Shown here: in pieces, positions 1-64,000 of the stretch | How the letters are laid out: each line of letters starts with the position of its first letter | Position numbering within the stretch: the first letter of the stretch is position 1 | Position numbers and translations under genes: made by a program | Notes under the pieces: generated by a model | Told to the model about the DNA's origin: nothing | The model's input: the letters and a program-made list of their open reading frames with translations, nothing else | The model's database searches: none | Assembly: GCA_016223245.1 (NCBI GenBank) | Contig: JACRPL010000003.1 | Location: forward strand, 74,078 to 138,077 | Length of the DNA stretch: 64,000 nt | Source: Candidatus Saganbacteria bacterium | GTDB taxonomy: Bacteria; Margulisbacteria; WOR-1; XYC2-FULL-46-14; XYC2-FULL-37-10 | Reading direction: 5' to 3'

Positions 1-149
1 GCTCGGGCGCAGGATTCCGACAAACAAAAAGGGAAAGAAGTTGGCGGCGACGGTTACATCGTAAAACCTTTCGAATCCCAGGAGCTTCTTGATAAGATCA
101 AAGGATTTCTGGGAAAATAAATAAAGATAATTAATGGCCTTTTTTGAGC

Positions 150-250
150 CTGCGAATGAACTTCGCGGTTACAAAAAAGGAAGGAGACGTGAGGAAACCG
201 CGACGCTTGTCCCGATTCCCACATCGGGATTTAGTCGCTGGTTTGCGAAC
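150..250 (+). repeat. IS-end-related hairpin repeat in the nadE 5' leader (CTGCGAATGAACTTCGCGGTT...GAAACCGCGACgcttgtCCCGATtcccacATCGGGatttagGTCGCtGGTTTgcgaac)
   Basis: Nested stem-loops read directly; core 45 nt identical to the left ends of IS copies A and B; lacks the terminal GAGTTGCTAA..GGTCTCA. Confidence 0.6.
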
Positions 251-260
251 TTAAAATCAT

Positions 261-1850
261 ATGAAGATCGCGTTGGCGCAAATAAATCCTATTGTCGGTG
301 ATATTCAAGGCAATACAAAAAAGATCACCGATTTTATTAATGAAGCAATAGTACAAGATGCCGATCTTGTTGTTTTTCCGGAGCTTGCGATCGTTGGATA
401 TCCTCCCGAAGATCTGCTTTTAAAACCACAATTTATAACTGACAACTTAGAGGCCCTTAAAGAGATCGCCGCATCATGCGGCAATCTCGCTTGTTATGTG
501 GGGTTTGTCGATAAGAAAAATGACCAGATATTCAATGCTGGCGCATTTATTGTTGATAAAAAAATAAAAGAGATTTACCATAAAAATAATTTGCCCAATT
601 ATTCGGTATTTGATGAAAAAAGATATTTTACGGAGGGCGGTAAATCTTCGGTCATAAGTTTTAGGGGGTATAAAATAGGACTTTCAATATGCGAAGATAT
701 TTGGGTCGAGCGCGGGCCTTATTATGATGAAGCCAAAAAAGGCGCAAAGATAATTTTGAATATCAACGCTTCTCCTTATCACAGGGGAAAGATCAAAGAG
801 CGCGAAAAACTCCTAAGATCAAGAGCCAAGGCTATAAAAGCATATACAATATATGTGAATATGGTTGGAGGGCAGGATGAGTTCGTATTTGACGGTGGAA
901 GCATGGTTGTGAGCCCGGAAGGCGAGGCCGTTGCAGCGGCCAAACAGTTCAAAGAAGAACTTTTTATTTTCGACCTTGGCGGGAAAAAACAGAAAAATAC
1001 ATGGCTTGGCGATCATGATGAAGTTTATGAAGCCTTGTTATTGAATTTAAGGGATTATGCCAGGAAGAATAAGTTTTCCGATGTAATAATCGGCGTTTCG
1101 GGAGGGATAGATTCCGCTTTGACCTTGACTTTAGCTGTTGACGCATTGGGAAAAGATAAAGTCCATGCGGTTTATATGCCTTCCCCATATTCCGCAAGAC
1201 AAAGCCTTGAAGATTCGCAAACGCTTTGCGCAAATCTGGGTTTAGAGCTAAAAGTTATCCCGATCAGCGGCATCTTTTCGACATATCTAAAAGAACTTGA
1301 TCTTCATTTTGAAGGAAAACCCGCCAATATTGCAGAAGAGAATCTTCAAGCAAGGATCCGCGGCAATATCTTGATGGGCCTATCGAACAAATTCGGATAT
1401 TTAGTATTAACAACCGGCAATAAGTCCGAAATGTCGACCGGCTATTGTACATTGTACGGCGATATGGCCGGGGGGTATTCTATGCTCAAGGATCTCCCAA
1501 AAACATTGGTTTATAAGCTTGTCGATTTCAGGAATAAAAAATCGGAAGCGATCCCAAATTCTATCATTGTGCGGCCGCCTACCGCCGAATTAAAACCTAA
1601 CCAAACCGATCAAGACACGCTCCCAGATTATGATATCCTGGATCCCATCATGCAGGCTTATGTTGAAGAAAATAAAAGTATCAAACAAATTGCGGCAAAA
1701 GGATTTGATTCCGCCGTCGTAAAAAAAATAATTGCTATGATCGACAATTCCGAATACAAGCGCCGACAGTCGCCTCCCGGCCCCAAGATCACCCCGCGAG
1801 CGTTCGGCAAAGATTGGCGGCTACCGATAACGAACGGATATAAATCCTAA
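261..1850 (+). CDS. nadE: glutamine-dependent NAD+ synthetase (CN-hydrolase domain fused to NAD synthetase domain)
   Basis: 529 aa ORF; N-terminal nitrilase/CN-hydrolase-like region (FPELAIVGYPPEDLL), C-terminal PP-loop SGGIDS motif typical of NAD synthetase. Confidence 0.85.
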   Translation: MKIALAQINPIVGDIQGNTKKITDFINEAIVQDADLVVFPELAIVGYPPEDLLLKPQFITDNLEALKEIAASCGNLACYVGFVDKKNDQIFNAGAFIVDKKIKEIYHKNNLPNYSVFDEKRYFTEGGKSSVISFRGYKIGLSICEDIWVERGPYYDEAKKGAKIILNINASPYHRGKIKEREKLLRSRAKAIKAYTIYVNMVGGQDEFVFDGGSMVVSPEGEAVAAAKQFKEELFIFDLGGKKQKNTWLGDHDEVYEALLLNLRDYARKNKFSDVIIGVSGGIDSALTLTLAVDALGKDKVHAVYMPSPYSARQSLEDSQTLCANLGLELKVIPISGIFSTYLKELDLHFEGKPANIAEENLQARIRGNILMGLSNKFGYLVLTTGNKSEMSTGYCTLYGDMAGGYSMLKDLPKTLVYKLVDFRNKKSEAIPNSIIVRPPTAELKPNQTDQDTLPDYDILDPIMQAYVEENKSIKQIAAKGFDSAVVKKIIAMIDNSEYKRRQSPPGPKITPRAFGKDWRLPITNGYKS

Positions 1851-1895
1851 AAGCCACTTGACAATATCTACAAAATTGTATATCATGTTACAATA

Positions 1896-3404
1896 ATGAA
1901 GGACATCAAAGCTACTGTTCTTGTAGAAATAAGCGATGTGTTGTCGTCCTCGCTCGATCTTGCCAAAACATTGAATTCCATTTTAAAAGTTCTATCCGAT
2001 TCACTTGGCATGGAGCGCGGAACAATTACTCTTGTCGATCCTAAAACTTCCGAACTTCACATAGAAGTTGCGCATGGGCTCACAAACCAAGAAAAAGAAA
2101 GAGGCAAATATAAAATAGGAGAAGGGATCACGGGCAAGGTCGTTGAGACCGGGAAACCTATGATCATTCCTAATATCGAAGCTGAACCATCGTTTTTGGA
2201 CAGGACGCAGGCAAGAAGGAATTTAAAAGAAAGAAAATTTGCTTTTCTTTGCGTTCCAATAAAGATCGGAAACAAGATCATCGGAGCTCTTTCGGTCGAT
2301 CATTTATTTAAGTCGGATGTTTCTTTTGAAGAAGACATAAAACTGCTAACGATCATTGCTTCGATGGTCGGCCAAGCCGTCATGATCCGCGAAATGGCGG
2401 AAAAAGACAAGCAAGCGGTCGTTTCCGAAAATATAAAGCTTAAGCAGGAATTGAAAGGCAGATATAAATTCAAGAATATCATTTATAGCTCAAGCGTTAT
2501 GGAATCCATGCTTGAAGGCGCGATGCAGGTTGCGGAGAGTTCGGCTACCGTCTTGATACTTGGCGAGTCGGGAACGGGTAAAGAGCTTGTCGCATCGGCT
2601 GTCCATTATTCAAGTCCCAGAGCCAATAAGCCCTTTATTAAAGTAGCTTGCGCCGCGTTACCGGAAAATCTTTTGGAATCGGAACTTTTCGGGTACGAAA
2701 GAGGAGCGTTTACGGGAGCTATGGAGCGAAAGATCGGCAGATTTGAAATGGCCGATAACGGGACGATATTTCTTGATGAAATAGGCGACTTAACGCTCTC
2801 AACTCAAGTTAAGCTTTTGAGAGTTGTTCAAGAAAAAGAGTTTGAAAGATTAGGCGGGACGCAGACGATAAAAGTTGACGTCAGAGTTGTCGCCGCAACT
2901 CATAGGGACCTTTCCGCAATGGTTAAAGATAGGAAATTCAGGGAAGATCTTTTTTATAGGATAAACGTTTTTCCTATTCACCTGCCGCCGCTTCGCGAAA
3001 GAAGAGAAGATCTCCCTGTTTTGATAGACCATTTTATCGGAAAATATAATAAAGAGAACAAGAAAAAGATAAAAGGAATAAATAGGGCGGCCCTAGATGT
3101 CCTTATGGCTTATTCATGGCCCGGAAATATCAGGGAGCTTGAAAATGCAATTGAGCGCGCTGTAGTATTGAGCAAGAAGGATGTTATTACCCCAACTGAA
3201 ATACCGCAAAATATCCAAACGACTAAAGATATTGGAGCGGCTTCGGCTGGGGCAACGCTTCCTGAAATTGTTGAAGCGATCGAGAAGCAAAAAATAGAAG
3301 AAGCTTTAAAGAATTTTAAGACACAGAGAAATGCCGCGCGCGCATTGGGAATAACCGAGAGAATGCTTGGCTATAAAATAAAGATCTATAACATCTCCGC
3401 CTGA
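1896..3404 (+). CDS. sigma-54-dependent transcriptional activator, GAF sensor + AAA+ + Fis-type HTH (NifA-like)
   Basis: 502 aa; GESGTGKE Walker [16 protein letters not shown] sigma-54 interaction hallmark, C-terminal HTH ([19 protein letters not shown]); N-terminal GAF-like region. Confidence 0.85.
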
Positions 3405-3464
3405 TACAAAAATGTATATACATACAATATTGTAATTAACTTGACTAATACCCCTCGTAAATAT

Positions 3465-3481
3465 CTGGTATTATAATTGCT
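3465..3481 (+). promoter_or_regulatory. sigma-54 (-24/-12) promoter for the secreted-protein/amt/glnK operon
   Basis: CTGGTATTATAATTGCT: GG-N10-GC, TTGC at -12; TTGACT/TATAAT-like hexamers nearby are 25 nt apart, so not sigma-70. Confidence 0.55.
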
Positions 3482-3515
3482 CCTACTAGCCCATAATGGG
3501 AAAAAGGAGCGCTTT

Positions 3516-4277
3516 ATGAAAGTAAAAATCGTCGCTATGTCTCTTTGTTTCTATGTCGCTATGTCGCTTTGTCTCATTGTTTCAGCGGGGGCGACGCCGT
3601 CGACGACTTATTGGACGCCATGCGTCTACGATGTCCAAGGTTACGGTGTGTGGCACATTGGTATAGACAACTATTTTACGGCATTAACAAAGTTCACCGA
3701 AACTCCGGGCGCGGGAGCATTTCCTACCGATGTCGGCTTGACGGTCGGCGTACTTCCAGGGGATAAGATCCAGGCCGAAGTCGGGATCGATTATATGGAA
3801 CCGTTAAACGACCCGTTCTTCCTGAACGGAAAAATAGGAATGCCTGAAGGCGCTCTTTTTTCTGGATCTCCGGCCGTGAACCTCGGTATATTTAACGTCG
3901 GCTTGAACCAAGCGACATCCGGGCAGAACATTATCCATCTTGTCCTTGGAAAAGATCTTGGCGCGGCAGGCAGGATACATGCGTGCCCGTATTACACAGG
4001 GAACTTCAGCTCGCTCGGGTTAGGGACAGACAATTCCGGCTGGATGCTTGGATATGATAAAGGGTTTGCGCCAGTTAAGGATTCTTCCGGCGAATACAAC
4101 AGGATTGTTTTTGCGGCAGACTATTCTTCTGGCAATAATGCTTTAGGCGGCGGCGGCTTCGGCCTTTATTATTTCTTTAATAAAACAATTAGCTTGTTAA
4201 CAGGCCCCGTGTTCTTTAACAGCACTGCGCTGAACGGCAAGTGGAAATGGACGACCCAGTTGGATATCAACATATAA
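3516..4277 (+). CDS. secreted hypothetical protein (signal peptide), first gene of a sigma-54-driven operon with amt
   Basis: Start chosen at MKVKIV after AAAGGAG RBS (ORF track begins 3477); hydrophobic signal peptide; Gly/aromatic-rich; no recognisable family. Confidence 0.45.
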   Translation: MKVKIVAMSLCFYVAMSLCLIVSAGATPSTTYWTPCVYDVQGYGVWHIGIDNYFTALTKFTETPGAGAFPTDVGLTVGVLPGDKIQAEVGIDYMEPLNDPFFLNGKIGMPEGALFSGSPAVNLGIFNVGLNQATSGQNIIHLVLGKDLGAAGRIHACPYYTGNFSSLGLGTDNSGWMLGYDKGFAPVKDSSGEYNRIVFAADYSSGNNALGGGGFGLYYFFNKTISLLTGPVFFNSTALNGKWKWTTQLDINI

Positions 4278-4292
4278 AAGGAGGCGAGTAAA

Positions 4293-5995
<1,703 letters not shown>

Positions 5996-6115
5996 ACTAT
6001 GGGGGGGCTGTCCTTGTTAACTTTATTGCTAACACCTTCAAAGGGCAGCCTCTTCAATATTGTAACTAATTGGCCAATAAAATACAATAATGTATGATTT
6101 TGCCTAACATTCTCT

Positions 6116-6131
6116 TGGCTGAATAATTGCT
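6116..6131 (+). promoter_or_regulatory. sigma-54 (-24/-12) promoter upstream of amt copy 2
   Basis: TTGGCTGAATAATTGCT: GG-N10-GC with TTGC at -12; about 30 nt upstream of ATG 6160. Confidence 0.6.
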
Positions 6132-6159
6132 ACAATATGGGCATAGGAAGGTGTTAGTT

Positions 6160-7377
6160 ATGATAAATACCGGAGATACCGCTTGGGTTTTGATCTCGAC
6201 CGCTCTTGTAATAATGATGACCCCCGCTCTTGCATTCTTTTACGGAGGTATGGTCAGAAAAAAGAACCTGCTTTCAACTTTGATGCTGTCCGTTGTGATC
6301 TTGTGCCTAATTTCTATACAATGGGTATTGTACGGCTATACTTTAGCTTTTGGAAATGATCACGCAGGATTAATTGGCGGACTTCAATGGTTAGGACTTA
6401 TGGGTGTAGGCCAAGCTCCAAATGCCGCATATGCCGCAACAATCCCGCATCTCGCATTTATGGTTTTCCAAATGGCTTTCGCAGTCATTACTCCAGCTCT
6501 AATAACTGGAGCTTTTGTTGAAAGAATAAATTTCTCGGGATTTTTGGTATTTACATTACTTTGGTCAACATTTATATATGATCCGGTTGCCCACTGGGTA
6601 TGGGGTGTTGGCGGATGGCTTAGGAATCTTGGAGCGCTTGATTTCGCTGGAGGAACTGTTGTCCATATTACCGCCGGTGTCACGGCTCTTGCTATCGCTA
6701 TGGTTATCGGAAAAAGACGAGGATACGGAAAGTTTCCTATGGAGCCTTCAAATATTCCATTAACAATTCTTGGAGCATTTCTACTATGGTTTGGATGGTT
6801 CGGGTTTAACGGTGGATCGGCTCTCTCATGCGGTGGATTAGCTGCATCAGCTTTTGTTGTAACGACAATTGCTGCAGCGGCGGCTGGTCTCACTTGGACG
6901 ATAGTTAGCTGGATCCATAAAAGACCTAGTGTTCTAGGTTTGGCTACCGGTGCGGTAGTTGGGCTTGTTGCGATAACCCCGGCGTCGGGATTTGTTAGCC
7001 CCCTTTCTTCTATAGTAATAGGAACCGTTGCCGCGTTGATCTCTTATTATGCAATTTTGATCAGGACAAAGTCCGGGCTTGACGATTCATTGGATGTATT
7101 TGCCTGCCACGGAATGGGGGGGATGGTTGGAGCATTACTCACCGGACTATTTGCCGAAAAGGCGATCAATCCTGCCGGAGCTAACGGATTGTTCTTTGGA
7201 AATCCGGCCCAGTTTGGGATACAAGCTCTGACAGTATTAGTTGTGGCTTCTTTCTCATTTATTGTAAGTTTTATTCTGGCAAAGATCGTTGATGCGATAT
7301 TTTCATTAAGGGCAAGAGTGGAAGAAGAAGAGGTTGGGCTCGATATCAGCCAGCACGGCGAATCCGCTTTTAGTTAA
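6160..7377 (+). CDS. amt: ammonium transporter (Amt family), copy 2
   Basis: Start set at MINTGDTAWV after GGAAGGTG (ORF track begins 6127); close paralogue of copy 3. Confidence 0.85.
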   Translation: MINTGDTAWVLISTALVIMMTPALAFFYGGMVRKKNLLSTLMLSVVILCLISIQWVLYGYTLAFGNDHAGLIGGLQWLGLMGVGQAPNAAYAATIPHLAFMVFQMAFAVITPALITGAFVERINFSGFLVFTLLWSTFIYDPVAHWVWGVGGWLRNLGALDFAGGTVVHITAGVTALAIAMVIGKRRGYGKFPMEPSNIPLTILGAFLLWFGWFGFNGGSALSCGGLAASAFVVTTIAAAAAGLTWTIVSWIHKRPSVLGLATGAVVGLVAITPASGFVSPLSSIVIGTVAALISYYAILIRTKSGLDDSLDVFACHGMGGMVGALLTGLFAEKAINPAGANGLFFGNPAQFGIQALTVLVVASFSFIVSFILAKIVDAIFSLRARVEEEEVGLDISQHGESAFS

Positions 7378-7393
7378 TAAGGGGGAGAATATT

Positions 7394-7738
7394 ATGGGGT
7401 TAAAAAAAATAGAAGCGATTATTAGAGTTGAAAAACTTGAAGAAATTAAAAATGCTCTTGAGGAGAAAGGTTTCATTGGGATGACTTTGACCGATGTAAA
7501 AGGCAGAGGGAACCAGAAAGGCATTTTGCTTGAATGGCGTGCCGGAGAATATAGGGTGGAGTTTCTTCCAAAATTAAAGATCGAGCTTGTTGTCGATGAA
7601 TCAAGCGTTGAAACAGTTGTTTCGATCATATCCGATACCGCAAGGACCGGACGAGCTGGAGACGGAAAGATATTTACATCACCGGTTGACGAAGTTGTGA
7701 GGGTCAGGACCGGCGAAAAAGGTAGATCGGTTCTATAA
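7394..7738 (+). CDS. glnK: P-II nitrogen regulatory protein GlnK, copy 2
   Basis: Start at MGLKKIEAII after GGGGGAG RBS; T-loop RGNQKG...EWRAGEY with conserved Tyr51. Confidence 0.9.
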   Translation: MGLKKIEAIIRVEKLEEIKNALEEKGFIGMTLTDVKGRGNQKGILLEWRAGEYRVEFLPKLKIELVVDESSVETVVSIISDTARTGRAGDGKIFTSPVDEVVRVRTGEKGRSVL

Positions 7739-7870
7739 TACATATTTGTATAATAATTAGGCAAACGCTAATTATTTAATACAAAAATGTAGATTAGTTG
7801 ATGTTTTGTGTGCTATAAAATTAGGCTTAATAATGCCTAAAAATAAAGCATAATGGGCATTGGTGTCTTC

Positions 7871-7887
7871 TTGGCAAGTTAATTGCT
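7871..7887 (+). promoter_or_regulatory. sigma-54 (-24/-12) promoter upstream of amt copy 3
   Basis: TTGGCAAGTTAATTGCT, excellent match to TGGCAC-N5-TTGCA; 30 nt before ATG 7917. Confidence 0.65.
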
Positions 7888-7916
7888 GCCATTCCTTTTG
7901 AAGGAAGGTGTTAGCA

Positions 7917-9131
7917 ATGATCAATAGCGGCGATACCGCGTGGGTGCTCATTTCAACTGCTCTTGTGATCCTCATGACCCCGGCTCTCGGATTTTTCTAC
8001 GGCGGCATGGTCAGAAAGAAGAATCTTTTGTCAACCATCATGCTATCGATCACTATGCTCGCCATGATCTCGGTACAATGGATACTTTATGGATATACAA
8101 TTGCGTTCGGTCCTGATCGCGGAGGGATAATAGGAGGCCTTGATTGGCTGGGCCTAGCTCATGTAACGGGCGCTCCCTATGCGGCTTATGCTCCGGGAAT
8201 ACCTCATCTTGCTTTTATGATGTTTCAATTAGCTTTTGCTGTAATTACTCCCGCCCTTATTACGGGTGCTTTTGTCGAGAGAATTAATTTCTCGGGTTTT
8301 TTGGTTTTTACGCTTCTTTGGTCAACGTTCGTCTATGCGCCTGTTGCGCATTGGGTATGGGGGATTGGCGGATGGATGAGAAATATGGGTGTCCTTGATT
8401 TTGCCGGCGGCGCCGTAGTGCATATTACGGCGGGTATTTCGGCGCTCGCTGTCGCATTGGTCATTGGAAAAAGAAAAGGTTATGGAAAAGTCCCAATGGA
8501 ACCATCCAATATTCCTCTTACTGTTCTTGGTGCGTTTCTTTTATGGTTCGGTTGGTTTGGGTTTAACGGTGGATCGGCGCTTTCAGCTGGTGCGATCGCA
8601 ACCCAAGCAATTGTCGCGACAAATGCCGCAGGAGCTGCCGCGGCGCTTACTTGGATGATAATCTCTTGGAGCCACAAACGTCCTTCTGCGCTCGGTTTTT
8701 CTACCGGAGCAATTGCCGGCCTTGCCGCAGTAACCCCTGCTTCAGGTTTTGTTAGCCCCCTTTCTGCTTTGATGATAGGAGTTGTAGCGGCAATATTTTC
8801 ATACTACATGATAATCTTCAGGATGAAGATCGGTTTCGACGAATCTCTTGATGTTTTTGCTTGCCATGGGATAGGCGGTATGTGGGGGATCATTGCAACA
8901 GGTCTTTTCGCCGAAAAAGCATTGAATCCCGCAGGCGCCAATGGGCTTTTCTTTGGGAATATAACGCAATTCAAGATCCAATTAATAGCTGTTGCGGTAA
9001 TAGCCATATTCTCATTTGCGGCGACCTATATTTTAGCAAAAATTGTTGATACAATGTTTTTATTGCGGGCAAAAGACAACGAAGAAGATGTTGGCCTCGA
9101 TATCGCCCAGCATGGGGAGTCGGTGTACTAA
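7917..9131 (+). CDS. amt: ammonium transporter (Amt family), copy 3
   Basis: Start at MINSGDTAWV after GGAAGGTG; near-identical N-terminus to copy 2. Confidence 0.85.
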   Translation: MINSGDTAWVLISTALVILMTPALGFFYGGMVRKKNLLSTIMLSITMLAMISVQWILYGYTIAFGPDRGGIIGGLDWLGLAHVTGAPYAAYAPGIPHLAFMMFQLAFAVITPALITGAFVERINFSGFLVFTLLWSTFVYAPVAHWVWGIGGWMRNMGVLDFAGGAVVHITAGISALAVALVIGKRKGYGKVPMEPSNIPLTVLGAFLLWFGWFGFNGGSALSAGAIATQAIVATNAAGAAAALTWMIISWSHKRPSALGFSTGAIAGLAAVTPASGFVSPLSALMIGVVAAIFSYYMIIFRMKIGFDESLDVFACHGIGGMWGIIATGLFAEKALNPAGANGLFFGNITQFKIQLIAVAVIAIFSFAATYILAKIVDTMFLLRAKDNEEDVGLDIAQHGESVY

Positions 9132-9132
9132 T

Positions 9133-9471
9133 ATGAAAAAGATCGAAGCGATAATCAGGGTTGAAAAACTTGAAGAAGTAAAAAATGCGCTCGAAGAAAA
9201 AGGCATTATCGGGATGACAGTTACCGAGGTTAAAGGACGTGGTACGCAAAAAGGGATACTACTTGAATGGCGTGCAGGCGAATATAGGGTAGAGTTCCTT
9301 CCAAAATTAAAAGTTGAAGTTGTTGTGAAGGAATCCGATGCGGACGCAGTTGTAAAAGCGATAGCCGATGCCGCAAGAACAGGCCGCGCGGGTGACGGAA
9401 AAATATTTATTTCGACTATTGAAGCTGTAGTAAGGGTCAGGACGGGCGAAAGCGGACAAACGGCTCTTTAA
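9133..9471 (+). CDS. glnK: P-II nitrogen regulatory protein GlnK, copy 3
   Basis: Start MKKIEAIIRVEKLEE two nt after the amt stop (translationally coupled); near-identical to copy 2. Confidence 0.9.
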   Translation: MKKIEAIIRVEKLEEVKNALEEKGIIGMTVTEVKGRGTQKGILLEWRAGEYRVEFLPKLKVEVVVKESDADAVVKAIADAARTGRAGDGKIFISTIEAVVRVRTGESGQTAL

Positions 9472-9491
9472 ACTACAAAATTGTCAATATT

Positions 9492-9510
9492 ATGCTAAAA
9501 TATTTAGCAT
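9492..9510. promoter_or_regulatory. perfect 19-bp palindrome ATGCTAAAATATTTAGCAT just upstream of the glnN sigma-54 promoter
   Basis: ATGCTAAA-ata-TTTAGCAT read directly; candidate regulator/IHF-type site. Confidence 0.35.
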
Positions 9511-9516
9511 TCAATA

Positions 9517-9533
9517 GTGGCATATTAATTGCT
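9517..9533 (+). promoter_or_regulatory. sigma-54 (-24/-12) promoter upstream of glnN
   Basis: GTGGCATATTAATTGCT; followed by a direct 17-bp repeat of the -12 region (catattaattgctatat x2). Confidence 0.6.
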
Positions 9534-9592
9534 ATATCATATTAATTGCTATATTTTAAATAGATATCGACAAATAAAGGAGAATGATAAAA

Positions 9593-11683
9593 ATGGCAAA
9601 AACGGCGAGCCAGATATTCGGAGAGCTCACATTCAGCAAAAAGGTGATGAAAGAAAAATTAAGCAAAGAAGTCTATGCAAAGCTGGTTTCGACTTTGGAT
9701 AGGGGCGCCTCATTGGACGAAACGATCGCAGGCGATGTTGCCCATGCAATGAAAGAATGGGCGATAGAAAATGGCGCAACGCATTTTACCCATTGGTTCC
9801 AGCCGCAGCGCGGCGGCACAGCCGAAAAGCATGATGCATTTCTAAGCTACGGAAAAGATGGGGATATGATCGAACGTTTCAGCGCAAAGCAGTTGATACA
9901 ATCCGAGCCTGATGCGTCAAGTTTCCCGTCAGGCGGCATCAGATCAACATTCGAAGCCAGAGGATATACAGCTTGGGATCCTACAAGCCCGGCATTTTTG
10001 CTTGAAGCAGGCAATACAAAGACTTTGGTTATTCCCACGGTTTATTTATCTTGGACAGGTGAAGTTCTTGATCTCAAAGCTCCCCTCCTTCGTTCAATGA
10101 AAGCTTTGACCGAATCAGCGATCAAACTTCAGAAATTGTTAGGCAACAATTCGGTTAAAAAGATCAATGTTTACGGCGGGCCCGAACAAGAATATTTCTT
10201 GGTATCAAAAGAGCTCTACGAATCACGCCCGGATCTTCGCATAACCGGCAGGACGCTTTTTGGCGCGGCTCCCGCAAAAGGCCAACAGCTCGAAGACCAT
10301 TACTTTGGTGCGATCAAAGACAAAGTTATGATGTTCATGGAGGATTTTGATAACGAGCTTTATAGGCATGGCATCCCTTCAAAGACCAGGCATAATGAGG
10401 TTTCGCCCAACCAATTTGAAATAGCTCCTCTTTATGAAGAAGCTAATTTGGCGATCGATCACAATCTCCAGCTTATGACGATCATCCAAAAAGTTGCCGA
10501 TAAGCACGGAATGGTTGCGATATTATATGAAAAACCATTTGCTGGTGTTAATGGATCTGGCAAGCATTTCAACTGGTCAATGGGGGATGAGGTTACAAAT
10601 TACCTGGAACCGTCGGATTCACCGATCAAGAACATCAATTTCCTTCTAACACTGGGAGCAATACTTCTTGGGGTGAACAAATTCGGTGGACTTCTTCGTG
10701 CGGCAGTTGCTGACGCAGGGAACGATCACCGTTTAGGTGCAAACGAAGCTCCTCCGGCCATCATGTCTGTTTATCTTGGCGAGCATCTTGCGGGGCTCAT
10801 GGATGAGATCGAGGGCATCGGATCAAAAGTTAACGAAAAGAGCTTGGCGCACATTACATTAGGAGTCAAAAATTTGCCTAAAGTAGCCAAGGATACTTCC
10901 GACAGGAATAGAACCTCTCCAGTAGCTTTTACGGGCAATAAATTCGAATTCCGCGCTGTTGGTTCGTCGCAGAACTGCTCGGAAGCCGCGACAACGCTTA
11001 ATTTGCTGGTAGCTTACGGATATGACGAGATAGTAAAGAAGCTGACGGCTAAAAAAGGCGGGAACGTAAAAGAAAATGCGATCCTTGTTTTGAAAGACGT
11101 CCTAAAAGAAACAAAGAAAGTGCGTTTTGAAGGCAACAATTATTCCGAAGCATGGCACAAAGAAGCGGCAAAGAGGGGATTGCCTAATGCAAAGAATACT
11201 CCCGATGCACTTGATCTTATGCTCGAAAAAGAAGTTGCCGAACTTTTTGAGAAATACGGAGTACTTTCAAAGAGAGAGCTCCATTCAAAAGTGGAGATCA
11301 AAATTGATGCTTACATCAAGCTAAAGGACGTCGAGCTTAAAGCCGGATTAAATATTGCCAGAACTTTAATATTGCCAGCCGTTCTCTCCCAGATCTCGAT
11401 GTTAGGAGACGCAAAGGCGGCTTCAAAATCAACAGCAATTTCCGCAGATCTTAAAATTGCGGCTTCTCTATATTCCGATATCCAATCCGCGATAAAGAGC
11501 CTAGAAAAAGCGATAGTTGTTTGCGAGAAAGAAGAGAATCTTGATAAAAAAGCAAAACTATACGCTAAGAATGGGGCAAATGCGCTGAATGATCTCCGCG
11601 AGAGCGTCGATCGCGCAGAAACAATAGTCGCCGACGGATTCTGGCCGATGGCTAAATATCAGGAGCTTTTAACGATCTTGTAA
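9593..11683 (+). CDS. glnN: glutamine synthetase type III
   Basis: About 697 aa (ORF track 9584); length and N-terminal region (HFTHWFQPQRGGTAEKHD) characteristic of GSIII; AAGGAG RBS. Confidence 0.8.
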   Translation: MAKTASQIFGELTFSKKVMKEKLSKEVYAKLVSTLDRGASLDETIAGDVAHAMKEWAIENGATHFTHWFQPQRGGTAEKHDAFLSYGKDGDMIERFSAKQLIQSEPDASSFPSGGIRSTFEARGYTAWDPTSPAFLLEAGNTKTLVIPTVYLSWTGEVLDLKAPLLRSMKALTESAIKLQKLLGNNSVKKINVYGGPEQEYFLVSKELYESRPDLRITGRTLFGAAPAKGQQLEDHYFGAIKDKVMMFMEDFDNELYRHGIPSKTRHNEVSPNQFEIAPLYEEANLAIDHNLQLMTIIQKVADKHGMVAILYEKPFAGVNGSGKHFNWSMGDEVTNYLEPSDSPIKNINFLLTLGAILLGVNKFGGLLRAAVADAGNDHRLGANEAPPAIMSVYLGEHLAGLMDEIEGIGSKVNEKSLAHITLGVKNLPKVAKDTSDRNRTSPVAFTGNKFEFRAVGSSQNCSEAATTLNLLVAYGYDEIVKKLTAKKGGNVKENAILVLKDVLKETKKVRFEGNNYSEAWHKEAAKRGLPNAKNTPDALDLMLEKEVAELFEKYGVLSKRELHSKVEIKIDAYIKLKDVELKAGLNIARTLILPAVLSQISMLGDAKAASKSTAISADLKIAASLYSDIQSAIKSLEKAIVVCEKEENLDKKAKLYAKNGANALNDLRESVDRAETIVADGFWPMAKYQELLTIL

Positions 11684-11696
11684 TAATGAGACTAGT

Positions 11697-11767
11697 TAGG
11701 AACCTGCAAGTGAACCCTGCCTGCCGGTAGGCACGGCTCGCGGTTTCTGAGTTGCTAACCAGTCTCA
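11697..11767 (+). repeat. partial/variant copy of the IS-end-related hairpin repeat (3' half CGCGGTTTCTGAGTTGCTAACCAGTCTCA)
   Basis: Shares the 3' 29 nt with the left ends of IS copies A and B; upstream part replaced by a different hairpin (TGCCTgccggtAGGCA). Confidence 0.5.
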
Positions 11768-11868
11768 AAATACTTCCCCTCCACTCGGGTGAAATTTTTA
11801 AATTCCCTGCCGATAATATATTGTAGGGGTTTTAACCCCGGATGTAAAGTAAAAACGAGGGAGAAAAA

Positions 11869-13074
11869 ATGAGAATTACCAATCTTCAAAACATACTTTC
11901 GAGCTGCAAAGTTCGGCATCGTTTGACAGATTTGAATGCTTTAGGGCGGTTTAACCATGAAAGAGCCGCTGAAGTTTTGAAAAGAAAATCTCTTTATAGA
12001 GCTTTTTCAGATCTGGGGATGTCCTCGTCGTTTGGCACTCCTTCATATAATACAGGTTTAAGTGGTTTTATTAGGGCTGAAGATTGCGATAATGCGAATA
12101 ATGAAAGAGAAGTACAAAGGATGTTCGATCGATTCGATGGAATGCGAAAAAAAAGTGACGCAACTTCCCCTCAAATTGATATTTCAACATTGCTTCGCCA
12201 TGGAAACATTGGCATTCCCGATGAGGTGGAGATAAAGTCCGCAGCAAAATTATTGCAAATAATTTCATGTTTTGAGATGGATGAGCAAAATATAGCAATG
12301 ATGATGCTTAGCCTGCAGGCAGATCTTGGCGAGTTATCGGATGATACGCGCCTTGTTCCCTTATGTTTAATAACAGAAAAAGTTTTTCCTGAAGAATTCG
12401 GCAGATCGGAGCTATCACGCTATTTTGATGGATATTTTAGGGCCCAAAGCGACAAATTGTTCGATAATATTGCAACAAAGCGCGGAGACTTCGCCGGTTT
12501 GGGAAATGTTTTGGACGCAATGCGGGCAATTAAAAGGGAATTATTTTGTCCAAGAGAAGAGGCGATTTATGCTTATAATAATTCACCTTTACCGATCGGA
12601 TCAGGGCAAACCATATCCCAGCCCGAGATCGTTGCCATTATGACTGCTTTGCTTGATCTGCACGGGACGGAACGTGTTCTTGAGATCGGGACCGGATCAG
12701 GCTACCAGGCGGCTGTACTATCGCGGCTGGCGCGGGAAGTTTATACGATCGAAAGGTTTCCCGGACTCGCGGAAAAGGCAAAAATAGTTTTAAAACAAAT
12801 AGGGGCAGACAATGTTGCCGTAATAGTCGGCAATGGAATATCGGGTTCGATCGAGAAGGCTCCCTTTGACCGAATACTTGTAACCGCAATGGCCGACCAT
12901 ATTCCGGAGGCCCTCCTTGGCCAGCTAAAGGAGGGAGGTCGAATGGTAATACCTGTTGCAAAACAAAAAGGCGGCAACTTTGGCATGCTTAACATGATCG
13001 ATCGCCGCGGCGGGGAAATATTGGTCAAGGAAATATTATTATGTGCTTTTGTCGAGCTGGTGAATGAAGGGTAG
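11869..13074 (+). CDS. pcm: protein-L-isoaspartate O-methyltransferase domain with ~220-aa N-terminal extension of unknown function
   Basis: C-terminal 180 aa match PCMT (GSGQTISQPEIVAIM, LEIGTGSGYQAAVLS); N-terminal 220 aa unrecognised; GAGGGA RBS 7 nt before ATG. Confidence 0.65.
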   Translation: MRITNLQNILSSCKVRHRLTDLNALGRFNHERAAEVLKRKSLYRAFSDLGMSSSFGTPSYNTGLSGFIRAEDCDNANNEREVQRMFDRFDGMRKKSDATSPQIDISTLLRHGNIGIPDEVEIKSAAKLLQIISCFEMDEQNIAMMMLSLQADLGELSDDTRLVPLCLITEKVFPEEFGRSELSRYFDGYFRAQSDKLFDNIATKRGDFAGLGNVLDAMRAIKRELFCPREEAIYAYNNSPLPIGSGQTISQPEIVAIMTALLDLHGTERVLEIGTGSGYQAAVLSRLAREVYTIERFPGLAEKAKIVLKQIGADNVAVIVGNGISGSIEKAPFDRILVTAMADHIPEALLGQLKEGGRMVIPVAKQKGGNFGMLNMIDRRGGEILVKEILLCAFVELVNEG

Positions 13075-13130
13075 CCTTCGCGACCTGTCCGGCGGAGTTC
13101 GGGCGAAGGAGGATTGCGGGGCTTTTTTTG
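13075..13130 (+). terminator. putative intrinsic terminator after pcm
   Basis: CCTTCGC...GCGAAGG stem followed a few nt later by GCGGGGCTTTTTTT. Confidence 0.35.
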
Positions 13131-13139
13131 AAAATTTAT

Positions 13140-13611
13140 TGCCGCCTAGGCATGCTTGCCGGTTCTGCTGTAGTAATTTTTGGCTTCATCATGAATGAAC
13201 GACCAATCGAAATCGACCAGTTTAACCAGGATATGAGACGCATAATTGTTCTTGACGTTTTTGGTGAATTCCGCCTCGAAAAGATTTCCGCCGAAACCTT
13301 TTAACTCCTTGAACATAAGACACCTCCTGAATAAGATAAAACAATTATAGCAAACGAGAAAAAGCCGGAAATTCAAGCAGGAGAGAAGCCAATAGAAGTT
13401 GGCAAAATTTCAACAAAGATTTCAAAAAATATTTTTATCGCAATGACAAGATTATTTATCGGCTTTTAAGCTGAATTAGAATAGGGCTTGAGCTCAGTGG
13501 GCTTGACAAGTTATAATGCTATTAGCAAAAGGGCACGAGGAAACCGCGACGCTTGTCCCGATTCCCACATCGGGATTTAGTCGCAGGTTTCCGAGTTGCT
13601 AACTGGTCTCA
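13140..13611 (-). mobile_element. IS5/IS1182-like insertion sequence remnant, copy A (left end + 5' UTR + first 76 codons of transposase)
   Basis: Near-identical to 32095-32510 of copy B; ends in ...GGTCTCA (IRL TGAGACC on the minus strand); transposase truncated at 13146. Confidence 0.6.
13146..13376 (-). pseudogene. transposase N-terminal fragment (DUF772-like, IS5/IS1182 family)
   Basis: MFKELKGFGGNLFEAEFTKNVKNNYASHILVKLVDFDWSFI, nearly identical to the N-terminus of the 31705-32244 ORF; 76 codons only. Confidence 0.55.
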
Positions 13612-13635
13612 ATTAGTACCAATTGGAGGATATCC

Positions 13636-13878
13636 ATGACAAAAGTTAAAATTAAGGATATTTATAAATTTATCTTAAAAGTCTTCCCTAGTACGCCAAA
13701 CGGGGATTTGTTGGTTGATGTAGAAAATGGCAACAAAATAATATTATCTTCGCCTAATAAAGGTGGTATTGTCAGCAAAACATCCGGTATTTTAAAAATA
13801 AAGACTAATGGCATTCAATTTGAAAACAAATTGCGCCGTTCGGCGAAGAAACGTTTAAAAAGGGAAGTTTCAAAATAA
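13636..13878 (+). CDS. putative VapB-type antitoxin (unrecognised fold), 4 nt upstream of vapC
   Basis: 80 aa basic C-terminus, tightly coupled to the PIN gene; assignment is by position only. Confidence 0.35.
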   Translation: MTKVKIKDIYKFILKVFPSTPNGDLLVDVENGNKIILSSPNKGGIVSKTSGILKIKTNGIQFENKLRRSAKKRLKREVSK

Positions 13879-13881
13879 GTA

Positions 13882-14253
13882 ATGCTTATTGATACCAATA
13901 TTATTATCGACCATCTTCGTGGAGAAGAAAAAGCTTCAGCACTTCTTTCAAAAATAGAAAATGGGATAATAAAAGGGTATATCTCTACGATAGTTGAAGC
14001 AGAGGTCTTGTCCGGTTTCCATCTAAATGCAAGAAAAGTCGAAGAAATTAATAAACTATTAAGCATATTTCAGAGAATTGAAATTGATTCTGAAATTGCT
14101 CAAATAGGAGCAGAGTTTAGGCGCAAATATAGATGCGATTTAATAGATGGCTTGATCGCCGCATGCGCTTGGAAAATGGGAGTAGAGTTGGTTACAAGAA
14201 ATATCCGCCACTTTATTAACATAAAAGAAATTTCTCTGCATCATTTGGATTAG
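13882..14253 (+). CDS. vapC: PIN-domain ribonuclease toxin VapC
   Basis: 123 aa; MLIDTNIIID (Asp5), E40, LIDGLIAA (Asp ~97): canonical PIN acidic residues. Confidence 0.75.
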   Translation: MLIDTNIIIDHLRGEEKASALLSKIENGIIKGYISTIVEAEVLSGFHLNARKVEEINKLLSIFQRIEIDSEIAQIGAEFRRKYRCDLIDGLIAACAWKMGVELVTRNIRHFINIKEISLHHLD

Positions 14254-14264
14254 AAGTTTTATCT

Positions 14265-17200
14265 ATGCAATATAATAATTTTCCAAAAAAACAAGGCCTT
14301 TACGATCCCTCATACGAACATGACAGCTGTGGAGTCGGGTTTTTATGCGATATAAAGGGCAAAAAATCGAACGCAACGGTTTTACAATCCCTTGAGGCAT
14401 TAAGACGGCTTGCTCATCGCGGGGCTACCGGAGCCGACCCAAAAACTGGCGATGGAGCAGGTATTTTGCTTCAAATCCCTCATGATTTCTTAGTCCACGA
14501 ATGTTCTAAGTTAAAGATCGATCTTCCTCAAAGCGGATCTTACGGCACAGGAACTATTTTCTTTCCAAAAGATAAAAAAGACAGGGAATTTTGCAAAGAT
14601 GTGTTCAAGAAAGCCATCGAAGCCGCAGGGCAGAAGCTTTTAGGTTACAGGGACGTTCCTCTTGATAACTCGGTAATTGGCGAAACTGCAAAGCTTACAG
14701 AGCCTGTAATTGAGCAAATCTTTATTGGGAAAGGTCCCTCGACTTCGCTCGGGGTAAACTCCGATGCAGAAAATGAACAATTGGATTTTGGACGAAAGCT
14801 CTATGTAATTCGTAAAGAAGTCGAAACAACGATCCGAAATTCTAGCACCAAACAGAAGTTATTTTTCTATATTACAAATATTTCTTCAAGAACTATGCTT
14901 TATAAAGGATTACTCATGCCGGATCAGGTCGAAAACTTCTTTCTTGACCTGAAAGACCCAAGAATTGTTTCAGCTTTATGCCTTGTCCACTCCCGTTATA
15001 GTACAAATACGTTTCCAACATGGGACCTGGCCCAGCCATTCAGATTTCTTGCCCATAACGGCGAAATAAATACTCTTCGCGGGAATATTAATTGGATGAG
15101 AGCTCGCGAAGGGCTTCTAAAGAGTGAAATGTTCGGATCCGACATCGAAAAATTGAAACCCATTATTGTTCCGGGCGGATCGGATTCTGCCGCGATCGAT
15201 AATGCCTTGGAATTATTGATCTTGTCAGGACGAAGTTTGCCGCATTCAATGATGATGCTTATCCCCGGTGCTTGGGAGCAGAACAAACTGATGGATGAAG
15301 GGTTGAAGGATTTTTATAAATTTCATGCTTGCTTTATGGAGCCATGGGACGGTCCAGCCGCTATGGCTTTTACCGATGGTACAAGAATAGGGGCTTTACT
15401 TGATAGGAACGGATTGCGTCCAGCAAGATACCTGATCACAAAAGATGATAAAGTCTTGATGGCTTCCGAGCTTGGCGTTTTGGACATCGATCCAAAAAAT
15501 ATAAAAGTTTCGGGCCGTCTCGAGCCTGGTAAGATCTTCTTTATCGACACGGAAGAAGGCCGCATTGTAAATGACCATGAAGTCAAGAAAACAATGTCGG
15601 AGAGAAAGCCTTACAGGAAATGGCTTACTGATAATTTAGTGGATCTTGACCAACTCACCCCATCCCTCGCTTCGTTCGGGTTTCCCCCTCTCTTAATAAG
15701 AGAGGGGGATAAAAGGGGTGAGTTATTAACCGAATTGAGTGCTTTCGGCTACACGAGGGAAGACTTAAAGATCGTGATTAAACCTATGGCTGAAACCGGG
15801 AAAGAGCCTATTGGATCGATGGGGAATGATACCCCGATCTCGGTGCTTTCAAAACATTCGCAAAGCCTTTACTCGTACTTTAAGCAATTATTCGCGCAGG
15901 TTACAAATCCACCGATCGATCCTATCCGTGAAGAATGCGTAATGGGGCTTGATAGTTTTGTCGGGTCCCAAAAGAATATTCTCGATGAGACCCCGGAGCA
16001 TTGCCAAAAATTATACGTAAAGCATCCGATATTGACAAATGACGACCTAAATAAAATTGTTGATATCAATATAAATGGATTTAAGACAAAAATCATCTCG
16101 ATCTTGTTCCCAATAAATGACAAGAATAATTTGGTCAAAGCATTGGATAATATTTGTACCGATGCTGTTAAAGCGATAAAAGATGGTTATTCTTTCATAG
16201 TTTTATCCGATAGGGGAGTCGGCAAAGAGAAAGCCGCGATACCCGCATTGCTTGCGGTTGGCGCAGTCCATCAGCATTTGATTAAAAATGCGATGCGTAC
16301 ACAGATCGGCATAATTCTTGAATCCGGCGAACCTCGAGAGGTCCATCATTTTGGCGTTCTGTTCGGATTTGGAGCCGACTGCATCAATCCTTATTTGGCT
16401 TATGAAGTTGTCGAATATTTGATAACCGATAAACAATTAGATATTGATCCGGATATTGCATTGAAGAACTATCGCAAATCAATTGATGCCGGCATGCTTA
16501 AGATCCTCTCAAAAATGGGAATTTCAACTTTGCAAAGTTATCGTGGAGCTCAAATATTTGAAGCGCTTGGAATATCCGACGAAGTAATCGAAAAATGCTT
16601 TACAGGGACGACTTCTCGCATAGGCGGCGTAACGTTTGAAACAATAGCAATAGAAATTTTAGAAAAACATCGAATTGCATATCCAAAAAGGGAAGAAAGC
16701 GGAAGAATTCTTCCTCCGGGAGGCCTATATCAATTCCGCCGCGACGGCGAATTCCATCTTTGGAACCCGGAAAGCATCTCCGCGATCCAGGATGCCGCGA
16801 AAAAAAATGATCACGCAAGGTATAAAGAATTTGCAGCTCTTATAAACGATCAATCTAAGAATCCGACAACTATCAGGGGCGTATTGAAGTTTAAGAAGAC
16901 AAACCCAATTCTGATTGAGTCCGTTGAGCCTATTGGATCTATTTTAAAACGTTTTGTAACAGGGGCCATGAGCTTTGGCTCTATCAGCCGCGGTGCGCAT
17001 GAAACTTTAGCCATTGCCATGAACCATATCCATGGCAGGTCAAATACAGGCGAAGGAGGGGAAGACCCTGCAAGGTTCGCCGACAATAGAAGGTCTGCTG
17101 TCAAGCAAGTAGCTTCCGGCCGTTTTGGCGTCACTACTAACTATTTGGTTAATGCAGATGAGATACAAATAAAGATGGCGCAGGGAGCTAAGCCTGGCGA

Positions 17201-18833
17201 GGGCGGACAGCTTCCCGGCCATAAGGTTTCTGCGATCATAGCAAAAACTCGATACACGACGCAAGGGGTTACTTTAATATCTCCTCCGCCGCACCATGAT
17301 ATTTATTCGATTGAAGACTTGGCACAACTGATATTCGATCTAAAAAATGTCAATCCAAGAGCCATGATTTCAGTAAAACTTGTATCCGAGATCGGGGTTG
17401 GAACTGTTGCCGCCGGTGTCGCTAAAGGCCATGCCGATATGATCTTGGTTTCAGGCGGTGATGGAGGAACAGGGGCATCTCCAATAAGCTCAATTAAACA
17501 TGCCGGGCTTCCCTGGGAGCTTGGGATATCGGAAACCCATCAAACATTGGTATTAAATGATCTGCGATCCCGTGTCAGGCTCCAAACCGATGGCCAAATG
17601 AGGACAGGGCGAGATGTGGCTATCGCCGCGATACTTGGCGCCGAAGAATACGGTTTTTGTACGGCTGCACTGATCGTTATGGGATGCGTAATGCTGCGCC
17701 ACTGCCATTTAAACAACTGTTCAGTTGGAGTTGCGACCCAAGACGATATCTTGGAAGCAAAATTTGCAGGGAATCCGGATCACGTTGTAAATTATTTCAC
17801 TTTCATAGCTTCAGAATTGAGGGAAATAATGGCAAGCCTTGGAATTTCTAAGATCGACGATCTTGTGGGGCGCGTTGACCTGCTTGAAACAAATACGGGC
17901 ATTTTATCTTGGAAATCAAAAGATATCGATCTTTCAAAGGTCCTTTATAAGCCGGAAATCCAAAATAATGTCGGGATCTATCGCACAAAAGAACAGGATC
18001 ACGGCATTGACAATGTATTGGACAGGAAATTGATCAAAATTTCTAAACCTGCATTGAACAGCAGGAAGGCGGTCTTGGAAGAACTTAAGATACAAAACGT
18101 CAACAGGACCACGGGCGCTATGCTTTCCGGTGAAATCTGCAAGCGTTTTGGCGAATCGGGTCTTCCGGATGATACTATTAAATTTAAATTCAATGGTGTT
18201 GCGGGACAAAGTTTTGGCGCATTTTTGGCTAAAGGCGCGACTTTTGAACTCGAGGGCTTTGCGAACGATTATGTCGGCAAAGGGATATCCGGAGGAAAAG
18301 TTATTATTTATCCCGATAAGAACACCGGCTACAAGCCCGATGAAAATATTTTGATCGGCAATACTGCATTTTACGGCGCAATAAATGGCGAAGCATATAT
18401 TAAAGGCGTTGCGGGCGAGAGATTCTGCATCAGGAATTCCGGCCTTAATGGCGTCGTTGAAGGCGTTGGTGACCATGGATGCGAATATATGACCGGCGGG
18501 CACATTGTAATATTGGGCGCGACCGGACGCAATTTCGGCGCAGGGATGTCCGGCGGCGTCGCTTATGTTTATGATCTAGACAAAAAATTCAAGGACAGGT
18601 GCAATTTCGAGATGATAGAACTGCAGGAATTGGACGAAAGGGACCGCGTCGTCCTATACGACCTATTGAGAAAGCATCATTTGAACACGAATTCTCTGAA
18701 GGCGAAGTATATACTGGATAATTTGGACAAAGAAATAAAGAAATTCGTTAAAGTAATGCCCATCGAATATAAAAGGCTTTTAGAACAGAAAAAACTTGAA
18801 GAAAAATTAGCGCTAGACCAAGGAGCAGACTAA
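14265..18833 (+). CDS. gltB: glutamate synthase large subunit
   Basis: 1522 aa; N-terminal Cys1 amidotransferase (HDSCGVGF), central FMN/Fe-S domain, C-terminal GXGXG domain. Confidence 0.95.
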   Translation: MQYNNFPKKQGLYDPSYEHDSCGVGFLCDIKGKKSNATVLQSLEALRRLAHRGATGADPKTGDGAGILLQIPHDFLVHECSKLKIDLPQSGSYGTGTIFFPKDKKDREFCKDVFKKAIEAAGQKLLGYRDVPLDNSVIGETAKLTEPVIEQIFIGKGPSTSLGVNSDAENEQLDFGRKLYVIRKEVETTIRNSSTKQKLFFYITNISSRTMLYKGLLMPDQVENFFLDLKDPRIVSALCLVHSRYSTNTFPTWDLAQPFRFLAHNGEINTLRGNINWMRAREGLLKSEMFGSDIEKLKPIIVPGGSDSAAIDNALELLILSGRSLPHSMMMLIPGAWEQNKLMDEGLKDFYKFHACFMEPWDGPAAMAFTDGTRIGALLDRNGLRPARYLITKDDKVLMASELGVLDIDPKNIKVSGRLEPGKIFFIDTEEGRIVNDHEVKKTMSERKPYRKWLTDNLVDLDQLTPSLASFGFPPLLIREGDKRGELLTELSAFGYTREDLKIVIKPMAETGKEPIGSMGNDTPISVLSKHSQSLYSYFKQLFAQVTNPPIDPIREECVMGLDSFVGSQKNILDETPEHCQKLYVKHPILTNDDLNKIVDININGFKTKIISILFPINDKNNLVKALDNICTDAVKAIKDGYSFIVLSDRGVGKEKAAIPALLAVGAVHQHLIKNAMRTQIGIILESGEPREVHHFGVLFGFGADCINPYLAYEVVEYLITDKQLDIDPDIALKNYRKSIDAGMLKILSKMGISTLQSYRGAQIFEALGISDEVIEKCFTGTTSRIGGVTFETIAIEILEKHRIAYPKREESGRILPPGGLYQFRRDGEFHLWNPESISAIQDAAKKNDHARYKEFAALINDQSKNPTTIRGVLKFKKTNPILIESVEPIGSILKRFVTGAMSFGSISRGAHETLAIAMNHIHGRSNTGEGGEDPARFADNRRSAVKQVASGRFGVTTNYLVNADEIQIKMAQGAKPGEGGQLPGHKVSAIIAKTRYTTQGVTLISPPPHHDIYSIEDLAQLIFDLKNVNPRAMISVKLVSEIGVGTVAAGVAKGHADMILVSGGDGGTGASPISSIKHAGLPWELGISETHQTLVLNDLRSRVRLQTDGQMRTGRDVAIAAILGAEEYGFCTAALIVMGCVMLRHCHLNNCSVGVATQDDILEAKFAGNPDHVVNYFTFIASELREIMASLGISKIDDLVGRVDLLETNTGILSWKSKDIDLSKVLYKPEIQNNVGIYRTKEQDHGIDNVLDRKLIKISKPALNSRKAVLEELKIQNVNRTTGAMLSGEICKRFGESGLPDDTIKFKFNGVAGQSFGAFLAKGATFELEGFANDYVGKGISGGKVIIYPDKNTGYKPDENILIGNTAFYGAINGEAYIKGVAGERFCIRNSGLNGVVEGVGDHGCEYMTGGHIVILGATGRNFGAGMSGGVAYVYDLDKKFKDRCNFEMIELQELDERDRVVLYDLLRKHHLNTNSLKAKYILDNLDKEIKKFVKVMPIEYKRLLEQKKLEEKLALDQGAD
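15652..15724 (+). repeat. 73-bp palindromic element (TIR AACTCACCCC/GGGGTGAGTT), in-frame inside gltB
   Basis: Reverse complement of the intergenic copy at 26728-26800; encodes ...FGFPPLLIREGDKRGELL... within gltB. Confidence 0.7.
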
Positions 18834-20269
18834 TGGTTGGGGATCCAAGAGGATTTTTAAAAAACAAAAGGATCGCATCGGAATACCGTCCGGTTTGCGA
18901 ACGCGTAAAAGATTATAAACAGGTCTTTGTATTAAGGCCCGATGAAGTGACGCGCGAGCAAGCTCGCCGCTGTATGGATTGCGGAACGCCCTTTTGCCAT
19001 TCAGGATGTCCTATAGGCAATATTATCCCCGAATGGAATGAATTTATATATCACAATCAGTGGCAAAAAGCATTCGATATGCTTAATTCGACAAACAATC
19101 TTCCTGAAATTACCGGCCGTGTATGTCCTGCGCCATGTGAATATGCATGTGTATTAGGCATTAACAATGATCCGGTAACAATTCGTGAAAATGAGCTTGG
19201 AATAATCGAACATGCATTCAAGGAAGGCCTAATTAAAGCAAATCCGCCAAAAGTCCGCACAGGGAAATCAGTTGCTGTCGTAGGATCCGGTCCTGCTGGC
19301 CTTTCATGCGCCGCACAGCTAAATAGCGCAGGACATAAAATCACCGTTTTTGAAAGAGATGAGCAACTCGGCGGCATTATGCGCTATGGTATCCCTGATT
19401 TCAAACTCGAAAAGAGTGTCTTAGACCGAAGAATTGATATTTGGAAGCAGGAAGGCATTGAATTTAAGACAAACACTAATATTGGGAAAGATATTCCTGC
19501 AGAAAAGCTTACAAAAGAATTTGATGCCGTGTGTTTAACAGGCGGCGCGAAATTTCCAAGAGACCTTGCAATAGAAGGACGAAATCTTAAAGGCATTTAT
19601 TTCGCCATGGAATATTTAACCCAATCAAACAAACTTATTGCTGGTGCAAATATAACAGATCCGATTTCTGCAAAGGGAAAGAGTGTTGTAGTTATAGGCG
19701 GCGGCGATACGGGATCTGATTGTGTCGGAACAGCAAATAGGCAGGGAGCTTCATGCGTTGTTCAAATTGAATTAATGCCTATGCCTTCAAAAGATAGGAC
19801 TGAAAACTTCACATGGCCTAAATATCCTTTAATTCTAAAGACTTCTTCAAGCCACGAAGAAGGTGTTACCCGAAAGTGGTCAATTATGACAAAGTCATTT
19901 AAGGGTCAAGGCCATGCCTACCGGCAGGCAGGGTCAAGGGTAATGGGGCTTGAATGTATGCAAGTCGATGAAAAATTGAAAGAGATACCAGGGACAGAAT
20001 TTGAGATCAAAGCTGATCTCGTTTTTCTTGCTTTGGGTTTCTTGGGGCCTGAAAAAACAGGAATGATAACCGAGCTTAGGCTGGAACTCGATCCAAGGTC
20101 AAATATTAAGACCGATGCTAATTATATGACATCGCGCAAAGGCGTGTTCTCGGCAGGAGATATGCGCCGTGGACAATCGCTAATTGTTTGGGCGATATCT
20201 GAAGGGCGCAAGGCCGCGCGGTTAATCGATGAATACTTGGTCGGCGATTCAACTCTGCCTATAATGTAG
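18833..20269 (+). CDS. gltD: glutamate synthase small (NADPH) subunit
   Basis: 478 aa; two Cys clusters and VAVVGSGPAGLSCAAQL FAD/NAD fold; ATG overlaps the gltB stop. Confidence 0.9.
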   Translation: MVGDPRGFLKNKRIASEYRPVCERVKDYKQVFVLRPDEVTREQARRCMDCGTPFCHSGCPIGNIIPEWNEFIYHNQWQKAFDMLNSTNNLPEITGRVCPAPCEYACVLGINNDPVTIRENELGIIEHAFKEGLIKANPPKVRTGKSVAVVGSGPAGLSCAAQLNSAGHKITVFERDEQLGGIMRYGIPDFKLEKSVLDRRIDIWKQEGIEFKTNTNIGKDIPAEKLTKEFDAVCLTGGAKFPRDLAIEGRNLKGIYFAMEYLTQSNKLIAGANITDPISAKGKSVVVIGGGDTGSDCVGTANRQGASCVVQIELMPMPSKDRTENFTWPKYPLILKTSSSHEEGVTRKWSIMTKSFKGQGHAYRQAGSRVMGLECMQVDEKLKEIPGTEFEIKADLVFLALGFLGPEKTGMITELRLELDPRSNIKTDANYMTSRKGVFSAGDMRRGQSLIVWAISEGRKAARLIDEYLVGDSTLPIM

Positions 20270-20312
20270 AAGTCCCGTTGAAATTTTCAAATTTTTCTCA
20301 AGATATACTAAT

Positions 20313-21134
20313 ATGCTTACTGTTTTACATGTAAATACGGCATCCGCCTTAAGGATGAGCGAAACTTTATTCGAGGCTCTGGCTCCGAAAGTATCGCTGA
20401 GGTTCAGGCCATTGCTCAATCCTTATCATCCGCTCCAGACAAAGCTTCGTGAAATAATGCCCGGCGCATATATCCATAGTTTATGCGTTGGGTCTGCCGC
20501 GGCAATAGCCGCAAGCCACATTGGCGCAAATGCAGATCTTGCAAGATGCATCGGGATTTACCATGATACGGGAAAGCTCGCTAATCCGGATTTTTTTGCA
20601 GGCGCAGTTTCCGGCGACAGGCTTCAGGCTCTAACAATAAAGGACAAGCAAGAATTGGCATTATTGCTCCTTCATCCATGGAATTCAGCCAGAATTCTTG
20701 GCCAATATCAGGGGTTTCCTCCCAAGGTTTTGGAAGGTGTTGAACAGCATCACGGCCGCATGCGGACGTATGCCAATATTGGCGCTGCATTATTGGGAAC
20801 AATAACAGAGCCCGACCTGCATTACCCGGGGACTCTGCCAACAACCAAAGAAGCGGCCCTTGTGATGATAGCCGATAACTCGGAAGCGTATCTTGCCAAA
20901 TTGTACAGGGATAATAGGATACCAAATGATCCTACCAGGAAATTCTTTCGAGGTGTTGTCCATAAGGTTATACTTGATTTGATGGGGACAAATCAATTTT
21001 CCAACAGCCATCTTACAATACCTGAGATCGAAAAAGCCGAAGGCATTATAATGTGGTTCTTTTATCGGTATTACAACGGCCTTCCCATAGACCACACCCC
21101 AGACCAGTTCCGCAAGCACGACCGCTCTGCGTAG
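20313..21134 (+). CDS. HD-domain phosphohydrolase-like protein
   Basis: 273 aa with YHDTGKL and later HH motif; visibly GC-richer codon usage than neighbours. Confidence 0.55.
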   Translation: MLTVLHVNTASALRMSETLFEALAPKVSLRFRPLLNPYHPLQTKLREIMPGAYIHSLCVGSAAAIAASHIGANADLARCIGIYHDTGKLANPDFFAGAVSGDRLQALTIKDKQELALLLLHPWNSARILGQYQGFPPKVLEGVEQHHGRMRTYANIGAALLGTITEPDLHYPGTLPTTKEAALVMIADNSEAYLAKLYRDNRIPNDPTRKFFRGVVHKVILDLMGTNQFSNSHLTIPEIEKAEGIIMWFFYRYYNGLPIDHTPDQFRKHDRSA

Positions 21135-21240
21135 CAGCGCCTCTAAGGCGCTGAAATTATAGCAAACGACCGAGCCTAAGAGGCTCGGCTACGCGGAGTA
21201 AGTAATCCTTTTTCTGCAGGCCATGATATAATTCTTACAA

Positions 21241-22125
21241 ATGAACAGGATATTGCATAAAGACAAGCTCTCGGAAAATACTTCAAAAATAATAGTTGAA
21301 ACTCCTCATATTGCAAATGCCGCAAAACCGGGACAGTTTATTGTCGTTGTGCCTACAGAGAAGGCCGAAAGGATCCCTTTGACCATAGCCGACCATGATA
21401 TTAAAAAGGGAACGATAACGATAATTTTTCAAATAATCGGGGCAACAACAAAAGTGTTGGATTCTCTAAAAGCCGGAAATGAAATTGCGCATCTTTTGGG
21501 TCCTTTGGGCGTTCCGTCCGAGATCGAAAAGTTCGGAAGGGTTGTCATTATCGGCGGTGGGGTTGGAATTGCCGAGATCTATCCTCTAGTTAAGTCGCTA
21601 AAAGAAACTGGCAATGAAGTCGTTTCGATAATTGGTGCTAGAAACAAAGACCTATTGATCTATGAAGAAGAACTTAGATTACAGAGCACGGATCTTCGGG
21701 TTGCAACTGATGACGGATCTTCTGGAATTAAGGGGTTCGTCTCGGATATCTTAATGGAAATGATCTCTAAAAAAGAGAAAATTGATAGGGTAATAGCCGT
21801 AGGGCCGACTCCGATGATGAAAGTCATATGTGATATCACAAAACCATATAAAATAAGGACGATTGTTTCGCTAAATACCCTAATGCTTGATGCAACAGGC
21901 ATGTGTGGTATTTGCAGGATAACTGTCGGCGGGAAAATTAAGTTTTCGTGCGTCGATGGCCCCGAATTTGACGGGCATGAAGTCGATTTTGTCGAATTAT
22001 CTTCTCGGTTAAGAATGTTTAAAGATGTTGAAAAGCAAGCAATGGATCATGTTTGCAGGCTTATGACCCCCACTGACCCTTCGGAACATCTCCCCATGGC
22101 TAAGGGGGAGAATGAGAGGGGGTAA
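21241..22125 (+). CDS. NfnA/SudB-like ferredoxin-NADP+ reductase subunit (PyrK family, FAD + 2Fe-2S)
   Basis: 294 aa; FAD/NAD binding pattern and C-terminal GMCGICR cluster. Confidence 0.7.
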   Translation: MNRILHKDKLSENTSKIIVETPHIANAAKPGQFIVVVPTEKAERIPLTIADHDIKKGTITIIFQIIGATTKVLDSLKAGNEIAHLLGPLGVPSEIEKFGRVVIIGGGVGIAEIYPLVKSLKETGNEVVSIIGARNKDLLIYEEELRLQSTDLRVATDDGSSGIKGFVSDILMEMISKKEKIDRVIAVGPTPMMKVICDITKPYKIRTIVSLNTLMLDATGMCGICRITVGGKIKFSCVDGPEFDGHEVDFVELSSRLRMFKDVEKQAMDHVCRLMTPTDPSEHLPMAKGENERG

Positions 22126-22135
22126 AAGGTTTACT

Positions 22136-23542
22136 ATGGCTGAAAAAATACCAAAACAAGAAATGATAAATAGGCCGGCAACGGATAGAATAAAAAATTT
22201 TGAGGAAGTTCCATTAGGTTATACCGTCGATCAAGCTATTGCCGAAGCAAATAGATGCCTGCAATGTAAAAGCCCCAAATGTGTCGCGGAATGTCCAGTT
22301 GAAGTCGATATCCCCGCATTTATAAAATTTGTAGCTAAAGGCGACTTTGAATCAGCTGTCAAAAAAATAAAAGAAACAAATTCACTTCCGGCTATTTGCG
22401 GCCGAGTCTGTCCCCAAGAAGAACAATGCGAAATGAAGTGTATTATCGGCATTAAAGGAAAATCGGTCGGGATCGGTAATCTAGAAAGATTTGTTGCCGA
22501 TTGGGAAAGAAGCAAACTCACCCCCAACCCCTCTCTTGTTAAGAGAGGGGTGCCGAACGAAGTGAGGCGAGGTGAGTTAGTTGCTGTTATTGGCAGCGGC
22601 CCATCAGGACTTGCATGTGCTGGAGACCTTGCTATTCTTGGATATCAAGTCACAGTATTTGAATCGCTTCATGTAACCGGCGGAGTTTTGACTTACGGGA
22701 TCCCCGAATTCCGTTTACCCAAGAAGATCGTCGATCTTGAGATACAATACGTTAAAAGTTTAGGCGTTGAGATAAAAACCGATATGCTGATTGGCAATGT
22801 ATATACGATAAATGATCTCTTAAAAGAATATAAGGCTGTTTTTATTGGATCAGGCGCCGGTCTTCCAAAGTTCATGGGAATTGTCGGTGAGAATTATGAT
22901 GGTGTCTATTCCGCGAACGAGTTTTTGTTCCGCGTAAATATGATGAAAGCATGGAAATTTCCGGAATACTTAACTCCGATAAAGATCGGCAAACGTGTTG
23001 CTGTTGTCGGCGGCGGCAATGTGGCGATGGACGCGGCCAGGGTCTCATTAAGGCTTGGCGCCGATGAAGTCTATTTAATCTACAGGAGAACAGAAAAAGA
23101 AATGCCTGCTCGCCGTGAAGAGATCCATCGCGCGAAAGAAGAGGGGATAATATTCAAAGAGCTGACACTTCCTGCAAAATACCACAGGGGTGAAAATGGA
23201 TGGATAACCGATCTTGAATGCATCCAAATGGAACTTGGGGATACTGACTCTTCAGGCAGGAGAAAACCCGTAGAAATTAAGAGCTCAAATTTCAAAATTC
23301 CGATTGATACAGCTGTTGTCGCTATTGGCAATTCTCCAAATCCTTTGGTCCCGCTTCGCACCCAAAACCTCAAAACACATTCATGGGGCGGAATAATAAT
23401 TACAGAAGATGCACAAACTTCGATCAATAATGTTTATGCCGGTGGAGATATTGTCCGAGGCGCCGCTACGGTAATTTCCGCAATGGGCGACGGGAAAAAG
23501 GCCGCGAAAGAGATCAATAAGCTTTTATCGTCAAATAAATAA
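22136..23542 (+). CDS. NfnB/SudA-like (GltD-family) NADPH oxidoreductase subunit
   Basis: Start at MAEKIPKQ (ORF track 22112); two 4Fe-4S Cys clusters and VAVIGSGPSGLACAGDL; paired with the PyrK-like gene. Confidence 0.75.
   Translation: MAEKIPKQEMINRPATDRIKNFEEVPLGYTVDQAIAEANRCLQCKSPKCVAECPVEVDIPAFIKFVAKGDFESAVKKIKETNSLPAICGRVCPQEEQCEMKCIIGIKGKSVGIGNLERFVADWERSKLTPNPSLVKRGVPNEVRRGELVAVIGSGPSGLACAGDLAILGYQVTVFESLHVTGGVLTYGIPEFRLPKKIVDLEIQYVKSLGVEIKTDMLIGNVYTINDLLKEYKAVFIGSGAGLPKFMGIVGENYDGVYSANEFLFRVNMMKAWKFPEYLTPIKIGKRVAVVGGGNVAMDAARVSLRLGADEVYLIYRRTEKEMPARREEIHRAKEEGIIFKELTLPAKYHRGENGWITDLECIQMELGDTDSSGRRKPVEIKSSNFKIPIDTAVVAIGNSPNPLVPLRTQNLKTHSWGGIIITEDAQTSINNVYAGGDIVRGAATVISAMGDGKKAAKEINKLLSSNK
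22515..22578 (+). repeat. 64-bp variant of the AACTCACCCC...GGTGAGTT palindromic element, in-frame inside the nfnB-like gene
   Basis: AACTCACCCCCaaCCCCTCTCTTgtTAAGAGAGGGGtgCCGAACGAAGtGAGGcgaGGTGAGTT; encodes ...KLTPNPSLVKRGVPNEVRRGEL... Confidence 0.6.
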
Positions 23543-24670
23543 TAGTGCTATCCAAAAAAGAAAATTTACCGCCGATCCGCTCAAGTACGGCAAATTACTG
23601 TGCATCGCGAGCGCGAACCCGCCAAAAATAGGCCCTGCAATTCGCCCTAAGCTATCGATGGATTGCATTGCTCCCATTGTAGCCCCTTCATCTATCTCTG
23701 TCCTTTTGGAGATTAGAGATGCCAAGCTTGGGCGGCAAAGGCCAGCTCCCGCGCTTGCAATTCCAACAAAGATCATCAGAGAAATAAAATCATATGAAAA
23801 GATCGTAAGGAGATAACCGATCGAAGATAATATCAGGCCGATCTTAACGATGTTTTCTTCCCCGAACCTTTTAATTAATCGGCCTATCAGCATGCCTTGG
23901 ATAATTACTATCACAACACCCATTGAGACAAATATCCAGCCCATTTCGACCGCTCCAAAATTCAGCTTGTCTTTCGCGAAAAGCGAGAATGTGCCTTCAA
24001 AATTCGCGGTCGAGAATGAAACGACAAAAACCAGGAAAAACGCGAAGGCCAAAAACCCCCTAAGCGACAGCAGGTGTTTGAACCTATTGTATTCGACCTC
24101 GCTGCGGCTTCGTTTTTTCTTTGATTCTTTCAGGAATATTGCCGCAAAGAGGAGATTTATTACGGCTAAGACTGCAGAGAAAAAGAACGGCGCGCTAAAG
24201 TGCAATATGGAAAATAAGCTTCCGATAGCAGGACCTACAATTACGCCAAGGCCCATTGCGGCGCCCATTAGGCCCATTCCATGGCCACGGTTTTCCGTAT
24301 CGGTCACATCAGCGACATATGCCATAGCCGTCGGAAGGCATGCAGAAGATAGTATCCCGCCTAATATCCTCGAGGCAAAAAGCATCAGAAGGCTGTCCGC
24401 AATGCCGAAAAGAACGAATGAAACGGCAAATCCCGCAAGACCTATCAGGATTATGGGCTTTCTCCCGTATTTATCAGAAAGTGATCCCCAAACAGGCGAA
24501 AAGATAAACTGCATCAGCGAATAGCTTGCCATAAGCAAGCCTATTTGGAACGAGGTCGCGCCCAGGTTCAGCGAAAAAAAGGGGAGGATCGGGAGTATTA
24601 TCCCAAAACCGGCCATGACTAAAAACATGGTCATGAACAATATTATTATCCCGGAATTTCTTAATCCCAT
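23531..24670 (-). CDS. MFS transporter
   Basis: 379 aa, 12 predicted TM, MFS motif region (GSLSDKYGRKPIIL). Confidence 0.75.
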   Translation of the reverse strand: MGLRNSGIIILFMTMFLVMAGFGIILPILPFFSLNLGATSFQIGLLMASYSLMQFIFSPVWGSLSDKYGRKPIILIGLAGFAVSFVLFGIADSLLMLFASRILGGILSSACLPTAMAYVADVTDTENRGHGMGLMGAAMGLGVIVGPAIGSLFSILHFSAPFFFSAVLAVINLLFAAIFLKESKKKRSRSEVEYNRFKHLLSLRGFLAFAFFLVFVVSFSTANFEGTFSLFAKDKLNFGAVEMGWIFVSMGVVIVIIQGMLIGRLIKRFGEENIVKIGLILSSIGYLLTIFSYDFISLMIFVGIASAGAGLCRPSLASLISKRTEIDEGATMGAMQSIDSLGRIAGPIFGGFALAMHSNLPYLSGSAVNFLFWIALLFI

Positions 24671-24671
24671 G

Positions 24672-25562
24672 TTAAAAATTATTTTCTATGATCTTTCTTG
24701 TTTCATCCATATTCAAAAGGATAACGCTTCCCGCGGCGTTGTTGCCGGGGTCTCCAGGCAAAGTGATGCTCCTAAAGTTATTTTTCGGCATCATTCTCAT
24801 ATTATTTGCAAGCATAATGAAGCCTTTCAGACTTAAGTCGCTTTTGACGTTTACCCTAATGAGGTTGATGATGAACGGAGCTTTGATGATCGATTGGAAA
24901 GACGCAAGCCTTGAAGATAATGCATTCAAAAATTTCTGCTGGCGTTCAATGCGCCCTAGGTCGCCTAAGGCATCGTGCCTGAACCGCACATATTCCTCGG
25001 CCTGCTTCCCGCTCAACCTCTGCCATCCGGCCTTGAGATTTATAAAAAGTCCCTGGGCTCGGTCGATGTAAAACATGTCTTTATCAACGTTTATTAGGAC
25101 GCCGCCTAGAAGGTCTACAAGTTTAGGCAGGGTCGCGGTATTTACAATCAGATATTTATCGATCGGGATATCGAGAAGTTTTTCGATCGTTGCCTTAGTA
25201 AGGCTTATTCCGCCCAAAACAAAGGCGGCATTTATTTTATTGTATCCAAACCCCGGCACTGCAACATATGAATCCCTTGGTATCGAAACAATATTCAGCC
25301 GGTTCACCAGCGGGTCGACATGAAGGACCATGATCGAGTCGCTGCGGCCGCTTTCCGAAATGATCTTCCCGGTTTCGGCGTTGGTGTCGAGATCGGTCCC
25401 GATGACCAAGATATTCATTGGGCGGCCGATGATGCCGAATTTTATGATAAATGGGATATGGGCGGGGAAAAATAAATTCGTGTAAAAGTAAATTATTCCC
25501 AGGAACAGGACGATTATCCCGATAAGCCTCAACCAATCGACATGTTTCCCGGTTTTTGTCAT
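24672..25562 (-). CDS. LytR-CpsA-Psr (LCP) family protein
   Basis: N-terminal TM then LCP core (NILVIGTDLD...GRSDSIMVLHVD...VSIPRDSYV). Confidence 0.75.
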   Translation of the reverse strand: MTKTGKHVDWLRLIGIIVLFLGIIYFYTNLFFPAHIPFIIKFGIIGRPMNILVIGTDLDTNAETGKIISESGRSDSIMVLHVDPLVNRLNIVSIPRDSYVAVPGFGYNKINAAFVLGGISLTKATIEKLLDIPIDKYLIVNTATLPKLVDLLGGVLINVDKDMFYIDRAQGLFINLKAGWQRLSGKQAEEYVRFRHDALGDLGRIERQQKFLNALSSRLASFQSIIKAPFIINLIRVNVKSDLSLKGFIMLANNMRMMPKNNFRSITLPGDPGNNAAGSVILLNMDETRKIIENNF

Positions 25563-26203
25563 TTCTTTTCGTAGCCGATCGGGATAAGGAGCAATGGTTC
25601 GTGGTCGGGCGGAAGGCTCATTGAAGCCGCAACGACATCGTCCCAGAACGAACCGACACAGACTGTTTTAAGGCCTAAAGCTGTCGCCTGAAGGAGAAGA
25701 TTTTCTGATGCAGTACCAGCTTCTATGTAGACATATCTTTCGGCTCGGCTGCCGAATTTTGTCCTTGTTTTATTATAGTTTGCCGAAACAATAACAATAA
25801 AAGGAGCTTCAGCTACAAAAGTCTGCGCTAGCGCGGCTCGGGCCAAGCTTTGCCGCTTATCGCCTTTTACGATAACCTCAAGTTTATGCTCTAATGGCAG
25901 GTAATGGTATACGCCGGTCTTGTCCACGGCATATATTTCCAACGGGTATAGGCTGCCTGCGGACGGCGCCGACCTGAAATTCCATTGTGGGTCAGTTATA
26001 CCTTGGCACGCCCATAATAATTGGGATATCTGGGTTGAATTTAGCGGCGTTTCGAGGAATGATCTTTCCGATCGCCTTCGATAAATTGCTTCTTCGAGCG
26101 ACATTTGTCCTGTTGATCTTGACTGCGGGAGAGTTATTGTTTCGGCATAAGCCAAAGAGCAGAATACAATTAGGATGAGAGAGGTTATTATGCGCTTTCG
26201 CAT
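25559..26203 (-). CDS. SagB-type dehydrogenase / nitroreductase-family protein (secreted/lipoprotein-like N-terminus)
   Basis: Start moved to MRKRIITSLILIVF (ORF track starts 26353); nitroreductase-fold pattern. Confidence 0.55.
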   Translation of the reverse strand: MRKRIITSLILIVFCSLAYAETITLPQSRSTGQMSLEEAIYRRRSERSFLETPLNSTQISQLLWACQGITDPQWNFRSAPSAGSLYPLEIYAVDKTGVYHYLPLEHKLEVIVKGDKRQSLARAALAQTFVAEAPFIVIVSANYNKTRTKFGSRAERYVYIEAGTASENLLLQATALGLKTVCVGSFWDDVVAASMSLPPDHEPLLLIPIGYEKK

Positions 26204-26275
26204 AAAAACTATTATAACATAAGGTATTTTAAAGGCAAAATCCCGTAGCAATGCATGCGCATTGTACGGGATAAA

Positions 26276-26314
26276 CCCCGCAGCATGCTGCAGCATGATA
26301 CGGGGCTTTTTATT
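26276..26314. terminator. bidirectional hairpin terminator downstream of ssb
   Basis: CCCCGcaGCATGCTGCAGCATGatACGGGG followed by CTTTTTATT (plus) / TTTAT (minus). Confidence 0.45.
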
Positions 26315-26663
26315 ATACAGAAGCGGTTTCTTTTTGCTTTTTTGGGAAATCAAGCATTTGTACGCCTTCAGCTACAATTTCTGTCGAGGTGCGGTTGTTG
26401 CCTTCCTTATCTTTGTACTTGCTTATCTGAATCCTTCCGTCTACCGCAACGAGCCTTCCTTTCTTAAGGTATTCTCCGCAAATTTTTGCAAGAGGACCCC
26501 AGGCGATGCAATTGAAGAAATCAACTTCCTTTACTCCTTCCTTTTTGAAAGGCCTTTCAACTGCGATCGAAAACCTTGTGATCGGGTTTTCTTTCGAAGT
26601 AAATCGGGTTTCCGGGTCGGCCGTTAATCGTCCAATAAGCATGGTCTTGTTTAATGATGCCAT
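26313..26663 (-). CDS. ssb: single-stranded DNA-binding protein (OB fold), lacks the acidic C-terminal tail
   Basis: Start at MASLNKTMLIGRL; SSB OB-fold pattern; ends ...DFPKKQKETASV without DDDIPF-type tail. Confidence 0.7.
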   Translation of the reverse strand: MASLNKTMLIGRLTADPETRFTSKENPITRFSIAVERPFKKEGVKEVDFFNCIAWGPLAKICGEYLKKGRLVAVDGRIQISKYKDKEGNNRTSTEIVAEGVQMLDFPKKQKETASV

Positions 26664-26727
26664 CGTATTCACCTCCTTTTTTCTAAGATATTTTTGATTA
26701 CACAAGATACACAGCAATTATCGCGCC

Positions 26728-26800
26728 AACTCACCCCCTTAATCCCCCTCTCTTAATAAGAGAGGGGGAAACCCGAGCAAAGCGAGGGAGGGGGTGAGTT
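26728..26800 (+). repeat. 73-bp palindromic element, intergenic copy
   Basis: AACTCACCCCC...CCCCCTCTCTTAATAAGAGAGGGGG...GGGGGTGAGTT; nested inverted repeats. Confidence 0.7.
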
Positions 26801-26842
26801 AATCTTCGTCATAAGCGACGAAATCATGTATAATTATTTGCA

Positions 26843-27913
26843 ATGGACGAAAACATAACAATTTTTCGGAAATGCGGCACATATGACCAGGTTGAAGTAT
26901 TCAATTCGATAACTTCAGCCCTTGAGCCGCTAGGCGGCATAGGAAGATTTGTTAAACCGGGGCAAAAAGTATTGCTTAAGCCAAATATCTTGGCCGGTTA
27001 CAGTCCGGATAAAGCCGTAACGACTAATCCAGAAGTTATACGGGCGATCATTCGTCTGGTTAGGTTGGCTGGCGCCCATGCATTCGTCGGTGAAAGCCCC
27101 GGATTTGGAACTGCCGAGAAAATGTCAAAAATTACCGGCATTAAGAAGGTACTTGATGAAGAAAAAGTAGACCTGATCGAATTTAAAACACCCAAAGAAG
27201 TAAATTTCCCGGATGGGAAAAAATTCAAAAGAATAACTGTCGCGGCGGAAGTCTATGGCTATGATGTTTTGATAAATATCCCGAAATTTAAGACCCATGT
27301 GCTTACCGGAACTACTAATGCCGTAAAAAATCTTTTTGGATGCGTTCCCGGCCTTTTAAAGAGCCAATATCATTATAAAATAAAAGAACGCGAGCCTTTT
27401 ATTGAGCTCCTCGAAGATCTGGCGAGATTAATTAAACCGAAATTGACGATAATGGACGCGGTATTGGCAATGGAGGGGGAAGGCGGGCCTGCTGGCGGGA
27501 CGCCAAGACATTTGGGAATTATTGGCGCGACATCGGATCCCTTCGATATCGACCAATTGATGCTTAAGATCATTAACGGGGAAAACATCCAAGGGTTTTC
27601 TTGTCCCGATTTTAAAAAGATAAATATCTTGCCAAGCAATGTCGAATTTTTGCCGCTTTCATTTTTATTAAGCTTTATCAATAAGAACTTTTCCGATAAA
27701 CCTGTGATCGATCCCAAAAAATGCGTCAATTGCAAGATTTGTATCAATGTATGCGCCGCAAAAGCTATGTCCGTCGGATCCAAAAATCCTGTTTACGATT
27801 ATGGCAAATGCATAAGATGCTTCTGCTGCCAGGAAATGTGCCCGGAAAGAGCTATATTTGTAAAAAAGAACATGATATCGGATCTTTTGGCCAAGATATT
27901 TAATCGAAAATAA
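26843..27913 (+). CDS. DUF362-domain protein with C-terminal 2x[4Fe-4S] ferredoxin domain
   Basis: 356 aa; DUF362-like N-region; two CxxCxxCxxxCP motifs near the C-terminus. Confidence 0.6.
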   Translation: MDENITIFRKCGTYDQVEVFNSITSALEPLGGIGRFVKPGQKVLLKPNILAGYSPDKAVTTNPEVIRAIIRLVRLAGAHAFVGESPGFGTAEKMSKITGIKKVLDEEKVDLIEFKTPKEVNFPDGKKFKRITVAAEVYGYDVLINIPKFKTHVLTGTTNAVKNLFGCVPGLLKSQYHYKIKEREPFIELLEDLARLIKPKLTIMDAVLAMEGEGGPAGGTPRHLGIIGATSDPFDIDQLMLKIINGENIQGFSCPDFKKINILPSNVEFLPLSFLLSFINKNFSDKPVIDPKKCVNCKICINVCAAKAMSVGSKNPVYDYGKCIRCFCCQEMCPERAIFVKKNMISDLLAKIFNRK

Positions 27914-27965
27914 TATTATGCAAGTTTTGGGTGTGACGCGACGATTATATTGTGTGATACCTGAA

Positions 27966-28187
27966 ATGAACATCCAAATCCAAAATCTCGTAGTTAAACT
28001 TCATGGCCCCGACAGGGTTGCTATAATGCATTCCCTTACAGACGAATTGTTGGGAGAGGAAGGGGTCCGCAGGGCGATCAACTATAATGTATATTACGGC
28101 GATCCGGAAGCGAAACAAGTTGCTATTGAGTTGGCCTCAAAAATGAAAGTTCTTACTCCACAAGATATCGAATCGCTCTCCGCATAA
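27966..28187 (+). CDS. small hypothetical protein
   Basis: 73 codons from MNIQIQNLVV; no recognisable family; overlaps the larC 3' end. Confidence 0.25.
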   Translation: MNIQIQNLVVKLHGPDRVAIMHSLTDELLGEEGVRRAINYNVYYGDPEAKQVAIELASKMKVLTPQDIESLSA

Positions 28188-29328
28188 CTTCTCTATAAGC
28201 TTTCTTTATAGGGATATGATGTTTATTCGCTAATTTCTTATAGTCTTCGTATTCAGGCGCGATAGTCATGATCTTCTTTCCAAGTGTTCCGATCTTAACG
28301 GCGGCTTTCCCATATTTTGTGTTGATCTGTTTAAAATGGCGGCCAAGTTTTTCTCTTTGGACTAAGAATGTTCGAACGCCAAACGAGGTAGTCGTTTCAA
28401 AAATCGTCTTTAGGATGATATCCTCCAATTCGATAGGGCATAATACAGTTAGTTTGACCGCCGCCCTTTCTTTTTTCATCCGAATATCTTCAAAATATGC
28501 ATCGTATGCCCCAGCTTTCAATAAGGATGTGATCGTATTATCGAAAAGTTTCGGAGCAATATCGTCTATGTTTGTTTCGATCATTAAAACCATATCTTTT
28601 TTGGTTTCTAATTCTTTTTCACCGATAATTACCCTTAAGAAATTCGGCTGAACTTTAAGGTCATATCCGCCGGCTCCGAATCCGGTCTTTTCAACTTCTA
28701 TCCTTGGCAATGGTCCAAAACTTTTCGCGAGAGTTGCAATGATCGCGGCTCCCGTTGGCGTTGCGAGCTCTTTTTTTATTCCCGAATCATAGATCGGTAT
28801 CCCTTTTAGAAGTTCAACCGTCGCAGGCCCCGGAATTGGGATCGTTCCATGAGCGCATTTTGTGGTTCCCGATCCAACATTTATTGGAGAGCAAAAAACT
28901 TCTTCGATACCAAGAAAGGCTAGGCAAGTAACGGAACCCACGATATCTATTATCGCGTCAATAGCGCCGACTTCATGGAAGTGGATTTCATTTATCCCGC
29001 ATTTATGGACTTTGGCTTCCGCTTTTGCAAGATTGTAAAATATTTTCTTGCTTAAAACTTTTATTTTTTTCGACAGATGGCTATTATCTATTATTTTATT
29101 GATATCTTTAAGCGACCGATGGTTTTTTTCTTTTATGGTTTTTACCTCGATATGAGTAGCATTAATTCTGTTGTTTGTTTTTCTGGTAACGAGTAACGAG
29201 TAATGCGTAATGCGAAGCTTTGCTAGTTCTTTTTTTAGATGTTCAATCGGAACTCCGGCATTTACAAGCGATCCTAAGATCATGTTGCCGGAGATACCCG
29301 ATGCGCAGTCAAAATAAGCGGTTTTCAT
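28153..29328 (-). CDS. larC: nickel-pincer cofactor biosynthesis protein LarC (DUF111)
   Basis: 391 aa; MKTAYFDCASGISGNMILGSLVNAGVP N-terminus typical of LarC. Confidence 0.8.
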   Translation of the reverse strand: MKTAYFDCASGISGNMILGSLVNAGVPIEHLKKELAKLRITHYSLLVTRKTNNRINATHIEVKTIKEKNHRSLKDINKIIDNSHLSKKIKVLSKKIFYNLAKAEAKVHKCGINEIHFHEVGAIDAIIDIVGSVTCLAFLGIEEVFCSPINVGSGTTKCAHGTIPIPGPATVELLKGIPIYDSGIKKELATPTGAAIIATLAKSFGPLPRIEVEKTGFGAGGYDLKVQPNFLRVIIGEKELETKKDMVLMIETNIDDIAPKLFDNTITSLLKAGAYDAYFEDIRMKKERAAVKLTVLCPIELEDIILKTIFETTTSFGVRTFLVQREKLGRHFKQINTKYGKAAVKIGTLGKKIMTIAPEYEDYKKLANKHHIPIKKAYREVMRRAIRYLVE

Positions 29329-30074
29329 TTGCGATTAACAATTGCGTTCGCCATAACGGCGGCGCCGAAGCCGTTGTCGATATTTACCGCGGCAACTCCG
29401 GGTGCGCAGGAGTTTAGCATCGTTAAAAGTGCCGACAATCCTTTGAAACTTGCTCCATAGCCAACCGATGTCGGGACGGCGATAATTGGCGCAGAAATTA
29501 ATCCTCCAATTACAGATGGCAATGCGCCTTCCATTCCGGCGACAGCGATAATAACAGAGGCTCTTTTTAAGATTTTAATATTTTTCAACAAACGATGTAT
29601 ACCCGCAACTCCAACGTCATGTAGCTTTTCGACTTTAAGCCCAAGAAATTCTGCCGTAATTGCGGCTTCTTCGGAAACGGGTATGTCGGATGTGCCTGCG
29701 GTTACAATAAGTACAGGGTTTCTATGCCTGCCTGCCGATCCGTCCTCCGTAGCAGTGCTACTGCGGAGGATGGAAGCTTTAGCGAAGGCAGGTTTCTTTG
29801 TTTCTATGTCGCTTTGTTTGAAAGTAACGATTCGTGCGACTTTGTGATATTTCGCTTTTGGAAGAATTTCTTTTATTGCCTTGAATGCCGTTTTATCAGC
29901 CCGGGTTGCTAATACATCATGGCCATAATGCGCGATGCGCGATGCGATATGCGCTATTTGATCGGGAGTTTTTCCTTGGCAGTAGATCACTTCAGGGAAT
30001 CCTTTTCGTTTTATCCTATGATGGTCTATTTTTGCGAACCCAAGGTCTTCGTAGTGTGGTTTATTCTTGCTCAC
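29325..30074 (-). CDS. larB: nickel-pincer cofactor biosynthesis protein LarB (PurE-like carboxylase)
   Basis: 249 aa; PurE-like C-terminal domain (VIIAVAGMEGALPSVIGG); ATGA overlap with larC. Confidence 0.8.
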   Translation of the reverse strand: MSKNKPHYEDLGFAKIDHHRIKRKGFPEVIYCQGKTPDQIAHIASRIAHYGHDVLATRADKTAFKAIKEILPKAKYHKVARIVTFKQSDIETKKPAFAKASILRSSTATEDGSAGRHRNPVLIVTAGTSDIPVSEEAAITAEFLGLKVEKLHDVGVAGIHRLLKNIKILKRASVIIAVAGMEGALPSVIGGLISAPIIAVPTSVGYGASFKGLSALLTMLNSCAPGVAAVNIDNGFGAAVMANAIVNRK

Positions 30075-30143
30075 ATTTACTATTATATCGTGAAATTTAC
30101 TGATTGCACAGGTAGGGTTAGCTGTTTAGATGGGATTATATAA

Positions 30144-30662
30144 TCAGCCTATATTTTCTGTCGTCCGTGGTACTGGTTTGATCTCATGCATCGAAGCTAG
30201 CCAGCTAAACCCTGCGGAGAATTTTGTAGCCGCGTCATACCATGCTTTTGCAAAGTCTCCCTTGACTAGAGCATGGCTTAGGTCAACGCCGGTCAAATTT
30301 GAAAATCTTGCATCCAAATCAGTGAAAGATGCATCCCCGAAAGTGCTAAATCTTAAGCTTGCGCCTGATAACAGAGGGAAGTATGTTCCACAACTAAATG
30401 AATGTGTATCTTCAAATCTTTTGGGCCCGATAACAGATCCGCTAAAGTCAAGGTATAATACAGAATGGGCCGCGGCAAATCCAGCTAATCTTCCGACTTC
30501 GCCATGGGTGAGCGCGTGTTTGAGGTTCAGTCCGGATTCGTTGATCTTTCTTGCGACATCTCCAAGCGATCTATGGTTCGGCCCCAAAACGCTGGATGCG
30601 ATCCCGATCGGCGTCCTCCAAATATTTTTTTGAACTTGAAATTTTGTCCCATCAATTGCCAT
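30144..30662 (-). CDS. pentapeptide-repeat protein
   Basis: 172 aa; tandem A(D/N)LxG-type pentapeptide repeats in the C-terminal half; chosen over the overlapping plus-strand ORF. Confidence 0.45.
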   Translation of the reverse strand: MAIDGTKFQVQKNIWRTPIGIASSVLGPNHRSLGDVARKINESGLNLKHALTHGEVGRLAGFAAAHSVLYLDFSGSVIGPKRFEDTHSFSCGTYFPLLSGASLRFSTFGDASFTDLDARFSNLTGVDLSHALVKGDFAKAWYDAATKFSAGFSWLASMHEIKPVPRTTENIG

Positions 30663-30918
30663 GATATTTTCCTCCTGAAGAATTATTTTTTACTCTATAC
30701 GCCTACTTCGGGAAGTAATATCAGAAATTTCACTTATTAAAAAATACTTTTAGAAATTTTTTGTGCCCCGTAAATAGACATAAAAATATCGTGATGGTAT
30801 ACTTTATCAATCGACCGGTTGCGGACTTCGACGAGCTCAGTCGAGTCGTTGCGCGGCTTGAAACGTATATCGCAATACGTTTCCCACTTCCCAACCCATT
30901 GACGCTTATCGATTTTAT

Positions 30919-30991
30919 GGAGGAGTGGCCGAGTGGTTGAAGGCGAACGCCTCGCCACCGCTACGTTCCGCAGACGGAACTAGCGGGGTTC
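30919..30991 (+). pseudogene. truncated/degenerate tRNA-Ser-like copy (acceptor 5' half, D-arm, variable arm; anticodon stem unpaired, T-arm 3' half missing)
   Basis: GGAGGAGTGGCCGAGTGGTTGAAGGCG... parallels the intact tRNA-Ser at 31283 up to CGGGGTTC then diverges. Confidence 0.45.
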
Positions 30992-31034
30992 CGCCAAAGG
31001 CGGAAAAAGCACTAATACTTAGAAGAATAATCGA

Positions 31035-31280
31035 ATGTTTTATATATACATATTAGAAAACGATGTCAATAAGCATTACATCGGATATACTTCGAAAGAT
31101 CCCATTGAAAGATTAGAGGAGCACAATCGATCAAAGGGAAATTGGACAAGATATAAAGGCCCTTGGAAATTAGTTTATCAGGAAAGCTTTTTAACTAAAG
31201 AAGAAGCTTCTAGAAGAGAAAAGCAGATAAAAAATTATAAAGGCGGTCAAGCCTTTAAAAAATTAGTTATTAATATTTAG
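31035..31280 (+). CDS. small GIY-YIG nuclease-domain protein
   Basis: 81 aa; FYIYILENDVNKHYIGYT...RLEEHN...EEASRREKQIK matches the GIY-YIG (UPF0213-like) pattern; lies between the tRNA fragment and the intact tRNA. Confidence 0.7.
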   Translation: MFYIYILENDVNKHYIGYTSKDPIERLEEHNRSKGNWTRYKGPWKLVYQESFLTKEEASRREKQIKNYKGGQAFKKLVINI

Positions 31281-31282
31281 TT

Positions 31283-31372
31283 GGAGGGATGGCTGAGCGG
31301 TTGAAAGCGGTCGCCTCGAAAGCGACTATACTGGAAACAGTATCGGGGGTTCGAATCCTCCTCCCTCCGCCA
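31283..31372 (+). tRNA. tRNA-Ser (anticodon CGA), 90 nt with encoded CCA
   Basis: Folded by eye: 7-bp acceptor GGAGGGA/TCCCTCC, D-arm GCT-GAGCGGTTGAA-AGC, anticodon arm GTCGC-CTCGAAA-GCGAC, long variable arm, T-arm GGGGG-TTCGAAT-CCTCC, GCCA. Confidence 0.85.
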
Positions 31373-31704
31373 GTTGAGAAATGTCTTTGTTGGCTCGCCC
31401 GAGGCTAAGGCTCGCCAACCGTTTTTCATAGAAATTTCAAGCCGTTTTGAATTCAGTAAGGCCAAGAGAAAACTTTTTGAATTTTTATTGATTAAGACAA
31501 CCGACATACCCCGAGCGCAAGCTCGAGGGAATATGAGTCTTTTTAGCCCCCTGATATAATTGGAGACAGGTTAGGAAGCGAACATTTTCCGACGGTTTTT
31601 GAAACTAAGCAATTTTTTGAGAGTTTTCCGAGGTTCTAATCTCTAATTGCTGGTTTTTTCTTTCCCATCACCTCCATTCCCCCAATTTTGGAAACAGTTA
31701 ATCC

Positions 31705-32244
31705 TTATGCCGCCGTAGCGGCCGGTTCCAAGGGCGGAGGAGCAGCGAATATTTTCTTGAGATTGTATGCCATGTAAGTTAGCAAAGATTGGGCATGTGT
31801 CTTAAGCTCGCCCCAGTAGCGCGATCTTTTCAGGCGATAACTGCGCTTGCCAACGGCAAAAGGCACCTCGACCATACAGCGCATGCTCCGGGCGTAAACA
31901 TAATCATCGTTGCTTTCTTTAAAAGAGACATTGAGGAAAAAACGGAAAAGAATGTAGAGATTGATGAGTTCTTCAAGCTGGTAGTCGGAATTAAGCTGCA
32001 TCGCCTCTTTAAGAAAAAGTATCTTAAACATCAAAACCGGATCGAAAGCACTCTGGCCATTCTTACTATAGCAATTCTTCGCTTCCTCACGGATGAACGA
32101 CCAATCGAAATCGACCAGTTTAACCAGGATATGAGACGCATAATTGTTCTTGACGTTTTTGGCAAATTCTGCCTCGAAGAGATTCCCGCCGAAACCTTTT
32201 AACTCTTTGAACATAAGACACCTCCATAGAAATGATACAACCAT
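31705..32244 (-). pseudogene. internally deleted transposase (IS5/IS1182 family: N-terminal DUF772-like segment joined to C-terminal ...LLTYMAYNLKKI tail)
   Basis: 179 aa, far shorter than typical transposases of this family; C-terminal AYNLKK motif typical of IS1182/IS5 transposases. Confidence 0.55.
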
Positions 32245-32484
32245 TGTAGCAAATGGCTAAAAAGCTAAAATTGAAATAGGCTAGCCGACTGGGGCGGGCT
32301 TTCTTTTTTGGACAAAAATCCTAAAAATATTTTTTTATCGCCACAAAGAACATCTGACGATTGCTTAATGGCTAGATAAAATGAGGGTTGAGCCCGTGGG
32401 GCTTAACAAGGTATAATGCTATTAGTGAAAGGCTCGAAGAAACCGCGACGCTTGTCCCGATTCCCACATCGGGATTTAGTCGCT

Positions 32485-32499
32485 GGTTTCTGAGTTGCT
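32485..32499 (+). promoter_or_regulatory. sigma-54-like -24/-12 motif embedded in the IS left end, facing outward toward rarA
   Basis: CTGGTTTCTGAGTTGCTA: GG-N10-GC with TTGC at -12; same motif in the copies at 11745-11759 and 13587-13601. Confidence 0.35.
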
Positions 32500-32750
32500 A
32501 ATCGGTCTCATCTTTTCTGATTTGCGACCTTTAATTACGCGAATGCGCGATTTTCTTAAGTTGGTATTAAAAGAATTTGCCGCCAACTGCTTGAAAAGCA
32601 GGCAAGCACAACTTATAATTAGTGTAGCTTGCAGCAAAACTTGAAATCGTCCTTTCCGCCTGCCGAGTCCAGAGAATTTCGCTCGGATATTTTCAAACAG
32701 ACACCGTTCAAACATATAACAAATTGTGATATGTTTGATATACTTATCCC

Positions 32751-33890
32751 ATGGAACTCTTCCAAGATCAAGGAAAACCAGAAGACCAGCCTCTTGCATA
32801 CCGCATGGCACCTCGAACAGTTGATGAAATATCAGGCCAAGAAGAAATATTGGGGCAGGGGAAATTATTAAGGCGGTTAATCGAAGCCGACAAGATCACA
32901 TCTATTATTCTTTATGGACCACCCGGAGTCGGAAAAACTGTAATTGCTCGCGTTATTGCCAATACAACCAAAGGCCACTTTGAGTGGCTTAATGCCGCAA
33001 CGGCTTCAGTTGACGATATTCGAACTGCCAGCCTCCAGGCCAAACAGCGAAGAAAATTAAATGGATTAAAGACTATTCTTTTCCTGGATGAAATCCATCG
33101 CTTCAATAAGCTTCAGCAGGATTCATTATTGCCCGATGTTGAAGAGGGCAATCTTATCTTGATCGGCGCAACAACAGAAAATCCTTTCTTTTATGTGAAT
33201 TCGGCGTTGGTTTCGAGGTCGCAAATATTTGAATTGAAACCTTTATCGACCGAAAACCTAAAAATAGTAATTAATTCGGCTATTAAAGACGCAGATCGTG
33301 GATATGGCAAATTAAAAATCGATATAAATAGTGAAGCACTTGAACATTTATCAAAACTGTCGGATGGAGACGCAAGGCGAGCGCTCTCCGCCCTGGAATT
33401 GGCCGTCCTTTCAACGCAAAAAGATAAGAGTGGGACAATAAATATTGATCTGAAGGTGGCCGAAGAATCGATCCAAAAGAAAAAAGTTGTCTACGACAAA
33501 AAAGGCGACCAACATTACGACACTATTTCCGCTTTTATAAAATCTATGCGCGGTTCAGATCCAGACGCAGCGCTATATTATCTTGCGAAAATGATACATG
33601 CCGGTGAAGATCCAAGGTTTATCGCAAGGCGCATTGTTATTTGTGCCGCCGAAGATGTCGGGAATGCTGATCCTTTGGCATTGGTTATTTCAAACGCCGC
33701 TATGCAGGTAGCTGAGTTTGTAGGACTTCCGGAAGCAAGAATTCCATTGGCCCAAGCTACAACCTATGTCTCAACGGCGCCAAAAAGCAACGCGGCTTAT
33801 ATGGGAATAAATGAAGCTTTAAAAAAAGTTGAGAATGAAGTTACTCAAGCCGTTCCCGAGCATCTAAAAAATTATACGAGAAAGAACTAA
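32751..33890 (+). CDS. rarA: replication-associated recombination protein A (AAA+ ATPase RarA/MgsA)
   Basis: 379 aa; LAYRMAPRTVDEISGQ, GPPGVGKT Walker A, C-terminal MgsA helical domain. Confidence 0.8.
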   Translation: MELFQDQGKPEDQPLAYRMAPRTVDEISGQEEILGQGKLLRRLIEADKITSIILYGPPGVGKTVIARVIANTTKGHFEWLNAATASVDDIRTASLQAKQRRKLNGLKTILFLDEIHRFNKLQQDSLLPDVEEGNLILIGATTENPFFYVNSALVSRSQIFELKPLSTENLKIVINSAIKDADRGYGKLKIDINSEALEHLSKLSDGDARRALSALELAVLSTQKDKSGTINIDLKVAEESIQKKKVVYDKKGDQHYDTISAFIKSMRGSDPDAALYYLAKMIHAGEDPRFIARRIVICAAEDVGNADPLALVISNAAMQVAEFVGLPEARIPLAQATTYVSTAPKSNAAYMGINEALKKVENEVTQAVPEHLKNYTRKN

Positions 33891-34861
33891 TTCAACACAA
33901 CCTTCAGGCACTCTTTTCCTTCAGCGATAATTTTAAAACCCTCTTGGATCTTTTCTAGAGGCAAGTGATGGGTTACAAGGCCTTTTATTTTAACCTTGCC
34001 GGTTTTAATTAATTTTAGAGCTTCCTCGAGATTAACAGGTCCGGCGCCATATGATGATGTGACTGTGATCTCGTTGCGCCAAAAATTTTCGGTTGGGATC
34101 TCAATATTCTTATTTGGAATAGCAAAAAAAAGAATGAAGCCCTTTCTGTCAATGCAATTAAAGGCCTGCTCAACCGCGGAATATGCTCCTGTACAAACAA
34201 TTATCCTGTCGGCTTTGATATTAATATTTTGGCGCGCATCGATAACTTGGTCTGCGCCGAATTCTTTTGCCTTGTTCAGCCTATATTCGGAAATATCTGT
34301 TGCGAGAACCTTCGCGCCGGCCAATTTTGCAATCAAAATGTTTAATAATCCGGAGACGCCGCTTCCGAGTACCAATACAGTATGATCTTTCTTGACGCCG
34401 ATCGCTTTTTGGCCGCGGATAGCGCAGGCTAAAGGTTCGATCAATGTCCCTTCGTCGTTTGAGACATTTTTCGGCAATAAGTAAGTGCCTTTTTCGACAT
34501 TTATCTTTGGGACGCGGACAAATTCGCTGTAGCCGCCCGGGTCATAGTTGCCTTTATGAAGCGTTTCACACGCAGTTTGGTTTCCTTCTCTGCAATACTT
34601 GCATTCTTCGCAAGGGACATGATGGCTTACAAATACTCTCTGCCCGACTTTGTATTTTCCGGACTTGGATTCGACAATTTCGCCTGCAATTTCGTGGCCT
34701 AATATCCTTGGGGCTTTTTTGATGCGGTACCATTCCATTAAGTCTGTCCCGCAAATCCCGCTTGCCAGGACTTTCACCAATATTTCGCCGTCGTTTATCG
34801 AAGGTTTTGGCCGCTCTTCGATCCGGATGTCATTATTATTGTGGTAAACAGCTGCACGCAT
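33887..34861 (-). CDS. zinc-dependent alcohol dehydrogenase family protein (threonine/sorbitol dehydrogenase-like)
   Basis: 324 aa; GHEIAGEIVE catalytic Zn motif, C..C..C..C structural Zn site, GSGVSGLLNILIAKLAGA Rossmann motif. Confidence 0.75.
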   Translation of the reverse strand: MRAAVYHNNNDIRIEERPKPSINDGEILVKVLASGICGTDLMEWYRIKKAPRILGHEIAGEIVESKSGKYKVGQRVFVSHHVPCEECKYCREGNQTACETLHKGNYDPGGYSEFVRVPKINVEKGTYLLPKNVSNDEGTLIEPLACAIRGQKAIGVKKDHTVLVLGSGVSGLLNILIAKLAGAKVLATDISEYRLNKAKEFGADQVIDARQNINIKADRIIVCTGAYSAVEQAFNCIDRKGFILFFAIPNKNIEIPTENFWRNEITVTSSYGAGPVNLEEALKLIKTGKVKIKGLVTHHLPLEKIQEGFKIIAEGKECLKVVLN

Positions 34862-35647
34862 CTATTTGTTTTCGTTGAAAATATCTTGAGCTTCTTTTAC
34901 GCTGGCATTCTTATGGATTATTGCTTGAAGAGCCGCCGCAACAGCCACAGGATGGGGACTTTGCCAAACATTTCGCCCAAGATTTATGCCGACAGACCCT
35001 TTTTGCATTCCGTCGTGTACGAATTTAAAAACGTCATGTTCGGTCGCGCATTTGGGCCCCCCGGCCATTACAACCGGGACTGGACAGCCATTAACAACTT
35101 TGTCGAAATCTTTTTCGCACCAATAGGTTTTTACGACTTTGGCGCCAAGCTCTGCCGCTATCCGACAAGCTAAAGCTAGATAGCGAGCTTCAAGCTTTTC
35201 CATTTCTTTGCCGACCGCGGTAACAGCCATTACCGGGATGTCATATTTTTCGCAAAGATTTACCAATTCGGCCAAATTCAATAAAGTTTCTTTTTCATAG
35301 TTGCTTCCGACAAAGATCGAAACTCCCACAGAGCTTGCATTAAGCCGGAGGATCTCTTCGATGGATGTGGTAAGCCCTTCATTCGCGAGGTCTTTTCCTA
35401 CAATGCTCGTGCCGCCGGACACCCTTAATATTATCGGTTTGCTTATATTCGCATCGATTGAGGAGCGTAAAACGCCTCTGGTTACAAAAAGAGCATCGCA
35501 ATAAGGCAGCAGCGGTTTAATTGTCTCACCCGGTTTTTCAAGGCAATGCGTGGGCCCCTGGAAATATCCATGGTCTATCGGCAAAAAGAAACAATGTCCG
35601 TCGTCTTGAAATAATTTGCTTAACCTGTTTTTCATTCCCCAATTCAT
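34862..35647 (-). CDS. DhnA-type class I aldolase (LsrF / ADH-synthase family)
   Basis: 261 aa; DhnA-family pattern with Schiff-base lysine region (AELGAKVVKTYW). Confidence 0.65.
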   Translation of the reverse strand: MNWGMKNRLSKLFQDDGHCFFLPIDHGYFQGPTHCLEKPGETIKPLLPYCDALFVTRGVLRSSIDANISKPIILRVSGGTSIVGKDLANEGLTTSIEEILRLNASSVGVSIFVGSNYEKETLLNLAELVNLCEKYDIPVMAVTAVGKEMEKLEARYLALACRIAAELGAKVVKTYWCEKDFDKVVNGCPVPVVMAGGPKCATEHDVFKFVHDGMQKGSVGINLGRNVWQSPHPVAVAAALQAIIHKNASVKEAQDIFNENK

Positions 35648-35685
35648 GATTATTCCTCCTATTATGGGCCAGTTTCAAACTATCT

Positions 35686-36471
35686 TCAAGCTGACAATAG
35701 TTGTTCTATGTAAAACTTAGCCCTTTCAACATACTCCGCTTCTTTTTCCTCGAATAAAAATGGGCGCAGGGAATTTGCCATCTTTTCAAGCTCTTTATCG
35801 GGAATGGCAAAAATGATCTCTTTTAGGAATTCCCTGGGGGAGATATTGACCTTTTTTTCCCTTAAAATATAATCGTCCACCGGGAATTTTTTTGAAAGCA
35901 TCATGATAAGATCATAAACATGGCGGCCCCTTCTGTGGGTGCTTAATGCCAGCATTTTCTCGCAAAAAATATAGCCATCGGTCATAGTGAAAATCGGGAA
36001 CATTTCCCCGAAGTTATTGACGACCACCTCATTGGTCTTCAGTTCCCATGATGGCTGGTGGATCTCGACCTTTACCATCAATTGCCCTCTTGCATCTATT
36101 AATTGATAAGCGCTTTGAAGCTCCCTATTAAAAGTGAATTTCGCGGTTAAAAGGTTGCCGCGATGATCGAAATCGACGCCGCTGTTCAAGTTCTCGCGTT
36201 CAAACTCGCTTTGGACATAATGCGCCATATCCACGAATTCATTTTTTTTGAATTTTTCACCGTTAAAATCGAGGTCTTCCGAGAACCTTTTAAACCCGTG
36301 GACGAAACGCAGGTAAGTCCCACCTAAAAAATAGGATCTTTTCCCCAAAGGATGCCTATATAAATGTTTTAGGATAAGGGTTTGGATGTATTCGCGCAAA
36401 ATCCCCCTTATCTTATTTGTCGGCATCCCTTTATTCTTCGCGTATTCGAGAAGCGCTTCATAAGTTAGCAT
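35686..36471 (-). CDS. abiEii: nucleotidyltransferase toxin AbiEii (DUF1814)
   Basis: 261 aa; GGTYLRFVHG...RFSEDLDF nucleotidyltransferase motif; overlaps the upstream AbiEi gene. Confidence 0.7.
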   Translation of the reverse strand: MLTYEALLEYAKNKGMPTNKIRGILREYIQTLILKHLYRHPLGKRSYFLGGTYLRFVHGFKRFSEDLDFNGEKFKKNEFVDMAHYVQSEFERENLNSGVDFDHRGNLLTAKFTFNRELQSAYQLIDARGQLMVKVEIHQPSWELKTNEVVVNNFGEMFPIFTMTDGYIFCEKMLALSTHRRGRHVYDLIMMLSKKFPVDDYILREKKVNISPREFLKEIIFAIPDKELEKMANSLRPFLFEEKEAEYVERAKFYIEQLLSA

Positions 36472-37057
36472 ATATTTTGTTGATCTCCTCCTTGATCTTC
36501 TTTGGATATAATTTCATGTATATTTGCAGCTTCTTTTTATCCAAAAGTCTTAATGCCTTTATTTCGAAGCGCTTTGAAATTTCCCCATTGGTCCTCAATT
36601 TAAGATACAAATAATCTATCAGCGCCTTTTCCGGTTCAGCGATTTTGATATCAAAACCTTGTTCTTTAATAATCCGATATCCCGTAAAAGCTTTGGGCCG
36701 GACCGTTCGATAAACAAACGATCCAAATCGGCGCGTTGCCTTTGTTGTTACCGAAGTTACACCTATCGCGACTTCGGGGATAATGCTGTAGGTTGATAGC
36801 GCGGTCTCAAGTGAAACATATGACGGCTCGTAGAGGCGATTGGCAATGAACATATCAGGGATATTTTTCCGTTCAGGGTAAGCGATCTCGTAAAAACCGC
36901 GGCGAATAGCTCTTAGCCAGCCTTTTTTCTTCCAAAAATATACCTGGAATTTAAGGGTTCTTGGTGACTCCTTTGGGAAAAGTCTTTTCAAGTCCCTAAA
37001 GCTAAAAACATACAGCTGGTTCTTGGTTAGCTTTTTGTATAGTTCTTCATATTTCAT
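36458..37057 (-). CDS. abiEi: AbiEi-family antitoxin/transcriptional regulator
   Basis: 199 aa; ...SYVSLETALSTYSIIPE... motif typical of AbiEi; immediately upstream of AbiEii. Confidence 0.65.
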   Translation of the reverse strand: MKYEELYKKLTKNQLYVFSFRDLKRLFPKESPRTLKFQVYFWKKKGWLRAIRRGFYEIAYPERKNIPDMFIANRLYEPSYVSLETALSTYSIIPEVAIGVTSVTTKATRRFGSFVYRTVRPKAFTGYRIIKEQGFDIKIAEPEKALIDYLYLKLRTNGEISKRFEIKALRLLDKKKLQIYMKLYPKKIKEEINKIYANL

Positions 37058-37114
37058 TTGGTTATAATATATTATAACTTACTGAAACATCCATTGTCAA
37101 GCACCGGAAATAAT

Positions 37115-40087
37115 TTAGTGTTCCGGTGCCGTGATGTTAAGCGGCGAATGCAAAAAAGCAGGAAGATGAGGAACTGTTTCATGTCTGCCAGATTCCAGCG
37201 CTGCCGCTGTCTTTCGAGCAAAATCAATGACATCAGTCGGCAACCCCATTTTCTCCGCTACATCAATACCTGAACTGCGCCCTCTTCCTTCCTGCAATTC
37301 AAACGGCTTATCCCCAAAAAACTCAACCGATAATGGCCGATGGGGAAGAGTGTCTTTTGGCATTCGGTCGACATATTCAAATAGCTCGGTATAGTTGGTT
37401 GTCAAAACTACTTTGGCACTGTGCTTGGCTAAATAGCGGGCAATAGCACTTTGCAAGGCCGCCGCCTCCTCTCCCGAAGTTCCCTTCGCAGGCTCATCCA
37501 AAAAGATCAAAGGTTTTTCGGCGCCCGCATCGGAATCAGCCAAGTCGATCACGCGTTTTAGCCGGCGCAGTTCCCCGGTGAAGGAGCTTGCTTCGGCTGT
37601 GTGGCCGGCAGTTTCGATGGCCGCGATGATCCGCCCAAATTTAGGAATTGAAGCAGAACTGCCAGGAACATATCCAAATTGCTGGCGGCAGAGCGCCGCC
37701 ATGGCCAAACCAAGCGCCGCATGCGTTTTTCCCCCGCCGTTTGTGCCGGTAAGAACCATAACCGGAGTCCCATCAAGATCAGTCGACGGCCAAGAAAGTG
37801 GAACGACTTCATCTGCCGCCATACTGCCGGTTAAGATCGGACTCCTGGATCGAGATAGAGACAGGCTGTCGCTTTCTTCCGCTCGCGCCCATCCCTGCTC
37901 GCGAACTGTCTCGGCAAAACCCAGCAGAGCATTTAGCTCCAGATATTTTTTGTAGAGTGAAGTCAAAGCGGGTACTGCCGTCGACATGGTGGACGCCCAT
38001 CTTTTCCAATTTTCTTTAATAAAGCCCATAATTTGGATCCATATACCATTAGCGTACTCTTGAGCCTCCACCGGGCCAAGCGGACTATTTTCCAATATAA
38101 CAGGATCAATTTTTGGCGCCAAAAGCAAGGATAACTTTGAGTTTATCTTATTAACCAATTCTTGTTTTAATTTTTCCAAATCAAGGCTTGAAATTGCTTC
38201 TTCGATCAACGCCGACACAGCCCCTAGTTCATCCAGAGTAATTTGAGCGGATTCAGGCGCGTCGGGATTGTTGAGGCCTGCATCGGAAAGCGCCAGGCTT
38301 AAAGTGGCAGTGAACCCCAGCCGCTGGCGCAGGCGGGAAAAAATATATATTCTCATTGCTTCAAAATTTAGATAAGCCTTTTTTTCTTCTGCTATATCCT
38401 TTGCCATTGAACTGAAGAGCTTATCAAGCGCCTCACTGGTGTGGCGAATTTTATCTTCTTTGTCATCCCAGTGAACCATAAAAGAACCGTCTTGGGCATA
38501 CCAGAGCAGCAGTCCTTCAAAATAAGCGCCGAACGAAACAGCCGCCTTCATCTCGTCAAACTGCTCTTGCGGCAGTCCCACTAAACTTTGAAACCAGCGA
38601 TAGCGGGATTCTCTCTCTGCTGGAGAAAGCGAGCGGGTAAGCTCCAATCCGACCCAGTGGCCGACCACTCTCGGTATCTCTACGACGCGTTTTGAAAATT
38701 CATGGCTTGGTGCTTCGTCTTCTGGGCGATTGCTTGTTCGTGCTTCTTCTAAAGCTATAGGTGAATTTTCCGCAAAAACCAATGCGGCTGGCCCGATCCA
38801 CAGATAAAATAGTCGGTGATCAATATCGTAGACCTCTCGCGGAACCATTGTCAAATCAATATTTCCCTGCTGATCAACAAATTGTTGTTTATTGTTCCAA
38901 ACCCCGATCTGAAGCGCATCGTAGGGTGTAATTTCAAAATTCTCTGCTGTTTCCCCGTGTTTCCAAGTTTTGACAGGGTCAAGCGCAACGCTGCGTCCCT
39001 CCTTCATGGCCAGGTAAATATTATGAGCTTCCGATACAATTTCATCAGGGTATCCTTCTTTAGCCGCCCGGGCAATGGCGCCGCTTTCTGCGGCACCTTT
39101 CTTCAGATGATGTTCGGAATCAACCGTTAAAATTTTAACTTTTGGATCAATAAGCAGTTCTCCGATTTTATTGTAATGCGTGGAGGCTACAACATAGGCT
39201 CCGCGGCTGATACAGCCGGCAATAAAGCCGCTAAGCAGAGCATAGCCGTCTACCCGCGAGGTGCCGCGCCCTGGTTCATCCATTAAAACAACTGCCGGAA
39301 GCCCCTTTTCGCGAACCCTATCAATTTCCGCAAACACTTCGATGTAGCGCAGTATCTCATTTTGAAAAGCGCTGGCAGTCAGAGTATGGCGGGAAACATT
39401 TACATTCATCTCCAGCGCTCCAACCGGTTCCAATGAAGCGGCTCGCGCAAAAATCGGTATGCCGCGGTTAGCCATGATAATTGCGTTGCCAACCGCTTCC
39501 AAAATATGCGTTTTACCGTTGCCGTTGCCGCCCGAAATGACCCAAACCGGGTTTTGCGGCGAAAGATCTATATCAAAGGGACAAATATCTGCCGCCCCGA
39601 ATAATTTTGGGTTAAATCTGTCCTTGTCAGAAGCCGGATCTTGGCGGAGTACCAGAGTAGGATTTCGCAATTCTTTGAACGAAATGCCCGCCGAAGAGAC
39701 AAGCTCCGGCAAAACTGATGGGATACCCAATTTTTTCGCTTGCTCAAACAATCTTTTCCACATTACGAGCGTATCGTATTCCCGCAGGGCAAGGTAGAGG
39801 CCGCGAACAATCTCTTTATGGCCGGAAAGCAACCTGGCAGTTTGTTCACAAATATAAGGTGGACTGGCCTCTTCCTCGTCTTTTCGGATATTGGTTATTG
39901 CCGAGCTAGACAATACCTTGCGCAATTCTGGGATAAAGAGCGCTTCCAAAAATATTTTTACTCTTAGGGCATTTTCCTGTTCAAAGGGAGTATTGCCAGA
40001 AGCCCAAAATTGTCCAAGTTGTTCTACCCCGCGGAGAAAATTGGCGGGCGAATAAAATAGTCCTCGAAGAAAGTCGCCATGTTTCGC
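37115..40087 (-). CDS. large tandem MutS-domain-V (ABC-type ATPase) protein; 5' end abuts an IS/mtnA-fragment junction (possibly 5'-truncated)
   Basis: Two MutS-like ATPase modules: GGNGNGKTH...LMDEPGRGTS and GTNGGGKTH...FLDEPAKGTS; no ATG near the 40087 junction (first in-frame ATG at ~39772); visibly GC-rich codon usage. Confidence 0.55.
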   Translation of the reverse strand, partial: AKHGDFLRGLFYSPANFLRGVEQLGQFWASGNTPFEQENALRVKIFLEALFIPELRKVLSSSAITNIRKDEEEASPPYICEQTARLLSGHKEIVRGLYLALREYDTLVMWKRLFEQAKKLGIPSVLPELVSSAGISFKELRNPTLVLRQDPASDKDRFNPKLFGAADICPFDIDLSPQNPVWVISGGNGNGKTHILEAVGNAIIMANRGIPIFARAASLEPVGALEMNVNVSRHTLTASAFQNEILRYIEVFAEIDRVREKGLPAVVLMDEPGRGTSRVDGYALLSGFIAGCISRGAYVVASTHYNKIGELLIDPKVKILTVDSEHHLKKGAAESGAIARAAKEGYPDEIVSEAHNIYLAMKEGRSVALDPVKTWKHGETAENFEITPYDALQIGVWNNKQQFVDQQGNIDLTMVPREVYDIDHRLFYLWIGPAALVFAENSPIALEEARTSNRPEDEAPSHEFSKRVVEIPRVVGHWVGLELTRSLSPAERESRYRWFQSLVGLPQEQFDEMKAAVSFGAYFEGLLLWYAQDGSFMVHWDDKEDKIRHTSEALDKLFSSMAKDIAEEKKAYLNFEAMRIYIFSRLRQRLGFTATLSLALSDAGLNNPDAPESAQITLDELGAVSALIEEAISSLDLEKLKQELVNKINSKLSLLLAPKIDPVILENSPLGPVEAQEYANGIWIQIMGFIKENWKRWASTMSTAVPALTSLYKKYLELNALLGFAETVREQGWARAEESDSLSLSRSRSPILTGSMAADEVVPLSWPSTDLDGTPVMVLTGTNGGGKTHAALGLAMAALCRQQFGYVPGSSASIPKFGRIIAAIETAGHTAEASSFTGELRRLKRVIDLADSDAGAEKPLIFLDEPAKGTSGEEAAALQSAIARYLAKHSAKVVLTTNYTELFEYVDRMPKDTLPHRPLSVEFFGDKPFELQEGRGRSSGIDVAEKMGLPTDVIDFARKTAAALESGRHETVPHLPAFLHSPLNITAPEH

Positions 40088-40597
40088 AATGGCGCAAGCA
40101 TTTCTTGCTGGAGAAGATGTTGAAAAGGCAAAAAAAGAGATCGAAGCGACAAGGCCTATGGCGGAAGAGAAAAAGAAATTCAAAATCTCAACATCATTGA
40201 TTTTGTTATCCCGAAAAACAATCAGGCTTTCTGGAAGCAATGGAAGGAAAGCAATGATGATTACGTTTATGCCCGCAATATGCGGCCGATTTGCGAGAAA
40301 CCTTTTGCGGTCGGCAAGCGCAGTTATCGCCTCAAACGATGCCGCTACTGGGGATTACTCAAGACTCATGCCCAATCATTGCTGACTTACATGTCTTACA
40401 ATCTCAAAAAGATTTTTGCCCCGCCGCCTTTAGAACCGGCCGCGATTGCGGCCTAAGGGATAACTGCGCCCAAAATCGGGAAAATGGAGGTGATGGGAAA
40501 AGAAAAAACAGAAATTAGAGGTTAGATACTCAAAACTACTCAAAAAATCGATCGTTTTAAAAACCCTTCGGAAAATATTCGCTTCCTACCCGGTCTC
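40088..40597 (+). mobile_element. IS5/IS1182-like remnant copy C (70-bp duplicated mtnA fragment + transposase 3' end + right IR ...CCGGTCTCA)
   Basis: 40088-40160 is a ~90%-identical copy of 42220-42290 (mtnA); 40250-40450 encodes ...RSYRLKRCRYWGLLKTHAQSLLTYMSYNLKKIFAPPPLEPAAIAA, matching the C-terminus of the copy-B transposase. Confidence 0.55.
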
Positions 40598-40784
40598 AGC
40601 ATAAAACAACAAAACTATCTTATTATAAATACGATTAGAATACAACCCGGCTCGATACCTGCCGAATTAAATTAAACATCTGGAGTGTTCCCGAATGCTC
40701 AAAATAGCTGGCGTAAAAGTGAAATTTCTAAAACTTTCTCCCGATAGATATTTGGTATTACAGTATATAGGAGGAATGATAAAA

Positions 40785-41909
40785 ATGGCCACAGTAGGAA
40801 ATGTTGGAAGAATCACGCCGCTAAGCAGAACAAGAGCCTTGTCAGCTGCGCAAGGTATAGGCCCTGTTGTTGATGAAGCCGCCGGAAAATATCCTTTGGT
40901 TTTTGCAAGGTTTGGGGTTGTAACTCCTTTTGCGGCGGTGGCGCTGGGACGAGAGTTCGAGGTGCATGATAAGCATAATAAAGTAGCCGTTGTTGGGGAA
41001 TATCTGCAGAGTATTTTAGATAGTTGGGATTTTGATACCGCAATAAGGCTTGGCATGGTACAGGATGTATTGCAAGCTACCGGGCTCAAAGTAACCACAA
41101 TGCCTTGGAAAGGATCCCCTGATGTTATTTATGCGCTGCATGGCGGATCGGAACATGCTTTAGCTGAAAGGATCGTGAAACAAACCATTGCCGATGATCC
41201 GGCGCAAATTGTGAATCTGATGCTTCAACCTTATGGGATCAAAGTGAATTGCAATGTGGAGAACTTTACACCGGAGATGTCCAACCGGTTGGCGGAAGCA
41301 TTTCTTGAGGCGCGAAAAATAGGCCTCGTCGCATTTTCCCTTAGGCGAAATATAGAGCATATAAACATAACGGATGGCATCAGATGGAAAGGGCATCCAA
41401 ATATTTATGTTGATGGAAATGGCCGTAATGGGTTTTTAATGATCCCAATTGAAGCGCTTTCAAGCGATGGTTTCGTTGATCAATTTAAGGCAGCATTACG
41501 CGCGATCAAAAATAGAGACCATGCTGTAAGAACAGTGGAAAGACGAACCGAAGCCGCCGCAGGGCGTATATATTCTGAAGCGGAAGTTTCCCAAATGTCG
41601 GATATTGAATATTTGACGGTGAAGTTGGCATGGCAGGAATGTGTTTTTTCTATTGAAAGAGGAATTGAATTGACGCAAGATGAAATTGCAAATTTGATCG
41701 CGGCGCTTGAAGGGATAGTCAGGAAGGTTGATATTAACCATATTAATGTTGTCGGGACCGTTCAGTGGAAATTAATGGATGACGCTAGAATAAAAACATT
41801 TCTTGACCCTTTTAATCGTCTTTTATTGATCTCGATAGAAGAGTTATCGAATGTTAGGCTTGCTGAACACCTTTTAGCTAAATTTGTTCAAGCTTATAGG
41901 CTTATCTAA
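40785..41909 (+). CDS. hypothetical protein (no recognisable domain), divergent from the MutS-like gene
   Basis: Start chosen at MATVGN 10 nt after AGGAGG (ORF track 40695); 375 aa. Confidence 0.45.
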   Translation: MATVGNVGRITPLSRTRALSAAQGIGPVVDEAAGKYPLVFARFGVVTPFAAVALGREFEVHDKHNKVAVVGEYLQSILDSWDFDTAIRLGMVQDVLQATGLKVTTMPWKGSPDVIYALHGGSEHALAERIVKQTIADDPAQIVNLMLQPYGIKVNCNVENFTPEMSNRLAEAFLEARKIGLVAFSLRRNIEHINITDGIRWKGHPNIYVDGNGRNGFLMIPIEALSSDGFVDQFKAALRAIKNRDHAVRTVERRTEAAAGRIYSEAEVSQMSDIEYLTVKLAWQECVFSIERGIELTQDEIANLIAALEGIVRKVDINHINVVGTVQWKLMDDARIKTFLDPFNRLLLISIEELSNVRLAEHLLAKFVQAYRLI

Positions 41910-42030
41910 AAGAAAAAGCAACTGGGACTAAAGCTGGATTCCTCCCGCCTTGGCGGGACTAGATTCTTCCCCCTCGACAAGCTCGGGGTCAGAATGACAC
42001 ATTGTTATCACTCTGATATAATAAAAATAT

Positions 42031-43014
42031 ATGAAAGTAAATAGCAAAGATTACCGAACAGTCTGGATGGAAAAGCATTCGGTATTCATGATAGAACAGA
42101 ATCTCCTTCCGTTCGAATTCAAGATCGTTGAACTTAAAAATTATCATGAAACCTGCCATGCGATCAAGACAATGATAGTGAGGGGGGCGGGGGCGATCGG
42201 TGCTACTGCCGGGTTTGCAATGGCGCAAGCATTTCTTGCTGGAGAAGATGTTGAAAAGGCAAAAAAAGAGATAGAAAATACTAGGCCAACAGCCCAAAAT
42301 CTTTTTTATGCGGTCAACCGTGTCTTTTCCTCAAAATCTCCTGCCAAAGAAGCGCAAGCAATAGCAAATGAAGATGCGGCTGCCTGCAAAAAAATAGGCG
42401 AATATGGAAATGAGTTGATAAAAGACGGATTTAATATTGAAACCCACTGCAATGCCGGCTGGCTGGCATTTGTCGATTATGGAAGCGCCCTTTCGCCGAT
42501 TTATGCCGCTAGGAGACAAAAGAAAAAAGTATTTGTTTATGTTGATGAAACAAGACCGAGGGGGCAGGGGGCGCGGCTTACCGCATGGGAGCTTTATAAC
42601 GAAAAAGTTCCTCATAAAATTATTCCCGATAATGCGGGGGCTTATTTAATGTCTCAAGGCAAAGTCGACATGATGATCGTCGGAGCCGATAGGATCGCCA
42701 AAAACCATGATGTTGCAAACAAGATAGGCACATTCGAGAAAGCGATCGCGGCCAAAGAATTCGGCATTCCATTTTATATTGCCGCCCCAACTTCAACATT
42801 TGATAAAAACTGCAAAACAGGAAAAGATATACCGATAGAAGAAAGAAGCGAAAACGAAGTGCTGTACCAGACCGGACCAAGCAAAGCGGGGAAAATTGAA
42901 AAAATATTGGTCGCTTCTCCCGGATCGCATGCGCTAAATCCGGGATTTGATGTAACGCTTGCAAAATATATTACAGGAATAATTACAGAAAACGGCATAA
43001 TAAAACCTTATTGA
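42031..43014 (+). CDS. mtnA: S-methyl-5-thioribose-1-phosphate isomerase family protein (eIF-2B-like)
   Basis: 327 aa; TVWMEKHSVFMIEQNLLPFE and RGAGAIGATAGFAMA motifs of MtnA/e2b2 family. Confidence 0.7.
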   Translation: MKVNSKDYRTVWMEKHSVFMIEQNLLPFEFKIVELKNYHETCHAIKTMIVRGAGAIGATAGFAMAQAFLAGEDVEKAKKEIENTRPTAQNLFYAVNRVFSSKSPAKEAQAIANEDAAACKKIGEYGNELIKDGFNIETHCNAGWLAFVDYGSALSPIYAARRQKKKVFVYVDETRPRGQGARLTAWELYNEKVPHKIIPDNAGAYLMSQGKVDMMIVGADRIAKNHDVANKIGTFEKAIAAKEFGIPFYIAAPTSTFDKNCKTGKDIPIEERSENEVLYQTGPSKAGKIEKILVASPGSHALNPGFDVTLAKYITGIITENGIIKPY

Positions 43015-43060
43015 CATATTTACTCTATCATGATAAAGTAAATCATAGGTTAATATTATC

Positions 43061-44200
43061 ATGTTCAAGAGATTGCAAAAATTTGTTGATTTAGGCTTGG
43101 AAACATGTTTTCTATGGGGAGCTAGGCAAACCGGCAAAAGCACATTGTTAAAAACATTATTCCCCAATGCTCCATATTATGATCTTTTACTTTCAGATGA
43201 ATTTGCTCGTTTAACTGCCAGTCCCGCGATACTTCGGCAAGACCTATTGGCCAATCACCCTAAAGGCCCTGTTATTCTTGATGAAGTTCAAAAGATACCT
43301 CCTTTGCTTGATGAAGTCCAATGGTTGATTACCAATCATAAAATCCAATTTATCCTTTGTGGTTCAAGCGCCAGGAAACTTAGGCGCGAAGGCGGCAACC
43401 TGCTTGGGGGGAGGGCTCTACGCTATGAACTTTTTCCGCTGGTTTATAAAGAGATCCCTGATTTTGATCTCTTGCGCGCGCTTAACCATGGGCTTATTCC
43501 AAGGCATTATCTCGCGGCAAAACCACAACCGTTGCTGGAATCATATGTTGGGGAATACCTCCAGGAAGAAATAGCCGCCGAGGCTGTCACACGCAACATC
43601 CCTGCTTTTACCAAATTTCTTACTGCCGCTGCCTTTAGCAACGGGAGTATCGTGAATTTTAAGAATATAGCCTCCGAGTGCGGCGTAAGTGCCGTCACGG
43701 CAAAAGCATATTTTCAGATCCTAACCGACACATTGGTCGCACGCTGGATCCCCGTCTTTCAAAAAAAACCAAAACGCCGCGTGATCCAGGCCCCCCGCTT
43801 TTATTTTTTCGACCTCGGCATAGTAAATTATTTATTGAAACGTCGGAATTTAGAGCCCGGAAGCGAGATTTTTGGGGCGGCTTTTGAGCATTATATATTA
43901 CAAGAGATGGTCGCTTACAGCCACTACTCCAGGAAAAAATTTGAAATAGCTTATTGGCGCACAGCTTCCCAGCTTGAAGTTGATTTTATTTTGGGCGACC
44001 ATGAAATAGCCGTGGAAATAAAAGCCGCCAAAAACGTTAACCTCTTCCATCTGAAAGGGCTCAAGGCCTTTTCGGAAGAATATTCTACAAGACAGAACAT
44101 TGTTGTTTCTCTGGATCCCCGGCCCAGGCAAATTGATAACATTAATATCCTGCCCTGGCAAGAATTCCTGGAAAAATTGTGGGCTGGCCAAATCATTTAA
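43061..44200 (+). CDS. AAA+ ATPase with DUF4143 domain
   Basis: 379 aa; GARQTGKST Walker A, DEVQ Walker B, C-terminal DUF4143-like region. Confidence 0.7.
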   Translation: MFKRLQKFVDLGLETCFLWGARQTGKSTLLKTLFPNAPYYDLLLSDEFARLTASPAILRQDLLANHPKGPVILDEVQKIPPLLDEVQWLITNHKIQFILCGSSARKLRREGGNLLGGRALRYELFPLVYKEIPDFDLLRALNHGLIPRHYLAAKPQPLLESYVGEYLQEEIAAEAVTRNIPAFTKFLTAAAFSNGSIVNFKNIASECGVSAVTAKAYFQILTDTLVARWIPVFQKKPKRRVIQAPRFYFFDLGIVNYLLKRRNLEPGSEIFGAAFEHYILQEMVAYSHYSRKKFEIAYWRTASQLEVDFILGDHEIAVEIKAAKNVNLFHLKGLKAFSEEYSTRQNIVVSLDPRPRQIDNINILPWQEFLEKLWAGQII

Positions 44201-44276
44201 CAAATAAAATCAGGATTGAACTCGCAGAATATTAGGAATATACTATCATCGAAATCTATCAACGGGAGGCATATTA

Positions 44277-44512
44277 TGAATTTTTTTGCTGATCGTTTCT
44301 TTGGATGGATGACATATGAACCTGTGATCGGCCTTATGATGGTAATATCCGCGCTTGTTTTATTTCTTGCAAATTATAAAAAATCCGAGAAACAGGAAAC
44401 ATTTTGGGAATGGGGAAAGCGCGTAATTGAATCGCTTGTTATCGTCTTATTATTCTTGGGGCTTTTATGGTCGTTCAGGGCGATATTGACCAATTGCCTG
44501 CAGCGCAAATAA
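44277..44512 (+). CDS. small membrane protein (possibly N-terminal piece of a frameshifted membrane protein)
   Basis: Start at MNFFADRFFGW; two TM helices; overlaps the next ORF in another frame. Confidence 0.3.
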
Positions 44513-45075
44513 ATTATCCGGAAGGCTGTTTGACCCCGACAACTATTTCAAAAACTTCGGATGGAAAGGGGACAATCTTGGAATGGAAATTGGATAAAGC
44601 CCTAACGACAGCGGGAATGGGAGTAGCGCTGCCAAAACCCGAACAGCCCGGCGCAAAAGTGAGCCTGGTATTAAAAAACAACCCTTATACTTTGATGCTT
44701 TTGGTGGTAACGATCTGCCTGACATTCTTGATCTTAGGGGAGAAGATCAACTTCTTGGAAATCTCCCTTTTATCAGCGGTCTATTACATCCTTTTTATCA
44801 CAATGGCCTCTGTTTCGGATCATTTCATCGGGTTTTTTGGGTCATTGGCTTTGGGCTCGGCGATGACGCTGTATCTATCGCACTTATTATATAGGAATTA
44901 TCCAAAAGAGCTGATCAGGAAAAATATTTATTATCTTGTGGTGTTTTTTGCTATTATTTATCCGATTTCCGGATTATTCCCAAGCATAGAGGATTCTTTT
45001 AAAGGGGTTGTAAATGTCTGTTTGATAATTTACCTGTTTTTTATCTCGCTTCATTCAAGAATTAATGGTGAATAA
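44467..45075 (+). CDS. integral membrane protein (unknown function)
   Basis: 202 aa, 4-5 hydrophobic helices. Confidence 0.4.
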   Translation: MVVQGDIDQLPAAQINYPEGCLTPTTISKTSDGKGTILEWKLDKALTTAGMGVALPKPEQPGAKVSLVLKNNPYTLMLLVVTICLTFLILGEKINFLEISLLSAVYYILFITMASVSDHFIGFFGSLALGSAMTLYLSHLLYRNYPKELIRKNIYYLVVFFAIIYPISGLFPSIEDSFKGVVNVCLIIYLFFISLHSRINGE

Positions 45076-45367
45076 GGGGAATATTACGTTTAATTTAAGG
45101 CGGATATATTTTGCAGGTTTATTGCTAATATTCCTTCTGCAAGCTTTATCGTATGCTTTGCAAAATAAACATATCTACGATAACGCCGATATTCTTTCTG
45201 GTCCTGACGAGCTGAAACTGGGAAAAACCCTTTCGGAATATGACAAGGCAAGCGATGTCGATATAGAAATATTAACCGTGAAAACCTTGAAAGGCCAAAC
45301 CCCGAGCGACCATGCCGACGTGATGTATAAAAGCTTGAAAGTCGGGAAAAATCCTTCAAATAGCTGA
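45065..45367 (+). pseudogene. TPM-domain (TLP18.3/Psb32-like) protein fragment, apparently truncated
   Basis: 100 aa with signal/TM then YDNADILSGPDELKLGKTLSEYDKASDVDIEILTV resembling the TPM N-terminal half; ORF ends where the TPM fold should continue. Confidence 0.3.
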
Positions 45368-45618
45368 GCTCTTATAATAATTGCCATGAAGGAAGGCGAC
45401 ATCAGGATCGTAAGGTTTGATGCGAAGTATGTCTCTGTTTCGGGGACAAAACTTTTGGTTGAAGACGCGAAGGGCAAAAGAATTGTTGTTGTTACGCCAT
45501 TTATAATAAATAAAGTAATAGAAGCGATAAAGATGATGAAAAAATTCCATGTTTCCATTACTGCGAGGGTTGAAAAACTCGATCCTTTGACCCTGCAGTT
45601 CTTAGGGGTTGAACTTTA

Positions 45619-47898
45619 ATGGAGCAAGAAGCAATATTAAAACTTAAAGTCGTCGGTATGGATAATCCTCACTGCGTTGGGACGGTTGGCGGCGCGATTT
45701 CAAGCTTGCAGGGTATCATTTCAAAAGATCTAAGGGTTAATGAACGAGCGGTCATCAAATATGATCCGAAACTAGTCGGTCCAAGCCAAATAAAAAAAGT
45801 TATCGAAGAAGAAGGCTATACGCCGATCGAAGAGGAAGAACTAAGCCTTGATACGGAAAAACAGGCGCGCCAAGCGGAGATCCGTAATTTAAGAGATCGA
45901 TTTTTTGGGTCTTTTATTCTAAGCCTTCCTTTAATGTATTATATGCTGCATTTGCTTTTTGCCTGGCCAATGCCCGAGTTTATGATGAAAAATGCCGCAG
46001 TTATCGAATTTATTCTAACGACGCCTGTTATGGCTTTTGGCAGCATATTTTTTACGCGAGGGATCGTTTCACTTGTTAAAACAAAAACTTCGAACATGGA
46101 TACCTTGGTATCGCTTGGCGTTGGGGCCGCATATTTATACAGTTTATTTGTGACGATCCTCATTTTATTGGGAAATAATACTCTGGGAATGGCCGACCTT
46201 TATTATGAAGTTGCGGGCTTCCTTGTTTCATTCATATTGCTTGGCAAGTATTTGGAAGCTATAGCCAAGGGTAAGACATCCGATGCCATAAAGAAATTGA
46301 TCGGCCTCCAGCCAAAGACCGCGATGGTTGAAATTTCAGGCAAAGAAACCGAAAAAAATATAAATGACGTCGTAGTAGGCGATATTGTTGTCGTAAAACC
46401 CGGAGGAAAAGTCCCTGTTGACGGGGAGATCGTAAGCGGACATTCGTCAGTTGATGAATCTATGGTTACGGGGGAGAGCATCCCGGTCGAAAAGAATATT
46501 GGCGATAAAGTAATTGGCGCGACCATAAATAAAACGGGTTCATTCAAATTAAAAGCGGAAAAGATCGGAAAAGATTCGTTCTTGGCACAAGTCATAAAAC
46601 TTGTTGAAGAAGCGCAGGGAAGCAAAGCCCCGATTGAAGAGCTTGCGGATAAGATCTCATCCTATTTTGTCCCTACGGTGTTCTTGATCGGCGTCGTTTC
46701 TTTTATTGTTTGGCTGATCGTCGGTCAGACTTTTGCTTTTGCCCTTTCGGCTTTTATCGCGGTCATTATTATCGCGTGTCCATGCGCGTTGGGCCTTGCA
46801 ACTCCTACGGCTGTGATGGTTGGAACTGGACTTGGGGCCGAACACGGCATATTGATCAAGAGCGCCGAGGCATTACAGATGGCCTCGCAGATAAAGACTA
46901 TCGTATTTGATAAAACGGGAACACTAACGAAAGGGGAGCCGGTGGTGACGGATATTGTCCCGGTGGAACCTGCGAATAAACTTCGCGGTTCCACCGGAAG
47001 TTTATCGGAACCGAGACGTTTAGTCTCAGGTTCCGATCTTTTACTATATGCAGCGATTGCTGAAAAGAGGTCCGAGCATCCATTGGCTGAAGCTATATTG
47101 AAAAAAGCCAAGGATGAAAACCTTGAAATTCCCGAACCCGATAAATTTGATTCTGTCTCGGGTAAGGGCGTTGTCGTTTCATATAAAAACGAAGAGATCT
47201 TGTTCGGAAACAGGGGGCTCATGAACGATAAGAAAGTTGATTTCTCCGATATTGAGGGAAAGATACAAGAATTAGAATCCCTTGGAAAGACCGTTATGCT
47301 TGTCGCCAAAAATAATATTTTCCAAGGTTTGATCGGGGTTTCAGATACACTAAAAGAAAATTCGGTCACCGCGGTGAGCATCCTCAAAAAAATGGGGATA
47401 AATGCTTTGATGATAACGGGCGACAATAAGCGGACAGCCGATGCAGTGGCCAAGCTTGCGGGGTTGAGCAAGGCATTAGCGGAGGTATTGCCGCAGGATA
47501 AAGCGGAAAATATAAAAAAGCTCCAAAAATACGGAGATATTGTTGCAATGGTGGGCGATGGGATCAACGATGCTCCGGCTCTAGCGCAGGCCGATATAGG
47601 AATTGCGATCGGATCCGGCACCGATGTCGCGATAGAGACAGGGGAAATCATTTTGGTTAAAGACGATATGCGGGATGTTGTGACCGCGATCAAACTTAGC
47701 AAGTATGCGATGCTAAAGATCAAACAAAACCTCTTTTGGGCTTTTATTTATAATGTGATCGGGGTCCCGGTAGCCGCCGGAGTTTTATATCCTTTTACCG
47801 GACTTTTACTTAATCCGGTAATTGCCGGCGCCGCAATGGCCTTTTCATCTGTTTCTGTTGTAAGTAATTCGTTACTTATGAAGCGGTTTAGGGCTTAA
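45619..47898 (+). CDS. copA: copper-translocating P-type ATPase
   Basis: 759 aa; N-terminal HMA-like domain, CPC transmembrane motif ([13 protein letters not shown]), [17 protein letters not shown]. Confidence 0.9.
46969..47034 (+). repeat. 66-bp hairpin repeat (CTGCGAATAAACTTCGCGGTT...GGAACCGAGACgtttagGTCTCaGGTTCC) in-frame inside copA
   Basis: First 22 nt match 150-171 upstream of nadE; hairpin architecture parallels GAAACCGCGAC...GTCGCtGGTTTC of the IS-end repeat; 66 nt = 22 codons. Confidence 0.6.
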
Positions 47899-47965
47899 AA
47901 AGGAGATTTCAGGGCGGGCTGGCAGAAACGCTTAAGCCCACTTTTATTTTAAAGCACGATCTGCT

Positions 47966-48118
47966 TTAGAACCAGCCTTGAGCCTTGCCTATTAAGTAGA
48001 TCGCTACTACGGCAACCATGATCATCATTCCCCATTCGTGTATGCATGGGGCGCCAGGCCGATTATTTTTACAATCTTCTGTCAAGCCGCACATTAATGC
48101 CATTTCTTTCACCCCCAT
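47966..48118 (-). CDS. small Cys-rich membrane peptide (50 aa), unannotated in the ORF track
   Basis: MGVKEMALMCGLTEDCKNNRPGAPCIHEWGMMIMVAVVAIYLIGKAQGWF; ATG preceded by GGGGGTGAAAG; between copA and galT. Confidence 0.25.
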   Translation of the reverse strand: MGVKEMALMCGLTEDCKNNRPGAPCIHEWGMMIMVAVVAIYLIGKAQGWF

Positions 48119-48267
48119 TTTTATTATTTAAATTATATTCCCAAGAATAAAGAGCGTATGTAAGATAACTTACGCTTTGCTTTTAGGTGGTTTTTCGACT
48201 TGACATGCATTGGGCATAACGATAGACTCTATCGCAATATGAAATAGAAAAAAGGGGGGGGGATAAT

Positions 48268-49296
48268 TTGCCGGAATTAAGACAGGATCCGACCACTAAA
48301 GAATGGGTGATCATCGCAACAGAGAGAGGCAAGCGGCCGGAAGATTTTAAAACTCAAGCTGATGATGAAGATCCGGAAACGAAAAAGACTTGCCCTTTTT
48401 GTCCCGGCAAAGAAAGTCGAAGTCCGGGAGAGATTTTCGCTTTTAGAGATCCAGGATCCAAACCCGATACTCCCGGTTGGAAAGTCCGTGTCGTGCCTAA
48501 TAAATTTCCGGCCTTAATTCCTGGTTCCAACGGTGAACGCCATATTCAAGCGGATCACTTTAAATACATGGCCGGAGTCGGCAAACATGAAGTAGTGATC
48601 GGCACCCCGCGCCATGAAGAGGATATCCCTCTTATGAGCGATGAACAGATTGAACTTGTTTTTTTGGCTATCCAAGAGCGCTGTAAAGCTCTTTGTGAAG
48701 GCCAAAATCTGCAGCATGTAACTATTTTTAAGAATCATAAGCAAGCCGCTGGGACTTCTCTTAGGCATCCGCACTGCCAAATTATTGCTACCCCTTTTGC
48801 GCCGGTCCAGGTCCGCCACCGCTTAGAAACTGCTATGAGTTATTTTGATGAAAACGGAGAATGTGTTTTTTGCGCAACCTTGGAAAAAGAAAAATTTTTC
48901 AAGAAGCGGATAATCTTGGAAACGGATTCTTATATCGCTTTTTCGCCTTTTGCATCCAGCACTCCCTTTGAAACCCAAATTTTCCTAAAGAGGCATGCTT
49001 CTAATTTCTGGCAAAGCACTAAAGAAGAAGTAAAAGAAGCCGCCCACGCGGTCAAGATGATCTTAGGCAAAATGTATGTAGGTTTGCATAATCCGCCGTA
49101 TAATTTTGTTATTCGTTCAGGGCCATCACATGAACCGCATCTCGAGTACTATCATTTTTTCATCCAGATCATACCTCGGATAACTGGGATCGCCGGTTTT
49201 GAGCTTGGTTCGGGAATTTATATCAATACGGTCGCACCAGAAGATGGGGCGGAATTTTTAAGAGAAATAAATTATAAGGGCGCAAATAACGGATGA
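48268..49296 (+). CDS. galT: galactose-1-phosphate uridylyltransferase family (HIT-like) protein
   Basis: 342 aa; CPFCPG zinc motif and HPHCQ active-site His-Pro-His; TTG start directly after a G9 homopolymer. Confidence 0.7.
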   Translation: MPELRQDPTTKEWVIIATERGKRPEDFKTQADDEDPETKKTCPFCPGKESRSPGEIFAFRDPGSKPDTPGWKVRVVPNKFPALIPGSNGERHIQADHFKYMAGVGKHEVVIGTPRHEEDIPLMSDEQIELVFLAIQERCKALCEGQNLQHVTIFKNHKQAAGTSLRHPHCQIIATPFAPVQVRHRLETAMSYFDENGECVFCATLEKEKFFKKRIILETDSYIAFSPFASSTPFETQIFLKRHASNFWQSTKEEVKEAAHAVKMILGKMYVGLHNPPYNFVIRSGPSHEPHLEYYHFFIQIIPRITGIAGFELGSGIYINTVAPEDGAEFLREINYKGANNG

Positions 49297-49586
49297 AAAT
49301 TAAAAATAGCGTGGAAGCCCTGCTCGAAATTACAGGCGGCCTTTGTTCGGCGGCTTTGGCTTCTATTTGCTGCTGGGGACCGGTAGTTTTAGCGGCTTTT
49401 GGGTTGGGGAGCGGAGCGCTTGCTCAATTTACTGCATATCGATGGGGCTTTATTCTTCTCGCATTTATTTTTCTTAGTAGATCTCTTTACCTGGCTTATA
49501 AGGCCCAGAGCAAGAGAAATATTATTATTATTTTGGTTATTATTTTTATTGCTGTATTTTTTATTTTATTGCCGTTTGCGCTGTAA
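49293..49586 (+). CDS. MerT/MerF-like mercuric ion transport membrane protein
   Basis: 97 aa; first TM carries vicinal Cys pair (GGLCSAALASICCWGPVVLAAFGLGSGA) like MerT TM1. Confidence 0.5.
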   Translation: MKIKNSVEALLEITGGLCSAALASICCWGPVVLAAFGLGSGALAQFTAYRWGFILLAFIFLSRSLYLAYKAQSKRNIIIILVIIFIAVFFILLPFAL

Positions 49587-49636
49587 TCATTCGAAATGAA
49601 TATATTGTGTAAACCTGGTTAAAGAGGAGCAAAATA

Positions 49637-51046
49637 ATGCGAAAAAAGGAATATGATTTCATTATCATTGGCGGCGGGGCGGCTGGTTTTGCCGCGGCGA
49701 TCAAGGCAGACGAGCTGGGTGCAAAAACAGCCATGATCAATGCCGGCTTGCCGATCGGCGGCACCTGCGTTAATGTTGGTTGCGTCCCGACCAAGCATCT
49801 TTTAGAGGTGGGACGCGATTATTATGCGCCGCAGCATCCCCGCTTTGCTTCATTGGGCAGGGTTAAGGCGGAATTTAATTTTAAACAAGCGATCGAGGAA
49901 AAAAACAAACTGGTCGCCGGGTTTCGCCAAAGCAAATACAAAAATGTTGTGGCCAATCTTAAAAGGGTCACTTTTGTCGCTGGGCGAGCTGAATTTGTTT
50001 CGGCTAAAGAGATTAAAGTTGGCAAAGATCTGCTGACGGCTAAGAAATTTTTGATCACCACTGGGTCGTCATCTAAAATCTTGCCGATTCTAGGGCTTGA
50101 TCAGGTCGATTATCTAACTAATGTTGAGGCTCTAAATTTAAAAAGGCTTCCTAAATCAATAATTATTTTAGGCGGAGGGCCGCTTGGCTTAGAATTTGCC
50201 CAACTTTTTAGACATTTTGGGACTAAAGTAACTGTAATCGAACTTATGGATAAGATTCTCTCGGCGCAGGAAAATGAGATTTCTTTAGCTTTGCGAAAAT
50301 ATCTTGAGACGGATGGAATTACGCTTAAAGTCGGGGCTAAAACCACGCGAGTCCAACAAAAAGGCGGACTAAAAAATGTTGAGATCAAAAGCCTGGGAAA
50401 AACTTTTCAATTAAGCGCCGAAGAATTGTTGCTGGCGGCAGGGGTAGTCGGAAACACCTCCAATATGGGGCTGGAAGAAATCGGCGTCAAAATTGGCGAG
50501 GGTGGCTTTATTAAGGTTAACAAATATTATCAAACTTCCGTGCCAAATATCTGGGCAGCTGGCGATGTGGCCGGACCGCCCTGGCTGGAAACAGTGGCAG
50601 CTAAGGAAGGCAACTTGGCTGCGCGCAATGCTTTGTCCAATGCCAAGTTAAAAGTAAATTATGATGCTGTGCCTTATGCTGTTTTCACTTCACCGCAAGT
50701 TGGCAGCGTTGGATTAACCGAAGAAGAATATATGAAGCGTTTTAAGACCTGTGCCTGTCGCGTAGTCTGGATGGATCAAGTTCCCAAAGCTTTAGCCGTC
50801 AAAGAAACCCGCGGTCTGATCAAAATGGTTATTCACCATAAAACAGGGAAGATAATGGGGGTACATATTTTATCGGCTGAAGCGGTCGACTTGATCCACG
50901 AAGCAACGATTGCCGTCAAGTTTGGCTTAACTATTGACCAAATAATCGATACTTTGCATGTTTTCCCGACTCTGTCCGAAGCCATCAAACTTGTTGCTCA
51001 ATCATTTAATAAGGATATTAGCCAATTGAGTTGTTGCGTGGAATAA
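49637..51046 (+). CDS. merA: mercuric reductase-like pyridine nucleotide-disulfide oxidoreductase
   Basis: 469 aa; DFIIIGGGAAGF FAD motif, redox-active GGTCVNVGCVPTK, C-terminal vicinal Cys pair (...LSCCVE). Confidence 0.7.
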   Translation: MRKKEYDFIIIGGGAAGFAAAIKADELGAKTAMINAGLPIGGTCVNVGCVPTKHLLEVGRDYYAPQHPRFASLGRVKAEFNFKQAIEEKNKLVAGFRQSKYKNVVANLKRVTFVAGRAEFVSAKEIKVGKDLLTAKKFLITTGSSSKILPILGLDQVDYLTNVEALNLKRLPKSIIILGGGPLGLEFAQLFRHFGTKVTVIELMDKILSAQENEISLALRKYLETDGITLKVGAKTTRVQQKGGLKNVEIKSLGKTFQLSAEELLLAAGVVGNTSNMGLEEIGVKIGEGGFIKVNKYYQTSVPNIWAAGDVAGPPWLETVAAKEGNLAARNALSNAKLKVNYDAVPYAVFTSPQVGSVGLTEEEYMKRFKTCACRVVWMDQVPKALAVKETRGLIKMVIHHKTGKIMGVHILSAEAVDLIHEATIAVKFGLTIDQIIDTLHVFPTLSEAIKLVAQSFNKDISQLSCCVE

Positions 51047-51053
51047 TTACTAT

Positions 51054-51740
51054 ATGAATAAAAAAACCAAACTCTGGTATCTCTCCAATATTAATTTATT
51101 CCAAGGGATGTCGCCGAAAGAAATGAAATGGGTGGAAGGAAAAACCAACATGAAACATTATGTGAAGGGAGAAAATCTTTATTCGACCGAGGGCTCGGGC
51201 GAACAAATTTATTTCCTGAAAGAGGGCTCGGTAAAGCTATCCACGCTTTCACCAGACGGCCAAGAATTTACTCGTGAGATTTTGCGGCCCGGCGACTTGT
51301 TCGGCGAGCTAATGCCGGATAACAGGTCCAAATTTCTGGATGAAAGCTACGCCCAGGCAATGGAAGAAACAATAATTTGCGCAATGTCGGAACGCAATTT
51401 TGAAGAGCTATTGAGAATGAAGCCCAATTTAACGGTTAGGTTGGTTAAGCTGATGGGGTTGAAGCTTCGTACAATCGAGGCCAAACTTACCGATCTTGTT
51501 TTTAAGAGCGTCAGAGAGAGATTGGCAGGCCTTCTTGTTAAATTGGCCGAAGAGTTCGGCCAAAAATTTGAAGGATTTTTGCGGATCGGGACAAGTGTCG
51601 CTCACCAGGAGATGGCAAATCTTATTGGTTCAAGCCGTGAAACCACGACGCTCACATTAAATGAGTTCAAAAGAGCAGGGATTATCGAAATCAAAGGTCG
51701 AGAGATCTTCATTAAAAATATATCAAGGCTTAAGTTCTAG
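51054..51740 (+). CDS. Crp/Fnr family transcriptional regulator
   Basis: 228 aa; cNMP-binding beta-roll then C-terminal HTH (RETTTLTLNEFKRAGII). Confidence 0.8.
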   Translation: MNKKTKLWYLSNINLFQGMSPKEMKWVEGKTNMKHYVKGENLYSTEGSGEQIYFLKEGSVKLSTLSPDGQEFTREILRPGDLFGELMPDNRSKFLDESYAQAMEETIICAMSERNFEELLRMKPNLTVRLVKLMGLKLRTIEAKLTDLVFKSVRERLAGLLVKLAEEFGQKFEGFLRIGTSVAHQEMANLIGSSRETTTLTLNEFKRAGIIEIKGREIFIKNISRLKF

Positions 51741-51802
51741 TTTGGATTTTTCTTGATCTTATAATGGCAGGAAAACTTTTTTATAAAAGCGGAGGCCAGT
51801 TG

Positions 51803-52501
51803 TTATCGCAGCAAATCTTTTGAAATTGATTCTCTCCAAGAATTGAAGAATTCGGACAGCTTTCCGATTTCACATTCCTTGACAAGCAAAAGCATATCGG
51901 CTGAATTAGCCGAAAATGTATTAATTCTTTCGAATGCCACCCCCAGCCAATACAAATCAAAACCCGGATCTTTTTCTTTCGACAATCCCATTAGTTTTTC
52001 TTTTGTAAAATAGCCTTCTTTCACAAGAAAATATACATCTATAAAATCACGCAAAGTCGCCCTGCCAAATAAAGCCAAAAGCTTATTTGAGGCAATGTCG
52101 ACCAAACTGTCTATTTTGATTTTTGGAAATTCATTTGATGCCTTGGAAGGCTCAAAACGAAAAGGGGAGTCCTGTGCTAGGTGGATCAGCGTGGATTTGC
52201 CGCCTTTCTTGATTGCTAATTCGACAAATGAGCCTAATCCCCGCGATCTGTCAATGAGGAAATCCCTTTCCTTTAATTCTTTTTCAAGGCTAAAGCTAAA
52301 CGGCTGGATAATATTTTCTTCCGCTGTAAAAAAATCAAGATCATTGCTTTTCCTGTGCCTAAGATAAAAGGCCGCAAGAGCCGTTCCCCCCGTCAGATAA
52401 AAAAGATGGCTATCTGGAGCAAGGCCAAAATTATCTAAAAGCTCTTTTTGTAATGGATTTAGAATTTCCAATGAAATCCTCCCAAAATATCTTAACTTCA
52501 T
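51803..52501 (-). CDS. nucleotidyltransferase (AbiEii/DUF1814-like) toxin-family protein
   Basis: 232 aa; FYLTGGTALAAFYLRHRKSNDLDFF nucleotidyltransferase motif. Confidence 0.6.
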   Translation of the reverse strand: MKLRYFGRISLEILNPLQKELLDNFGLAPDSHLFYLTGGTALAAFYLRHRKSNDLDFFTAEENIIQPFSFSLEKELKERDFLIDRSRGLGSFVELAIKKGGKSTLIHLAQDSPFRFEPSKASNEFPKIKIDSLVDIASNKLLALFGRATLRDFIDVYFLVKEGYFTKEKLMGLSKEKDPGFDLYWLGVAFERINTFSANSADMLLLVKECEIGKLSEFFNSWRESISKDLLR

Positions 52502-52703
52502 TCGGTAAAAATCGCTTCAACCTTAAAAATGATTCCCGAAACTTCGAAGGATTTATTAATTTGAGCAATTCCTTTACATCATTTGTTTTGCCGCAGCTTA
52601 GCACTTGTTGGATATACATATCTAATATGGCTGGATCGTTCAAGTCTAAATTCGCATTATCTTTTAAATACCAGAATAATCTTTTATTTGGCTTTATGCC
52701 CAT
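52431..52703 (-). CDS. hypothetical small protein upstream of/overlapping the NTase gene (possible cognate antitoxin)
   Basis: 90 aa; position only. Confidence 0.3.
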   Translation of the reverse strand: MGIKPNKRLFWYLKDNANLDLNDPAILDMYIQQVLSCGKTNDVKELLKLINPSKFRESFLRLKRFLPNEVKIFWEDFIGNSKSITKRAFR

Positions 52704-52729
52704 ATCCAGTTATTATAGCATGAAGCGGT

Positions 52730-53620
52730 TTAGGGCTTAAGTTCTAGTTTGAATTTCTTCTCGATTTTGAATGGGTGATAAGACAGCTTTGCCTTCCTAA
52801 GCCCCGGGATTCCCAGATCTTGTTCAAGATTTACGAATTTGTAGCCATTAAATGTCTTTCGGCAAGCTTCGTTCAGGATTGCCTGCGCGACTCCTTGGAA
52901 GGTCGGGTCTACATATTGAAAATGGGCTGAAATCGTTTCTTTGTTCAATTCCGACCCTATTATAAAGCCTAAAAGTTCGTTTTCTGAAAATATCGCCCCG
53001 CCCAATAGATTTAGCTCATTGAAATAAAGGAAAGCTTTTTCCAAAGCATTTCTTTGGGCGGAGTGCGCTAGACGCGGGAAATATCTAGATTCTTCCCGGG
53101 CTTTGAACCATTTTTCGAATAGTTCCAAAGCCTTGTCTTTGATCCCGAGAGAGATCTGTTCGTATCGATAATTCGGAAAATGCTTCTTGAATTTGTTTAT
53201 ATGGTTCCTTTTGCCGTCGTATTTCTTGCCGGCAAGTGCTGCTAGCTCGTCGATTTTATAGATATAGTCGAATTGGCTTCTTTGGCAGGTCGTCTTATAC
53301 GGATCGACAGGTATTAACGAGATAAAATCTTCGGAAACCCTCGAAAGATATTTTGTGTATTGAAGGCATGTTTCGATCGTCTCGATCGGTTTGTTGCGGC
53401 CAATAGGCTCCAAGAAATAGGGTGTTTCGTTTAGCGGATTAATTAAAACGCAGATATTGTCGTTTAATAATGTGAGCTGTGGGCGATCAAAATCCATCCA
53501 GATATACAGATTTGCCAAGGCCAGTTCGCAAATGTTTGGGCTCATGGCTTTTAGCTTATCAGTTAGGATCGTTCTATCTGAAAGTTCGAGCTGCTTGAAT
53601 TCCGGGAATTTTGGGATCAT
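52730..53620 (-). CDS. DUF2156-domain protein (MprF C-terminal-like, GNAT-fold)
   Basis: Start chosen at MIPKFPEF; ...YDGKRNHINKFKK... region typical of DUF2156. Confidence 0.5.
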   Translation of the reverse strand: MIPKFPEFKQLELSDRTILTDKLKAMSPNICELALANLYIWMDFDRPQLTLLNDNICVLINPLNETPYFLEPIGRNKPIETIETCLQYTKYLSRVSEDFISLIPVDPYKTTCQRSQFDYIYKIDELAALAGKKYDGKRNHINKFKKHFPNYRYEQISLGIKDKALELFEKWFKAREESRYFPRLAHSAQRNALEKAFLYFNELNLLGGAIFSENELLGFIIGSELNKETISAHFQYVDPTFQGVAQAILNEACRKTFNGYKFVNLEQDLGIPGLRKAKLSYHPFKIEKKFKLELKP

Positions 53621-54027
53621 CCGGGAGCCCTTACCATGCAGGCGCATTTACCGGGGAAACATTCATTACACTCAAGAAGGTTTTTTTTGGGAAGGGAGGG
53701 GATGGGGGGTGTTTCAATAAATCCGAATTTCTTGAAGAAGTCAGGTATTACCGTATAAAGATAGATCGGGAGCTGTGCATTTTTAAATAATTCATTTAAA
53801 AGTTCCGTTGCAATGCCTTGGCCCTGAAAACCGGTTGCTGCGCCGACCGAGCTTAAAAATAAAATATCGCCATATTTTGTAAGTTTCGCAACGCCTGCAA
53901 CTGCGCCATCCTTTTCCGCGATATGAAAATCATTATACTCCTGTGCAAAAAAGTAAATATCAAGTTCTTTTAATATTTTATCAATAGTTTCTTTGTCGTT
54001 TGGGGTTGCTTTTCGGACCTTGGCCAT
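53617..54027 (-). CDS. GNAT family N-acetyltransferase
   Basis: Start at MAKVRKATPNDKE; acetyl-CoA binding motif (GFQGQGIATELL). Confidence 0.6.
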   Translation of the reverse strand: MAKVRKATPNDKETIDKILKELDIYFFAQEYNDFHIAEKDGAVAGVAKLTKYGDILFLSSVGAATGFQGQGIATELLNELFKNAQLPIYLYTVIPDFFKKFGFIETPPIPSLPKKNLLECNECFPGKCACMVRAPG

Positions 54028-54093
54028 AAGAAACATATTTTACCAGATTAAAAATCCGATAGCTATCAAGGCCTTTCATGCTATAATCGGGTC

Positions 54094-54840
54094 GTGGATA
54101 TTTGGGTTTATTCGTTTGCCAGCGTAATTATTGTAAGCTTGATCTCGCTTATCGGGATTTTTTCCCTCCTGCTTAGAAAAAATCTTCTTGAAAAAATACT
54201 GCTTTTCTTAGTAAGTTTTGCCGTCGGGGGATTGTTTGGCGATGCCTTTATTCATCTTCTGCCTGAAGCCTACAAAGGCCTTGGCATCAATCTTTTTGCA
54301 TCCTCCCTTGTGCTCTTCGGGATAATTTTCTTTTTTGTTCTTGAAAAATTTATCAGGTGGAGACACTGCCATGTGCCTACTTCGGAGAATCATCCTCATC
54401 CGGTTGTCTATATGAATTTGATAGGGGACGGGGCGCATAATTTGATCGATGGTATGCTTATCGGCGCCAGTTATCTTGTAAGTATACCTATAGGTATCAG
54501 CACAACAATAGCGGTCGTCCTCCATGAAATTCCACAAGAGATAGGGGATTTTGGGGTTTTGGTCAATGGCGGGCTAACAGTCAGAAAAGCGTTGTTCTTT
54601 AATTTCCTCACCGCTCTAGCCGCTGTTGTTGGGGTTATGATTTCTTTAATTGTAGGGCCATTTATAAAAGATTATGCATCGTTTATGCTTCCTATAACTG
54701 CTGGAGGCTTCCTTTATATAGCAGGTTCCGATCTGATACCCGAACTTCACCATGAGAATGAACTTCGCGATTCGTTCTGGCAATTATTTTCCATATTGCT
54801 CGGTGTCGCTATAATGGGGCTACTGCTTCTTATCAATTAG
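54094..54840 (+). CDS. zupT: ZIP family zinc transporter
   Basis: 248 aa; HEIPQEIGDFGVL signature of ZIP/ZupT. Confidence 0.8.
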   Translation: MDIWVYSFASVIIVSLISLIGIFSLLLRKNLLEKILLFLVSFAVGGLFGDAFIHLLPEAYKGLGINLFASSLVLFGIIFFFVLEKFIRWRHCHVPTSENHPHPVVYMNLIGDGAHNLIDGMLIGASYLVSIPIGISTTIAVVLHEIPQEIGDFGVLVNGGLTVRKALFFNFLTALAAVVGVMISLIVGPFIKDYASFMLPITAGGFLYIAGSDLIPELHHENELRDSFWQLFSILLGVAIMGLLLLIN

Positions 54841-54904
54841 TATCGCAAAATATTTCGTTTTACCCCTTGACTGGTATCTATAATAGGTATAATATCTACA
54901 TATT

Positions 54905-55228
54905 ATGAATTTGATAGTGGAAAAGCTCGCAAAACCAAAAGAGAGAGAATTAAAAACCCTCGTGTTATTTGTTGAGACTTTCTGCTCTCAAAAGCATGCT
55001 GAAAGAGCGCAAAATAGCCAAAAGCTGTGCGATGAGTGCGATAAACTTTTGAAGTATGGAAGAGCGAAACTTATACTATGCAAATATGACCCAAAGCCTA
55101 AATGCCGGGAGTGCAAGACCCATTGTTATGCCCCAAGCTATCGCGAAAAAATAAAAGAAGTCATGAAGTTTTCGGGGATGTTCCTTGTAAAAAGGGGGAG
55201 GCTGGATCTTTTGCTTCATTTTATATGA
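54905..55228 (+). CDS. Cys-rich small protein, nitrous-oxide-stimulated-promoter (YgbA-like) family
   Basis: 107 aa with CxxC...C...HCY pattern; tentative. Confidence 0.4.
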   Translation: MNLIVEKLAKPKERELKTLVLFVETFCSQKHAERAQNSQKLCDECDKLLKYGRAKLILCKYDPKPKCRECKTHCYAPSYREKIKEVMKFSGMFLVKRGRLDLLLHFI

Positions 55229-56010
55229 ATAAATATCTTAATACCGGCATTAAAGAAATAATCACTGAATATCCAAAGATCGGGACGATCCTTGAAGAAT
55301 ACAATATCGGATGCGGTCCGTGCACATTGGGGACTTGCCTCTTAAAAGATGTGGTCGGGATACACGGCCTTTCGCCTGACCAGGAACTCGAGCTAATGTA
55401 TCGCATCGAAAAAGAGATCTATCCCGATCGAAATATTAAAAAACCAAATCTTGATAGTTCAATAAAAAAACAGAAGCCAAAAGAGTTCACATATTCACCT
55501 CCGATACAAAGATTGGTCGATGAGCATGTATTGATCAAGAAATGGCTGGCATTAATGCCTAAAGTTTTAGAAAAAGCAGATCTTTCATCGGAGGATTTTC
55601 GTTTAATCATCGCCGATGGGGTTGCTTTTATTCGAAATTATGCCGATAAGTTCCATCATGCAAAAGAAGAGGATGTTCTGTTCGACTATACCGATAAAAA
55701 CGCGGAGATCGTAAAGATCATTTTCAAGGATCACGATACAGCTCGCGGTTATGTTAAAGCGGCTATTAATGCGCTGGAAAATAATAATAAGGACGCCCTG
55801 ATCCAAAATCTTTTATCTTATAAAGAGCTATTGACCGAGCATATAAGGAAAGAAGATGAAGTTCTCTACCCGTTTATCGATAGGGGGCTTTCAATGAATC
55901 AAATAGGCGAGATGTTTACAAGATTTAATGATGCAGAAGAAAAGATCGATAAGGAGGTTGTCAATAATTGTATAAAGTTTGTTAATGAAGCCGAGCGAAG
56001 GATCGAATAA
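55225..56010 (+). CDS. iron-sulfur cluster repair di-iron protein (RIC/YtfE/ScdA family: ScdA_N + hemerythrin-like)
   Basis: Start at MNKYLNTG (ATGA overlap with previous ORF); N-terminal DUF1858-like (GCGPCTLG) then H/E-rich hemerythrin-type helices. Confidence 0.65.
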   Translation: MNKYLNTGIKEIITEYPKIGTILEEYNIGCGPCTLGTCLLKDVVGIHGLSPDQELELMYRIEKEIYPDRNIKKPNLDSSIKKQKPKEFTYSPPIQRLVDEHVLIKKWLALMPKVLEKADLSSEDFRLIIADGVAFIRNYADKFHHAKEEDVLFDYTDKNAEIVKIIFKDHDTARGYVKAAINALENNNKDALIQNLLSYKELLTEHIRKEDEVLYPFIDRGLSMNQIGEMFTRFNDAEEKIDKEVVNNCIKFVNEAERRIE

Positions 56011-56047
56011 AGTCTCTCGACTGAGCTCGAGACAAGGAGGAAATATC

Positions 56048-56509
56048 ATGAGCGGATGTCCAGGTTCAATGGTACAGGATTTTACGGGTAGGGGAGAAAG
56101 CGCATCGGATGAGTCGGGTAAAAGGCAGTCTCAATTAAGGCAATGGCCGATACAATTGCATTTAGTTACGCCGCAAGCGCCATATTTTAATAAGGCTGAC
56201 GTCTTGATCGCGGCCGATTGCGTGGCATTTTCCGTGGGTGATTTTCACAAAGATTTCCTAAAAGGAAAAAGTCTGGCTATCGCTTGCCCAAAACTTGATG
56301 AAGGACAAGAATCATATGTCGAAAAGATTACCCAATTAATTGATGAAGCGAATGTTAATACTCTAACAGTTATGATCATGCAGGTCCCATGCTGTATGGG
56401 GCTCGTTAGTTTAGTAAAAGAGGGCGCGGCTGCCGTCAAGAGAAAAGTCCCCATTAAATATATGGTAGCGAGCCTTCAAGGCGATATTATAAAAGAAGAG
56501 TGGTTGTGA
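56048..56509 (+). CDS. hypothetical Cys-containing protein (putative redox/Fe-S)
   Basis: Start at MSGCPGS after AGGAGG; 153 aa. Confidence 0.4.
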   Translation: MSGCPGSMVQDFTGRGESASDESGKRQSQLRQWPIQLHLVTPQAPYFNKADVLIAADCVAFSVGDFHKDFLKGKSLAIACPKLDEGQESYVEKITQLIDEANVNTLTVMIMQVPCCMGLVSLVKEGAAAVKRKVPIKYMVASLQGDIIKEEWL

Positions 56510-56552
56510 TATAATAATAACAATTACAAGATTGAGGTAGGGAGGTGTTTTC

Positions 56553-56744
56553 TTGTCAATTTCAAATGTTAAAGTGAATGATGGCTGCATTCTTTGCGGT
56601 GTTTGCGAGTCGGTTTGTCCGGAAATTTTTAAAATGGGGGATTCTACGACCGAGGTAATAGCAGGCGATTTTAATAAATTGGAAATTCAAATACGTGAAG
56701 CGGCGCAAAGCTGTCCTGTTTCCGTCATAGAAGTTACGGATTAA
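56553..56744 (+). CDS. ferredoxin (single [4Fe-4S]/[3Fe-4S] cluster type)
   Basis: 63 aa; CILCGVCESVCP ... CP motif. Confidence 0.7.
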   Translation: MSISNVKVNDGCILCGVCESVCPEIFKMGDSTTEVIAGDFNKLEIQIREAAQSCPVSVIEVTD

Positions 56745-56754
56745 TTGTTATAAT

Positions 56755-57337
56755 GAAAATACTGCTTATAGCCATTGTTTTTTTCCTAATGGCCGTTCAA
56801 GTTTTTGCGGGGCCTAATCCGCTTCCCTCAAAGTCGCGCGTCATCCCGACACGTGTGGACGATGCCATATGGGAACTGCGAAAGACCTAAAAAATACCCA
56901 CGATGTTGGTGCGCGTATAAGTTGGACTCTTAGGCCGGTTATTTCGATAAAAGTTGAAAGCTCCGAAGCCAAGCGATCGCAGATGCAGCTTATATGTTCA
57001 AATTGCCATGGATCCCAGTGGATCGAGGGTTTTTATACCCAATACGACAACGGCCTTTGATGATCCGATAGAATGGACCTATTATGAGATGTGGCATCAT
57101 GAGGGTAGGCGCGCCAGGATGGGGGCTTCCATGATGGGCCCGGATTATACGCAATGGCATGGCATGTACGAAGTCGCGAAACATTTTTATACAAAATTTA
57201 TTCCGGAAGCCGAGCGCCTTTTGCCGGGAGTCTCAAAAAATACCATGAATAGTGATCATCATAAATGGACCAAGGGGCTATCAAAACAAGAAATGGAAAA
57301 GCAGATCGAATACTACAAAGAAAGATATAAGCAATAA
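56755..57337 (+). pseudogene. decayed multihaem cytochrome c gene (signal peptide, CxxCH-containing middle and C-terminal pieces in three different frames)
   Basis: 56755-56889 MKILLIAIVFFLMAVQVFA signal peptide; 56869-57060 contains CSNCH haem motif; 56954-57337 continues in a third frame; total far shorter than NrfA/Hao-type proteins. Confidence 0.4.
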
Positions 57338-57407
57338 AGGATGGCCTCTAACCGAAAAATATAGCCTAAATATCTCTGTTGACAAGGTTGTCTTTTTATG
57401 TAATAAT

Positions 57408-57426
57408 GATAATGATTATCATTATC
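57408..57426. promoter_or_regulatory. Fur box upstream of fur (autoregulation)
   Basis: GATAATGATTATCATTATC, 18/19 match to the GATAATGATAATCATTATC consensus and a perfect palindrome; overlaps the -10 of a TTGACA-N17 promoter. Confidence 0.75.
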
Positions 57427-57470
57427 AATTGGTAGTTAAAAGAGTTTGAGCGTAATTTGGAGTTAAAACT

Positions 57471-57896
57471 ATGAAAGAAGAAGCGCTGTTTTTAGAATAT
57501 TTAAAAGAACATGGTTTTAAAAAGACCAAGCAGAGAAAACTTATCCTGGAAAAATTTCTTGAGATGAAAGGGCATGTTTGTGCCGACGAATTGTATCGAG
57601 CGGCGAAAAAAATAATGCCCGGGGTGGGACAGAGCACTGTTTTTAGGGCTGTCAAACTTTTGAAGCAAGCTCAAATCGCATCAGAGGTTAATTTTACCGG
57701 GTTGCGGCGAAGATTTGAGCCTGGAGTCACAAAACACCATCACGATCATTTGATCTGTGAAGAGTGCGGCAAGGCGCTGGAAGTCTACGACGATAGGATA
57801 GAGAAACTTCAAGACCTTTTGGCCAAGCGCCACTCTTTTGCGCCATCTAGGCATAGAATGGAAATATTTGGGCTGTGTAAGGATTGTAAAAAATAA
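57471..57896 (+). CDS. fur: Fur family transcriptional regulator
   Basis: 141 aa; HHDHLICEECG and C-terminal CxxC metal sites. Confidence 0.8.
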   Translation: MKEEALFLEYLKEHGFKKTKQRKLILEKFLEMKGHVCADELYRAAKKIMPGVGQSTVFRAVKLLKQAQIASEVNFTGLRRRFEPGVTKHHHDHLICEECGKALEVYDDRIEKLQDLLAKRHSFAPSRHRMEIFGLCKDCKK

Positions 57897-57924
57897 GGCA
57901 GGTTTATTTTTTTATTTTGTAAAT

Positions 57925-57943
57925 GATAATGATTATCATTATC
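57925..57943. promoter_or_regulatory. Fur box upstream of the OMP-feoB operon
   Basis: Identical 19-mer GATAATGATTATCATTATC (the surrounding 25-mer taatgataatgattatcattatcaa is duplicated). Confidence 0.75.
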
Positions 57944-58073
57944 AAAACCAAGAACAAGTAGGCGATATTGATAATCGAGAAAAAAAAGAAGAGGGGGTGT
58001 TGATTAGGATGATCGATCGTTTGTAGTTGCTTTTGCTGTGAAATTTATATTGATAAATTTAGGAGGATAAGAA

Positions 58074-58808
58074 ATGTTTAATATTAAATTTGGTTTTTTA
58101 AGGATAAGTTCGCTTGTTTTTGTTTGTTTATTCGGTTTTGGTTTATTGTCGCAGGTTGCGGCCGACCAAAGGAACTATGTCTGGACGTACGAATATCAGA
58201 CCATGCCGCAGGGAGAGGCGGAGATCGAGTATTATATGACGCAGGAGAACCCGTCTTCGACCGATTATTCGAAAAGCACCTGGAAGCCGCTTGTTGAGCT
58301 TGAATACGGCTTGACCGACCATTGGGACGTAAGCTTGTACCATCAATTCAAGCAAACAAATACTGCCGCGGCATCGACTCTTTCGTATGACGGCTTTAAG
58401 GCCAGGACGAGGTATCGTATAGGTGAAAAGAACCAATTGCCCTTTGATACTCTTCTATATTTAGAATATATCGGAAAGAATGCGCTAAACCAGACCCCGC
58501 AGGGCGAAATGAAATTGATCTTGGCGAAGGATATTTCAAATATTAATTTTTCGTACAACCAGATCTATAAATGGAATTTGCAGGGAGGAGCGTTCGAGCA
58601 CGAATATTCGGCAGGGGTCAGCGTCCAGGCGCCACGCTTGTCGCTTGGTTTTGAAGCAAAAGGGAATTATACGGCGGGAAAACACGCTTTTGGCCCGACC
58701 ATTTCAATGACTGCGAACAAATTCTGGACATCGCTTGGAACAGTAATTGGCCTTAACAGCAATACAGACGCATCGCAAACCAGGATACTAATAGGCATCT
58801 GGTTGTAG
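58074..58808 (+). CDS. secreted/outer-membrane beta-barrel-like protein (Fur-regulated)
   Basis: 244 aa; signal peptide; alternating amphipathic beta pattern. Confidence 0.45.
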   Translation: MFNIKFGFLRISSLVFVCLFGFGLLSQVAADQRNYVWTYEYQTMPQGEAEIEYYMTQENPSSTDYSKSTWKPLVELEYGLTDHWDVSLYHQFKQTNTAAASTLSYDGFKARTRYRIGEKNQLPFDTLLYLEYIGKNALNQTPQGEMKLILAKDISNINFSYNQIYKWNLQGGAFEHEYSAGVSVQAPRLSLGFEAKGNYTAGKHAFGPTISMTANKFWTSLGTVIGLNSNTDASQTRILIGIWL

Positions 58809-58824
58809 ATAAGGAGATTTTTTT

Positions 58825-59574
58825 GTGAAGAAAATTGTCTTGATGGGATTAATATTGATTTTGGGAATAGGCAGCAGATCTCTTGCTTACCGGCCCTTTG
58901 GCACAGAAGACGCGGGAGTTGCGGGGAAAAGAGTTATTCAAGCGGAATTAAGTTATGATTATTTAAAATGGAAAGACGGCAGCCTTGAAGGATCTTTTAT
59001 GCTCACTCCGATCTATGGCATAACCGAAAATTTGGAAATATCTTGCGAGATACCTTATTTTCAGCATAATTTGCAGTTAGCAGCGGCCAAGACTGGAATT
59101 GGGGATATTAATTTGGTCGCAAAGTATTTGTTTGTGCAGGATGAGAGTTCGAGCCTTGCCCTTGCCGTAAAAAGTGTCGTAAAACTGGATAATGGCGATT
59201 TTAATGCCGGCCACGGCAGCGGCGGCAAAGATTATAGCTTGTTTGCCGTTTGTTCAAAAACTTTGGGGAGGGCAACTATCCATTCCCATTTGGGATATTC
59301 GATTATCGGGCGCGCAATGAATCCAAATTTACGGAATATTTCTCTTTTTGGTTTGGCCCTTGATTATTCGTTAACCGATCCTTTGCATTTGGCTTTAGAA
59401 ATAAATGGGAATAGGCATCCGGACAGCACACAGCCGGCCGATCCAAGAAATTGTCTTTTCGGGATAACCTACAAGGCTTCAGAAAAGGTGATCTATGATT
59501 CTGCGCTAAAGATCGGCCTCTCGGATTCAAGCCCTGTTTGGGATTATACACTTGGAGCTTCGATCACTTTGTGA
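58825..59574 (+). CDS. outer-membrane transporter-family beta-barrel protein (MetA-pathway/PF13557-like)
   Basis: 249 aa, GTG start, signal peptide, YRPFGTEDAGV motif near the N-terminus typical of this family. Confidence 0.5.
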   Translation: MKKIVLMGLILILGIGSRSLAYRPFGTEDAGVAGKRVIQAELSYDYLKWKDGSLEGSFMLTPIYGITENLEISCEIPYFQHNLQLAAAKTGIGDINLVAKYLFVQDESSSLALAVKSVVKLDNGDFNAGHGSGGKDYSLFAVCSKTLGRATIHSHLGYSIIGRAMNPNLRNISLFGLALDYSLTDPLHLALEINGNRHPDSTQPADPRNCLFGITYKASEKVIYDSALKIGLSDSSPVWDYTLGASITL

Positions 59575-59598
59575 GGTATAATATAAAAGGAAAAAATC

Positions 59599-61419
59599 AT
59601 GAGCGAATGCTGCGGTAAAGACGACAAGAAAACCATGCCTGCCGGCAGGCAGGTAAAAATAGACCTCACCGGGTTAAAAAAGATCGCGCTCGTCGGCAAT
59701 CCAAATGTCGGGAAAAGTGTTGTGTTTTCTCATCTTACCGGCGTATATGTTACGGTATCAAATTATCCCGGAACTACGGTCGAGATAACGCGAGGATCCG
59801 GCGTGATCGATGGAAAGAAGATCTCAATCATCGATACTCCCGGCATGAACAGTCTTATCCCTTCATCCGAGGACGAAAAGGTGTCAAGGGAGCTTCTGGA
59901 AGATGAACACCCGGACCTTGTAGTGCAAATTGCCGACGCAAAAAATCTAAAGCGCACTCTTCTTCTAACCTACGAATTAAAAGCCATGGGTTTTCCGATG
60001 ATATTGGTTTTAAATATGATGGATGAAGCTGAACAGAGGCGCATCGATATCGATGTGAAAAAACTGGAAGCGGTCCTTGATACAAAGATCATTAAAACCG
60101 TTGCGACGGACGGAGTAGGGATATGGGAACTTAAAGACGCGATAAAAGCAAAAACAGCGGTCAAACACGATTATAAAATAGATTGGTTGCCGTCAAGCCA
60201 TAAGGACGTAAAAGACCGCCACAATGAAGTTGTTAAAGTCTACGATCTTTCGGTTAAAAAAATGCCCCATAAGATACTATTCCTCGAGAGAATAGGCGAT
60301 CTTACAATGAGGCCGTTAACCGGCATTCCGATCCTGTTTCTTGTCCTATGGCTTATGTATCAGGTTGTGGGAGTCTGGGCGGCGGGGGACGGAGTAGGCT
60401 TTATGGAAAAGATTGTTTTTGGGAAATTCGTTAATCCAATCTCTATAAAAGTAATAACTGCAATTATTCCAATAAAGATCATTCAGGAATTTTTGGTTGG
60501 TGAATACGGGATTATTACAATGGCCCTAAGCTATGCTATTGCGATCATACTTCCCATCTTATCCGCTTTCTTTTTATTCTTTTCATTGCTGGAAGATTCC
60601 GGATATTTGCCCAGGCTTTCAATATTATTAAATAAATCTTTCAGGACTATAGGGCTTTCTGGCAAGGCTGTGATCCCAATGGTTTTGGGCCTTGGCTGTG
60701 ATACGATGGCTACAATGACAACGCGCACACTTGAAACCACAAAAGAAAGGGTCATTGCGACCCTGCTTTTGGCGCTCGCTGTCCCATGTTCGGCCCAGCT
60801 TGGCGTTATTTTGGGGCTTATTGGAGGCCTTTCCGCTAAAGCTACAATGATCTGGGCTGGTGTTGTGATCCTGATATTCTTTTTGGTGGGGTATCTCTCG
60901 GCGCGTGTAGTCCCCGGCAAATCATCGGATTTTATTATGGAGATCCCGCCGATCAGGATGCCAAAGTTGAAAAATATCTTTGTCAAAACTTTGGCCCGTA
61001 TCGAATGGTATTTGACGGAAGCTGTCCCACTGTTTATAGCGGGAACAGCCGCTTTATTTGTTTTGGATAAGACGCATGCCCTAAAAGCGATAGAAAACTT
61101 TGCAAGTCCGCTCGTTGTGAATTTTATGGGGCTTCCCGCTAAAGCGACCGAAGCGTTTTTGATCGGTTTTTTCAGGCGGGACTATGGGGCGGCCGGGCTA
61201 TATGCGCTCTCGCGAGCACATGAACTGGATCCCATCCAAACAGTCGTCAGTTTGGTCACGATCACTTTATTTGTCCCTTGTCTTGCGCAGTTTTTGGTTA
61301 TGGTAAAAGAAAGAGGCTTAAAGACCGCGTTATGGATAGTCGCATTTATTTTCCCGTTCGCTTTTCTTGTCGGCGGGATATTGAATTTTATTTTGCGTTA
61401 CTATAAAGTTGCGTTATGA
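59599..61419 (+). CDS. feoB: ferrous iron transporter FeoB
   Basis: 606 aa; N-terminal G-domain GNPNVGKS, DTPG; C-terminal multi-TM permease. Confidence 0.9.
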   Translation: MSECCGKDDKKTMPAGRQVKIDLTGLKKIALVGNPNVGKSVVFSHLTGVYVTVSNYPGTTVEITRGSGVIDGKKISIIDTPGMNSLIPSSEDEKVSRELLEDEHPDLVVQIADAKNLKRTLLLTYELKAMGFPMILVLNMMDEAEQRRIDIDVKKLEAVLDTKIIKTVATDGVGIWELKDAIKAKTAVKHDYKIDWLPSSHKDVKDRHNEVVKVYDLSVKKMPHKILFLERIGDLTMRPLTGIPILFLVLWLMYQVVGVWAAGDGVGFMEKIVFGKFVNPISIKVITAIIPIKIIQEFLVGEYGIITMALSYAIAIILPILSAFFLFFSLLEDSGYLPRLSILLNKSFRTIGLSGKAVIPMVLGLGCDTMATMTTRTLETTKERVIATLLLALAVPCSAQLGVILGLIGGLSAKATMIWAGVVILIFFLVGYLSARVVPGKSSDFIMEIPPIRMPKLKNIFVKTLARIEWYLTEAVPLFIAGTAALFVLDKTHALKAIENFASPLVVNFMGLPAKATEAFLIGFFRRDYGAAGLYALSRAHELDPIQTVVSLVTITLFVPCLAQFLVMVKERGLKTALWIVAFIFPFAFLVGGILNFILRYYKVAL

Positions 61420-61625
61420 AGTGCGCGCTGTGCGGCAAAGAATTTGAACCTAGCGCTACAGCATGCGCAAGCTGTCCCATGCACTCGGGCTGCGACCTTA
61501 TAAGATGCCCAAATTGCAGATATGAGTTCCCAAAAGAATCAAAAATTGTTGGTTTCTTTAGTAATTTGTTCGATTTTATAAGGAATAGGAAAAGGAGGAG
61601 GGAAAAATGTCCACCCAAGATATAG
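61416..61625 (+). CDS. small zinc-ribbon protein (FeoB-associated Cys-rich)
   Basis: 69 aa; CxxC...CxxC...CxxC. Confidence 0.4.
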   Translation: MKCALCGKEFEPSATACASCPMHSGCDLIRCPNCRYEFPKESKIVGFFSNLFDFIRNRKRRREKCPPKI

Positions 61626-62254
61626 ATGAAGTATTGGAAATAATCTGGATGCAGAGAGAATCGGGCAAATCGGATCTCTGCGTCATCAAAGAAGAGATCG
61701 AAACCGCAAGGCTCAAAGATGTGATCTTCGACATGAAAGACGATGGATTGCTTAAGATCGAGAATAAAAAGATCGCCTTTACGGAGATTGGAGAGAAAAA
61801 AGCGTCGGAATTGATAAGACGCCATCGGCTGGCCGAGAGGCTTTTGATCGATGTTATGGATGCGTCAAGAGAAGGAATAGAGGAACCCGCCTGCCAGTTC
61901 GAGCATATGGTGTCCGAGGAAGTAACAAATGCCATTTGCACACTGCTTGGGCATCCAAGATATTGTCCTCACAACTTATCGATACCTGTTGGAAAATGCT
62001 GCAAAGTTGCGGAACAACAATTGGAAAGCCTTCTTGTCCCATTAGATAAGATAGATGTCGGAGAGTGGGCGATTGTTTCATATGTATTGTCGCATTCAAA
62101 TCCGCGCCTTCACAAATTAATGTCTTTTGGCATTAACCCCGGGATTAAAATAAAAGTGCATCAAAAGTCACCAACTTATGTAATTCAAGTTGAAGAAACA
62201 CAAATTGCCCTCGAAAGCGATGTTGTACGCGATATCTATGTAAGGCGCACCTAG
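61607..62254 (+). CDS. DtxR-family metal-dependent repressor with C-terminal FeoA/SH3-like domain
   Basis: 215 aa; RRHRLAERLL DtxR helix; C-terminal FeoA-like (GEWAIVSYV...GINPGIKIKV). Confidence 0.8.
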   Translation: MSTQDIDEVLEIIWMQRESGKSDLCVIKEEIETARLKDVIFDMKDDGLLKIENKKIAFTEIGEKKASELIRRHRLAERLLIDVMDASREGIEEPACQFEHMVSEEVTNAICTLLGHPRYCPHNLSIPVGKCCKVAEQQLESLLVPLDKIDVGEWAIVSYVLSHSNPRLHKLMSFGINPGIKIKVHQKSPTYVIQVEETQIALESDVVRDIYVRRT

Positions 62255-62332
62255 AAAATACTACATCTAGCGTCTTGACAAAATCCGCGGCAAAAGTAAA
62301 ATGAATATCACTTATTACTTGGAGGTGTATTG

Positions 62333-64000
62333 ATGCAAAAGTTCCTGGAATCAATTAAAAAGCGAAACGGCAAGATAGTCCCATTTTCCGAAAAGAAGAT
62401 AGAAGAGGCCATTTCTAAAGCATTGGCTGTGGTGGGCGATGAAAGTTTACTCCTTGCAAAAAAAGTTGCGGAGAAAGTCCTCCACTCATTGAAAAAGAAA
62501 TTTGGCTTCAATATTCCGACCGTTGAACAGGTCCAAGATATTGTTGAAGCCGAACTTATATCCGAAGGGCTGGCCGATTGCGCTAAAGCTTATATCCTTT
62601 ATCGCAATAAAAGGTCTGAATTCCGCGAATCACAGGCGTTTATAAGGAAGATCGACGGCCTGGTACAGGGATATGTTTCGCAATCAGACTGGCGAGTTGC
62701 AGAAAACAGCAACGCTTCATATTCATTGTCAGGGCTTCAGGCCCATATTTCGGGGGCAGTTATTGCCGAATACACGCTCAAGTACATATATCCAGCGGAG
62801 ATCGGACAGGCCCACAGGAATGGCGATTTTCATATCCATGACCTGGGACTTGGCACATTTGCGGGATATTGCGCCGGATGGTCATTAAGGCAATTGTTGG
62901 AGATCGGATTTAACGGCGTCCATGGAAGAGTGTCGGCAAGCCCTGCAAAGCACTTCAATTCTGCATTAGGGCAGATAGTCAATTTCTTAGGAACAATGCA
63001 GAACGAATGGGCCGGGGCGCAAGCATTTTCATCGTTTGACACATATCTTGCGCCTTTAGCCGCAAAAGACGGCCTTAATTACAAAGAAATAAAACAAGCG
63101 ATCCAGGAATTTGTTTTTGCGATCAATGCAACAAGCAGATGGGGAAACCAGGTCCCATTCACGAATATCACCCTCGACTGGACTGTGCCCGAAGATATGA
63201 AAGATCAGCCAGTATTATACGGAGGGCAATATCTTCAAGATGAAACATACTCCAATTTCCAAGAACAAATGGATATGATAAATAAAGCTTTCATAGAGGT
63301 CATGATCAAAGGGGATATTAACGGCAGGATATTCACTTTCCCTATCCCTACATATAATATAACCACCGATTTTAATTGGGATTCGGAGAATGCTAATTTA
63401 CTTTTTGAAATGACGGCAAAGTATGGCATCCCATATTTCCAGAATTTCATCAACAGCAGCCTTAAGCCTTCGGATGTCCGCAGTATGTGCTGCAGGCTCC
63501 AACTCGATATGCGGGAATTAAAGAGCAAGACAGGCGGACTTTTCGGATCAGGCGAAAAGACAGGAAGCATAGGCGTTGTTACTGTCAACCTTCCGCGCCT
63601 TGGATTTTTATCCAAGACCGAAGAAGAATTCTTTGATCGCGCAGAAACTCTTCTTTATCTTGCAAAGGAATCACTGGAGATCAAGCGCAAAGAAGTCAAC
63701 AAAAATATGGAAGAAGGATTGCTCCCATGGTCTAAGAGGTATCTTGGGACCCTTAAGTTCCATTTTTCGACAATAGGCATAGTCGGTATGCACGAATGCT
63801 GCCTAAATTTTTTAGGAAAAGGCGTTGATACCCCCGCCGGCAAAGCGTTTGCGCACAAAGTGATGGATTTCTTCAGGGCAAAGATTATGGGATTCCAGGT
63901 TGAAACCGGGCATATATTCAATCTTGAAGCAACCCCCGCTGAAGGCACGGCTTACCGCTTGGCTAGGATAGATAAAAGGACACACCCGGAAATTATTACA
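62333..64000 (+). CDS. nrdD: anaerobic ribonucleoside-triphosphate reductase (class III), N-terminal 556 codons; continues beyond window
   Basis: GGAGGTG RBS; N-terminal ATP-cone (KIVPFSEKKIEEAISKA), conserved NrdD core; no stop before 64000. Confidence 0.85.
   Translation, partial: MQKFLESIKKRNGKIVPFSEKKIEEAISKALAVVGDESLLLAKKVAEKVLHSLKKKFGFNIPTVEQVQDIVEAELISEGLADCAKAYILYRNKRSEFRESQAFIRKIDGLVQGYVSQSDWRVAENSNASYSLSGLQAHISGAVIAEYTLKYIYPAEIGQAHRNGDFHIHDLGLGTFAGYCAGWSLRQLLEIGFNGVHGRVSASPAKHFNSALGQIVNFLGTMQNEWAGAQAFSSFDTYLAPLAAKDGLNYKEIKQAIQEFVFAINATSRWGNQVPFTNITLDWTVPEDMKDQPVLYGGQYLQDETYSNFQEQMDMINKAFIEVMIKGDINGRIFTFPIPTYNITTDFNWDSENANLLFEMTAKYGIPYFQNFINSSLKPSDVRSMCCRLQLDMRELKSKTGGLFGSGEKTGSIGVVTVNLPRLGFLSKTEEEFFDRAETLLYLAKESLEIKRKEVNKNMEEGLLPWSKRYLGTLKFHFSTIGIVGMHECCLNFLGKGVDTPAGKAFAHKVMDFFRAKIMGFQVETGHIFNLEATPAEGTAYRLARIDKRTHPEIIT

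Follow-up and report, generated by a model that had tools for sequence, protein, structure and literature searches.

Palindromic hairpin doublets as a probable lineage-wide interspersed repeat family in Saganbacteria-like bacteria

Five sites in the window, the 64-kb stretch of Candidatus Saganbacteria DNA analysed here, are probably copies of an interspersed palindromic DNA repeat family that runs through the lineage of Saganbacteria-like bacteria. The hairpin repeat is scattered across Saganbacteria-like genomes, which therefore points to a lineage-wide family and not merely to the by-product of one insertion sequence (IS). We rate the family as related in kind to known palindromic repeats (REP/REPIN, MITE and RPE).

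All five occurrences of a structured unit named in the original prediction are present, and above chance. A 45-nt core, GAAACCGCGACGCTTGTCCCGATTCCCACATCGGGATTTAGTCGC, is identical at 194–238, 13540–13584 and 32439–32483, with an expectation of 0 from shuffles; a 26-nt tail, GGTTTCYGAGTTGCTAAYNRGTCTCA, occurs three times (11742, 13586 and 32485); and a 21-nt 5′ hairpin, CTGCGAATRAACTTCGCGGTT, is common to the nadE leader (150–170) and copA (46970–46990). The nested hairpins fold with z-scores of −5.3, −5.0 and −3.4 and the copA segment with −7.1, the variant at 11694–11771 reaching merely −1.5. As an independent test, a covariance model was trained solely on metagenomic copies and then run on the window. 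Its scores were 54.9 and 37.8 bits for the copA hairpins, 27.5 and 21 bits for the pair at the IS ends, and ~16 bits for each hairpin of the nadE leader. The window holds 7 hairpins over 5 sites. Hairpin 1 of the nadE leader (F form, CC-T-GCGAA-TGAAC-TTCGC-GG) lies at 138–180 on the plus strand by sequence match and fold; the covariance match spans 137–180 on the minus strand (16.3 bits), and two pairs of the outer stem, CCTTTTTT/AAAAAAGG, are mismatched. Hairpin 2 (R form; 194–244, plus strand), seen by core match, fold and covariance model, contains the exact 45-nt core and bears an optional inner hairpin, GCTTGTCCCGAT..ATCGGGA. A uORF in this leader runs through the hairpin and ends 6 nt before a start codon without a Shine–Dalgarno sequence.

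Two ~30-nt imperfect palindromes, inverted relative to each other, make up the unit, which is a polar doublet. Each hairpin has a one-base bulge and a 5-nt loop, with the consensus GGAAACC-T-GCGAA-TRAAC-TTCGC-GGTTTCC for hairpin 1 (F form) and GGAAACC-G[A/C]GAC-GTTYA-GTC[T/G]C-A-GGTTTCC for hairpin 2 (R form), the latter being an inverted copy of hairpin-1-like sequence. The optional inner hairpin of hairpin 2 reads GCTTGYCCCGA..TCGGG, and this long form is the 45-nt core. Among the matches listed, a perfect hairpin 2 lies ≤130 nt downstream in 86 of 119 non-redundant copies, with a degenerate one in ~10 more, and the order is always F then R, never reversed. The spacer between them is not conserved, the hairpin 2 core beginning ~5–40 nt past the hairpin 1 22-mer, and bases outside the two hairpins show no conservation in the metagenomic copies listed.

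The hairpin stems covary strongly. At one pair of hairpin 2, 33 copies have A-U, 30 have C-G and 1 has U-G, and none is unpaired; cells changed on both sides number 152 versus 76 in shuffles, and 85.5% of cells are paired versus 25–46% when the partners are slid. Stem pairs are nearly all Watson–Crick (898 versus 9 G-U or A-C). The stem of hairpin 1 continues into complementary flanks that differ from locus to locus (mean 7.8 bp versus 4.3 bp in controls; 47 distinct pairs). The doublet does not behave as one long hairpin: flank complementarity averages 8.1 and 5.4 bp locally at the two hairpins versus 3.3 bp for the outer closure, and in 72 of 80 units the local stem exceeds the outer one.

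Both hairpins stand in frame within copA on the plus strand, hairpin 1 at 46960–46997 (37.8 bits), its stem lengthened by CCGGTGGAA/TTCCACCGG, and hairpin 2 at 47004–47037 (54.9 bits, E 6e-13). Comparison with solved CopA structures identifies the segment as an insertion. It had been described as 22 codons between the DKTGT and SEHP motifs, related to the nadE-leader copy and able to persist inside an ORF; we find the same extent, true homology to the nadE-leader copy, with the 21-nt hairpin in common, and a copy in frame. The insert occupies one CopA loop in four orthologues that are 69–76% identical, from the window and three other organisms, the named relatives being of Margulisbacteria type. 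Across the four, hairpin bases are 93–98% identical versus 34–37% at flanking third-codon positions, and compensatory changes, suggested earlier as a check, do occur (GGAACC/GGTTCC versus GGAGCC/GGCTCC; GTGGAA/TTCCAC versus CTGGAA/TTCCAG). The proposed IS origin of the family is not supported: the orthologues of the three other organisms have the same insert in the same loop, with no related transposase within 6–23 kb of contig, an outcome that the original prediction had named as its refutation.

The hairpin 1 22-mer occurs in at least 120 contigs from metagenomes, and searches of viral contigs, plasmids and phages found none. By the crude ORF calls on which the gene-context statistics rest, 94 of 119 copies among the matches listed are intergenic and at least about 12% lie in frame within genes. 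The element sits at a median of 8 nt past the upstream stop and 23 nt ahead of the next start. Spacers that contain it are co-directional in 41 cases, divergent in 15 and convergent in 0, against a background of 383, 58 and 71 at the same loci (Fisher p 2.8e-5). Besides CopA, in-frame copies are found in MutS (two loops), LeuRS, MiaA, RtcA and a MiaB-like radical-SAM protein. Among strains with NrnA ≥90% identical, the nrnA/truB and truB/ligA junctions are either empty or filled, and apparently orthologous loci differ in whether they have the inner hairpin. The longest flanking direct repeats average 4.5 nt versus 4.2 nt in controls and reveal no general target-site duplication; repeats of 9–13 nt flank three copies (L153, L155 and L162). 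Searches by tblastn found no RAYT/Y1 in the window and 643 kb of loci, and no related DDE transposase in the 643 kb of flanks.

From these patterns we infer a non-autonomous unit, whose hairpin-forming segment would be copied to new places by an enzyme encoded elsewhere. Its sequence uniformity would come from concerted evolution, by ongoing copying or gene conversion among copies, and the complementarity of its arms from template switching within the palindrome or from selection. Survivors would be found where harm is small, in the gap that separates a stop codon from the ribosome-binding site after it or in protein surface loops, where copies may be tolerated because each hairpin leaves 4 or 5 of its 6 reading frames open. 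A transcribed copy would form two stable stem-loops in a 5′ leader or operon junction, and these likely alter how stable the mRNA is or how it is translated, whether incidentally or in a co-opted role. In the IS1182/IS5-like element, one copy lies immediately within the left terminal inverted repeat (TIR), preceded by a promoter-like site that points outward.

That the element strictly avoids convergent spacers and is so extremely conserved could equally point to a host function instead of selfish spread. That the doublet serves mainly the host in 5′ leaders and operon junctions, and is kept by selection instead of selfish copying, is a serious possibility but an unlikely one; it might be a processing signal or sequence-specific binding site of a lineage-specific protein, or an mRNA-stabilising 5′ stem-loop, and would travel on a portable promoter/leader cassette. 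The spacer distribution would suit such a role, the per-spacer rate being ~2× higher in divergent spacers, with two starts, than in co-directional ones, with one, as would the near identity of the CopA hairpin bases where synonymous sites are saturated and the conserved promoter-like site that precedes the hairpin by ~20 nt in the two hairpin-bearing IS remnants of the window. Also in keeping with it are the sequence TGnTATAAT inside the spacer in L192, L194 and L240, a ~150-nt cassette subfamily at 8 distinct loci, upstream of and co-oriented with the downstream gene wherever this could be called, and the nadE-leader uORF with its stop next to the start codon. However, the neighbours are unrelated housekeeping genes (for example ligA, truB, tpiA, fba and mutS) with no evident regulon, and orientation bias within co-directional spacers is weak (30 versus 17). 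Copies inside ORFs, which occur in both orientations, cannot serve as leaders, and the element is absent at the same junction in closely related strains. G-U pairs are almost missing, an uncommon state for an RNA stem under selection, and Rfam 15 covariance models gave no match at gathering scores and noise only at E up to 10.

A variant of the host-serving idea, which we consider quite unlikely, is that the doublet is a portable 5′-leader or operon-junction module recognised by a dedicated Saganbacteria/Margulisbacteria protein, with its sequence actively maintained even inside essential ORFs. That protein may be a regulator or nuclease that binds hairpins, or else an HUH-type enzyme that was domesticated along with the doublet, and insertion may be preferential at stop/start junctions, at times with duplication of the start codon (L153 and L193). 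If true, this would add a new type of mobile expression signal that has an insertion mechanism of its own.

The IS elements of the window are IS1182/IS5-like with 17-bp TIRs of the form TGAGACYRGTTAG[G/C]AAC, and all three are decayed; what had been taken for IS copies A and B are fragments, neither intact. Remnant A keeps a 56-aa N-terminal transposase piece (13149–13316, minus strand; 87.5% identity to P0001 by tblastn, aligning with remnant B), and remnant B a 179-aa, internally deleted transposase ORF with DUF772 and the C-terminal end of the DDE domain (31705–32244, minus strand). At the left end of each, a nested R-form hairpin lies on the plus strand, at 13539–13592 in A (−34.6 kcal/mol, z −5.3; 27.5 bits) and 32438–32491 in B (core, fold and 21 bits). 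These hairpins stand 2–3 nt inside the minus-strand TIRs, TGAGACCAGTTAGCAAC at 13595–13611 in A, where homology to B stops, and 32494–32510 in B, by repeat comparison. The predicted location at the left ends is correct, the host ISs being remnants. Because the transposase is encoded by the minus strand, the hairpin falls between the IS TIR and the transposase 5′ end. The same sigma-70-like promoter match, TTGAGC-18-TATAAT, lies on the plus strand at 13488–13517 in A, pointing outward via the hairpin and IS end, and at 32388–32417 in B, also outward. Repeat comparison places the opposite TIR of B, GGAGACAGGTTAGGAAG, at 31562–31578 (plus strand); this repeat is also found after the transposase stop codon in locus L122. 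A third remnant (40145–40598, plus strand) comprises a transposase C-terminal fragment (40145–40429) and a TIR (40582–40598), an end without a hairpin.

Repeat comparison also delineates an 81-bp MITE-like element (11687–11767, plus strand), which begins 3 nt past the glnN stop codon and consists of a TIR (11687–11703), one F-form hairpin (11699–11747), in which the palindrome CCCTGCCTGCCGGTAGGCACGG is nested at 11715–11736, and a second TIR (11751–11767). It is a true MITE, a TIR-bounded derivative of the IS. The variant predicted in the leader of the pcm-fusion gene therefore exists, with a span of 11687–11767, not 11697–11767, and TIRs on both sides. The original prediction that an IS end spawned a MITE-like element is right as to a MITE with both TIRs, but an IS-end origin of the family is not supported. 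The widespread entity is the doublet itself, because few copies adjoin a TIR, no sequence outside is conserved and the 643 kb of flanks hold no related transposase; the IS end and the MITE carry or host it.

It is very unlikely that the hairpin is a subterminal part of an IS1182/IS5-like left end, the dispersed copies being derived MITEs or solo ends moved by the IS DDE transposase acting on TIRs. The position of the hairpin 2–3 nt inside the TIR in two remnants, homology that stops exactly at the TIR, and the two TIRs of the 81-bp element are all in line with that origin; so are TIR-like ends around the full doublet in L170 and L181 and a TIR beside hairpin 1 in L245. The 9–13-nt direct repeats at a few copies would fit the reportedly variable target duplications of the IS1182 family (ISfinder). 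Yet the TIR adjoins merely ~3 of the 120 metagenomic copies listed, the copies in copA, nadE, MutS and LeuRS are without TIR, nothing is conserved beyond the hairpins, and related transposase is absent from 643 kb of flanks. Moreover, the TIR-adjacent hairpin of the MITE has the opposite polarity to those of the IS remnants, and every IS copy in the window is decayed.

A nitrogen-responsive riboswitch or leader RNA common to nadE, the gene after glnN and the gltB operon has next to no chance of being correct: the window is a nitrogen-metabolism cluster with three copies ahead of nadE, the PCMT-fusion gene after glnN and a vapBC-gltBD block, but gene contexts already contradict the idea, as one copy in the window precedes mgsA and one is inside copA, the same element lies ahead of or inside unrelated genes elsewhere, no Rfam family corresponds and conservation is in stems, not loops or junctions. 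An intrinsic terminator is rejected, with no T run after either hairpin, empty plus-strand scans and avoidance of convergent spacers.

As a lineage-wide palindromic repeat family, the doublet most closely resembles a REPIN or BIME. In Proteobacteria, REP doublets forming hairpins are mobilised by RAYT transposases (PMC3337134, PMC3116915). Shared features are imperfect palindromes of ~20–30 nt (here ~30 nt each), two inverted units around a spacer variable in length and sequence, copies at many loci, mostly extragenic by crude ORF calls, with very uniform sequence, and persistence within a lineage while missing from phage and plasmid collections. Unlike in REPINs, the arms fold separately with no single long hairpin, and at least about 12% of the copies among the matches listed are in frame inside genes; the host belongs to an uncultured, Cyanobacteria-related phylum, and tblastn found no RAYT in the window and 643 kb of loci. 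REPs favour the 3′ ends of genes, whereas here the copies are found on the 5′ side of genes and in no convergent spacer.

By description, the in-frame palindromes in MutS, LeuRS, MiaA, RtcA, the MiaB-like protein and CopA are like the Rickettsia-specific RPEs, palindromic elements of ~100–150 bp that lie in frame at tolerant positions of unrelated housekeeping genes and add a conserved peptide (PMC10969869). They differ in host and size (hairpin ~30 nt, doublet 60–110 nt), no kinship in sequence would be expected, and the majority of copies in this family are intergenic. MITEs derived from ISs, such as Correia and Nezha, are small, non-autonomous and hairpin-forming. Terminal repeats of the co-resident IS are shared only by 11687–11767, L170 and L181; the great majority of copies lack these repeats and show no regular target-site duplication, and what is conserved is a hairpin palindromic within itself, not paired ends. 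Small dispersed repeats of Cyanobacteria are reportedly very short hairpins that nest in one another and in larger repeats; their nesting is similar and their phylum related, with sequences different from those of this family.

The original prediction placed one structured repeat at five sites in the window: the leaders of nadE and of the PCMT-fusion gene, the ends of two IS copies and the interior of copA. These sites are real. Exact copies of the 45-nt core lie at 194–238, 13540–13584 and 32439–32483, and copies of its 26-nt tail at 11742, 13586 and 32485, while the 21-nt 5' hairpin occurs at 150–170 and 46970–46990 with the pattern's degenerate R (G versus A) as the sole difference; for all three segments, 0 copies are expected in shuffled sequence. 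Folding relative to shuffles is strong for the copA segment (z = −7.1) and the nested hairpins (z = −5.3 and −5.0) and only −1.5 for the variant at 11694–11771. A covariance model trained solely on copies from elsewhere detects all five sites, and the similarity between the copA and nadE-leader copies, at first matched by eye, therefore survives proper alignment. Two further matches of the model, 47277–47330 (which encodes conserved CopA sequence) and 26562–26598, were judged to be chance.

The hairpins are far more widespread than the IS. The hairpin-1 22-mer CCTGCGAATRAACTTCGCGGTT has matches in at least 120 metagenome contigs. Hairpin 1 reads GGAAACC-T-GCGAA-TRAAC-TTCGC-GGTTTCC and hairpin 2 reads GGAAACC-G[A/C]GAC-GTTYA-GTC[T/G]C-A-GGTTTCC. 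On its opposite strand hairpin 2 is hairpin-1-like, and the unit is therefore an inverted doublet. One anatomy recurs across different flanks, namely hairpin 1, a non-conserved spacer and hairpin 2: among the matches listed, a perfect hairpin 2 lies downstream in 86 of 119 non-redundant copies and a damaged one in about 10 more. The reversed order was found nowhere around the 119 hairpin-1 matches listed; locus L140 holds one GATATT-loop pair in the opposite order. No conserved sequence was found in the flanks outside the two hairpins. The 45-nt core of the window is hairpin 2 in a longer version, in which an inner hairpin (GCTTGYCCCGA..TCGGG), found almost nowhere else, occupies a fixed place in the loop; it is present or absent between apparent orthologous loci (L155 and L228 versus L246; L168 and L198 versus L241). 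The repeat was absent from the viral contigs, plasmids and phages searched, and Rfam searches matched no family. The 17-mer GGTTTCNGAGTTGCTAA is too short a pattern for the 596-Gb genome collection, where all 120 matches listed were chance and lacked the upstream hairpin.

The hairpin stems show compensatory changes, a check that the original prediction had asked for. In an alignment of 64 copies of hairpin 2, which lies outside the search pattern, two-sided changes occupy 152 cells compared with 76 in shuffles, and pairing is 85.5% compared with 25–46% when partners are slid. The outer pairs alternate between A-U and G-C, and at one stem position 33 copies have A-U, 30 have C-G and one has U-G, with no copy unpaired. 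Hairpin-1 stems are extended by locus-specific complementary flanks (mean 7.8 bp versus 4.3 bp in controls), the long extensions comprising 47 distinct pairs among 62. The arms of the doublet close on themselves, with no pairing from arm to arm. Stem pairs are almost purely Watson–Crick (898, versus 9 G-U or A-C), a composition probably more in keeping with a DNA palindrome than with an RNA helix under selection; sense-strand mismatches bearing on RNA- or DNA-level selection are few in number (six G-U versus three A-C).

Compensation extends to coding sequence. The CopA encoded in the window matches an NCBI protein of Candidatus Saganbacteria at 100% identity, and its 22-codon insert is missing from solved CopA structures; the loop between DKTGT and SEHP mostly has 35–45 residues in about 120 orthologues. 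Three orthologues, 69–76% identical (P0004, P0005 and P0052), have this insert at the identical position, the outcome that the original prediction had named as refuting derivation from this IS. Both hairpins persist in their DNA, where compensatory changes include GGAACC/GGTTCC versus GGAGCC/GGCTCC, GCGAA/TTCGC versus GCCCCGG/CCGGGGC and, changing amino acids, GTGGAA/TTCCAC versus CTGGAA/TTCCAG. Third-codon positions in conserved flanks are 34–37% identical among these orthologues, compared with 93–98% for the hairpin bases. A rough neighbour-joining tree suggests that insert-bearing CopA proteins are scattered among insert-free ones, implying that the loop either acquired the insert repeatedly or lost it repeatedly. 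Other recurrent inserts occupy this loop in P0006–P0061 (NPKSQ.., GHESRVASR.., LPAGRQV and ..IASSQAPRNDE), likewise scattered over the tree, which look repeat-encoded.

In-frame copies occur in other genes, with hosts confirmed by Pfam: MutS (two different loops, four contigs), LeuRS (an identical position in two contigs), MiaA, RtcA and a MiaB-like radical-SAM protein. Of the six reading frames, five are open in hairpin 1 and four or five in hairpin 2, according to its variant. An apparent pair of independent MutS insertions in opposite orientations was not upheld, since the alignment also allows a single ancient doublet with later rearrangement. A 48-aa composite peptide query for further in-frame copies gave no candidates.

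Among close strains (NrnA proteins at least 90% identical), the same junctions are filled in some and empty in others, so the element is gained and lost over short evolutionary times. Some strains have 2 nt between nrnA and truB; the junction is occupied in L193 by a 92-nt segment containing the doublet and in L247 by another palindromic repeat, rich in CCAAT/ATTGG. At truB–ligA the genes overlap in L247, whereas L193 has a doublet followed by a new ligA start codon, and L251 is filled by yet another repeat. The L193 insert seems to have split overlapping truB and ligA and supplied the new start. Several palindromic families therefore have stop/start junctions as common insertion sites.

The best reading of this analysis is a non-autonomous palindromic repeat family of REPIN/BIME-like character. 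The doublet would be copied in trans, its uniformity would be kept by continued copying or gene conversion, copies would be tolerated at gene junctions and in protein loops, and the IS end and the MITE-like element would be carriers of it.

A host function of the doublet at 5' leaders deserves serious weight as a competing or additional explanation, because of the 5' bias of the copies, promoter-like sites and the upstream ORF (uORF) of nadE. When ORFs are called crudely, 94 of the 119 copies among the matches listed fall between genes, at a median of 8 nt past the upstream stop and 23 nt ahead of the next start, and often just before a Shine–Dalgarno sequence. The element occurs in 41 co-directional, 15 divergent and 0 convergent spacers, against a background of 383, 58 and 71 in the same loci (divergent versus convergent, Fisher p = 2.8e-5). 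Spacers holding two gene starts carry the element at about twice the rate of those with one, and spacers without a start carry none; the element thus tracks the 5' sides of genes. Within co-directional spacers, one orientation is weakly favoured (30 versus 17). In the nadE leader (window 170–263), the ATG at 261 has no upstream Shine–Dalgarno sequence; a 21-codon uORF from GTG 189 to TAA 254, with AAGGAGA ahead of the GTG, spans the entire nested hairpin and ends 6 nt ahead of the nadE start, an arrangement that suggests translational coupling.

At eight distinct loci (L128, L132, L148, L149, L164, L173, L182 and L234), the doublet sits in a cassette of about 150 nt, consisting of CTGAAATTT, about 25 nt, TATATAAGAAAATCAAAGGCTC, the doublet and then GAGCTTATGTTC. 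Wherever a downstream gene is callable, the cassette is upstream of it and co-oriented, and it resembles a mobile promoter or leader.

An origin of the repeats as IS-derived MITEs, as originally proposed, fits only the minority of copies bounded by the IS terminal inverted repeat (TIR). The two 'IS copies' have homologous IS ends but neither is an intact IS; both are remnants with transposase fragments. Their homology (about 13145–13611 in A and 32040–32510 in B) ends exactly at GGTCTCA, and the minus strands encode DDE transposase fragments with DUF772, scored as IS1182/IS5-like. The 17-nt TIR, TGAGACYRGTTAG[G/C]AAC, lies at 13595–13611 in remnant A, at 32494–32510 and more weakly (three mismatches) at 31562–31578, the other end, in remnant B, and at 40582–40598 adjoining a third transposase fragment; the nested hairpin is therefore just inside the left end of the IS. 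On groundwater contig L122 the same TIR follows the transposase stop codon. Both remnants share a promoter-like TTGAGC-18-TATAAT directed outward through the hairpin. At 11687–11767 the TIR on both sides delimits an 81-bp MITE-like element, and for this element derivation from the IS end stands. It is not supported for the wider family: the TIR adjoins only about 3 of 120 copies among the matches listed (L170, L245 and, weakly, L157), and flanking direct repeats give no general target-site-duplication signal compared with controls. A few doublets (L153, L155, L162 and L193:2064–2162) have flanking direct repeats of 9–13 nt, that of L153, AATGGCTAAAAGA, including the downstream start codon and that of L162 a −35-like TTGACA. 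The transposase homologue search gave only two fragments, one of which was not located on any contig.

Other features adjoin these remnants. A 74-nt direct repeat, 92% identical, occurs about 2.1 kb apart at 40083–40156, just upstream of the third transposase fragment, and 42214–42287. At 31283–31369, some 190 nt ahead of remnant B's right end, is a tRNA whose variable arm is long. Between remnant A and gltB, an 80-aa ORF with a good Shine–Dalgarno sequence directly precedes a PIN-domain gene (13636–13878 and 13882–14253); this is probably a vapBC-type toxin–antitoxin pair, which would be transcribed from the predicted outward IS promoter. In L122, an IS200-type Y1 transposase gene (690–1445) next to the IS1182-like fragment is preceded by two hairpins of other sequence, CCCTGTGG..CCACAGGG and CCCTGCGC..GCGCAGGG.

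A nitrogen riboswitch, considered since the window carries a nitrogen-metabolism cluster (nadE and a sigma-54 activator, three amt-glnB pairs, type III glutamine synthetase and the PCMT-fusion gene, the small ORF and PIN-domain gene, gltB and gltD), was abandoned because the repeat also adjoins unrelated genes.

The palindromic family favoured here is like REP/REPIN elements in its doublet form (PMC3337134) but is without their single long hairpin. Association with a RAYT is a defining REP/REPIN feature; no RAYT or related transposase was found near doublets in 0.7 Mb by tblastn with the L122 IS200-type TnpA and an approximate E. coli RAYT. Persistence in frame is shared with Rickettsia RPEs (PMC10969869), although the Saganbacteria doublet is much shorter and mostly intergenic. 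Overlap with IS-derived MITEs is confined to a few copies. To our knowledge, a strict preference for the 5' sides of genes is known for neither REPINs nor Rickettsia RPEs, making the combination of REPIN doublet form, RPE-like in-frame persistence and strict 5' bias unusual. We found no description of the doublet in the literature on Saganbacteria or Margulisbacteria repeats, and the REP/REPIN, MITE and RPE phenomenon is now extended to a lineage that is sister to Cyanobacteria and uncultured. For Saganbacteria, PMC7111523 lists four complete metagenome-assembled genomes. Near-uniform hairpins amid saturated synonymous sites offer a clean natural system for studying homogenisation of palindromic DNA by gene conversion, template switching or selection. 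The repeats also account for odd insertions in annotated CopA, MutS and LeuRS, and for likely assembly breaks in the group's metagenome-assembled genomes.

Two other palindromic repeats were seen. The CCAAT/ATTGG-rich repeat (L247:4446–4585, L251:5143–5239, also L248 and L252–L257) occupies nrnA–truB or truB–ligA in strains without the GGAAACC doublet there, and in L251 lengthens the TruB C terminus. A second small family, CCTGCCTGCCGG(C/T)AGGCAGG, occurs in the window and in L123, L178 and L203, breaking up hairpin 2 in the latter two. Its window copies are nested in the MITE hairpin (11715–11736), in frame in gltD (about 19911–19932, ..GHAYRQAGS.., flanked by the direct repeat GGTCAAGG) and in frame near the N terminus of a FeoB-like protein (about 59633–59653 in ORF 59599–61419, ..MPAGRQV..).

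Follow-up and report, generated by a model that had tools for sequence, protein, structure and literature searches.

How does one short palindromic sequence come to lie in frame inside two genes for core enzymes as well as between genes, and what kind of element is it? This question is raised by the window, that is, the whole 64-kb stretch of DNA analysed here, in which a first-pass annotation, made from sequence alone, had reported three copies of a small dispersed palindromic repeat with terminal inverted repeats, present in both orientations, in frame at inter-domain linkers and similar to the Rickettsia palindromic elements (RPEs). That core reading held, and all three copies were confirmed at the positions reported for them. 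The copies and the genes around them are the following:

14265..18833, plus strand: gltB, glutamate synthase large subunit, 1522 aa; uninterrupted ORF with the element in a linker
15652..15724, minus strand: gltB copy, 73 bp, inside gltB in reverse orientation; inverted repeats 15652-15661 and 15715-15724, second hairpin 15664-15680, main hairpin 15683-15709; peptide, GltB residues 463-487 (LTPSLASFGFPPLLIREGDKRGEL)
21241-22125: NfnA-like gene, preceding the NfnB/GltD-like gene
22112..23542, plus strand: NfnB/GltD-like gene ('NADPH-dependent glutamate synthase, homotetrameric'), 476 aa, with the element in a linker; the database start corresponds to 22136
22515..22578, plus strand: NfnB copy, a 64-bp variant, within the NfnB/GltD-like gene; repeats 22515-22524 (left) and 22569-22578 (right, GAGGTGAGTT), hairpins 22527-22551 (main) and 22552-22568 (second); peptide, residues 135-156 (LTPNPSLVKRGVPNEVRRGEL)
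25559-26353, minus strand: nitroreductase-family gene
26728..26800, plus strand: intergenic copy, 73 bp, between two divergent genes; repeats 26728-26737 (left) and 26791-26800 (right), hairpins 26743-26769 (main) and 26772-26788 (second)
26843-27913, plus strand: DUF362/4Fe-4S gene, its ATG 43 nt from the end of the intergenic copy

Each of the three copies has terminal inverted repeats of 10 nt, a pyrimidine/purine hairpin with a perfect stem of 11-12 bp, and another, small hairpin. Every copy is bounded by AACTCACCCC and GGGGTGAGTT, with one mismatch in the case of the NfnB copy (GAGGTGAGTT). The intergenic and gltB copies are reverse complements of each other (73 nt, 92%), and the NfnB copy has the orientation of the intergenic one. 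The core CCCCTCTCTTnnnAAGAGAGGGG occurs three times in the window when up to 3 mismatches are allowed, versus 0.00 occurrences expected from 100 dinucleotide shuffles, and a covariance model made from the copies gave no matches in the 64 kb beyond these three at E <= 0.1. No Rfam family reached its gathering score in the window, where only chance-level hairpin matches were obtained over the intergenic copy. The independent Logan assembly SRR12113407 contains the NfnB locus at 99.9% identity and the 64-mer without any difference, so the locus is not an assembly artefact.

Other claims of the first-pass annotation fared unevenly. The 'perfect palindrome' held in part, in that the 11-12-bp stem is perfect but its 3-nt loop is not palindromic. 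Preservation of the reading frame held, both genic copies lying in uninterrupted ORFs; neither 73 nor 64 is divisible by 3, and the in-frame segments measure 75 and 66 nt including flanking bases. Placement at inter-domain linkers was also borne out by Pfam domain boundaries: the GltB element peptide (463-487) follows GATase_2 (22-453) and precedes Glu_syn_central (491-771), occupying the variable stretch that links the amidotransferase domain to the central one, and the NfnB peptide (135-156) likewise follows Fer4_20 (26-135) and precedes Pyr_redox_2 (157-461), where a variable linker joins the Fe-S domain to the FAD/NAD domain. The estimate of ~25 and ~21 added residues failed, the net gain being ~11-12 aa in GltB and ~0-7 aa in NfnB. 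That is, the elements take the place of a variable Lys-rich linker of 13-20 aa rather than being plainly added to it. The linker of GltB orthologues is ~13 aa long and the element is absent from most of them; the closest orthologue (81% identity) carries a decayed copy at the same site. Further NfnB orthologues have different subfamily members of the element in the same linker. In both proteins the element peptide corresponds to a palindromic repeat read in frame without disruption of the gene, as is the case for RPEs. The repeat, its structure and covariation (described below) and its in-frame linker placement are established.

The NfnB element is present at the same site in two orthologues, and among the three sequences it is 94-95% identical at the nucleotide level versus 68-72% for the rest of the gene. 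No other 22-codon window of the gene matches this value, and the identity begins and ends exactly at the inverted repeats. Third codon positions are 90-95% identical in the element versus 39-47% outside. The difference between the element and the remaining gene indicates that selection is acting on the nucleotide sequence, and the near-invariance of the copy at this level suggests that the constraint is on a structure or binding site in the nucleic acid, the copy being more than a tolerated peptide. The conservation is shown, while the reason for it is inferred; nucleotide-level constraint on the NfnB copy is nevertheless likely. The insertion is also old, conserved and common to other Saganbacteria.

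It could be argued that the shared peptide is only a conserved or convergent linker, that the nucleotide similarity is its by-product, and that there is no element in the genes. In support of this, the position tolerates any sequence and the linkers of orthologues are similar in length. The explanation is practically excluded, though, by the third-position identities, by the exact coincidence of the identity boundaries with the inverted repeats, by the occurrence of the same sequence between genes and in reverse orientation, where the peptide is different, and by hundreds of non-coding copies elsewhere. Orthologues carrying the same peptide without the nucleotide repeat, which the first-pass annotation had named as a refutation, were not met; peptide-bearing orthologues carry the repeat too. 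A search for other host proteins with a concatenated multi-frame peptide returned none at E <= 0.01, and the 30-aa window peptide gave one marginal match among 1.84 billion representatives; queries this short are uninformative.

The first-pass annotation had also proposed a genome search, to be counted against it if the repeat proved unique to the three sites with unconserved ends. The search, run across genome contigs, showed the repeat to be widespread and not lineage-specific, with the inverted repeats kept in hundreds of copies elsewhere. The core hairpin accompanied by the same 10-mers was found at no fewer than 120 genome-contig loci from ~20 phylum-level groups (taxon labels were taken from MAG record titles, and the source genome of the window is not among these loci). 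In almost all of them, AACTCACCCC or GGGGTGAGTT lies within a few nucleotides of the core. Complete genomes, e.g. Ignavibacteriaceae OY762937.1, are among the carriers of the family. The 10-nt inverted repeats are present in all three window copies and in most of 88 left/right end pairs from the window and the fetched loci. The elements fall into size classes of 53-57, 64-74, 81-94, 110-160 and 484-536(660) bp, and are mostly intergenic, read-through ORFs being seen in ~7 of 74. The possibility that they are adapted to be stop-free was rejected, since the mean of 2.08 open frames out of 6 lies between the values for shuffled sequence (1.90) and for random genomic segments (2.26). Carriage by phages as a vector of spread was likewise unsupported, with only 4 stretches in 3 of 2.9 million viral contigs.

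Elements of the family are built from a tag (AACTCACCCC or its variants CCCTCACCCC and ACCTCACCCC) next to a main hairpin of 10-12 bp, whose 5′ arm is all pyrimidine and 3′ arm all purine. Optional small modules may follow, e.g. a mini-hairpin with a conserved GA(A/G)CGAAG(T/C)GAG loop. The build is modular and nested, such that CCTGCCTGCCGGCAGGCAGG, for example, is found within larger elements, and the 81-94-bp two-hairpin forms and arrays show the inverted unit pairs and clusters that are typical of REPINs. RNA folding, also proposed at first pass, gave very stable folds (-33 to -49 kcal/mol, z-scores -5 to -7.6), and the whole element, as ssDNA or RNA, is predicted to form a very stable three-way junction. 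Compensatory changes were detected in 24 of 26 pairs, with 265 cells changed on both sides versus 92 in shuffles (0/500 reach 265); the alignment behind these counts had been fitted to the model, and palindromic matches entered it on both strands. CG<->UA swaps leave pyrimidines on the 5′ arm, and the small tail stems covary as well (CCC/GGG, GCC/GGC, GGTC/GACC, GATC/GATC). A scan of 82 elements revealed no extension of the inverted repeat beyond the 10-nt ends, and a target-site duplication of 2 nt in one element and of 3-5 nt in none.

In the ~0.5-kb forms, these ends and hairpins enclose one ORF of ~120 aa, which encodes a DUF559 (Vsr-like PD-(D/E)XK) endonuclease. This ORF is intact (PF04480, E = 3e-31), and its closest solved relative is PDB 3HRL, an 'endonuclease-like protein' (E = 1.5e-25). 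One such long form (locus L001) and an in-frame NfnB copy (locus L122) occur together in the Saganbacteria MAG JAPLLA01; a PDDEXK_3 gene in L122 has no flanking repeats of this family. Among 144 ORFs within 250 bp of the hairpin, DUF559 is the sole family with more than 2 members (7). When sampling was done from the protein side, using 80 metagenome loci picked by DUF559 homology alone, strict motifs lay within 250 bp of the DUF559 gene in 40 of the 80 loci, and a relaxed scan placed a unit near 57 of 77 genes. Model matches fell within 200 bp of the DUF559 ORF in 61 of 73 cases (84%) versus 13.9% expected (p ~1e-40), and the 248 kb of protein-side sequence contained 134 units versus 1 when shuffled. 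DUF559 sequence covaries only weakly with repeat class (51.9% versus 50.3% identity, p = 0.003). No DUF559 gene is present in the 64-kb window, which does not cover the rest of the source genome. DUF559-bearing elements lie between unrelated genes at different loci, the short forms being without the ORF; no synteny with locus L001 was available for an empty-site comparison, and no filled/empty pair with alignable flanks was obtained. The positional association of gene and element is shown; the activity of DUF559, mobility conferred by it and the mechanism are inferred. DUF559 gave only marginal matches to PADLOC and PHROGs, and abundant though these Vsr-fold nucleases are, they have no assigned function as far as we could find. 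Literature searches (DUF559, Vsr-like homing nucleases, RPE, in-frame MITEs, REPIN/RAYT) revealed no description of the family or of a DUF559-repeat link, and a search for the 10-mers returned only unrelated primer matches.

On balance, and with moderate confidence, we favour the view that the three repeats are short, non-autonomous, MITE/REPIN-like members of a widespread DUF559-associated family of hairpin elements, the role of the enzyme being inferred. DUF559 would be the cognate nuclease that moves or maintains the elements via folded (hairpin or cruciform) DNA, by analogy with RAYTs and REP/REPIN sequences, a mode of action that would fit insertion without target-site duplication. On this view, two copies landed between domains of GltB and NfnB, in Lys-rich linkers that tolerate changes in length; the frame was kept, most of the native linker was displaced, and the copies are now translated.

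A first alternative is that the repeats are classical MITEs, i.e. deletion derivatives of an IS with a DDE transposase, whose terminal inverted repeats allow them to be mobilised in trans, and that DUF559 is a passenger or neighbour. The perfect 10-nt ends, small size, high copy number and occurrence in both orientations are in agreement with this, and at locus L042 an IS481-like rve ORF does lie between a left and a right end. However, the rve case is one in more than 120 loci and resembles a nested IS; DDE families do not recur among the 144 neighbouring ORFs, where families other than DUF559 have at most 2 members, and no transposase family was seen near the hairpins among the 25 families displayed of 122 matched. 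The target-site duplication normally left by DDE transposition is missing from the 82 elements, and the covarying stems suit a folded single strand better than a duplex binding site. As for a parent IS, same-ended ~0.5-kb forms exist but encode DUF559 rather than a recognised transposase. The explanation is unlikely. The same features set the family apart from bacterial MITEs such as Correia, ERIC, BOX, and the cyanobacterial Nezha and Anabaena MITEs, which it resembles in being small, non-coding and dispersed, with terminal inverted repeats and occasional in-frame fusions.

Alternatively, the repeats could be of the REP/REPIN type, moved by a Y1 HUH transposase (RAYT or IS200/IS605-like TnpA) encoded elsewhere in the genome, DUF559 merely accumulating in REP-rich spots. 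The architecture fits, given the hairpin with an adjacent tag, the inverted pairs, the clusters and arrays and the lack of target-site duplication. RAYT genes are typically found once per genome and would therefore seldom fall within 8-kb loci. Against this, the tag is the 10-mer AACTCACCCC and not GTAG or CGTC, no Y1 family is among the recurrent neighbours (first 25 of 122 families, 8-kb loci only), and REP sequences are normally species-specific whereas the present repeat crosses phyla. Furthermore, the 84% of detected elements lying within 200 bp of a DUF559 gene recall the way RAYTs relate to their own REPs. We consider this second alternative improbable too. The likeness to REP/REPIN-RAYT systems extends to a small nuclease gene flanked by its presumed substrate repeats and to the importance of ssDNA structure, but the protein here is a PD-(D/E)XK DUF559, not a Y1 HUH enzyme, and copies lie inside genes. 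Elements of the IS200/IS605 group and PATEs also have hairpins and leave no target-site duplication, but the present family has clear inverted repeats and no TnpA/TnpB beside its elements.

A third alternative stems from the surroundings of the DUF559 gene, which are heterogeneous: the ORF may be enclosed by a left and a right unit, be accompanied by complete small elements on one side or on both, or lie in arrays. This could mean that the gene is a guest homing into the repeats and not their mobiliser, that is, a homing-endonuclease-like parasite using them as landing sites, while the hairpins spread or persist otherwise or are structural or regulatory motifs of the host. In its favour, the ORF occurs inside an element, beside complete elements or flanked by two complete direct copies; the NfnB copy shows the conservation of a seemingly functional sequence; and homing endonucleases are known among Vsr-like nucleases (I-Bth0305I and its family; PMC2677866, PMC3239194). 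It leaves unexplained, however, the short elements with conserved ends at unrelated sites in ~20 phyla, and full-length and short forms share their ends as an autonomous/non-autonomous pair would; there is little likelihood that it is correct. I-Bth0305I-type (EDxHD) nucleases similarly represent a Vsr-fold gene acting as selfish DNA, but are found within phage genes, in their group I introns or inteins, and target a single conserved site for homing (PMC2677866, PMC3239194), whereas the DUF559 gene is free-standing, hairpin-bounded and found in many unrelated contexts, without a single conserved target site, and the elements are rare in viral contigs.

Returning to the preferred DUF559-associated family, its likeness to RPEs is functional: both are short palindromic repeats inserted in frame in unrelated housekeeping genes, translated, and located at fold-tolerant sites (PMC10969869). 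RPEs are ~100-150 bp long and confined to Rickettsia, are reportedly longer and less G+C-rich than the present element, and are not known to be associated with any enzyme. The present family, hosted here by Saganbacteria, differs in its 53-160-bp size, its spread over ~20 phyla, its mostly intergenic location, the lack of enrichment in open frames and its ~0.5-kb DUF559 relatives. The modular build is also reminiscent of the small dispersed repeats (SDRs) reported in heterocyst-forming cyanobacteria (reportedly Elhai et al. 2008), very short palindromic units that nest and may occur in coding sequence. SDRs occur in a single cyanobacterial group only and are not known to be associated with a protein.

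A bolder reading, which we offer only tentatively and regard as rather more doubtful than credible, is that DUF559 proteins are the enzymes of a hitherto unrecognised class of minimal DNA, pan-bacterial in distribution and either mobile or self-maintaining, whose ~0.5-kb 'hairpin, nuclease gene, hairpin' units and 53-160-bp derivatives would be moved or homogenised by structure-specific cleavage of folded DNA without target-site duplication, some, e.g. the NfnB copy, having been exapted and kept by selection on structure.

If the association reflects function, it would provide a role and a directly testable substrate for DUF559, a very large orphan family, and a nuclease-based counterpart to the REPIN-RAYT relationship, with repeat units that would be among the smallest gene-bearing ones known, distributed over ~20 phyla, CPR and further uncultured lineages among them. 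In MAG annotations, such repeats give rise to odd linker peptides and to small ORFs that are spurious. Palindromic DNA has repeatedly rewritten the linkers between domains of core enzymes (GltB and NfnB, and also GltD and FeoB), and the conservation of at least one insert goes far beyond what synonymous sites would lead one to expect; a coding sequence can thus harbour a repeat-derived DNA or RNA structure under constraint.

All three copies of the hairpin-forming repeat were confirmed where the first-pass annotation had placed them, at 15652-15724 in gltB (73 bp), 22515-22578 in the NfnB-like gene and 26728-26800 between genes (73 bp). The core CCCCTCTCTTnnnAAGAGAGGGG did not arise in any of 100 dinucleotide-preserving shuffles, against three occurrences in the window; all copies have AACTCACCCC and GGGGTGAGTT at their ends, the NfnB copy with the variant GAGGTGAGTT. 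The gltB and intergenic copies are reverse complements (92% over 73 nt); the NfnB copy, a shorter variant of 64 bp, points the same way as the intergenic one. A separate Logan assembly, of run SRR12113407, recovered the NfnB locus at 99.9% identity and with an identical 64-mer. Searching the 64-kb window with a covariance model of the copies revealed no others, and no Rfam family matched the three. The single-stranded copies, whether RNA or DNA, all fold into a three-way junction. The two 10-mers pair as the outer stem, the main hairpin consists of a 12-bp stem (5′ arm all pyrimidine, 3′ arm all purine) and a 3-nt loop, and a small second hairpin (CCC-GA-GC-AAA-GC-GA-GGG) is the third component. 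RNA free energies are -33 to -49 kcal/mol (z-scores -5.1 to -7.6). Compensatory changes, counted on a model-fitted alignment, affect 24 of 26 pairs, a level reached by 0 of 500 shuffles. They are mostly CG<->UA swaps, so the 5′ arm stays pyrimidine; the small tail stems covary as well, and the loop between them is conserved.

The best protein matches for the window genes were in a Candidatus Saganbacteria MAG. The genes concerned are, in order:

14265-18833, gltB
18833-20269, gltD
between gltD and the NfnA-like gene, an HD-domain gene
21241-22125, NfnA-like gene
22112-23542, NfnB/GltD-like gene

Placement of both inserts in inter-domain linkers, as first proposed, held: the element peptides lie exactly between Pfam domains, GATase_2 (22-453) and Glu_syn_central (491-771) for GltB residues 463-487, and Fer4_20 (26-135) and Pyr_redox_2 (157-461) for NfnB residues 135-156. 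The proposed additions of about 25 and 21 residues did not hold. At the GltB site, 119 orthologues have a variable Lys-rich linker of ~13 residues, against 25 in the window protein, and most are roughly 1507-1512 aa long, against 1522 aa; the net gain is therefore ~11-12 residues. A decayed copy survives at this position in the closest orthologue (P0122, 81% identity); in it, AACTCACCCC is kept, followed by 27 diverged nt and then TAAGAGAGGGGA, the right repeat being absent. In NfnB, the linker length range (15-30 aa) is the same in all orthologues, and the element therefore replaces the native linker rather than adding to it.

The same element occupies the same NfnB site in the orthologues P0002 (79% identity) and P0003 (76%, from another Saganbacteria MAG). 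Among the three genes its nucleotide identity is 94-95% (90-95% at third codon positions), compared with 68-72% (39-47%) outside it. No other 22-codon window of the gene matches this identity in the three-gene comparison, and its boundaries coincide with the inverted repeats at both ends; the hairpin loop is among the variable positions (GTT, AAT, ATT). Conversion from paralogues does not explain this conservation, since the other two window copies belong to a different variant. As the simplest reading, we infer that purifying selection acts on the nucleotide sequence itself. A complete ~90-bp element of a different subfamily, with ends ACCTCACCC...GGGGTGAGGA, lies in the NfnB linker of P0015, and partial units of different subfamily members lie in those of P0023 and P0004; this linker is a recurrent site of element landing or retention.

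A core-pattern search of a one-genome-per-species collection returned at least 120 stretches. The groups, named from record titles, were Saganbacteria and Margulisiibacteriota; Ignavibacteria, Melioribacteraceae and several Bacteroidota families; Fibrobacterota, Zixibacteria, Calditrichia, Aminicenantes and Latescibacterota; Cloacimonadota, Chrysiogenia, Omnitrophota, KSB1 and Marinimicrobia; Anaerolineaceae, Scalindua and cyanobacteria with Sericytochromatia; Binatia; and, from the CPR, Magasanikbacteria and Gracilibacteria. AACTCACCCC or GGGGTGAGTT lies a few nt from the core in nearly all matches, so the outcome that would have refuted the first reading, a repeat unique to these sites without inverted repeats conserved elsewhere, was not met. 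A Chitinispirillaceae copy (L026) shares even the tail module with the window copies. Left/right pairs span 53-57, 64-74, 81-94, 110-160 or 484-536(660) bp. Neither target-site duplication nor extension of the inverted repeats was found at the elements. Read-through ORFs occur in ~7 of 74 small elements, one of these plausibly being an in-frame copy in the gene of an M1-peptidase fusion, and no enrichment in open frames was seen. Viral contigs rarely carry elements.

The longest form encodes a protein. In locus L001, from a Saganbacteria MAG that also has the in-frame NfnB copy, a left and a right unit flank a 122-aa ORF that is clearly a DUF559 (Vsr-like endonuclease) protein (PF04480, E = 3e-31; PDB 3HRL, E = 1.5e-25). 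Homologues lie between or beside units in 8 of 120 hairpin-seeded loci. In an unbiased census of 144 ORFs, each ≤250 bp from a hairpin, DUF559 had seven members and was the only family exceeding two; no transposase family was among the 25 displayed of 122 matched families. Conversely, among 80 metagenome loci picked by DUF559 homology alone, 40 had strict motifs ≤250 bp from the DUF559 gene, and those without had diverged analogues, e.g. AACCTCACCC with CCCTCTCC..GGAGAGGG. The 248 kb of these loci held 134 units, against 1 after shuffling. A model built solely from Saganbacteria-type copies matched 73 places at DUF559 loci, 61 of them ≤200 bp from a DUF559 ORF, against 13.9% expected (p about 1e-40), and a relaxed scan placed a unit near 57 of 77 DUF559 genes. 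At some loci the ORF stands between a left and a right unit; at others its stop codon is directly followed by a small but complete element, complete elements lie on both sides, or arrays occur.

Several observations concern individual loci. The full-length DUF559 element of L001 (2118-2632) takes up the entire spacer of a convergent gene pair. Downstream, on the minus strand, an aspartate-carbamoyltransferase-like ORF ends in a stop codon that takes in the two final bases of the right repeat (GAGTT|A), and the element may thus have supplied this stop codon. Arrays of 4-9 elements at ~100-200 bp spacing contain DUF559 genes in L170 (1100-2800; tandem units of ~190-206 bp), L175 (1748-2564) and L138 (500-860).

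The window also carries other repeats. An unrelated 20-bp mini-palindrome, CCTGCCTGCCGGCAGGCAGG, occurs at 11716-11735, 19913-19932 and 59634-59653. One copy lies in frame in gltD proper, where it coincides with a 7-aa insertion (GHAYRQA) missing in the 79%-identical L121 orthologue; another is translated as TMPAGRQV close to the N-terminus of FeoB, and the remaining one is intergenic. It is nested in DUF559-type elements of other phyla (L081, L169) and is present in L010, L116 and L150. A ~460-bp non-coding segment is repeated at 13150-13611 and 32048-32510 (88-92% identity), and positions 183-265 and 11742-11767 hold partial copies. The segment, which includes a long and conserved hairpin, GGAAACCGCGACGCTTGTCCCGATTCCCACATCGGGATTTAGTCGC(A/T)GGTTTC, drew no Rfam hit with the cutoff relaxed to E ≤ 1; one of its copies is located upstream of the small ORF/PIN/gltB cluster. 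Three tandem amtB-glnK (P-II) pairs with a ~1750-bp period occupy about 4900-9500 (two pairs in the sister locus L121). A ~360-nt inverted repeat (31563-31920 and 40244-40597; 78-81% complementary, arms ~8.3 kb apart) and a 74-nt direct repeat (40083-40156 and 42214-42287; 92% identity, 2.1 kb apart) are provisionally read as probable diverged paralogous gene segments.

In-frame palindromic repeats are already known from the Rickettsia palindromic elements and some MITEs. In the literature searched, we found no description of the cross-phylum conservation of this family, its ~0.5-kb DUF559-bearing form, the specific, reciprocal DUF559-repeat association or nucleotide-level constraint on a genic copy. 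The data fit a structured repeat family with DUF559 as cognate protein, a reading that we favour with moderate confidence; the enzyme's role is inferred and is the main open point. Structured repeat and cognate protein recall REP/REPIN-RAYT systems, as do DUF559 genes within element arrays, which resemble REP clusters around RAYT genes; DUF559, however, has a PD-(D/E)XK fold. That the repeats are RAYT-REP elements proper is unlikely in view of the neighbour census. A classical DDE-MITE origin is likewise unlikely, given the lack of target-site duplications and of any transposase family displayed in the census. Neither is excluded, because the evidence covers loci, not whole genomes. In only one case, a Scalindua contig (L042, 569-2103), do a left and a right end flank a transposase ORF, which is IS481-like (rve) and 375 aa long; an insertion sequence probably lies nested within an element or between elements there. 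The heterogeneous unit/ORF arrangements also leave room for the alternative that the nuclease gene parasitises the repeats by homing.

Under the favoured cognate-protein reading, the absence of target-site duplications, the stem covariation and the strand-asymmetric pyrimidine/purine arms together suggest that folded DNA is recognised, and not the ends of a duplex. By inference alone, the enzyme would cut in a structure-specific manner, either an extruded cruciform at its base or single-stranded DNA. As to the NfnB copy, its upkeep may reflect an mRNA hairpin between the two cofactor-binding domains, a DNA-binding site or nuclease-linked maintenance, possibilities of which none has been shown.

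Follow-up and report, generated by a model that had tools for sequence, protein, structure and literature searches.

The locus at 30919-31372 of the window (the whole 64,000-nucleotide stretch of DNA that was analysed) is best explained as belonging to a widespread type of selfish cassette that resides in tRNA genes and brings a replacement tRNA with it; the probability of this explanation was put at about 0.55. The family-wide pattern points to an apparently undescribed selfish element, and no published description of the GIY-YIG/hairpin/tRNA arrangement was found in the full-text literature (subscription-only papers lie outside it).

According to ARAGORN, the window contains a single tRNA gene, tRNA-Ser(CGA) at 31283-31372 on the + strand. 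The Rfam tRNA model also recognized it (56.6 bits, E=3e-11), and, judging from its sequence, it is the functional copy, borne beside the nuclease gene. The latter, at 31035-31280 (+), encodes a minimal GIY-YIG nuclease of 81 aa, of the prokaryotic Slx1-like/UPF0213 type, and its stop codon (31280) is separated from the tRNA start (31283) by 2 nt. Both features had been described correctly in the first-pass annotation, which had further stated that the 73 nt at 30919-30991 parallel the tRNA-Ser gene. This was found to be true of 30919-30954 (+), where positions 1-36 of a tRNA-Ser(CGA) gene have been displaced; the stretch is identical to 31283-31318 at 29 of 36 positions and stops after the second anticodon base. 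The next best non-self match to tRNA positions 1-36 on either strand of the window was 21/36, and the chance expectation for a 29/36 match in the window was 7e-5. The seven differences include a compensatory one in the D-stem (pair 12/24, T-A to C-G), which suggests that the fragment was derived from a separately functional gene.

The rest of the 73 nt, 30955-30991, had been taken for the variable arm and the first T-stem strand. Instead, a GC-rich double hairpin of 51 nt (30955-31005, +; designated H) begins there, inserted between anticodon bases 2 and 3. The former assignment was abandoned in favour of this conserved element, which dozens of homologous loci have at the same position. After H, tRNA homology was found to resume at position 37. 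The stretch 31006-31034 (+), which ends at the ATG of the ORF, is a decayed continuation of the disrupted tRNA copy from position 37 to about 64; its local alignment begins precisely at tRNA position 37, spans positions 37-64 and scores 23 versus 13.1 +/- 2.6 in shuffles (p ~0.005). The anticodon stem of the fragment is indeed unpaired, as had been noticed earlier, because the hairpin insert parts its strands, which moreover have diverged. The proposal that a GIY-YIG cassette had inserted at a tRNA-Ser gene and duplicated its 5' part is supported by the comparative data as to the association with insertion and duplication, but the geometry differs, since the copy comprises decayed positions 1 to ~64 with a conserved hairpin at the anticodon.

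Calling of tRNAs on the fragment had been suggested as a check. ARAGORN made no call on 30919-31010 at default or relaxed thresholds, and Rfam gave no hit at E<=10, even with 3' truncation allowed and the fragment set at the end of the searched stretch; thus, no functional tRNA of another identity was recognized there. The 64-kb window holds one cassette and one H only. It contains no second H, no second tRNA fragment (blastn), no orphan T-arm, 3' half or other tRNA-like 3' end, and no right-hand H with the tRNA 3' half of the cassette. The further GIY-YIG paralogues for which a search had been advised are absent from the window as well (tblastn). On the cassette explanation, the locus of the window is partly eroded, and of the split tRNA-Ser(CGA) gene only the left half survives (30919-30954, followed by H and then by 31006-31034). 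About 115 nt 5' of the tRNA fragment, a consensus scan revealed a candidate sigma-70-type promoter (TAGACA-17-TATACT, TG-extended; 30775-30803, +; 10/12 matches), which, as a consensus match only, could drive the whole fragment-hairpin-ORF-tRNA unit.

The neighbouring genes were also compared. The pentapeptide-repeat protein encoded to the left had no homologue but itself. The LarB relatives in L208-L211 (69-78% identity) stand in the order RarA - AP endonuclease - LarB - LarC, unlike in the window, with no tRNA or cassette nearby, and are too distant to inform on the empty site. No syntenic relative, syntenic empty site or empty/filled allele pair was found.

The arrangement recurs far beyond the window. 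A set of 81 loci, comprising 80 homologues (one genome per species) and the window, spans at least ten phyla; the family was found in CPR/Patescibacteria, Saganbacteria, Omnitrophota, Planctomycetota, Bacteroidota, Ignavibacteria, Nitrospirota and Thermotogota, with a patchy distribution and high cross-phylum identity. In 62/81 loci, the ORF stop has a tRNA start on the same strand at a distance of -76 to +30 nt, and nearly all the others are truncated at a contig end or precede a hairpin-bearing tRNA copy that was missed by ARAGORN. The ORF stop is often located inside the tRNA (-15 for Ser, -25 for Glu, -38 for Tyr and -10 for Pro). In almost all of the 81 loci, a hairpin-disrupted copy of the same tRNA adjoins the ORF. 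The upstream region aligned with the tRNA at a local score >=30 in 35/61 loci, versus 0/61 reverse-complement controls. The upstream copy usually starts at position 1, is often identical to the tRNA over 35/35 or 36/36 positions and has its break at 14/15 or 35/36, where the conserved hairpin is located. Throughout the family, tRNA homology returns after H in a locus-specific manner. Annotation tools miss hairpin-bearing pseudo-tRNAs and 5' fragments, and the tRNA-Pro copies of Bacteroidota were miscalled as genes.

In the best-preserved relatives, L039, L006 and L045, a resident tRNA gene is interrupted within a loop by the cassette, which has a complete replacement tRNA inside and is bounded by two sister hairpin copies. 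In L039, the acceptor and anticodon stems are perfectly paired between the upstream 36 nt (GGAAGCG...CCAGT) and the 3' part that lies downstream (ACTGG...CGCTTCC), and these outer halves differ from the enclosed intact tRNA at 10/36 positions. In L006, the outer acceptor stem is GGAGAGG/CCTCTCC and the inner one is GGAAGGG/CCCTTCC. In both loci, the pieces that flank the H-ORF-tRNA-H block can be joined into a single former tRNA gene, distinct from the intact one.

Across phyla, the type of tRNA, the break position and the hairpin subtype go with the protein clade. The tRNA partners of the clades are Ser, Tyr, Glu, Pro, Lys and Gln; for example, the partner is Ser(GGA) in CPR, Glu in Omnitrophota and Planctomycetes, and Pro in Bacteroidota and Thermotogota. 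Turnover is indicated by several features. Tandem hairpin-tRNA-ORF arrays were found in L022, L047, L048 and L070, and ORF-less relics that keep the final ORF codons were found in L128 ('GGQAFKKIIKEQ*') and L125. Many loci are terminated by contig ends. Gene order and break position differ among loci, which fits recombination and singles out no one mechanism. To the right of H, L004 and probably the window have sequence of the inner tRNA type, and L039 has that of the outer type; therefore, no usable rule can be derived from it.

These observations may be combined as follows. The anatomy of the cassette, its recurrence, the linkage of protein clade with hairpin and tRNA type, and the split genes of L039 and L006 were seen directly in the sequences, whereas the nuclease activity, target, mobility and repair pathway are putative. 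The cassette consists of a minimal Slx1-like GIY-YIG gene, a complete tRNA gene fused to it at the tRNA 5' end, and H just upstream of the ATG. In intact relatives, H and a short tRNA remnant precede the ORF and the intact tRNA, and another short remnant and a second H follow. This block interrupts a tRNA gene of its own kind in the anticodon loop or D-loop, so that both halves of the resident gene lie outside the insert. A structure-selective nuclease would break tRNA-gene DNA at a loop-forming position, and recombination with a copy that bears the cassette would repair the break, the duplicated tRNA sequences serving as portable homology arms; H, the ORF and the tRNA would thereby be copied in. 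H interrupts the displaced tRNA copy, and the host would stay viable through the cassette's own tRNA. H may also stabilize the ORF transcript, which the tRNA promoter would drive. Repeat recombination would then yield tandem arrays, permuted orders and ORF-less relics. The explanation has weak points. No pair of empty and filled alleles was found, and the 81-aa protein lacks a DNA-binding domain. The intact tRNA of the cassette would itself be at risk from an enzyme directed at tRNA genes, which amounts to an immunity problem. Furthermore, H is mostly ORF-free in metagenomes, no viral relatives were found, and the right half is absent in the window.

A bolder form of this explanation, that the family represents a new class of mobile element built from a shape-reading Slx1-like nuclease, a 35-nt double hairpin and a replacement tRNA gene, is possible but rather doubtful. 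Here, the nuclease would recognize hairpin or cloverleaf loops, not a long sequence, and the 35-nt double hairpin would be copied into the cut loop in a homing-like manner. The replacement tRNA would let the element destroy an essential tRNA gene while the host survives, and tRNA genes, acting both as target and as portable homology arms, would allow it to cross phyla. If true, this would also explain the thousands of solo hairpins, the nested hairpins and the short flanking repeats.

The hairpin deserves separate consideration. The H of the window is laid out as CCACCGCTA[nested hairpin CGTTCCGCAGACGGAAC]TAGCGGGG-TTCCGCCAAAGGCGGAA. In hairpin 1, CCGCTA (30958-63) pairs with TAGCGG (30981-86), and GTTCCG-CAGA-CGGAAC (30965-80) is nested in its loop; hairpin 2 is TTCCGCC-AAA-GGCGGAA (30989-31005). 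The predicted DNA fold of 30919-31034 has an energy of -27.9 kcal/mol (z=-4.84). Rfam contained no known RNA family for the hairpin or leader of the window and of ten related loci. The motif CCACCGC...GCGGGG-TYCCGCC-AAAG-GCGGRA is shared with homologous loci, where it occupies the same tRNA position; the nearest sequence is the H of L005. Within 130 nt 5' of the 81 ATGs, 113 hairpin matches were found, versus 26 elsewhere in ~410 kb.

It is unlikely, on balance, that H is the real mobile entity, as in a REP/RAYT-like system, although several of its properties speak for this. A MITE-like H would insert in hairpin loops and at G|AAA sites and would be mobilized in trans by the single-copy GIY-YIG protein; the tRNA duplications would be a side effect, with H tolerated in redundant tRNA copies only, and H would accumulate beside the nuclease gene because the enzyme prefers acting in cis. 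In agreement with this, an exact-pattern scan of metagenome contigs revealed H as a dispersed repeat at at least 120 loci, and among the matches listed, 90 of 124 copies had no GIY-YIG within 1.2 kb; therefore, H may be a separate element that colonizes redundant tRNA copies. Its length is tight (62/113 copies are exactly 35 nt), its flanks are biased (G precedes in 61%, and A follows), and direct repeats of >=6 nt accompany 23% of the copies versus 2.6% in controls. Some copies are themselves nested within the loops of other hairpins, and the H of the window contains a nested hairpin. H stands beside every ORF of the family, the pseudo-tRNA copies of L018, L038 and L056 carry two or three H insertions, and the protein resembles structure-specific nucleases. 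However, such a system would leave unexplained the constant fusion of the ORF to the tRNA 5' end and the presence of an intact tRNA inside a split one. Independent insertions would be expected, whereas the two H copies of one locus are sisters (94-100% identical, versus a mean of 78% between loci), and the H insertions in tRNA lack a target duplication. REP/REPIN elements, the subject of PMC3116915 and PMC2817692, are dispersed short GC-rich palindromes that flank a gene for a small nuclease, usually present as a single copy. The RAYT enzymes belong to the HUH/Y1 transposases (IS200/IS605 type), whereas the window protein is a GIY-YIG and not a Y1 enzyme, and REPs are not known in tRNA loops or in linkage to tRNA duplication. 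The locus is not a member of the REP/RAYT class; the feature of dispersed hairpins beside a gene is seen in metagenomes, with one H in the window. Mobilization of H in trans is compatible with the selfish cassette and may be part of it.

The protein itself bears on a further explanation. The ORF matched Pfam GIY-YIG (PF01541) over residues 1-68 with E=6.8e-16 and 58.8 bits (cut-off 22.6). Both tyrosines of GIY/YIG and the core Arg and Glu are present, and Y5, Y15, G17, R26, H30, N31, E50, R61 and E62 are invariant in 16 homologues. Profile matches were obtained with PDB 1ZG2 (6e-13), PDB 1YWL (2e-8) and SLX1 chains (3e-5 to 2e-3), and with I-TevI only at 5e-3. By these sequence comparisons, the protein is a stand-alone GIY-YIG domain of the Slx1-like/UPF0213 branch with no extra domains and groups with structure-specific Slx1-type nucleases. 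The best matches among solved structures, BH0048 (PDB 1ZG2) and EF2693 (PDB 1YWL), have the same domain and size, and proteins of their type are described as stand-alone minimal GIY-YIG domains of unknown role (PMC1564403). The window subfamily is set apart from them by a distinctive C-terminal motif, REKQIKxYKGGxAFKKLI, and by its tRNA-gene linkage and hairpin association, neither of which appears for BH0048/EF2693-type proteins in the survey of PMC1564403. The annotation of a Candidatus Saganbacteria MAG includes an identical protein, the closest relative belongs to Nitrospiraceae (65% identity), and the family comprises 3666 50%-identity clusters at E<=1e-3. Identical-protein look-ups for P0016, P0007 and the window protein returned the same context each time and no second insertion site. 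Phage origin was considered and rejected, as the protein had no relatives in IMG/VR viral contigs, where accordingly no transfer vector was seen, and no match in PHROGs. Membership in a defence system was also rejected, the PADLOC match (PDC-S14, E=0.0034, 14 bits) being only marginal.

A cellular enzyme of tRNA/RNA metabolism or repair, co-transcribed with the tRNA, could also be encoded here, in which case the pseudo-tRNA and hairpin would be an mRNA leader, stabilizer or regulator and not an insertion scar. Such a host function was judged quite improbable. The ORF is intact, with core residues conserved over thousands of clusters, and shares its strand with the tRNA, from which it is only a few nt away, so that co-transcription is likely; the hairpin keeps a fairly constant distance of 10-30 nt to the ATG. 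Prokaryotic Slx1-like proteins have also been tied to RNA metabolism, and a fusion of an Slx1-like domain with a TrmH-type tRNA methyltransferase has been noted (PMC1564403). The lack of phage-family matches and the marginal PADLOC score (E=0.003) agree with a cellular role. On the other hand, the patchy phylum distribution with high cross-phylum identity, the shift of tRNA partner with protein clade, the tandem arrays, the ORF-less relics and the split resident tRNA genes are all at odds with it. In addition, no NCBIfam family matches or names the protein, and the closest relatives of the neighbouring genes, distant as they are, lack the cassette.

Passive decay, in which a plain tandem tRNA-Ser duplication or the remnant of another element (e.g., a neighbouring IS) received the ORF and hairpin in its spacer by chance, is highly improbable and already largely refuted: the transposase remnant 330 nt 3' of the intact tRNA (31705-32244), the clearly decayed fragment with just 81% identity and the absence of the right-hand cassette part would suit it, but dozens of unrelated genomes share the three-part arrangement, in combination with different tRNAs, so that chance co-location is no explanation, and there is no integrase, and the 5' part is duplicated instead of the 3' att-type repeat of integrative elements (PMC9897764).

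The selfish cassette may be compared with several known systems. In integrase-type islands and prophages, a tRNA gene serves as landing site, its function is kept by element-borne tRNA sequence, and a partial copy is left (PMC9897764). Such islands (attL/attR) measure 9-23 kb or more, have a tyrosine integrase and duplicate a short 3' segment, whereas the cassette insert is ~0.35-0.6 kb long, lacks an integrase, displaces the 5' part and holds a complete tRNA; complete cassette copies also have a displaced 3' part. No integrase-like ORF was found between 29000 and 33900 in the window (ORF list and Pfam), and the repeat is the 5' part, so that the locus is not an integrase-type genomic island. 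The difference from integrase-mediated 3' duplications that had been pointed out in the first-pass annotation was thereby borne out.

T4-like phages carry free-standing GIY-YIG homing endonuclease genes (Seg), among them SegB in the T4 tRNA gene cluster, and these are thought to spread by double-strand break and recombinational copying with co-conversion of the flanks. The cassette resembles them in having a small free-standing GIY-YIG gene between or beside conserved genes, tRNA genes included. Seg and I-TevI enzymes possess a C-terminal sequence-specific DNA-binding domain, whereas the window protein is a bare catalytic domain of the Slx1/UPF0213 branch that covers all 81 aa. As far as its sequence indicates, it does not have the architecture of a homing endonuclease of the I-TevI/Seg type (a catalytic plus a sequence-specific DNA-binding domain). 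As for homing in the functional sense, with occupied and empty alleles of one site and cleavage of the empty one, no syntenic empty site was found, and the split resident tRNA genes of L039 and L006 would be indirect support. Unlike Seg genes, the cassette is chromosomal, has no relatives found in viral contigs, duplicates and splits its target gene and has a conserved hairpin. Group I introns occur in the anticodon loops of bacterial tRNAs, sometimes with a homing endonuclease gene, and thus share the insertion site. However, no Rfam intron family matched 30500-31800 at E<=10, so that the locus is without a group I ribozyme match, and rescue would be by a second complete tRNA copy and not by splicing.

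An organellar case is also similar. A mobile GIY-YIG ORF in the mitochondrial atp6 gene of Allomyces, as well as mitochondrial double-hairpin elements, were reportedly described by Paquin, Laforest and Lang (1994, 2000; PMC3787672 cites the paper of 2000). The nuclease ORF is said to enter this essential gene with a partial replacement copy, the displaced part becoming a pseudo-fragment, and the same genomes reportedly also contain apparently mobile GC-rich double-hairpin repeats. That case concerns an organelle and a protein-coding target, whereas the cassette is found in bacterial tRNA genes with a whole replacement gene, has its hairpin exactly at the D- or anticodon-loop break and recurs across many bacterial phyla.

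If the selfish cassette is confirmed, it would reveal a widespread and overlooked exploitation of tRNA genes by selfish DNA, in which the mechanism is nuclease-driven replacement and not site-specific integration. Fragments of the 5' parts of tRNA genes and pseudo-tRNAs with hairpins would then be accounted for as a class, and an enzyme would be linked to the GC-rich hairpin repeat that is dispersed in uncultivated bacteria. A nuclease of just 81 aa that recognizes shape and has a defined target could be of practical interest. For the minimal bacterial GIY-YIG proteins of the Slx1/UPF0213 type, confirmation would provide both a biological context and a testable substrate.

The only tRNA gene of the 64-kb window, tRNA-Ser(CGA), was located by ARAGORN at 31283-31372 on the plus strand (Rfam, 56.6 bits). 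It is preceded on the same strand by an 81-aa ORF (31035-31280; Pfam GIY-YIG, E=6.8e-16), which ends 2 nt before the tRNA start; this arrangement was already described in the first-pass annotation. Positions 1-36 of the tRNA were compared with both strands of the window. The best match, 29/36 identical, was found at 30919-30954 (+), the runner-up reached 21/36, and 7e-5 matches as good as the best were expected by chance in the window on both strands. Considering this match and the ORF and tRNA calls, it could be concluded that the core observation was real and no product of chance. The upstream fragment was not called a tRNA by ARAGORN, even with relaxed thresholds, or by Rfam with truncation allowed, so that the refuting case named in the first-pass annotation, a functional tRNA with another identity, was not seen.

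The anatomy of the fragment had to be corrected. The tRNA parallel had been extended to 73 nt by reading 30955-30991 as a variable-arm hairpin and T-stem strand. It was confirmed for 30919-30954, whereas relatives showed 30955-30991 to be the start of a conserved 51-nt GC-rich double hairpin, designated H (30955-31005, +). The sequence of H, CCACCGCTA[CGTTCCGCAGACGGAAC]TAGCGGGG-TTCCGCCAAAGGCGGAA, lies between anticodon bases 2 and 3 of the tRNA copy, and the loop of its first hairpin holds a small extra nested hairpin. The DNA fold of 30919-31034 reproduced exactly the H helices (z=-4.84), and this was the only H-type hairpin in the window. After H, the tRNA homology restarts exactly at position 37 (positions 37-64 at 31006-31034, +; p about 0.005 versus shuffles), and the ATG follows immediately. 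The idea of a 73-nt 5' fragment that ends in the T-loop was rejected; the upstream element is a decayed tRNA copy spanning positions 1 to about 64, split by H. Over positions 1-36, seven differences separate this copy from the intact tRNA, among them a compensatory change of the D-stem pair 12/24 from T-A to C-G, a hint that the copy descended from a tRNA-Ser(CGA) gene that was functional in its own right. A perfect 9-bp inverted repeat, GAAACGTAT-ATCGCA-ATACGTTTC (30860-30883, +), located 36 nt upstream of the fragment, is AT-rich and differs in type from H.

A profile of the 81-aa protein was searched against one genome per species (GTDB), yielding 254 relatives; 80 loci were fetched and, with the window, 81 were compared. 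In 62/81 loci, a same-strand tRNA gene started -76 to +30 nt from the ORF stop codon, which was often inside the tRNA, with an offset characteristic of the tRNA type. Nearly all the other loci were cut by a contig end or had at this place a hairpin-bearing tRNA copy without an ARAGORN call. The partners were mostly tRNA-Ser (all anticodons), but also Tyr, Glu, Pro, Lys and Gln. The ATG was preceded by a copy of this partner tRNA, usually from position 1 (alignment score at least 30 in 35/61 loci versus 0/61 reverse-complement controls), which was often identical to the adjoining tRNA over 35/35 or 36/36 positions. This copy breaks at 14/15 (D-loop) or 35/36 (anticodon loop), where a hairpin with the consensus CCACCGCC-N4-GGCGGGG-YYCCGCC-N4-GGCGGRA is found, and beyond it locus-specific tRNA sequence restarts. 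In the 130 nt preceding each of the 81 ATGs, there were 113 hairpin matches in total, versus 26 elsewhere in about 410 kb. The window locus belongs to a large family with a stereotyped arrangement.

In the Glu, Pro and Lys classes, a single CCCCGCC-N4-GGCGGGG hairpin stands in place of a whole tRNA arm. Copies with the D-arm replaced in this way were called tRNA-Pro by ARAGORN in Bacteroidota and Thermotogota loci (L047, 52-128 and 397-473; L048, 2878-2954 and 3237-3313; L064; L072; L080), and such copies are likely counted as real tRNA genes in genome annotations.

Many loci contain, after the intact tRNA, a second H and a tRNA 3' part. Such loci follow the general order A-H-b'-ORF-[intact tRNA]-a'-H-B, in which A and B stand for the two parts of a tRNA and b' and a' for short leftovers of them. 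In locus L039, the acceptor and anticodon stems that outer A (GGAAGCG...CCAGT) forms with outer B (ACTGG...CGCTTCC) are perfectly paired, and 10/36 positions differ between these parts and the intact inner tRNA; in L006, the outer acceptor stem is GGAGAGG/CCTCTCC versus GGAAGGG/CCCTTCC in the inner tRNA. Because the outer pieces pair mutually and differ from the inner tRNA, they are the halves of one former, independently functional tRNA gene, which was split by an insert with an intact tRNA that has the same anticodon but another sequence. The two H copies within a locus were 94-100% identical versus a mean of 78% between loci, which indicates sister copies rather than independent insertions. 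The natural variable arm GCCGCCGAAAGGCGGC of the intact tRNA-Ser(TGA) of L039 (3237-3326) shares its sequence type with the H hairpin units, and variable arms of tRNA-Ser may be evolutionarily related to H.

A variant order, tRNA-ORF-(A-H-B), was found in, e.g., L030, L005 and L205, tandem arrays in L022, L047, L048 and L070, and ORF-less relics retained the code for the last residues of the protein. In two such relics, L128 (about 2870-2950) and L125 (about 930-1040), a tRNA 5' copy, H and about 30 nt encoding the C-terminal nuclease motif (GGQAFKKIIKEQ*) precede the intact tRNA. The L128 deletion fuses the D-loop sequence GTGGTCAA to an identical string inside the GGQA codons (GGTGGTCAAGCG), which is consistent with ORF loss by deletion between short repeats.

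Only the left two-thirds of the full layout are represented in the window; no right-hand H or tRNA 3' half was found in the 64 kb, and the locus is an eroded copy of a cassette consisting of H, the ORF and a complete tRNA gene. Farther downstream, 330 nt from the tRNA, a 179-aa ORF (31705-32244, minus strand) with only DUF772 and DDE_Tnp_1_6/DDE_Tnp_1 transposase domains is what is left of a truncated IS, which may account for the loss of the right-hand part. The neighbouring genes (28153-30662 and 32751-33890) encode LarC, LarB, RarA and a pentapeptide-repeat protein without any homologue but itself in 5.8 billion proteins. In the closest long relative, L210, the order is RarA - AP endonuclease 2 - LarB - LarC on one strand, without a tRNA; therefore, the LarB-RarA region was rearranged in the Saganbacteria genome. 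No empty/occupied allele pair was found among relatives of the flanking genes.

The window protein is 100% identical to an NCBI entry from a Saganbacteria MAG. Profile search against solved structures matched the protein best to the UPF0213 proteins BH0048 (1ZG2, 6e-13) and EF2693 (1YWL, 2e-8), followed by eukaryotic SLX1 structure-specific endonucleases; the I-TevI match was marginal (5e-3). A 2006 superfamily survey described prokaryotic Slx1-like proteins as minimal stand-alone domains possibly linked to RNA metabolism and did not mention tRNA-gene linkage (PMC1564403). The GIY-YIG core residues were invariant among aligned homologues, and the C-terminal motif REKQIKxYKGGxAFKKLI was distinctive of the subfamily. 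Exhaustive search gave 3666 clusters (50% identity) at E<=1e-3 and 165 at 1e-10. No match was found among NCBIfam or PHROG families, PADLOC returned nothing convincing, and no relatives were found in viral contigs. In a rough neighbour-joining tree, clades tracked, across the host phyla, the type of tRNA, the site of its break and the hairpin subtype, and the closest relative of the window protein (65% identity) came from a Nitrospiraceae MAG, which together suggest that the whole unit spread horizontally. Gene callers lengthened three homologues (P0002, P0005, P0008) at the N-terminus by G-, R-, A- and P-rich stretches of 20-45 residues, which appear to be read-through of upstream hairpin and tRNA-fragment DNA rather than real protein; many family members of 100-130 aa from the exhaustive search may be similarly over-called.

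The nuclease gene was always accompanied by H, a hairpin for which no Rfam family was found. An exact-pattern scan of metagenome contigs detected H at no fewer than 120 loci. Among the matches listed (124 copies), a GIY-YIG ORF started at most 150 nt downstream of 14 and lay within 1.2 kb of 9 more; 90 had none within 1.2 kb, and 11 were at contig ends, where the neighbourhood is undecidable. Among the copies listed, H was exactly 35 nt long in 62/113, was preceded by G in 61% and followed by A, and was sometimes nested within another hairpin's loop; direct repeats of 6 nt or more, often within short tandem-repeat-like sequence, surrounded 23% of copies versus 2.6% of controls. Given this tight length, biased flanks, direct repeats and loop nesting, H resembles, in its behaviour, a small element of a mobile or REP-like kind with a preference for loops. 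Solo 35-nt double hairpins (L082-L201; e.g., L199, L181, L182, L112) often lie in AT-rich tandem-repeat-like sequence with a 7-12-nt period that is identical on both sides, as in L199 (AAATCAGTAATC) and L181 (ATTTTGGATTTT); these repeats could be target duplications from repeated insertion. Nesting is seen in L195 (TCCGCCAG[H]CTGGCGGA) and L190.

With a probability of roughly 0.55, the family represents a selfish cassette residing in tRNA genes and combining a structure-selective mini-nuclease, a hairpin module and a replacement tRNA. As the most economical mechanism, we propose that the putative nuclease would break a tRNA gene at a loop-forming position and that recombinational repair off a cassette-bearing copy would follow, for which the duplicated tRNA sequence would provide homology arms; the host would survive on the cassette's own tRNA, and inter-repeat recombination would yield arrays, permutations and relics. 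The first-pass observation was confirmed in part, and its interpretation, a GIY-YIG cassette inserted at a tRNA gene, was supported in part and considerably sharpened by the family comparison.

The main rival, unlikely by itself and possibly complementary to the cassette reading, is that the nuclease mobilises H, the tRNA duplicates being merely places that tolerate it. This would resemble REP/RAYT systems, which also unite a dispersed hairpin repeat and a nuclease gene but use an enzyme class other than GIY-YIG. A cellular role for the protein in tRNA or RNA metabolism, rather improbable, would suit the conserved ORF and its tight co-orientation with the tRNA; the patchy distribution, split tRNA genes, tandem arrays and ORF-less relics do not fit it. 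Passive decay after an unrelated duplication, contradicted by the recurrence of the arrangement, is very improbable.

The proposed selfish cassette resembles several known systems in part. Free-standing Seg-type GIY-YIG genes of phages likewise follow the logic of a nuclease gene that spreads through breakage and repair, but their enzymes differ from the cassette nuclease in having a DNA-binding domain. Allomyces mitochondria reportedly contain a mobile GIY-YIG ORF with partial gene replacement, as well as double-hairpin elements; the nuclease ORF with replacement gene sequence and the hairpin repeats are alike, whereas that system is organellar and its target protein-coding. Integrase-borne islands also use a tRNA gene as a landing site (PMC9897764), while the cassette is much smaller, has the opposite polarity and lacks an integrase. 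Full-text searches of openly accessible papers found no account of an arrangement in which GIY-YIG genes are joined to tRNA genes and accompanied by hairpin-disrupted tRNA copies. It is only tentatively that a distinct class of shape-targeting mobile element can be proposed. The eroded locus of the window led to an arrangement that is widespread and apparently undescribed, yet known in kind as nuclease-associated gene invasion with replacement.
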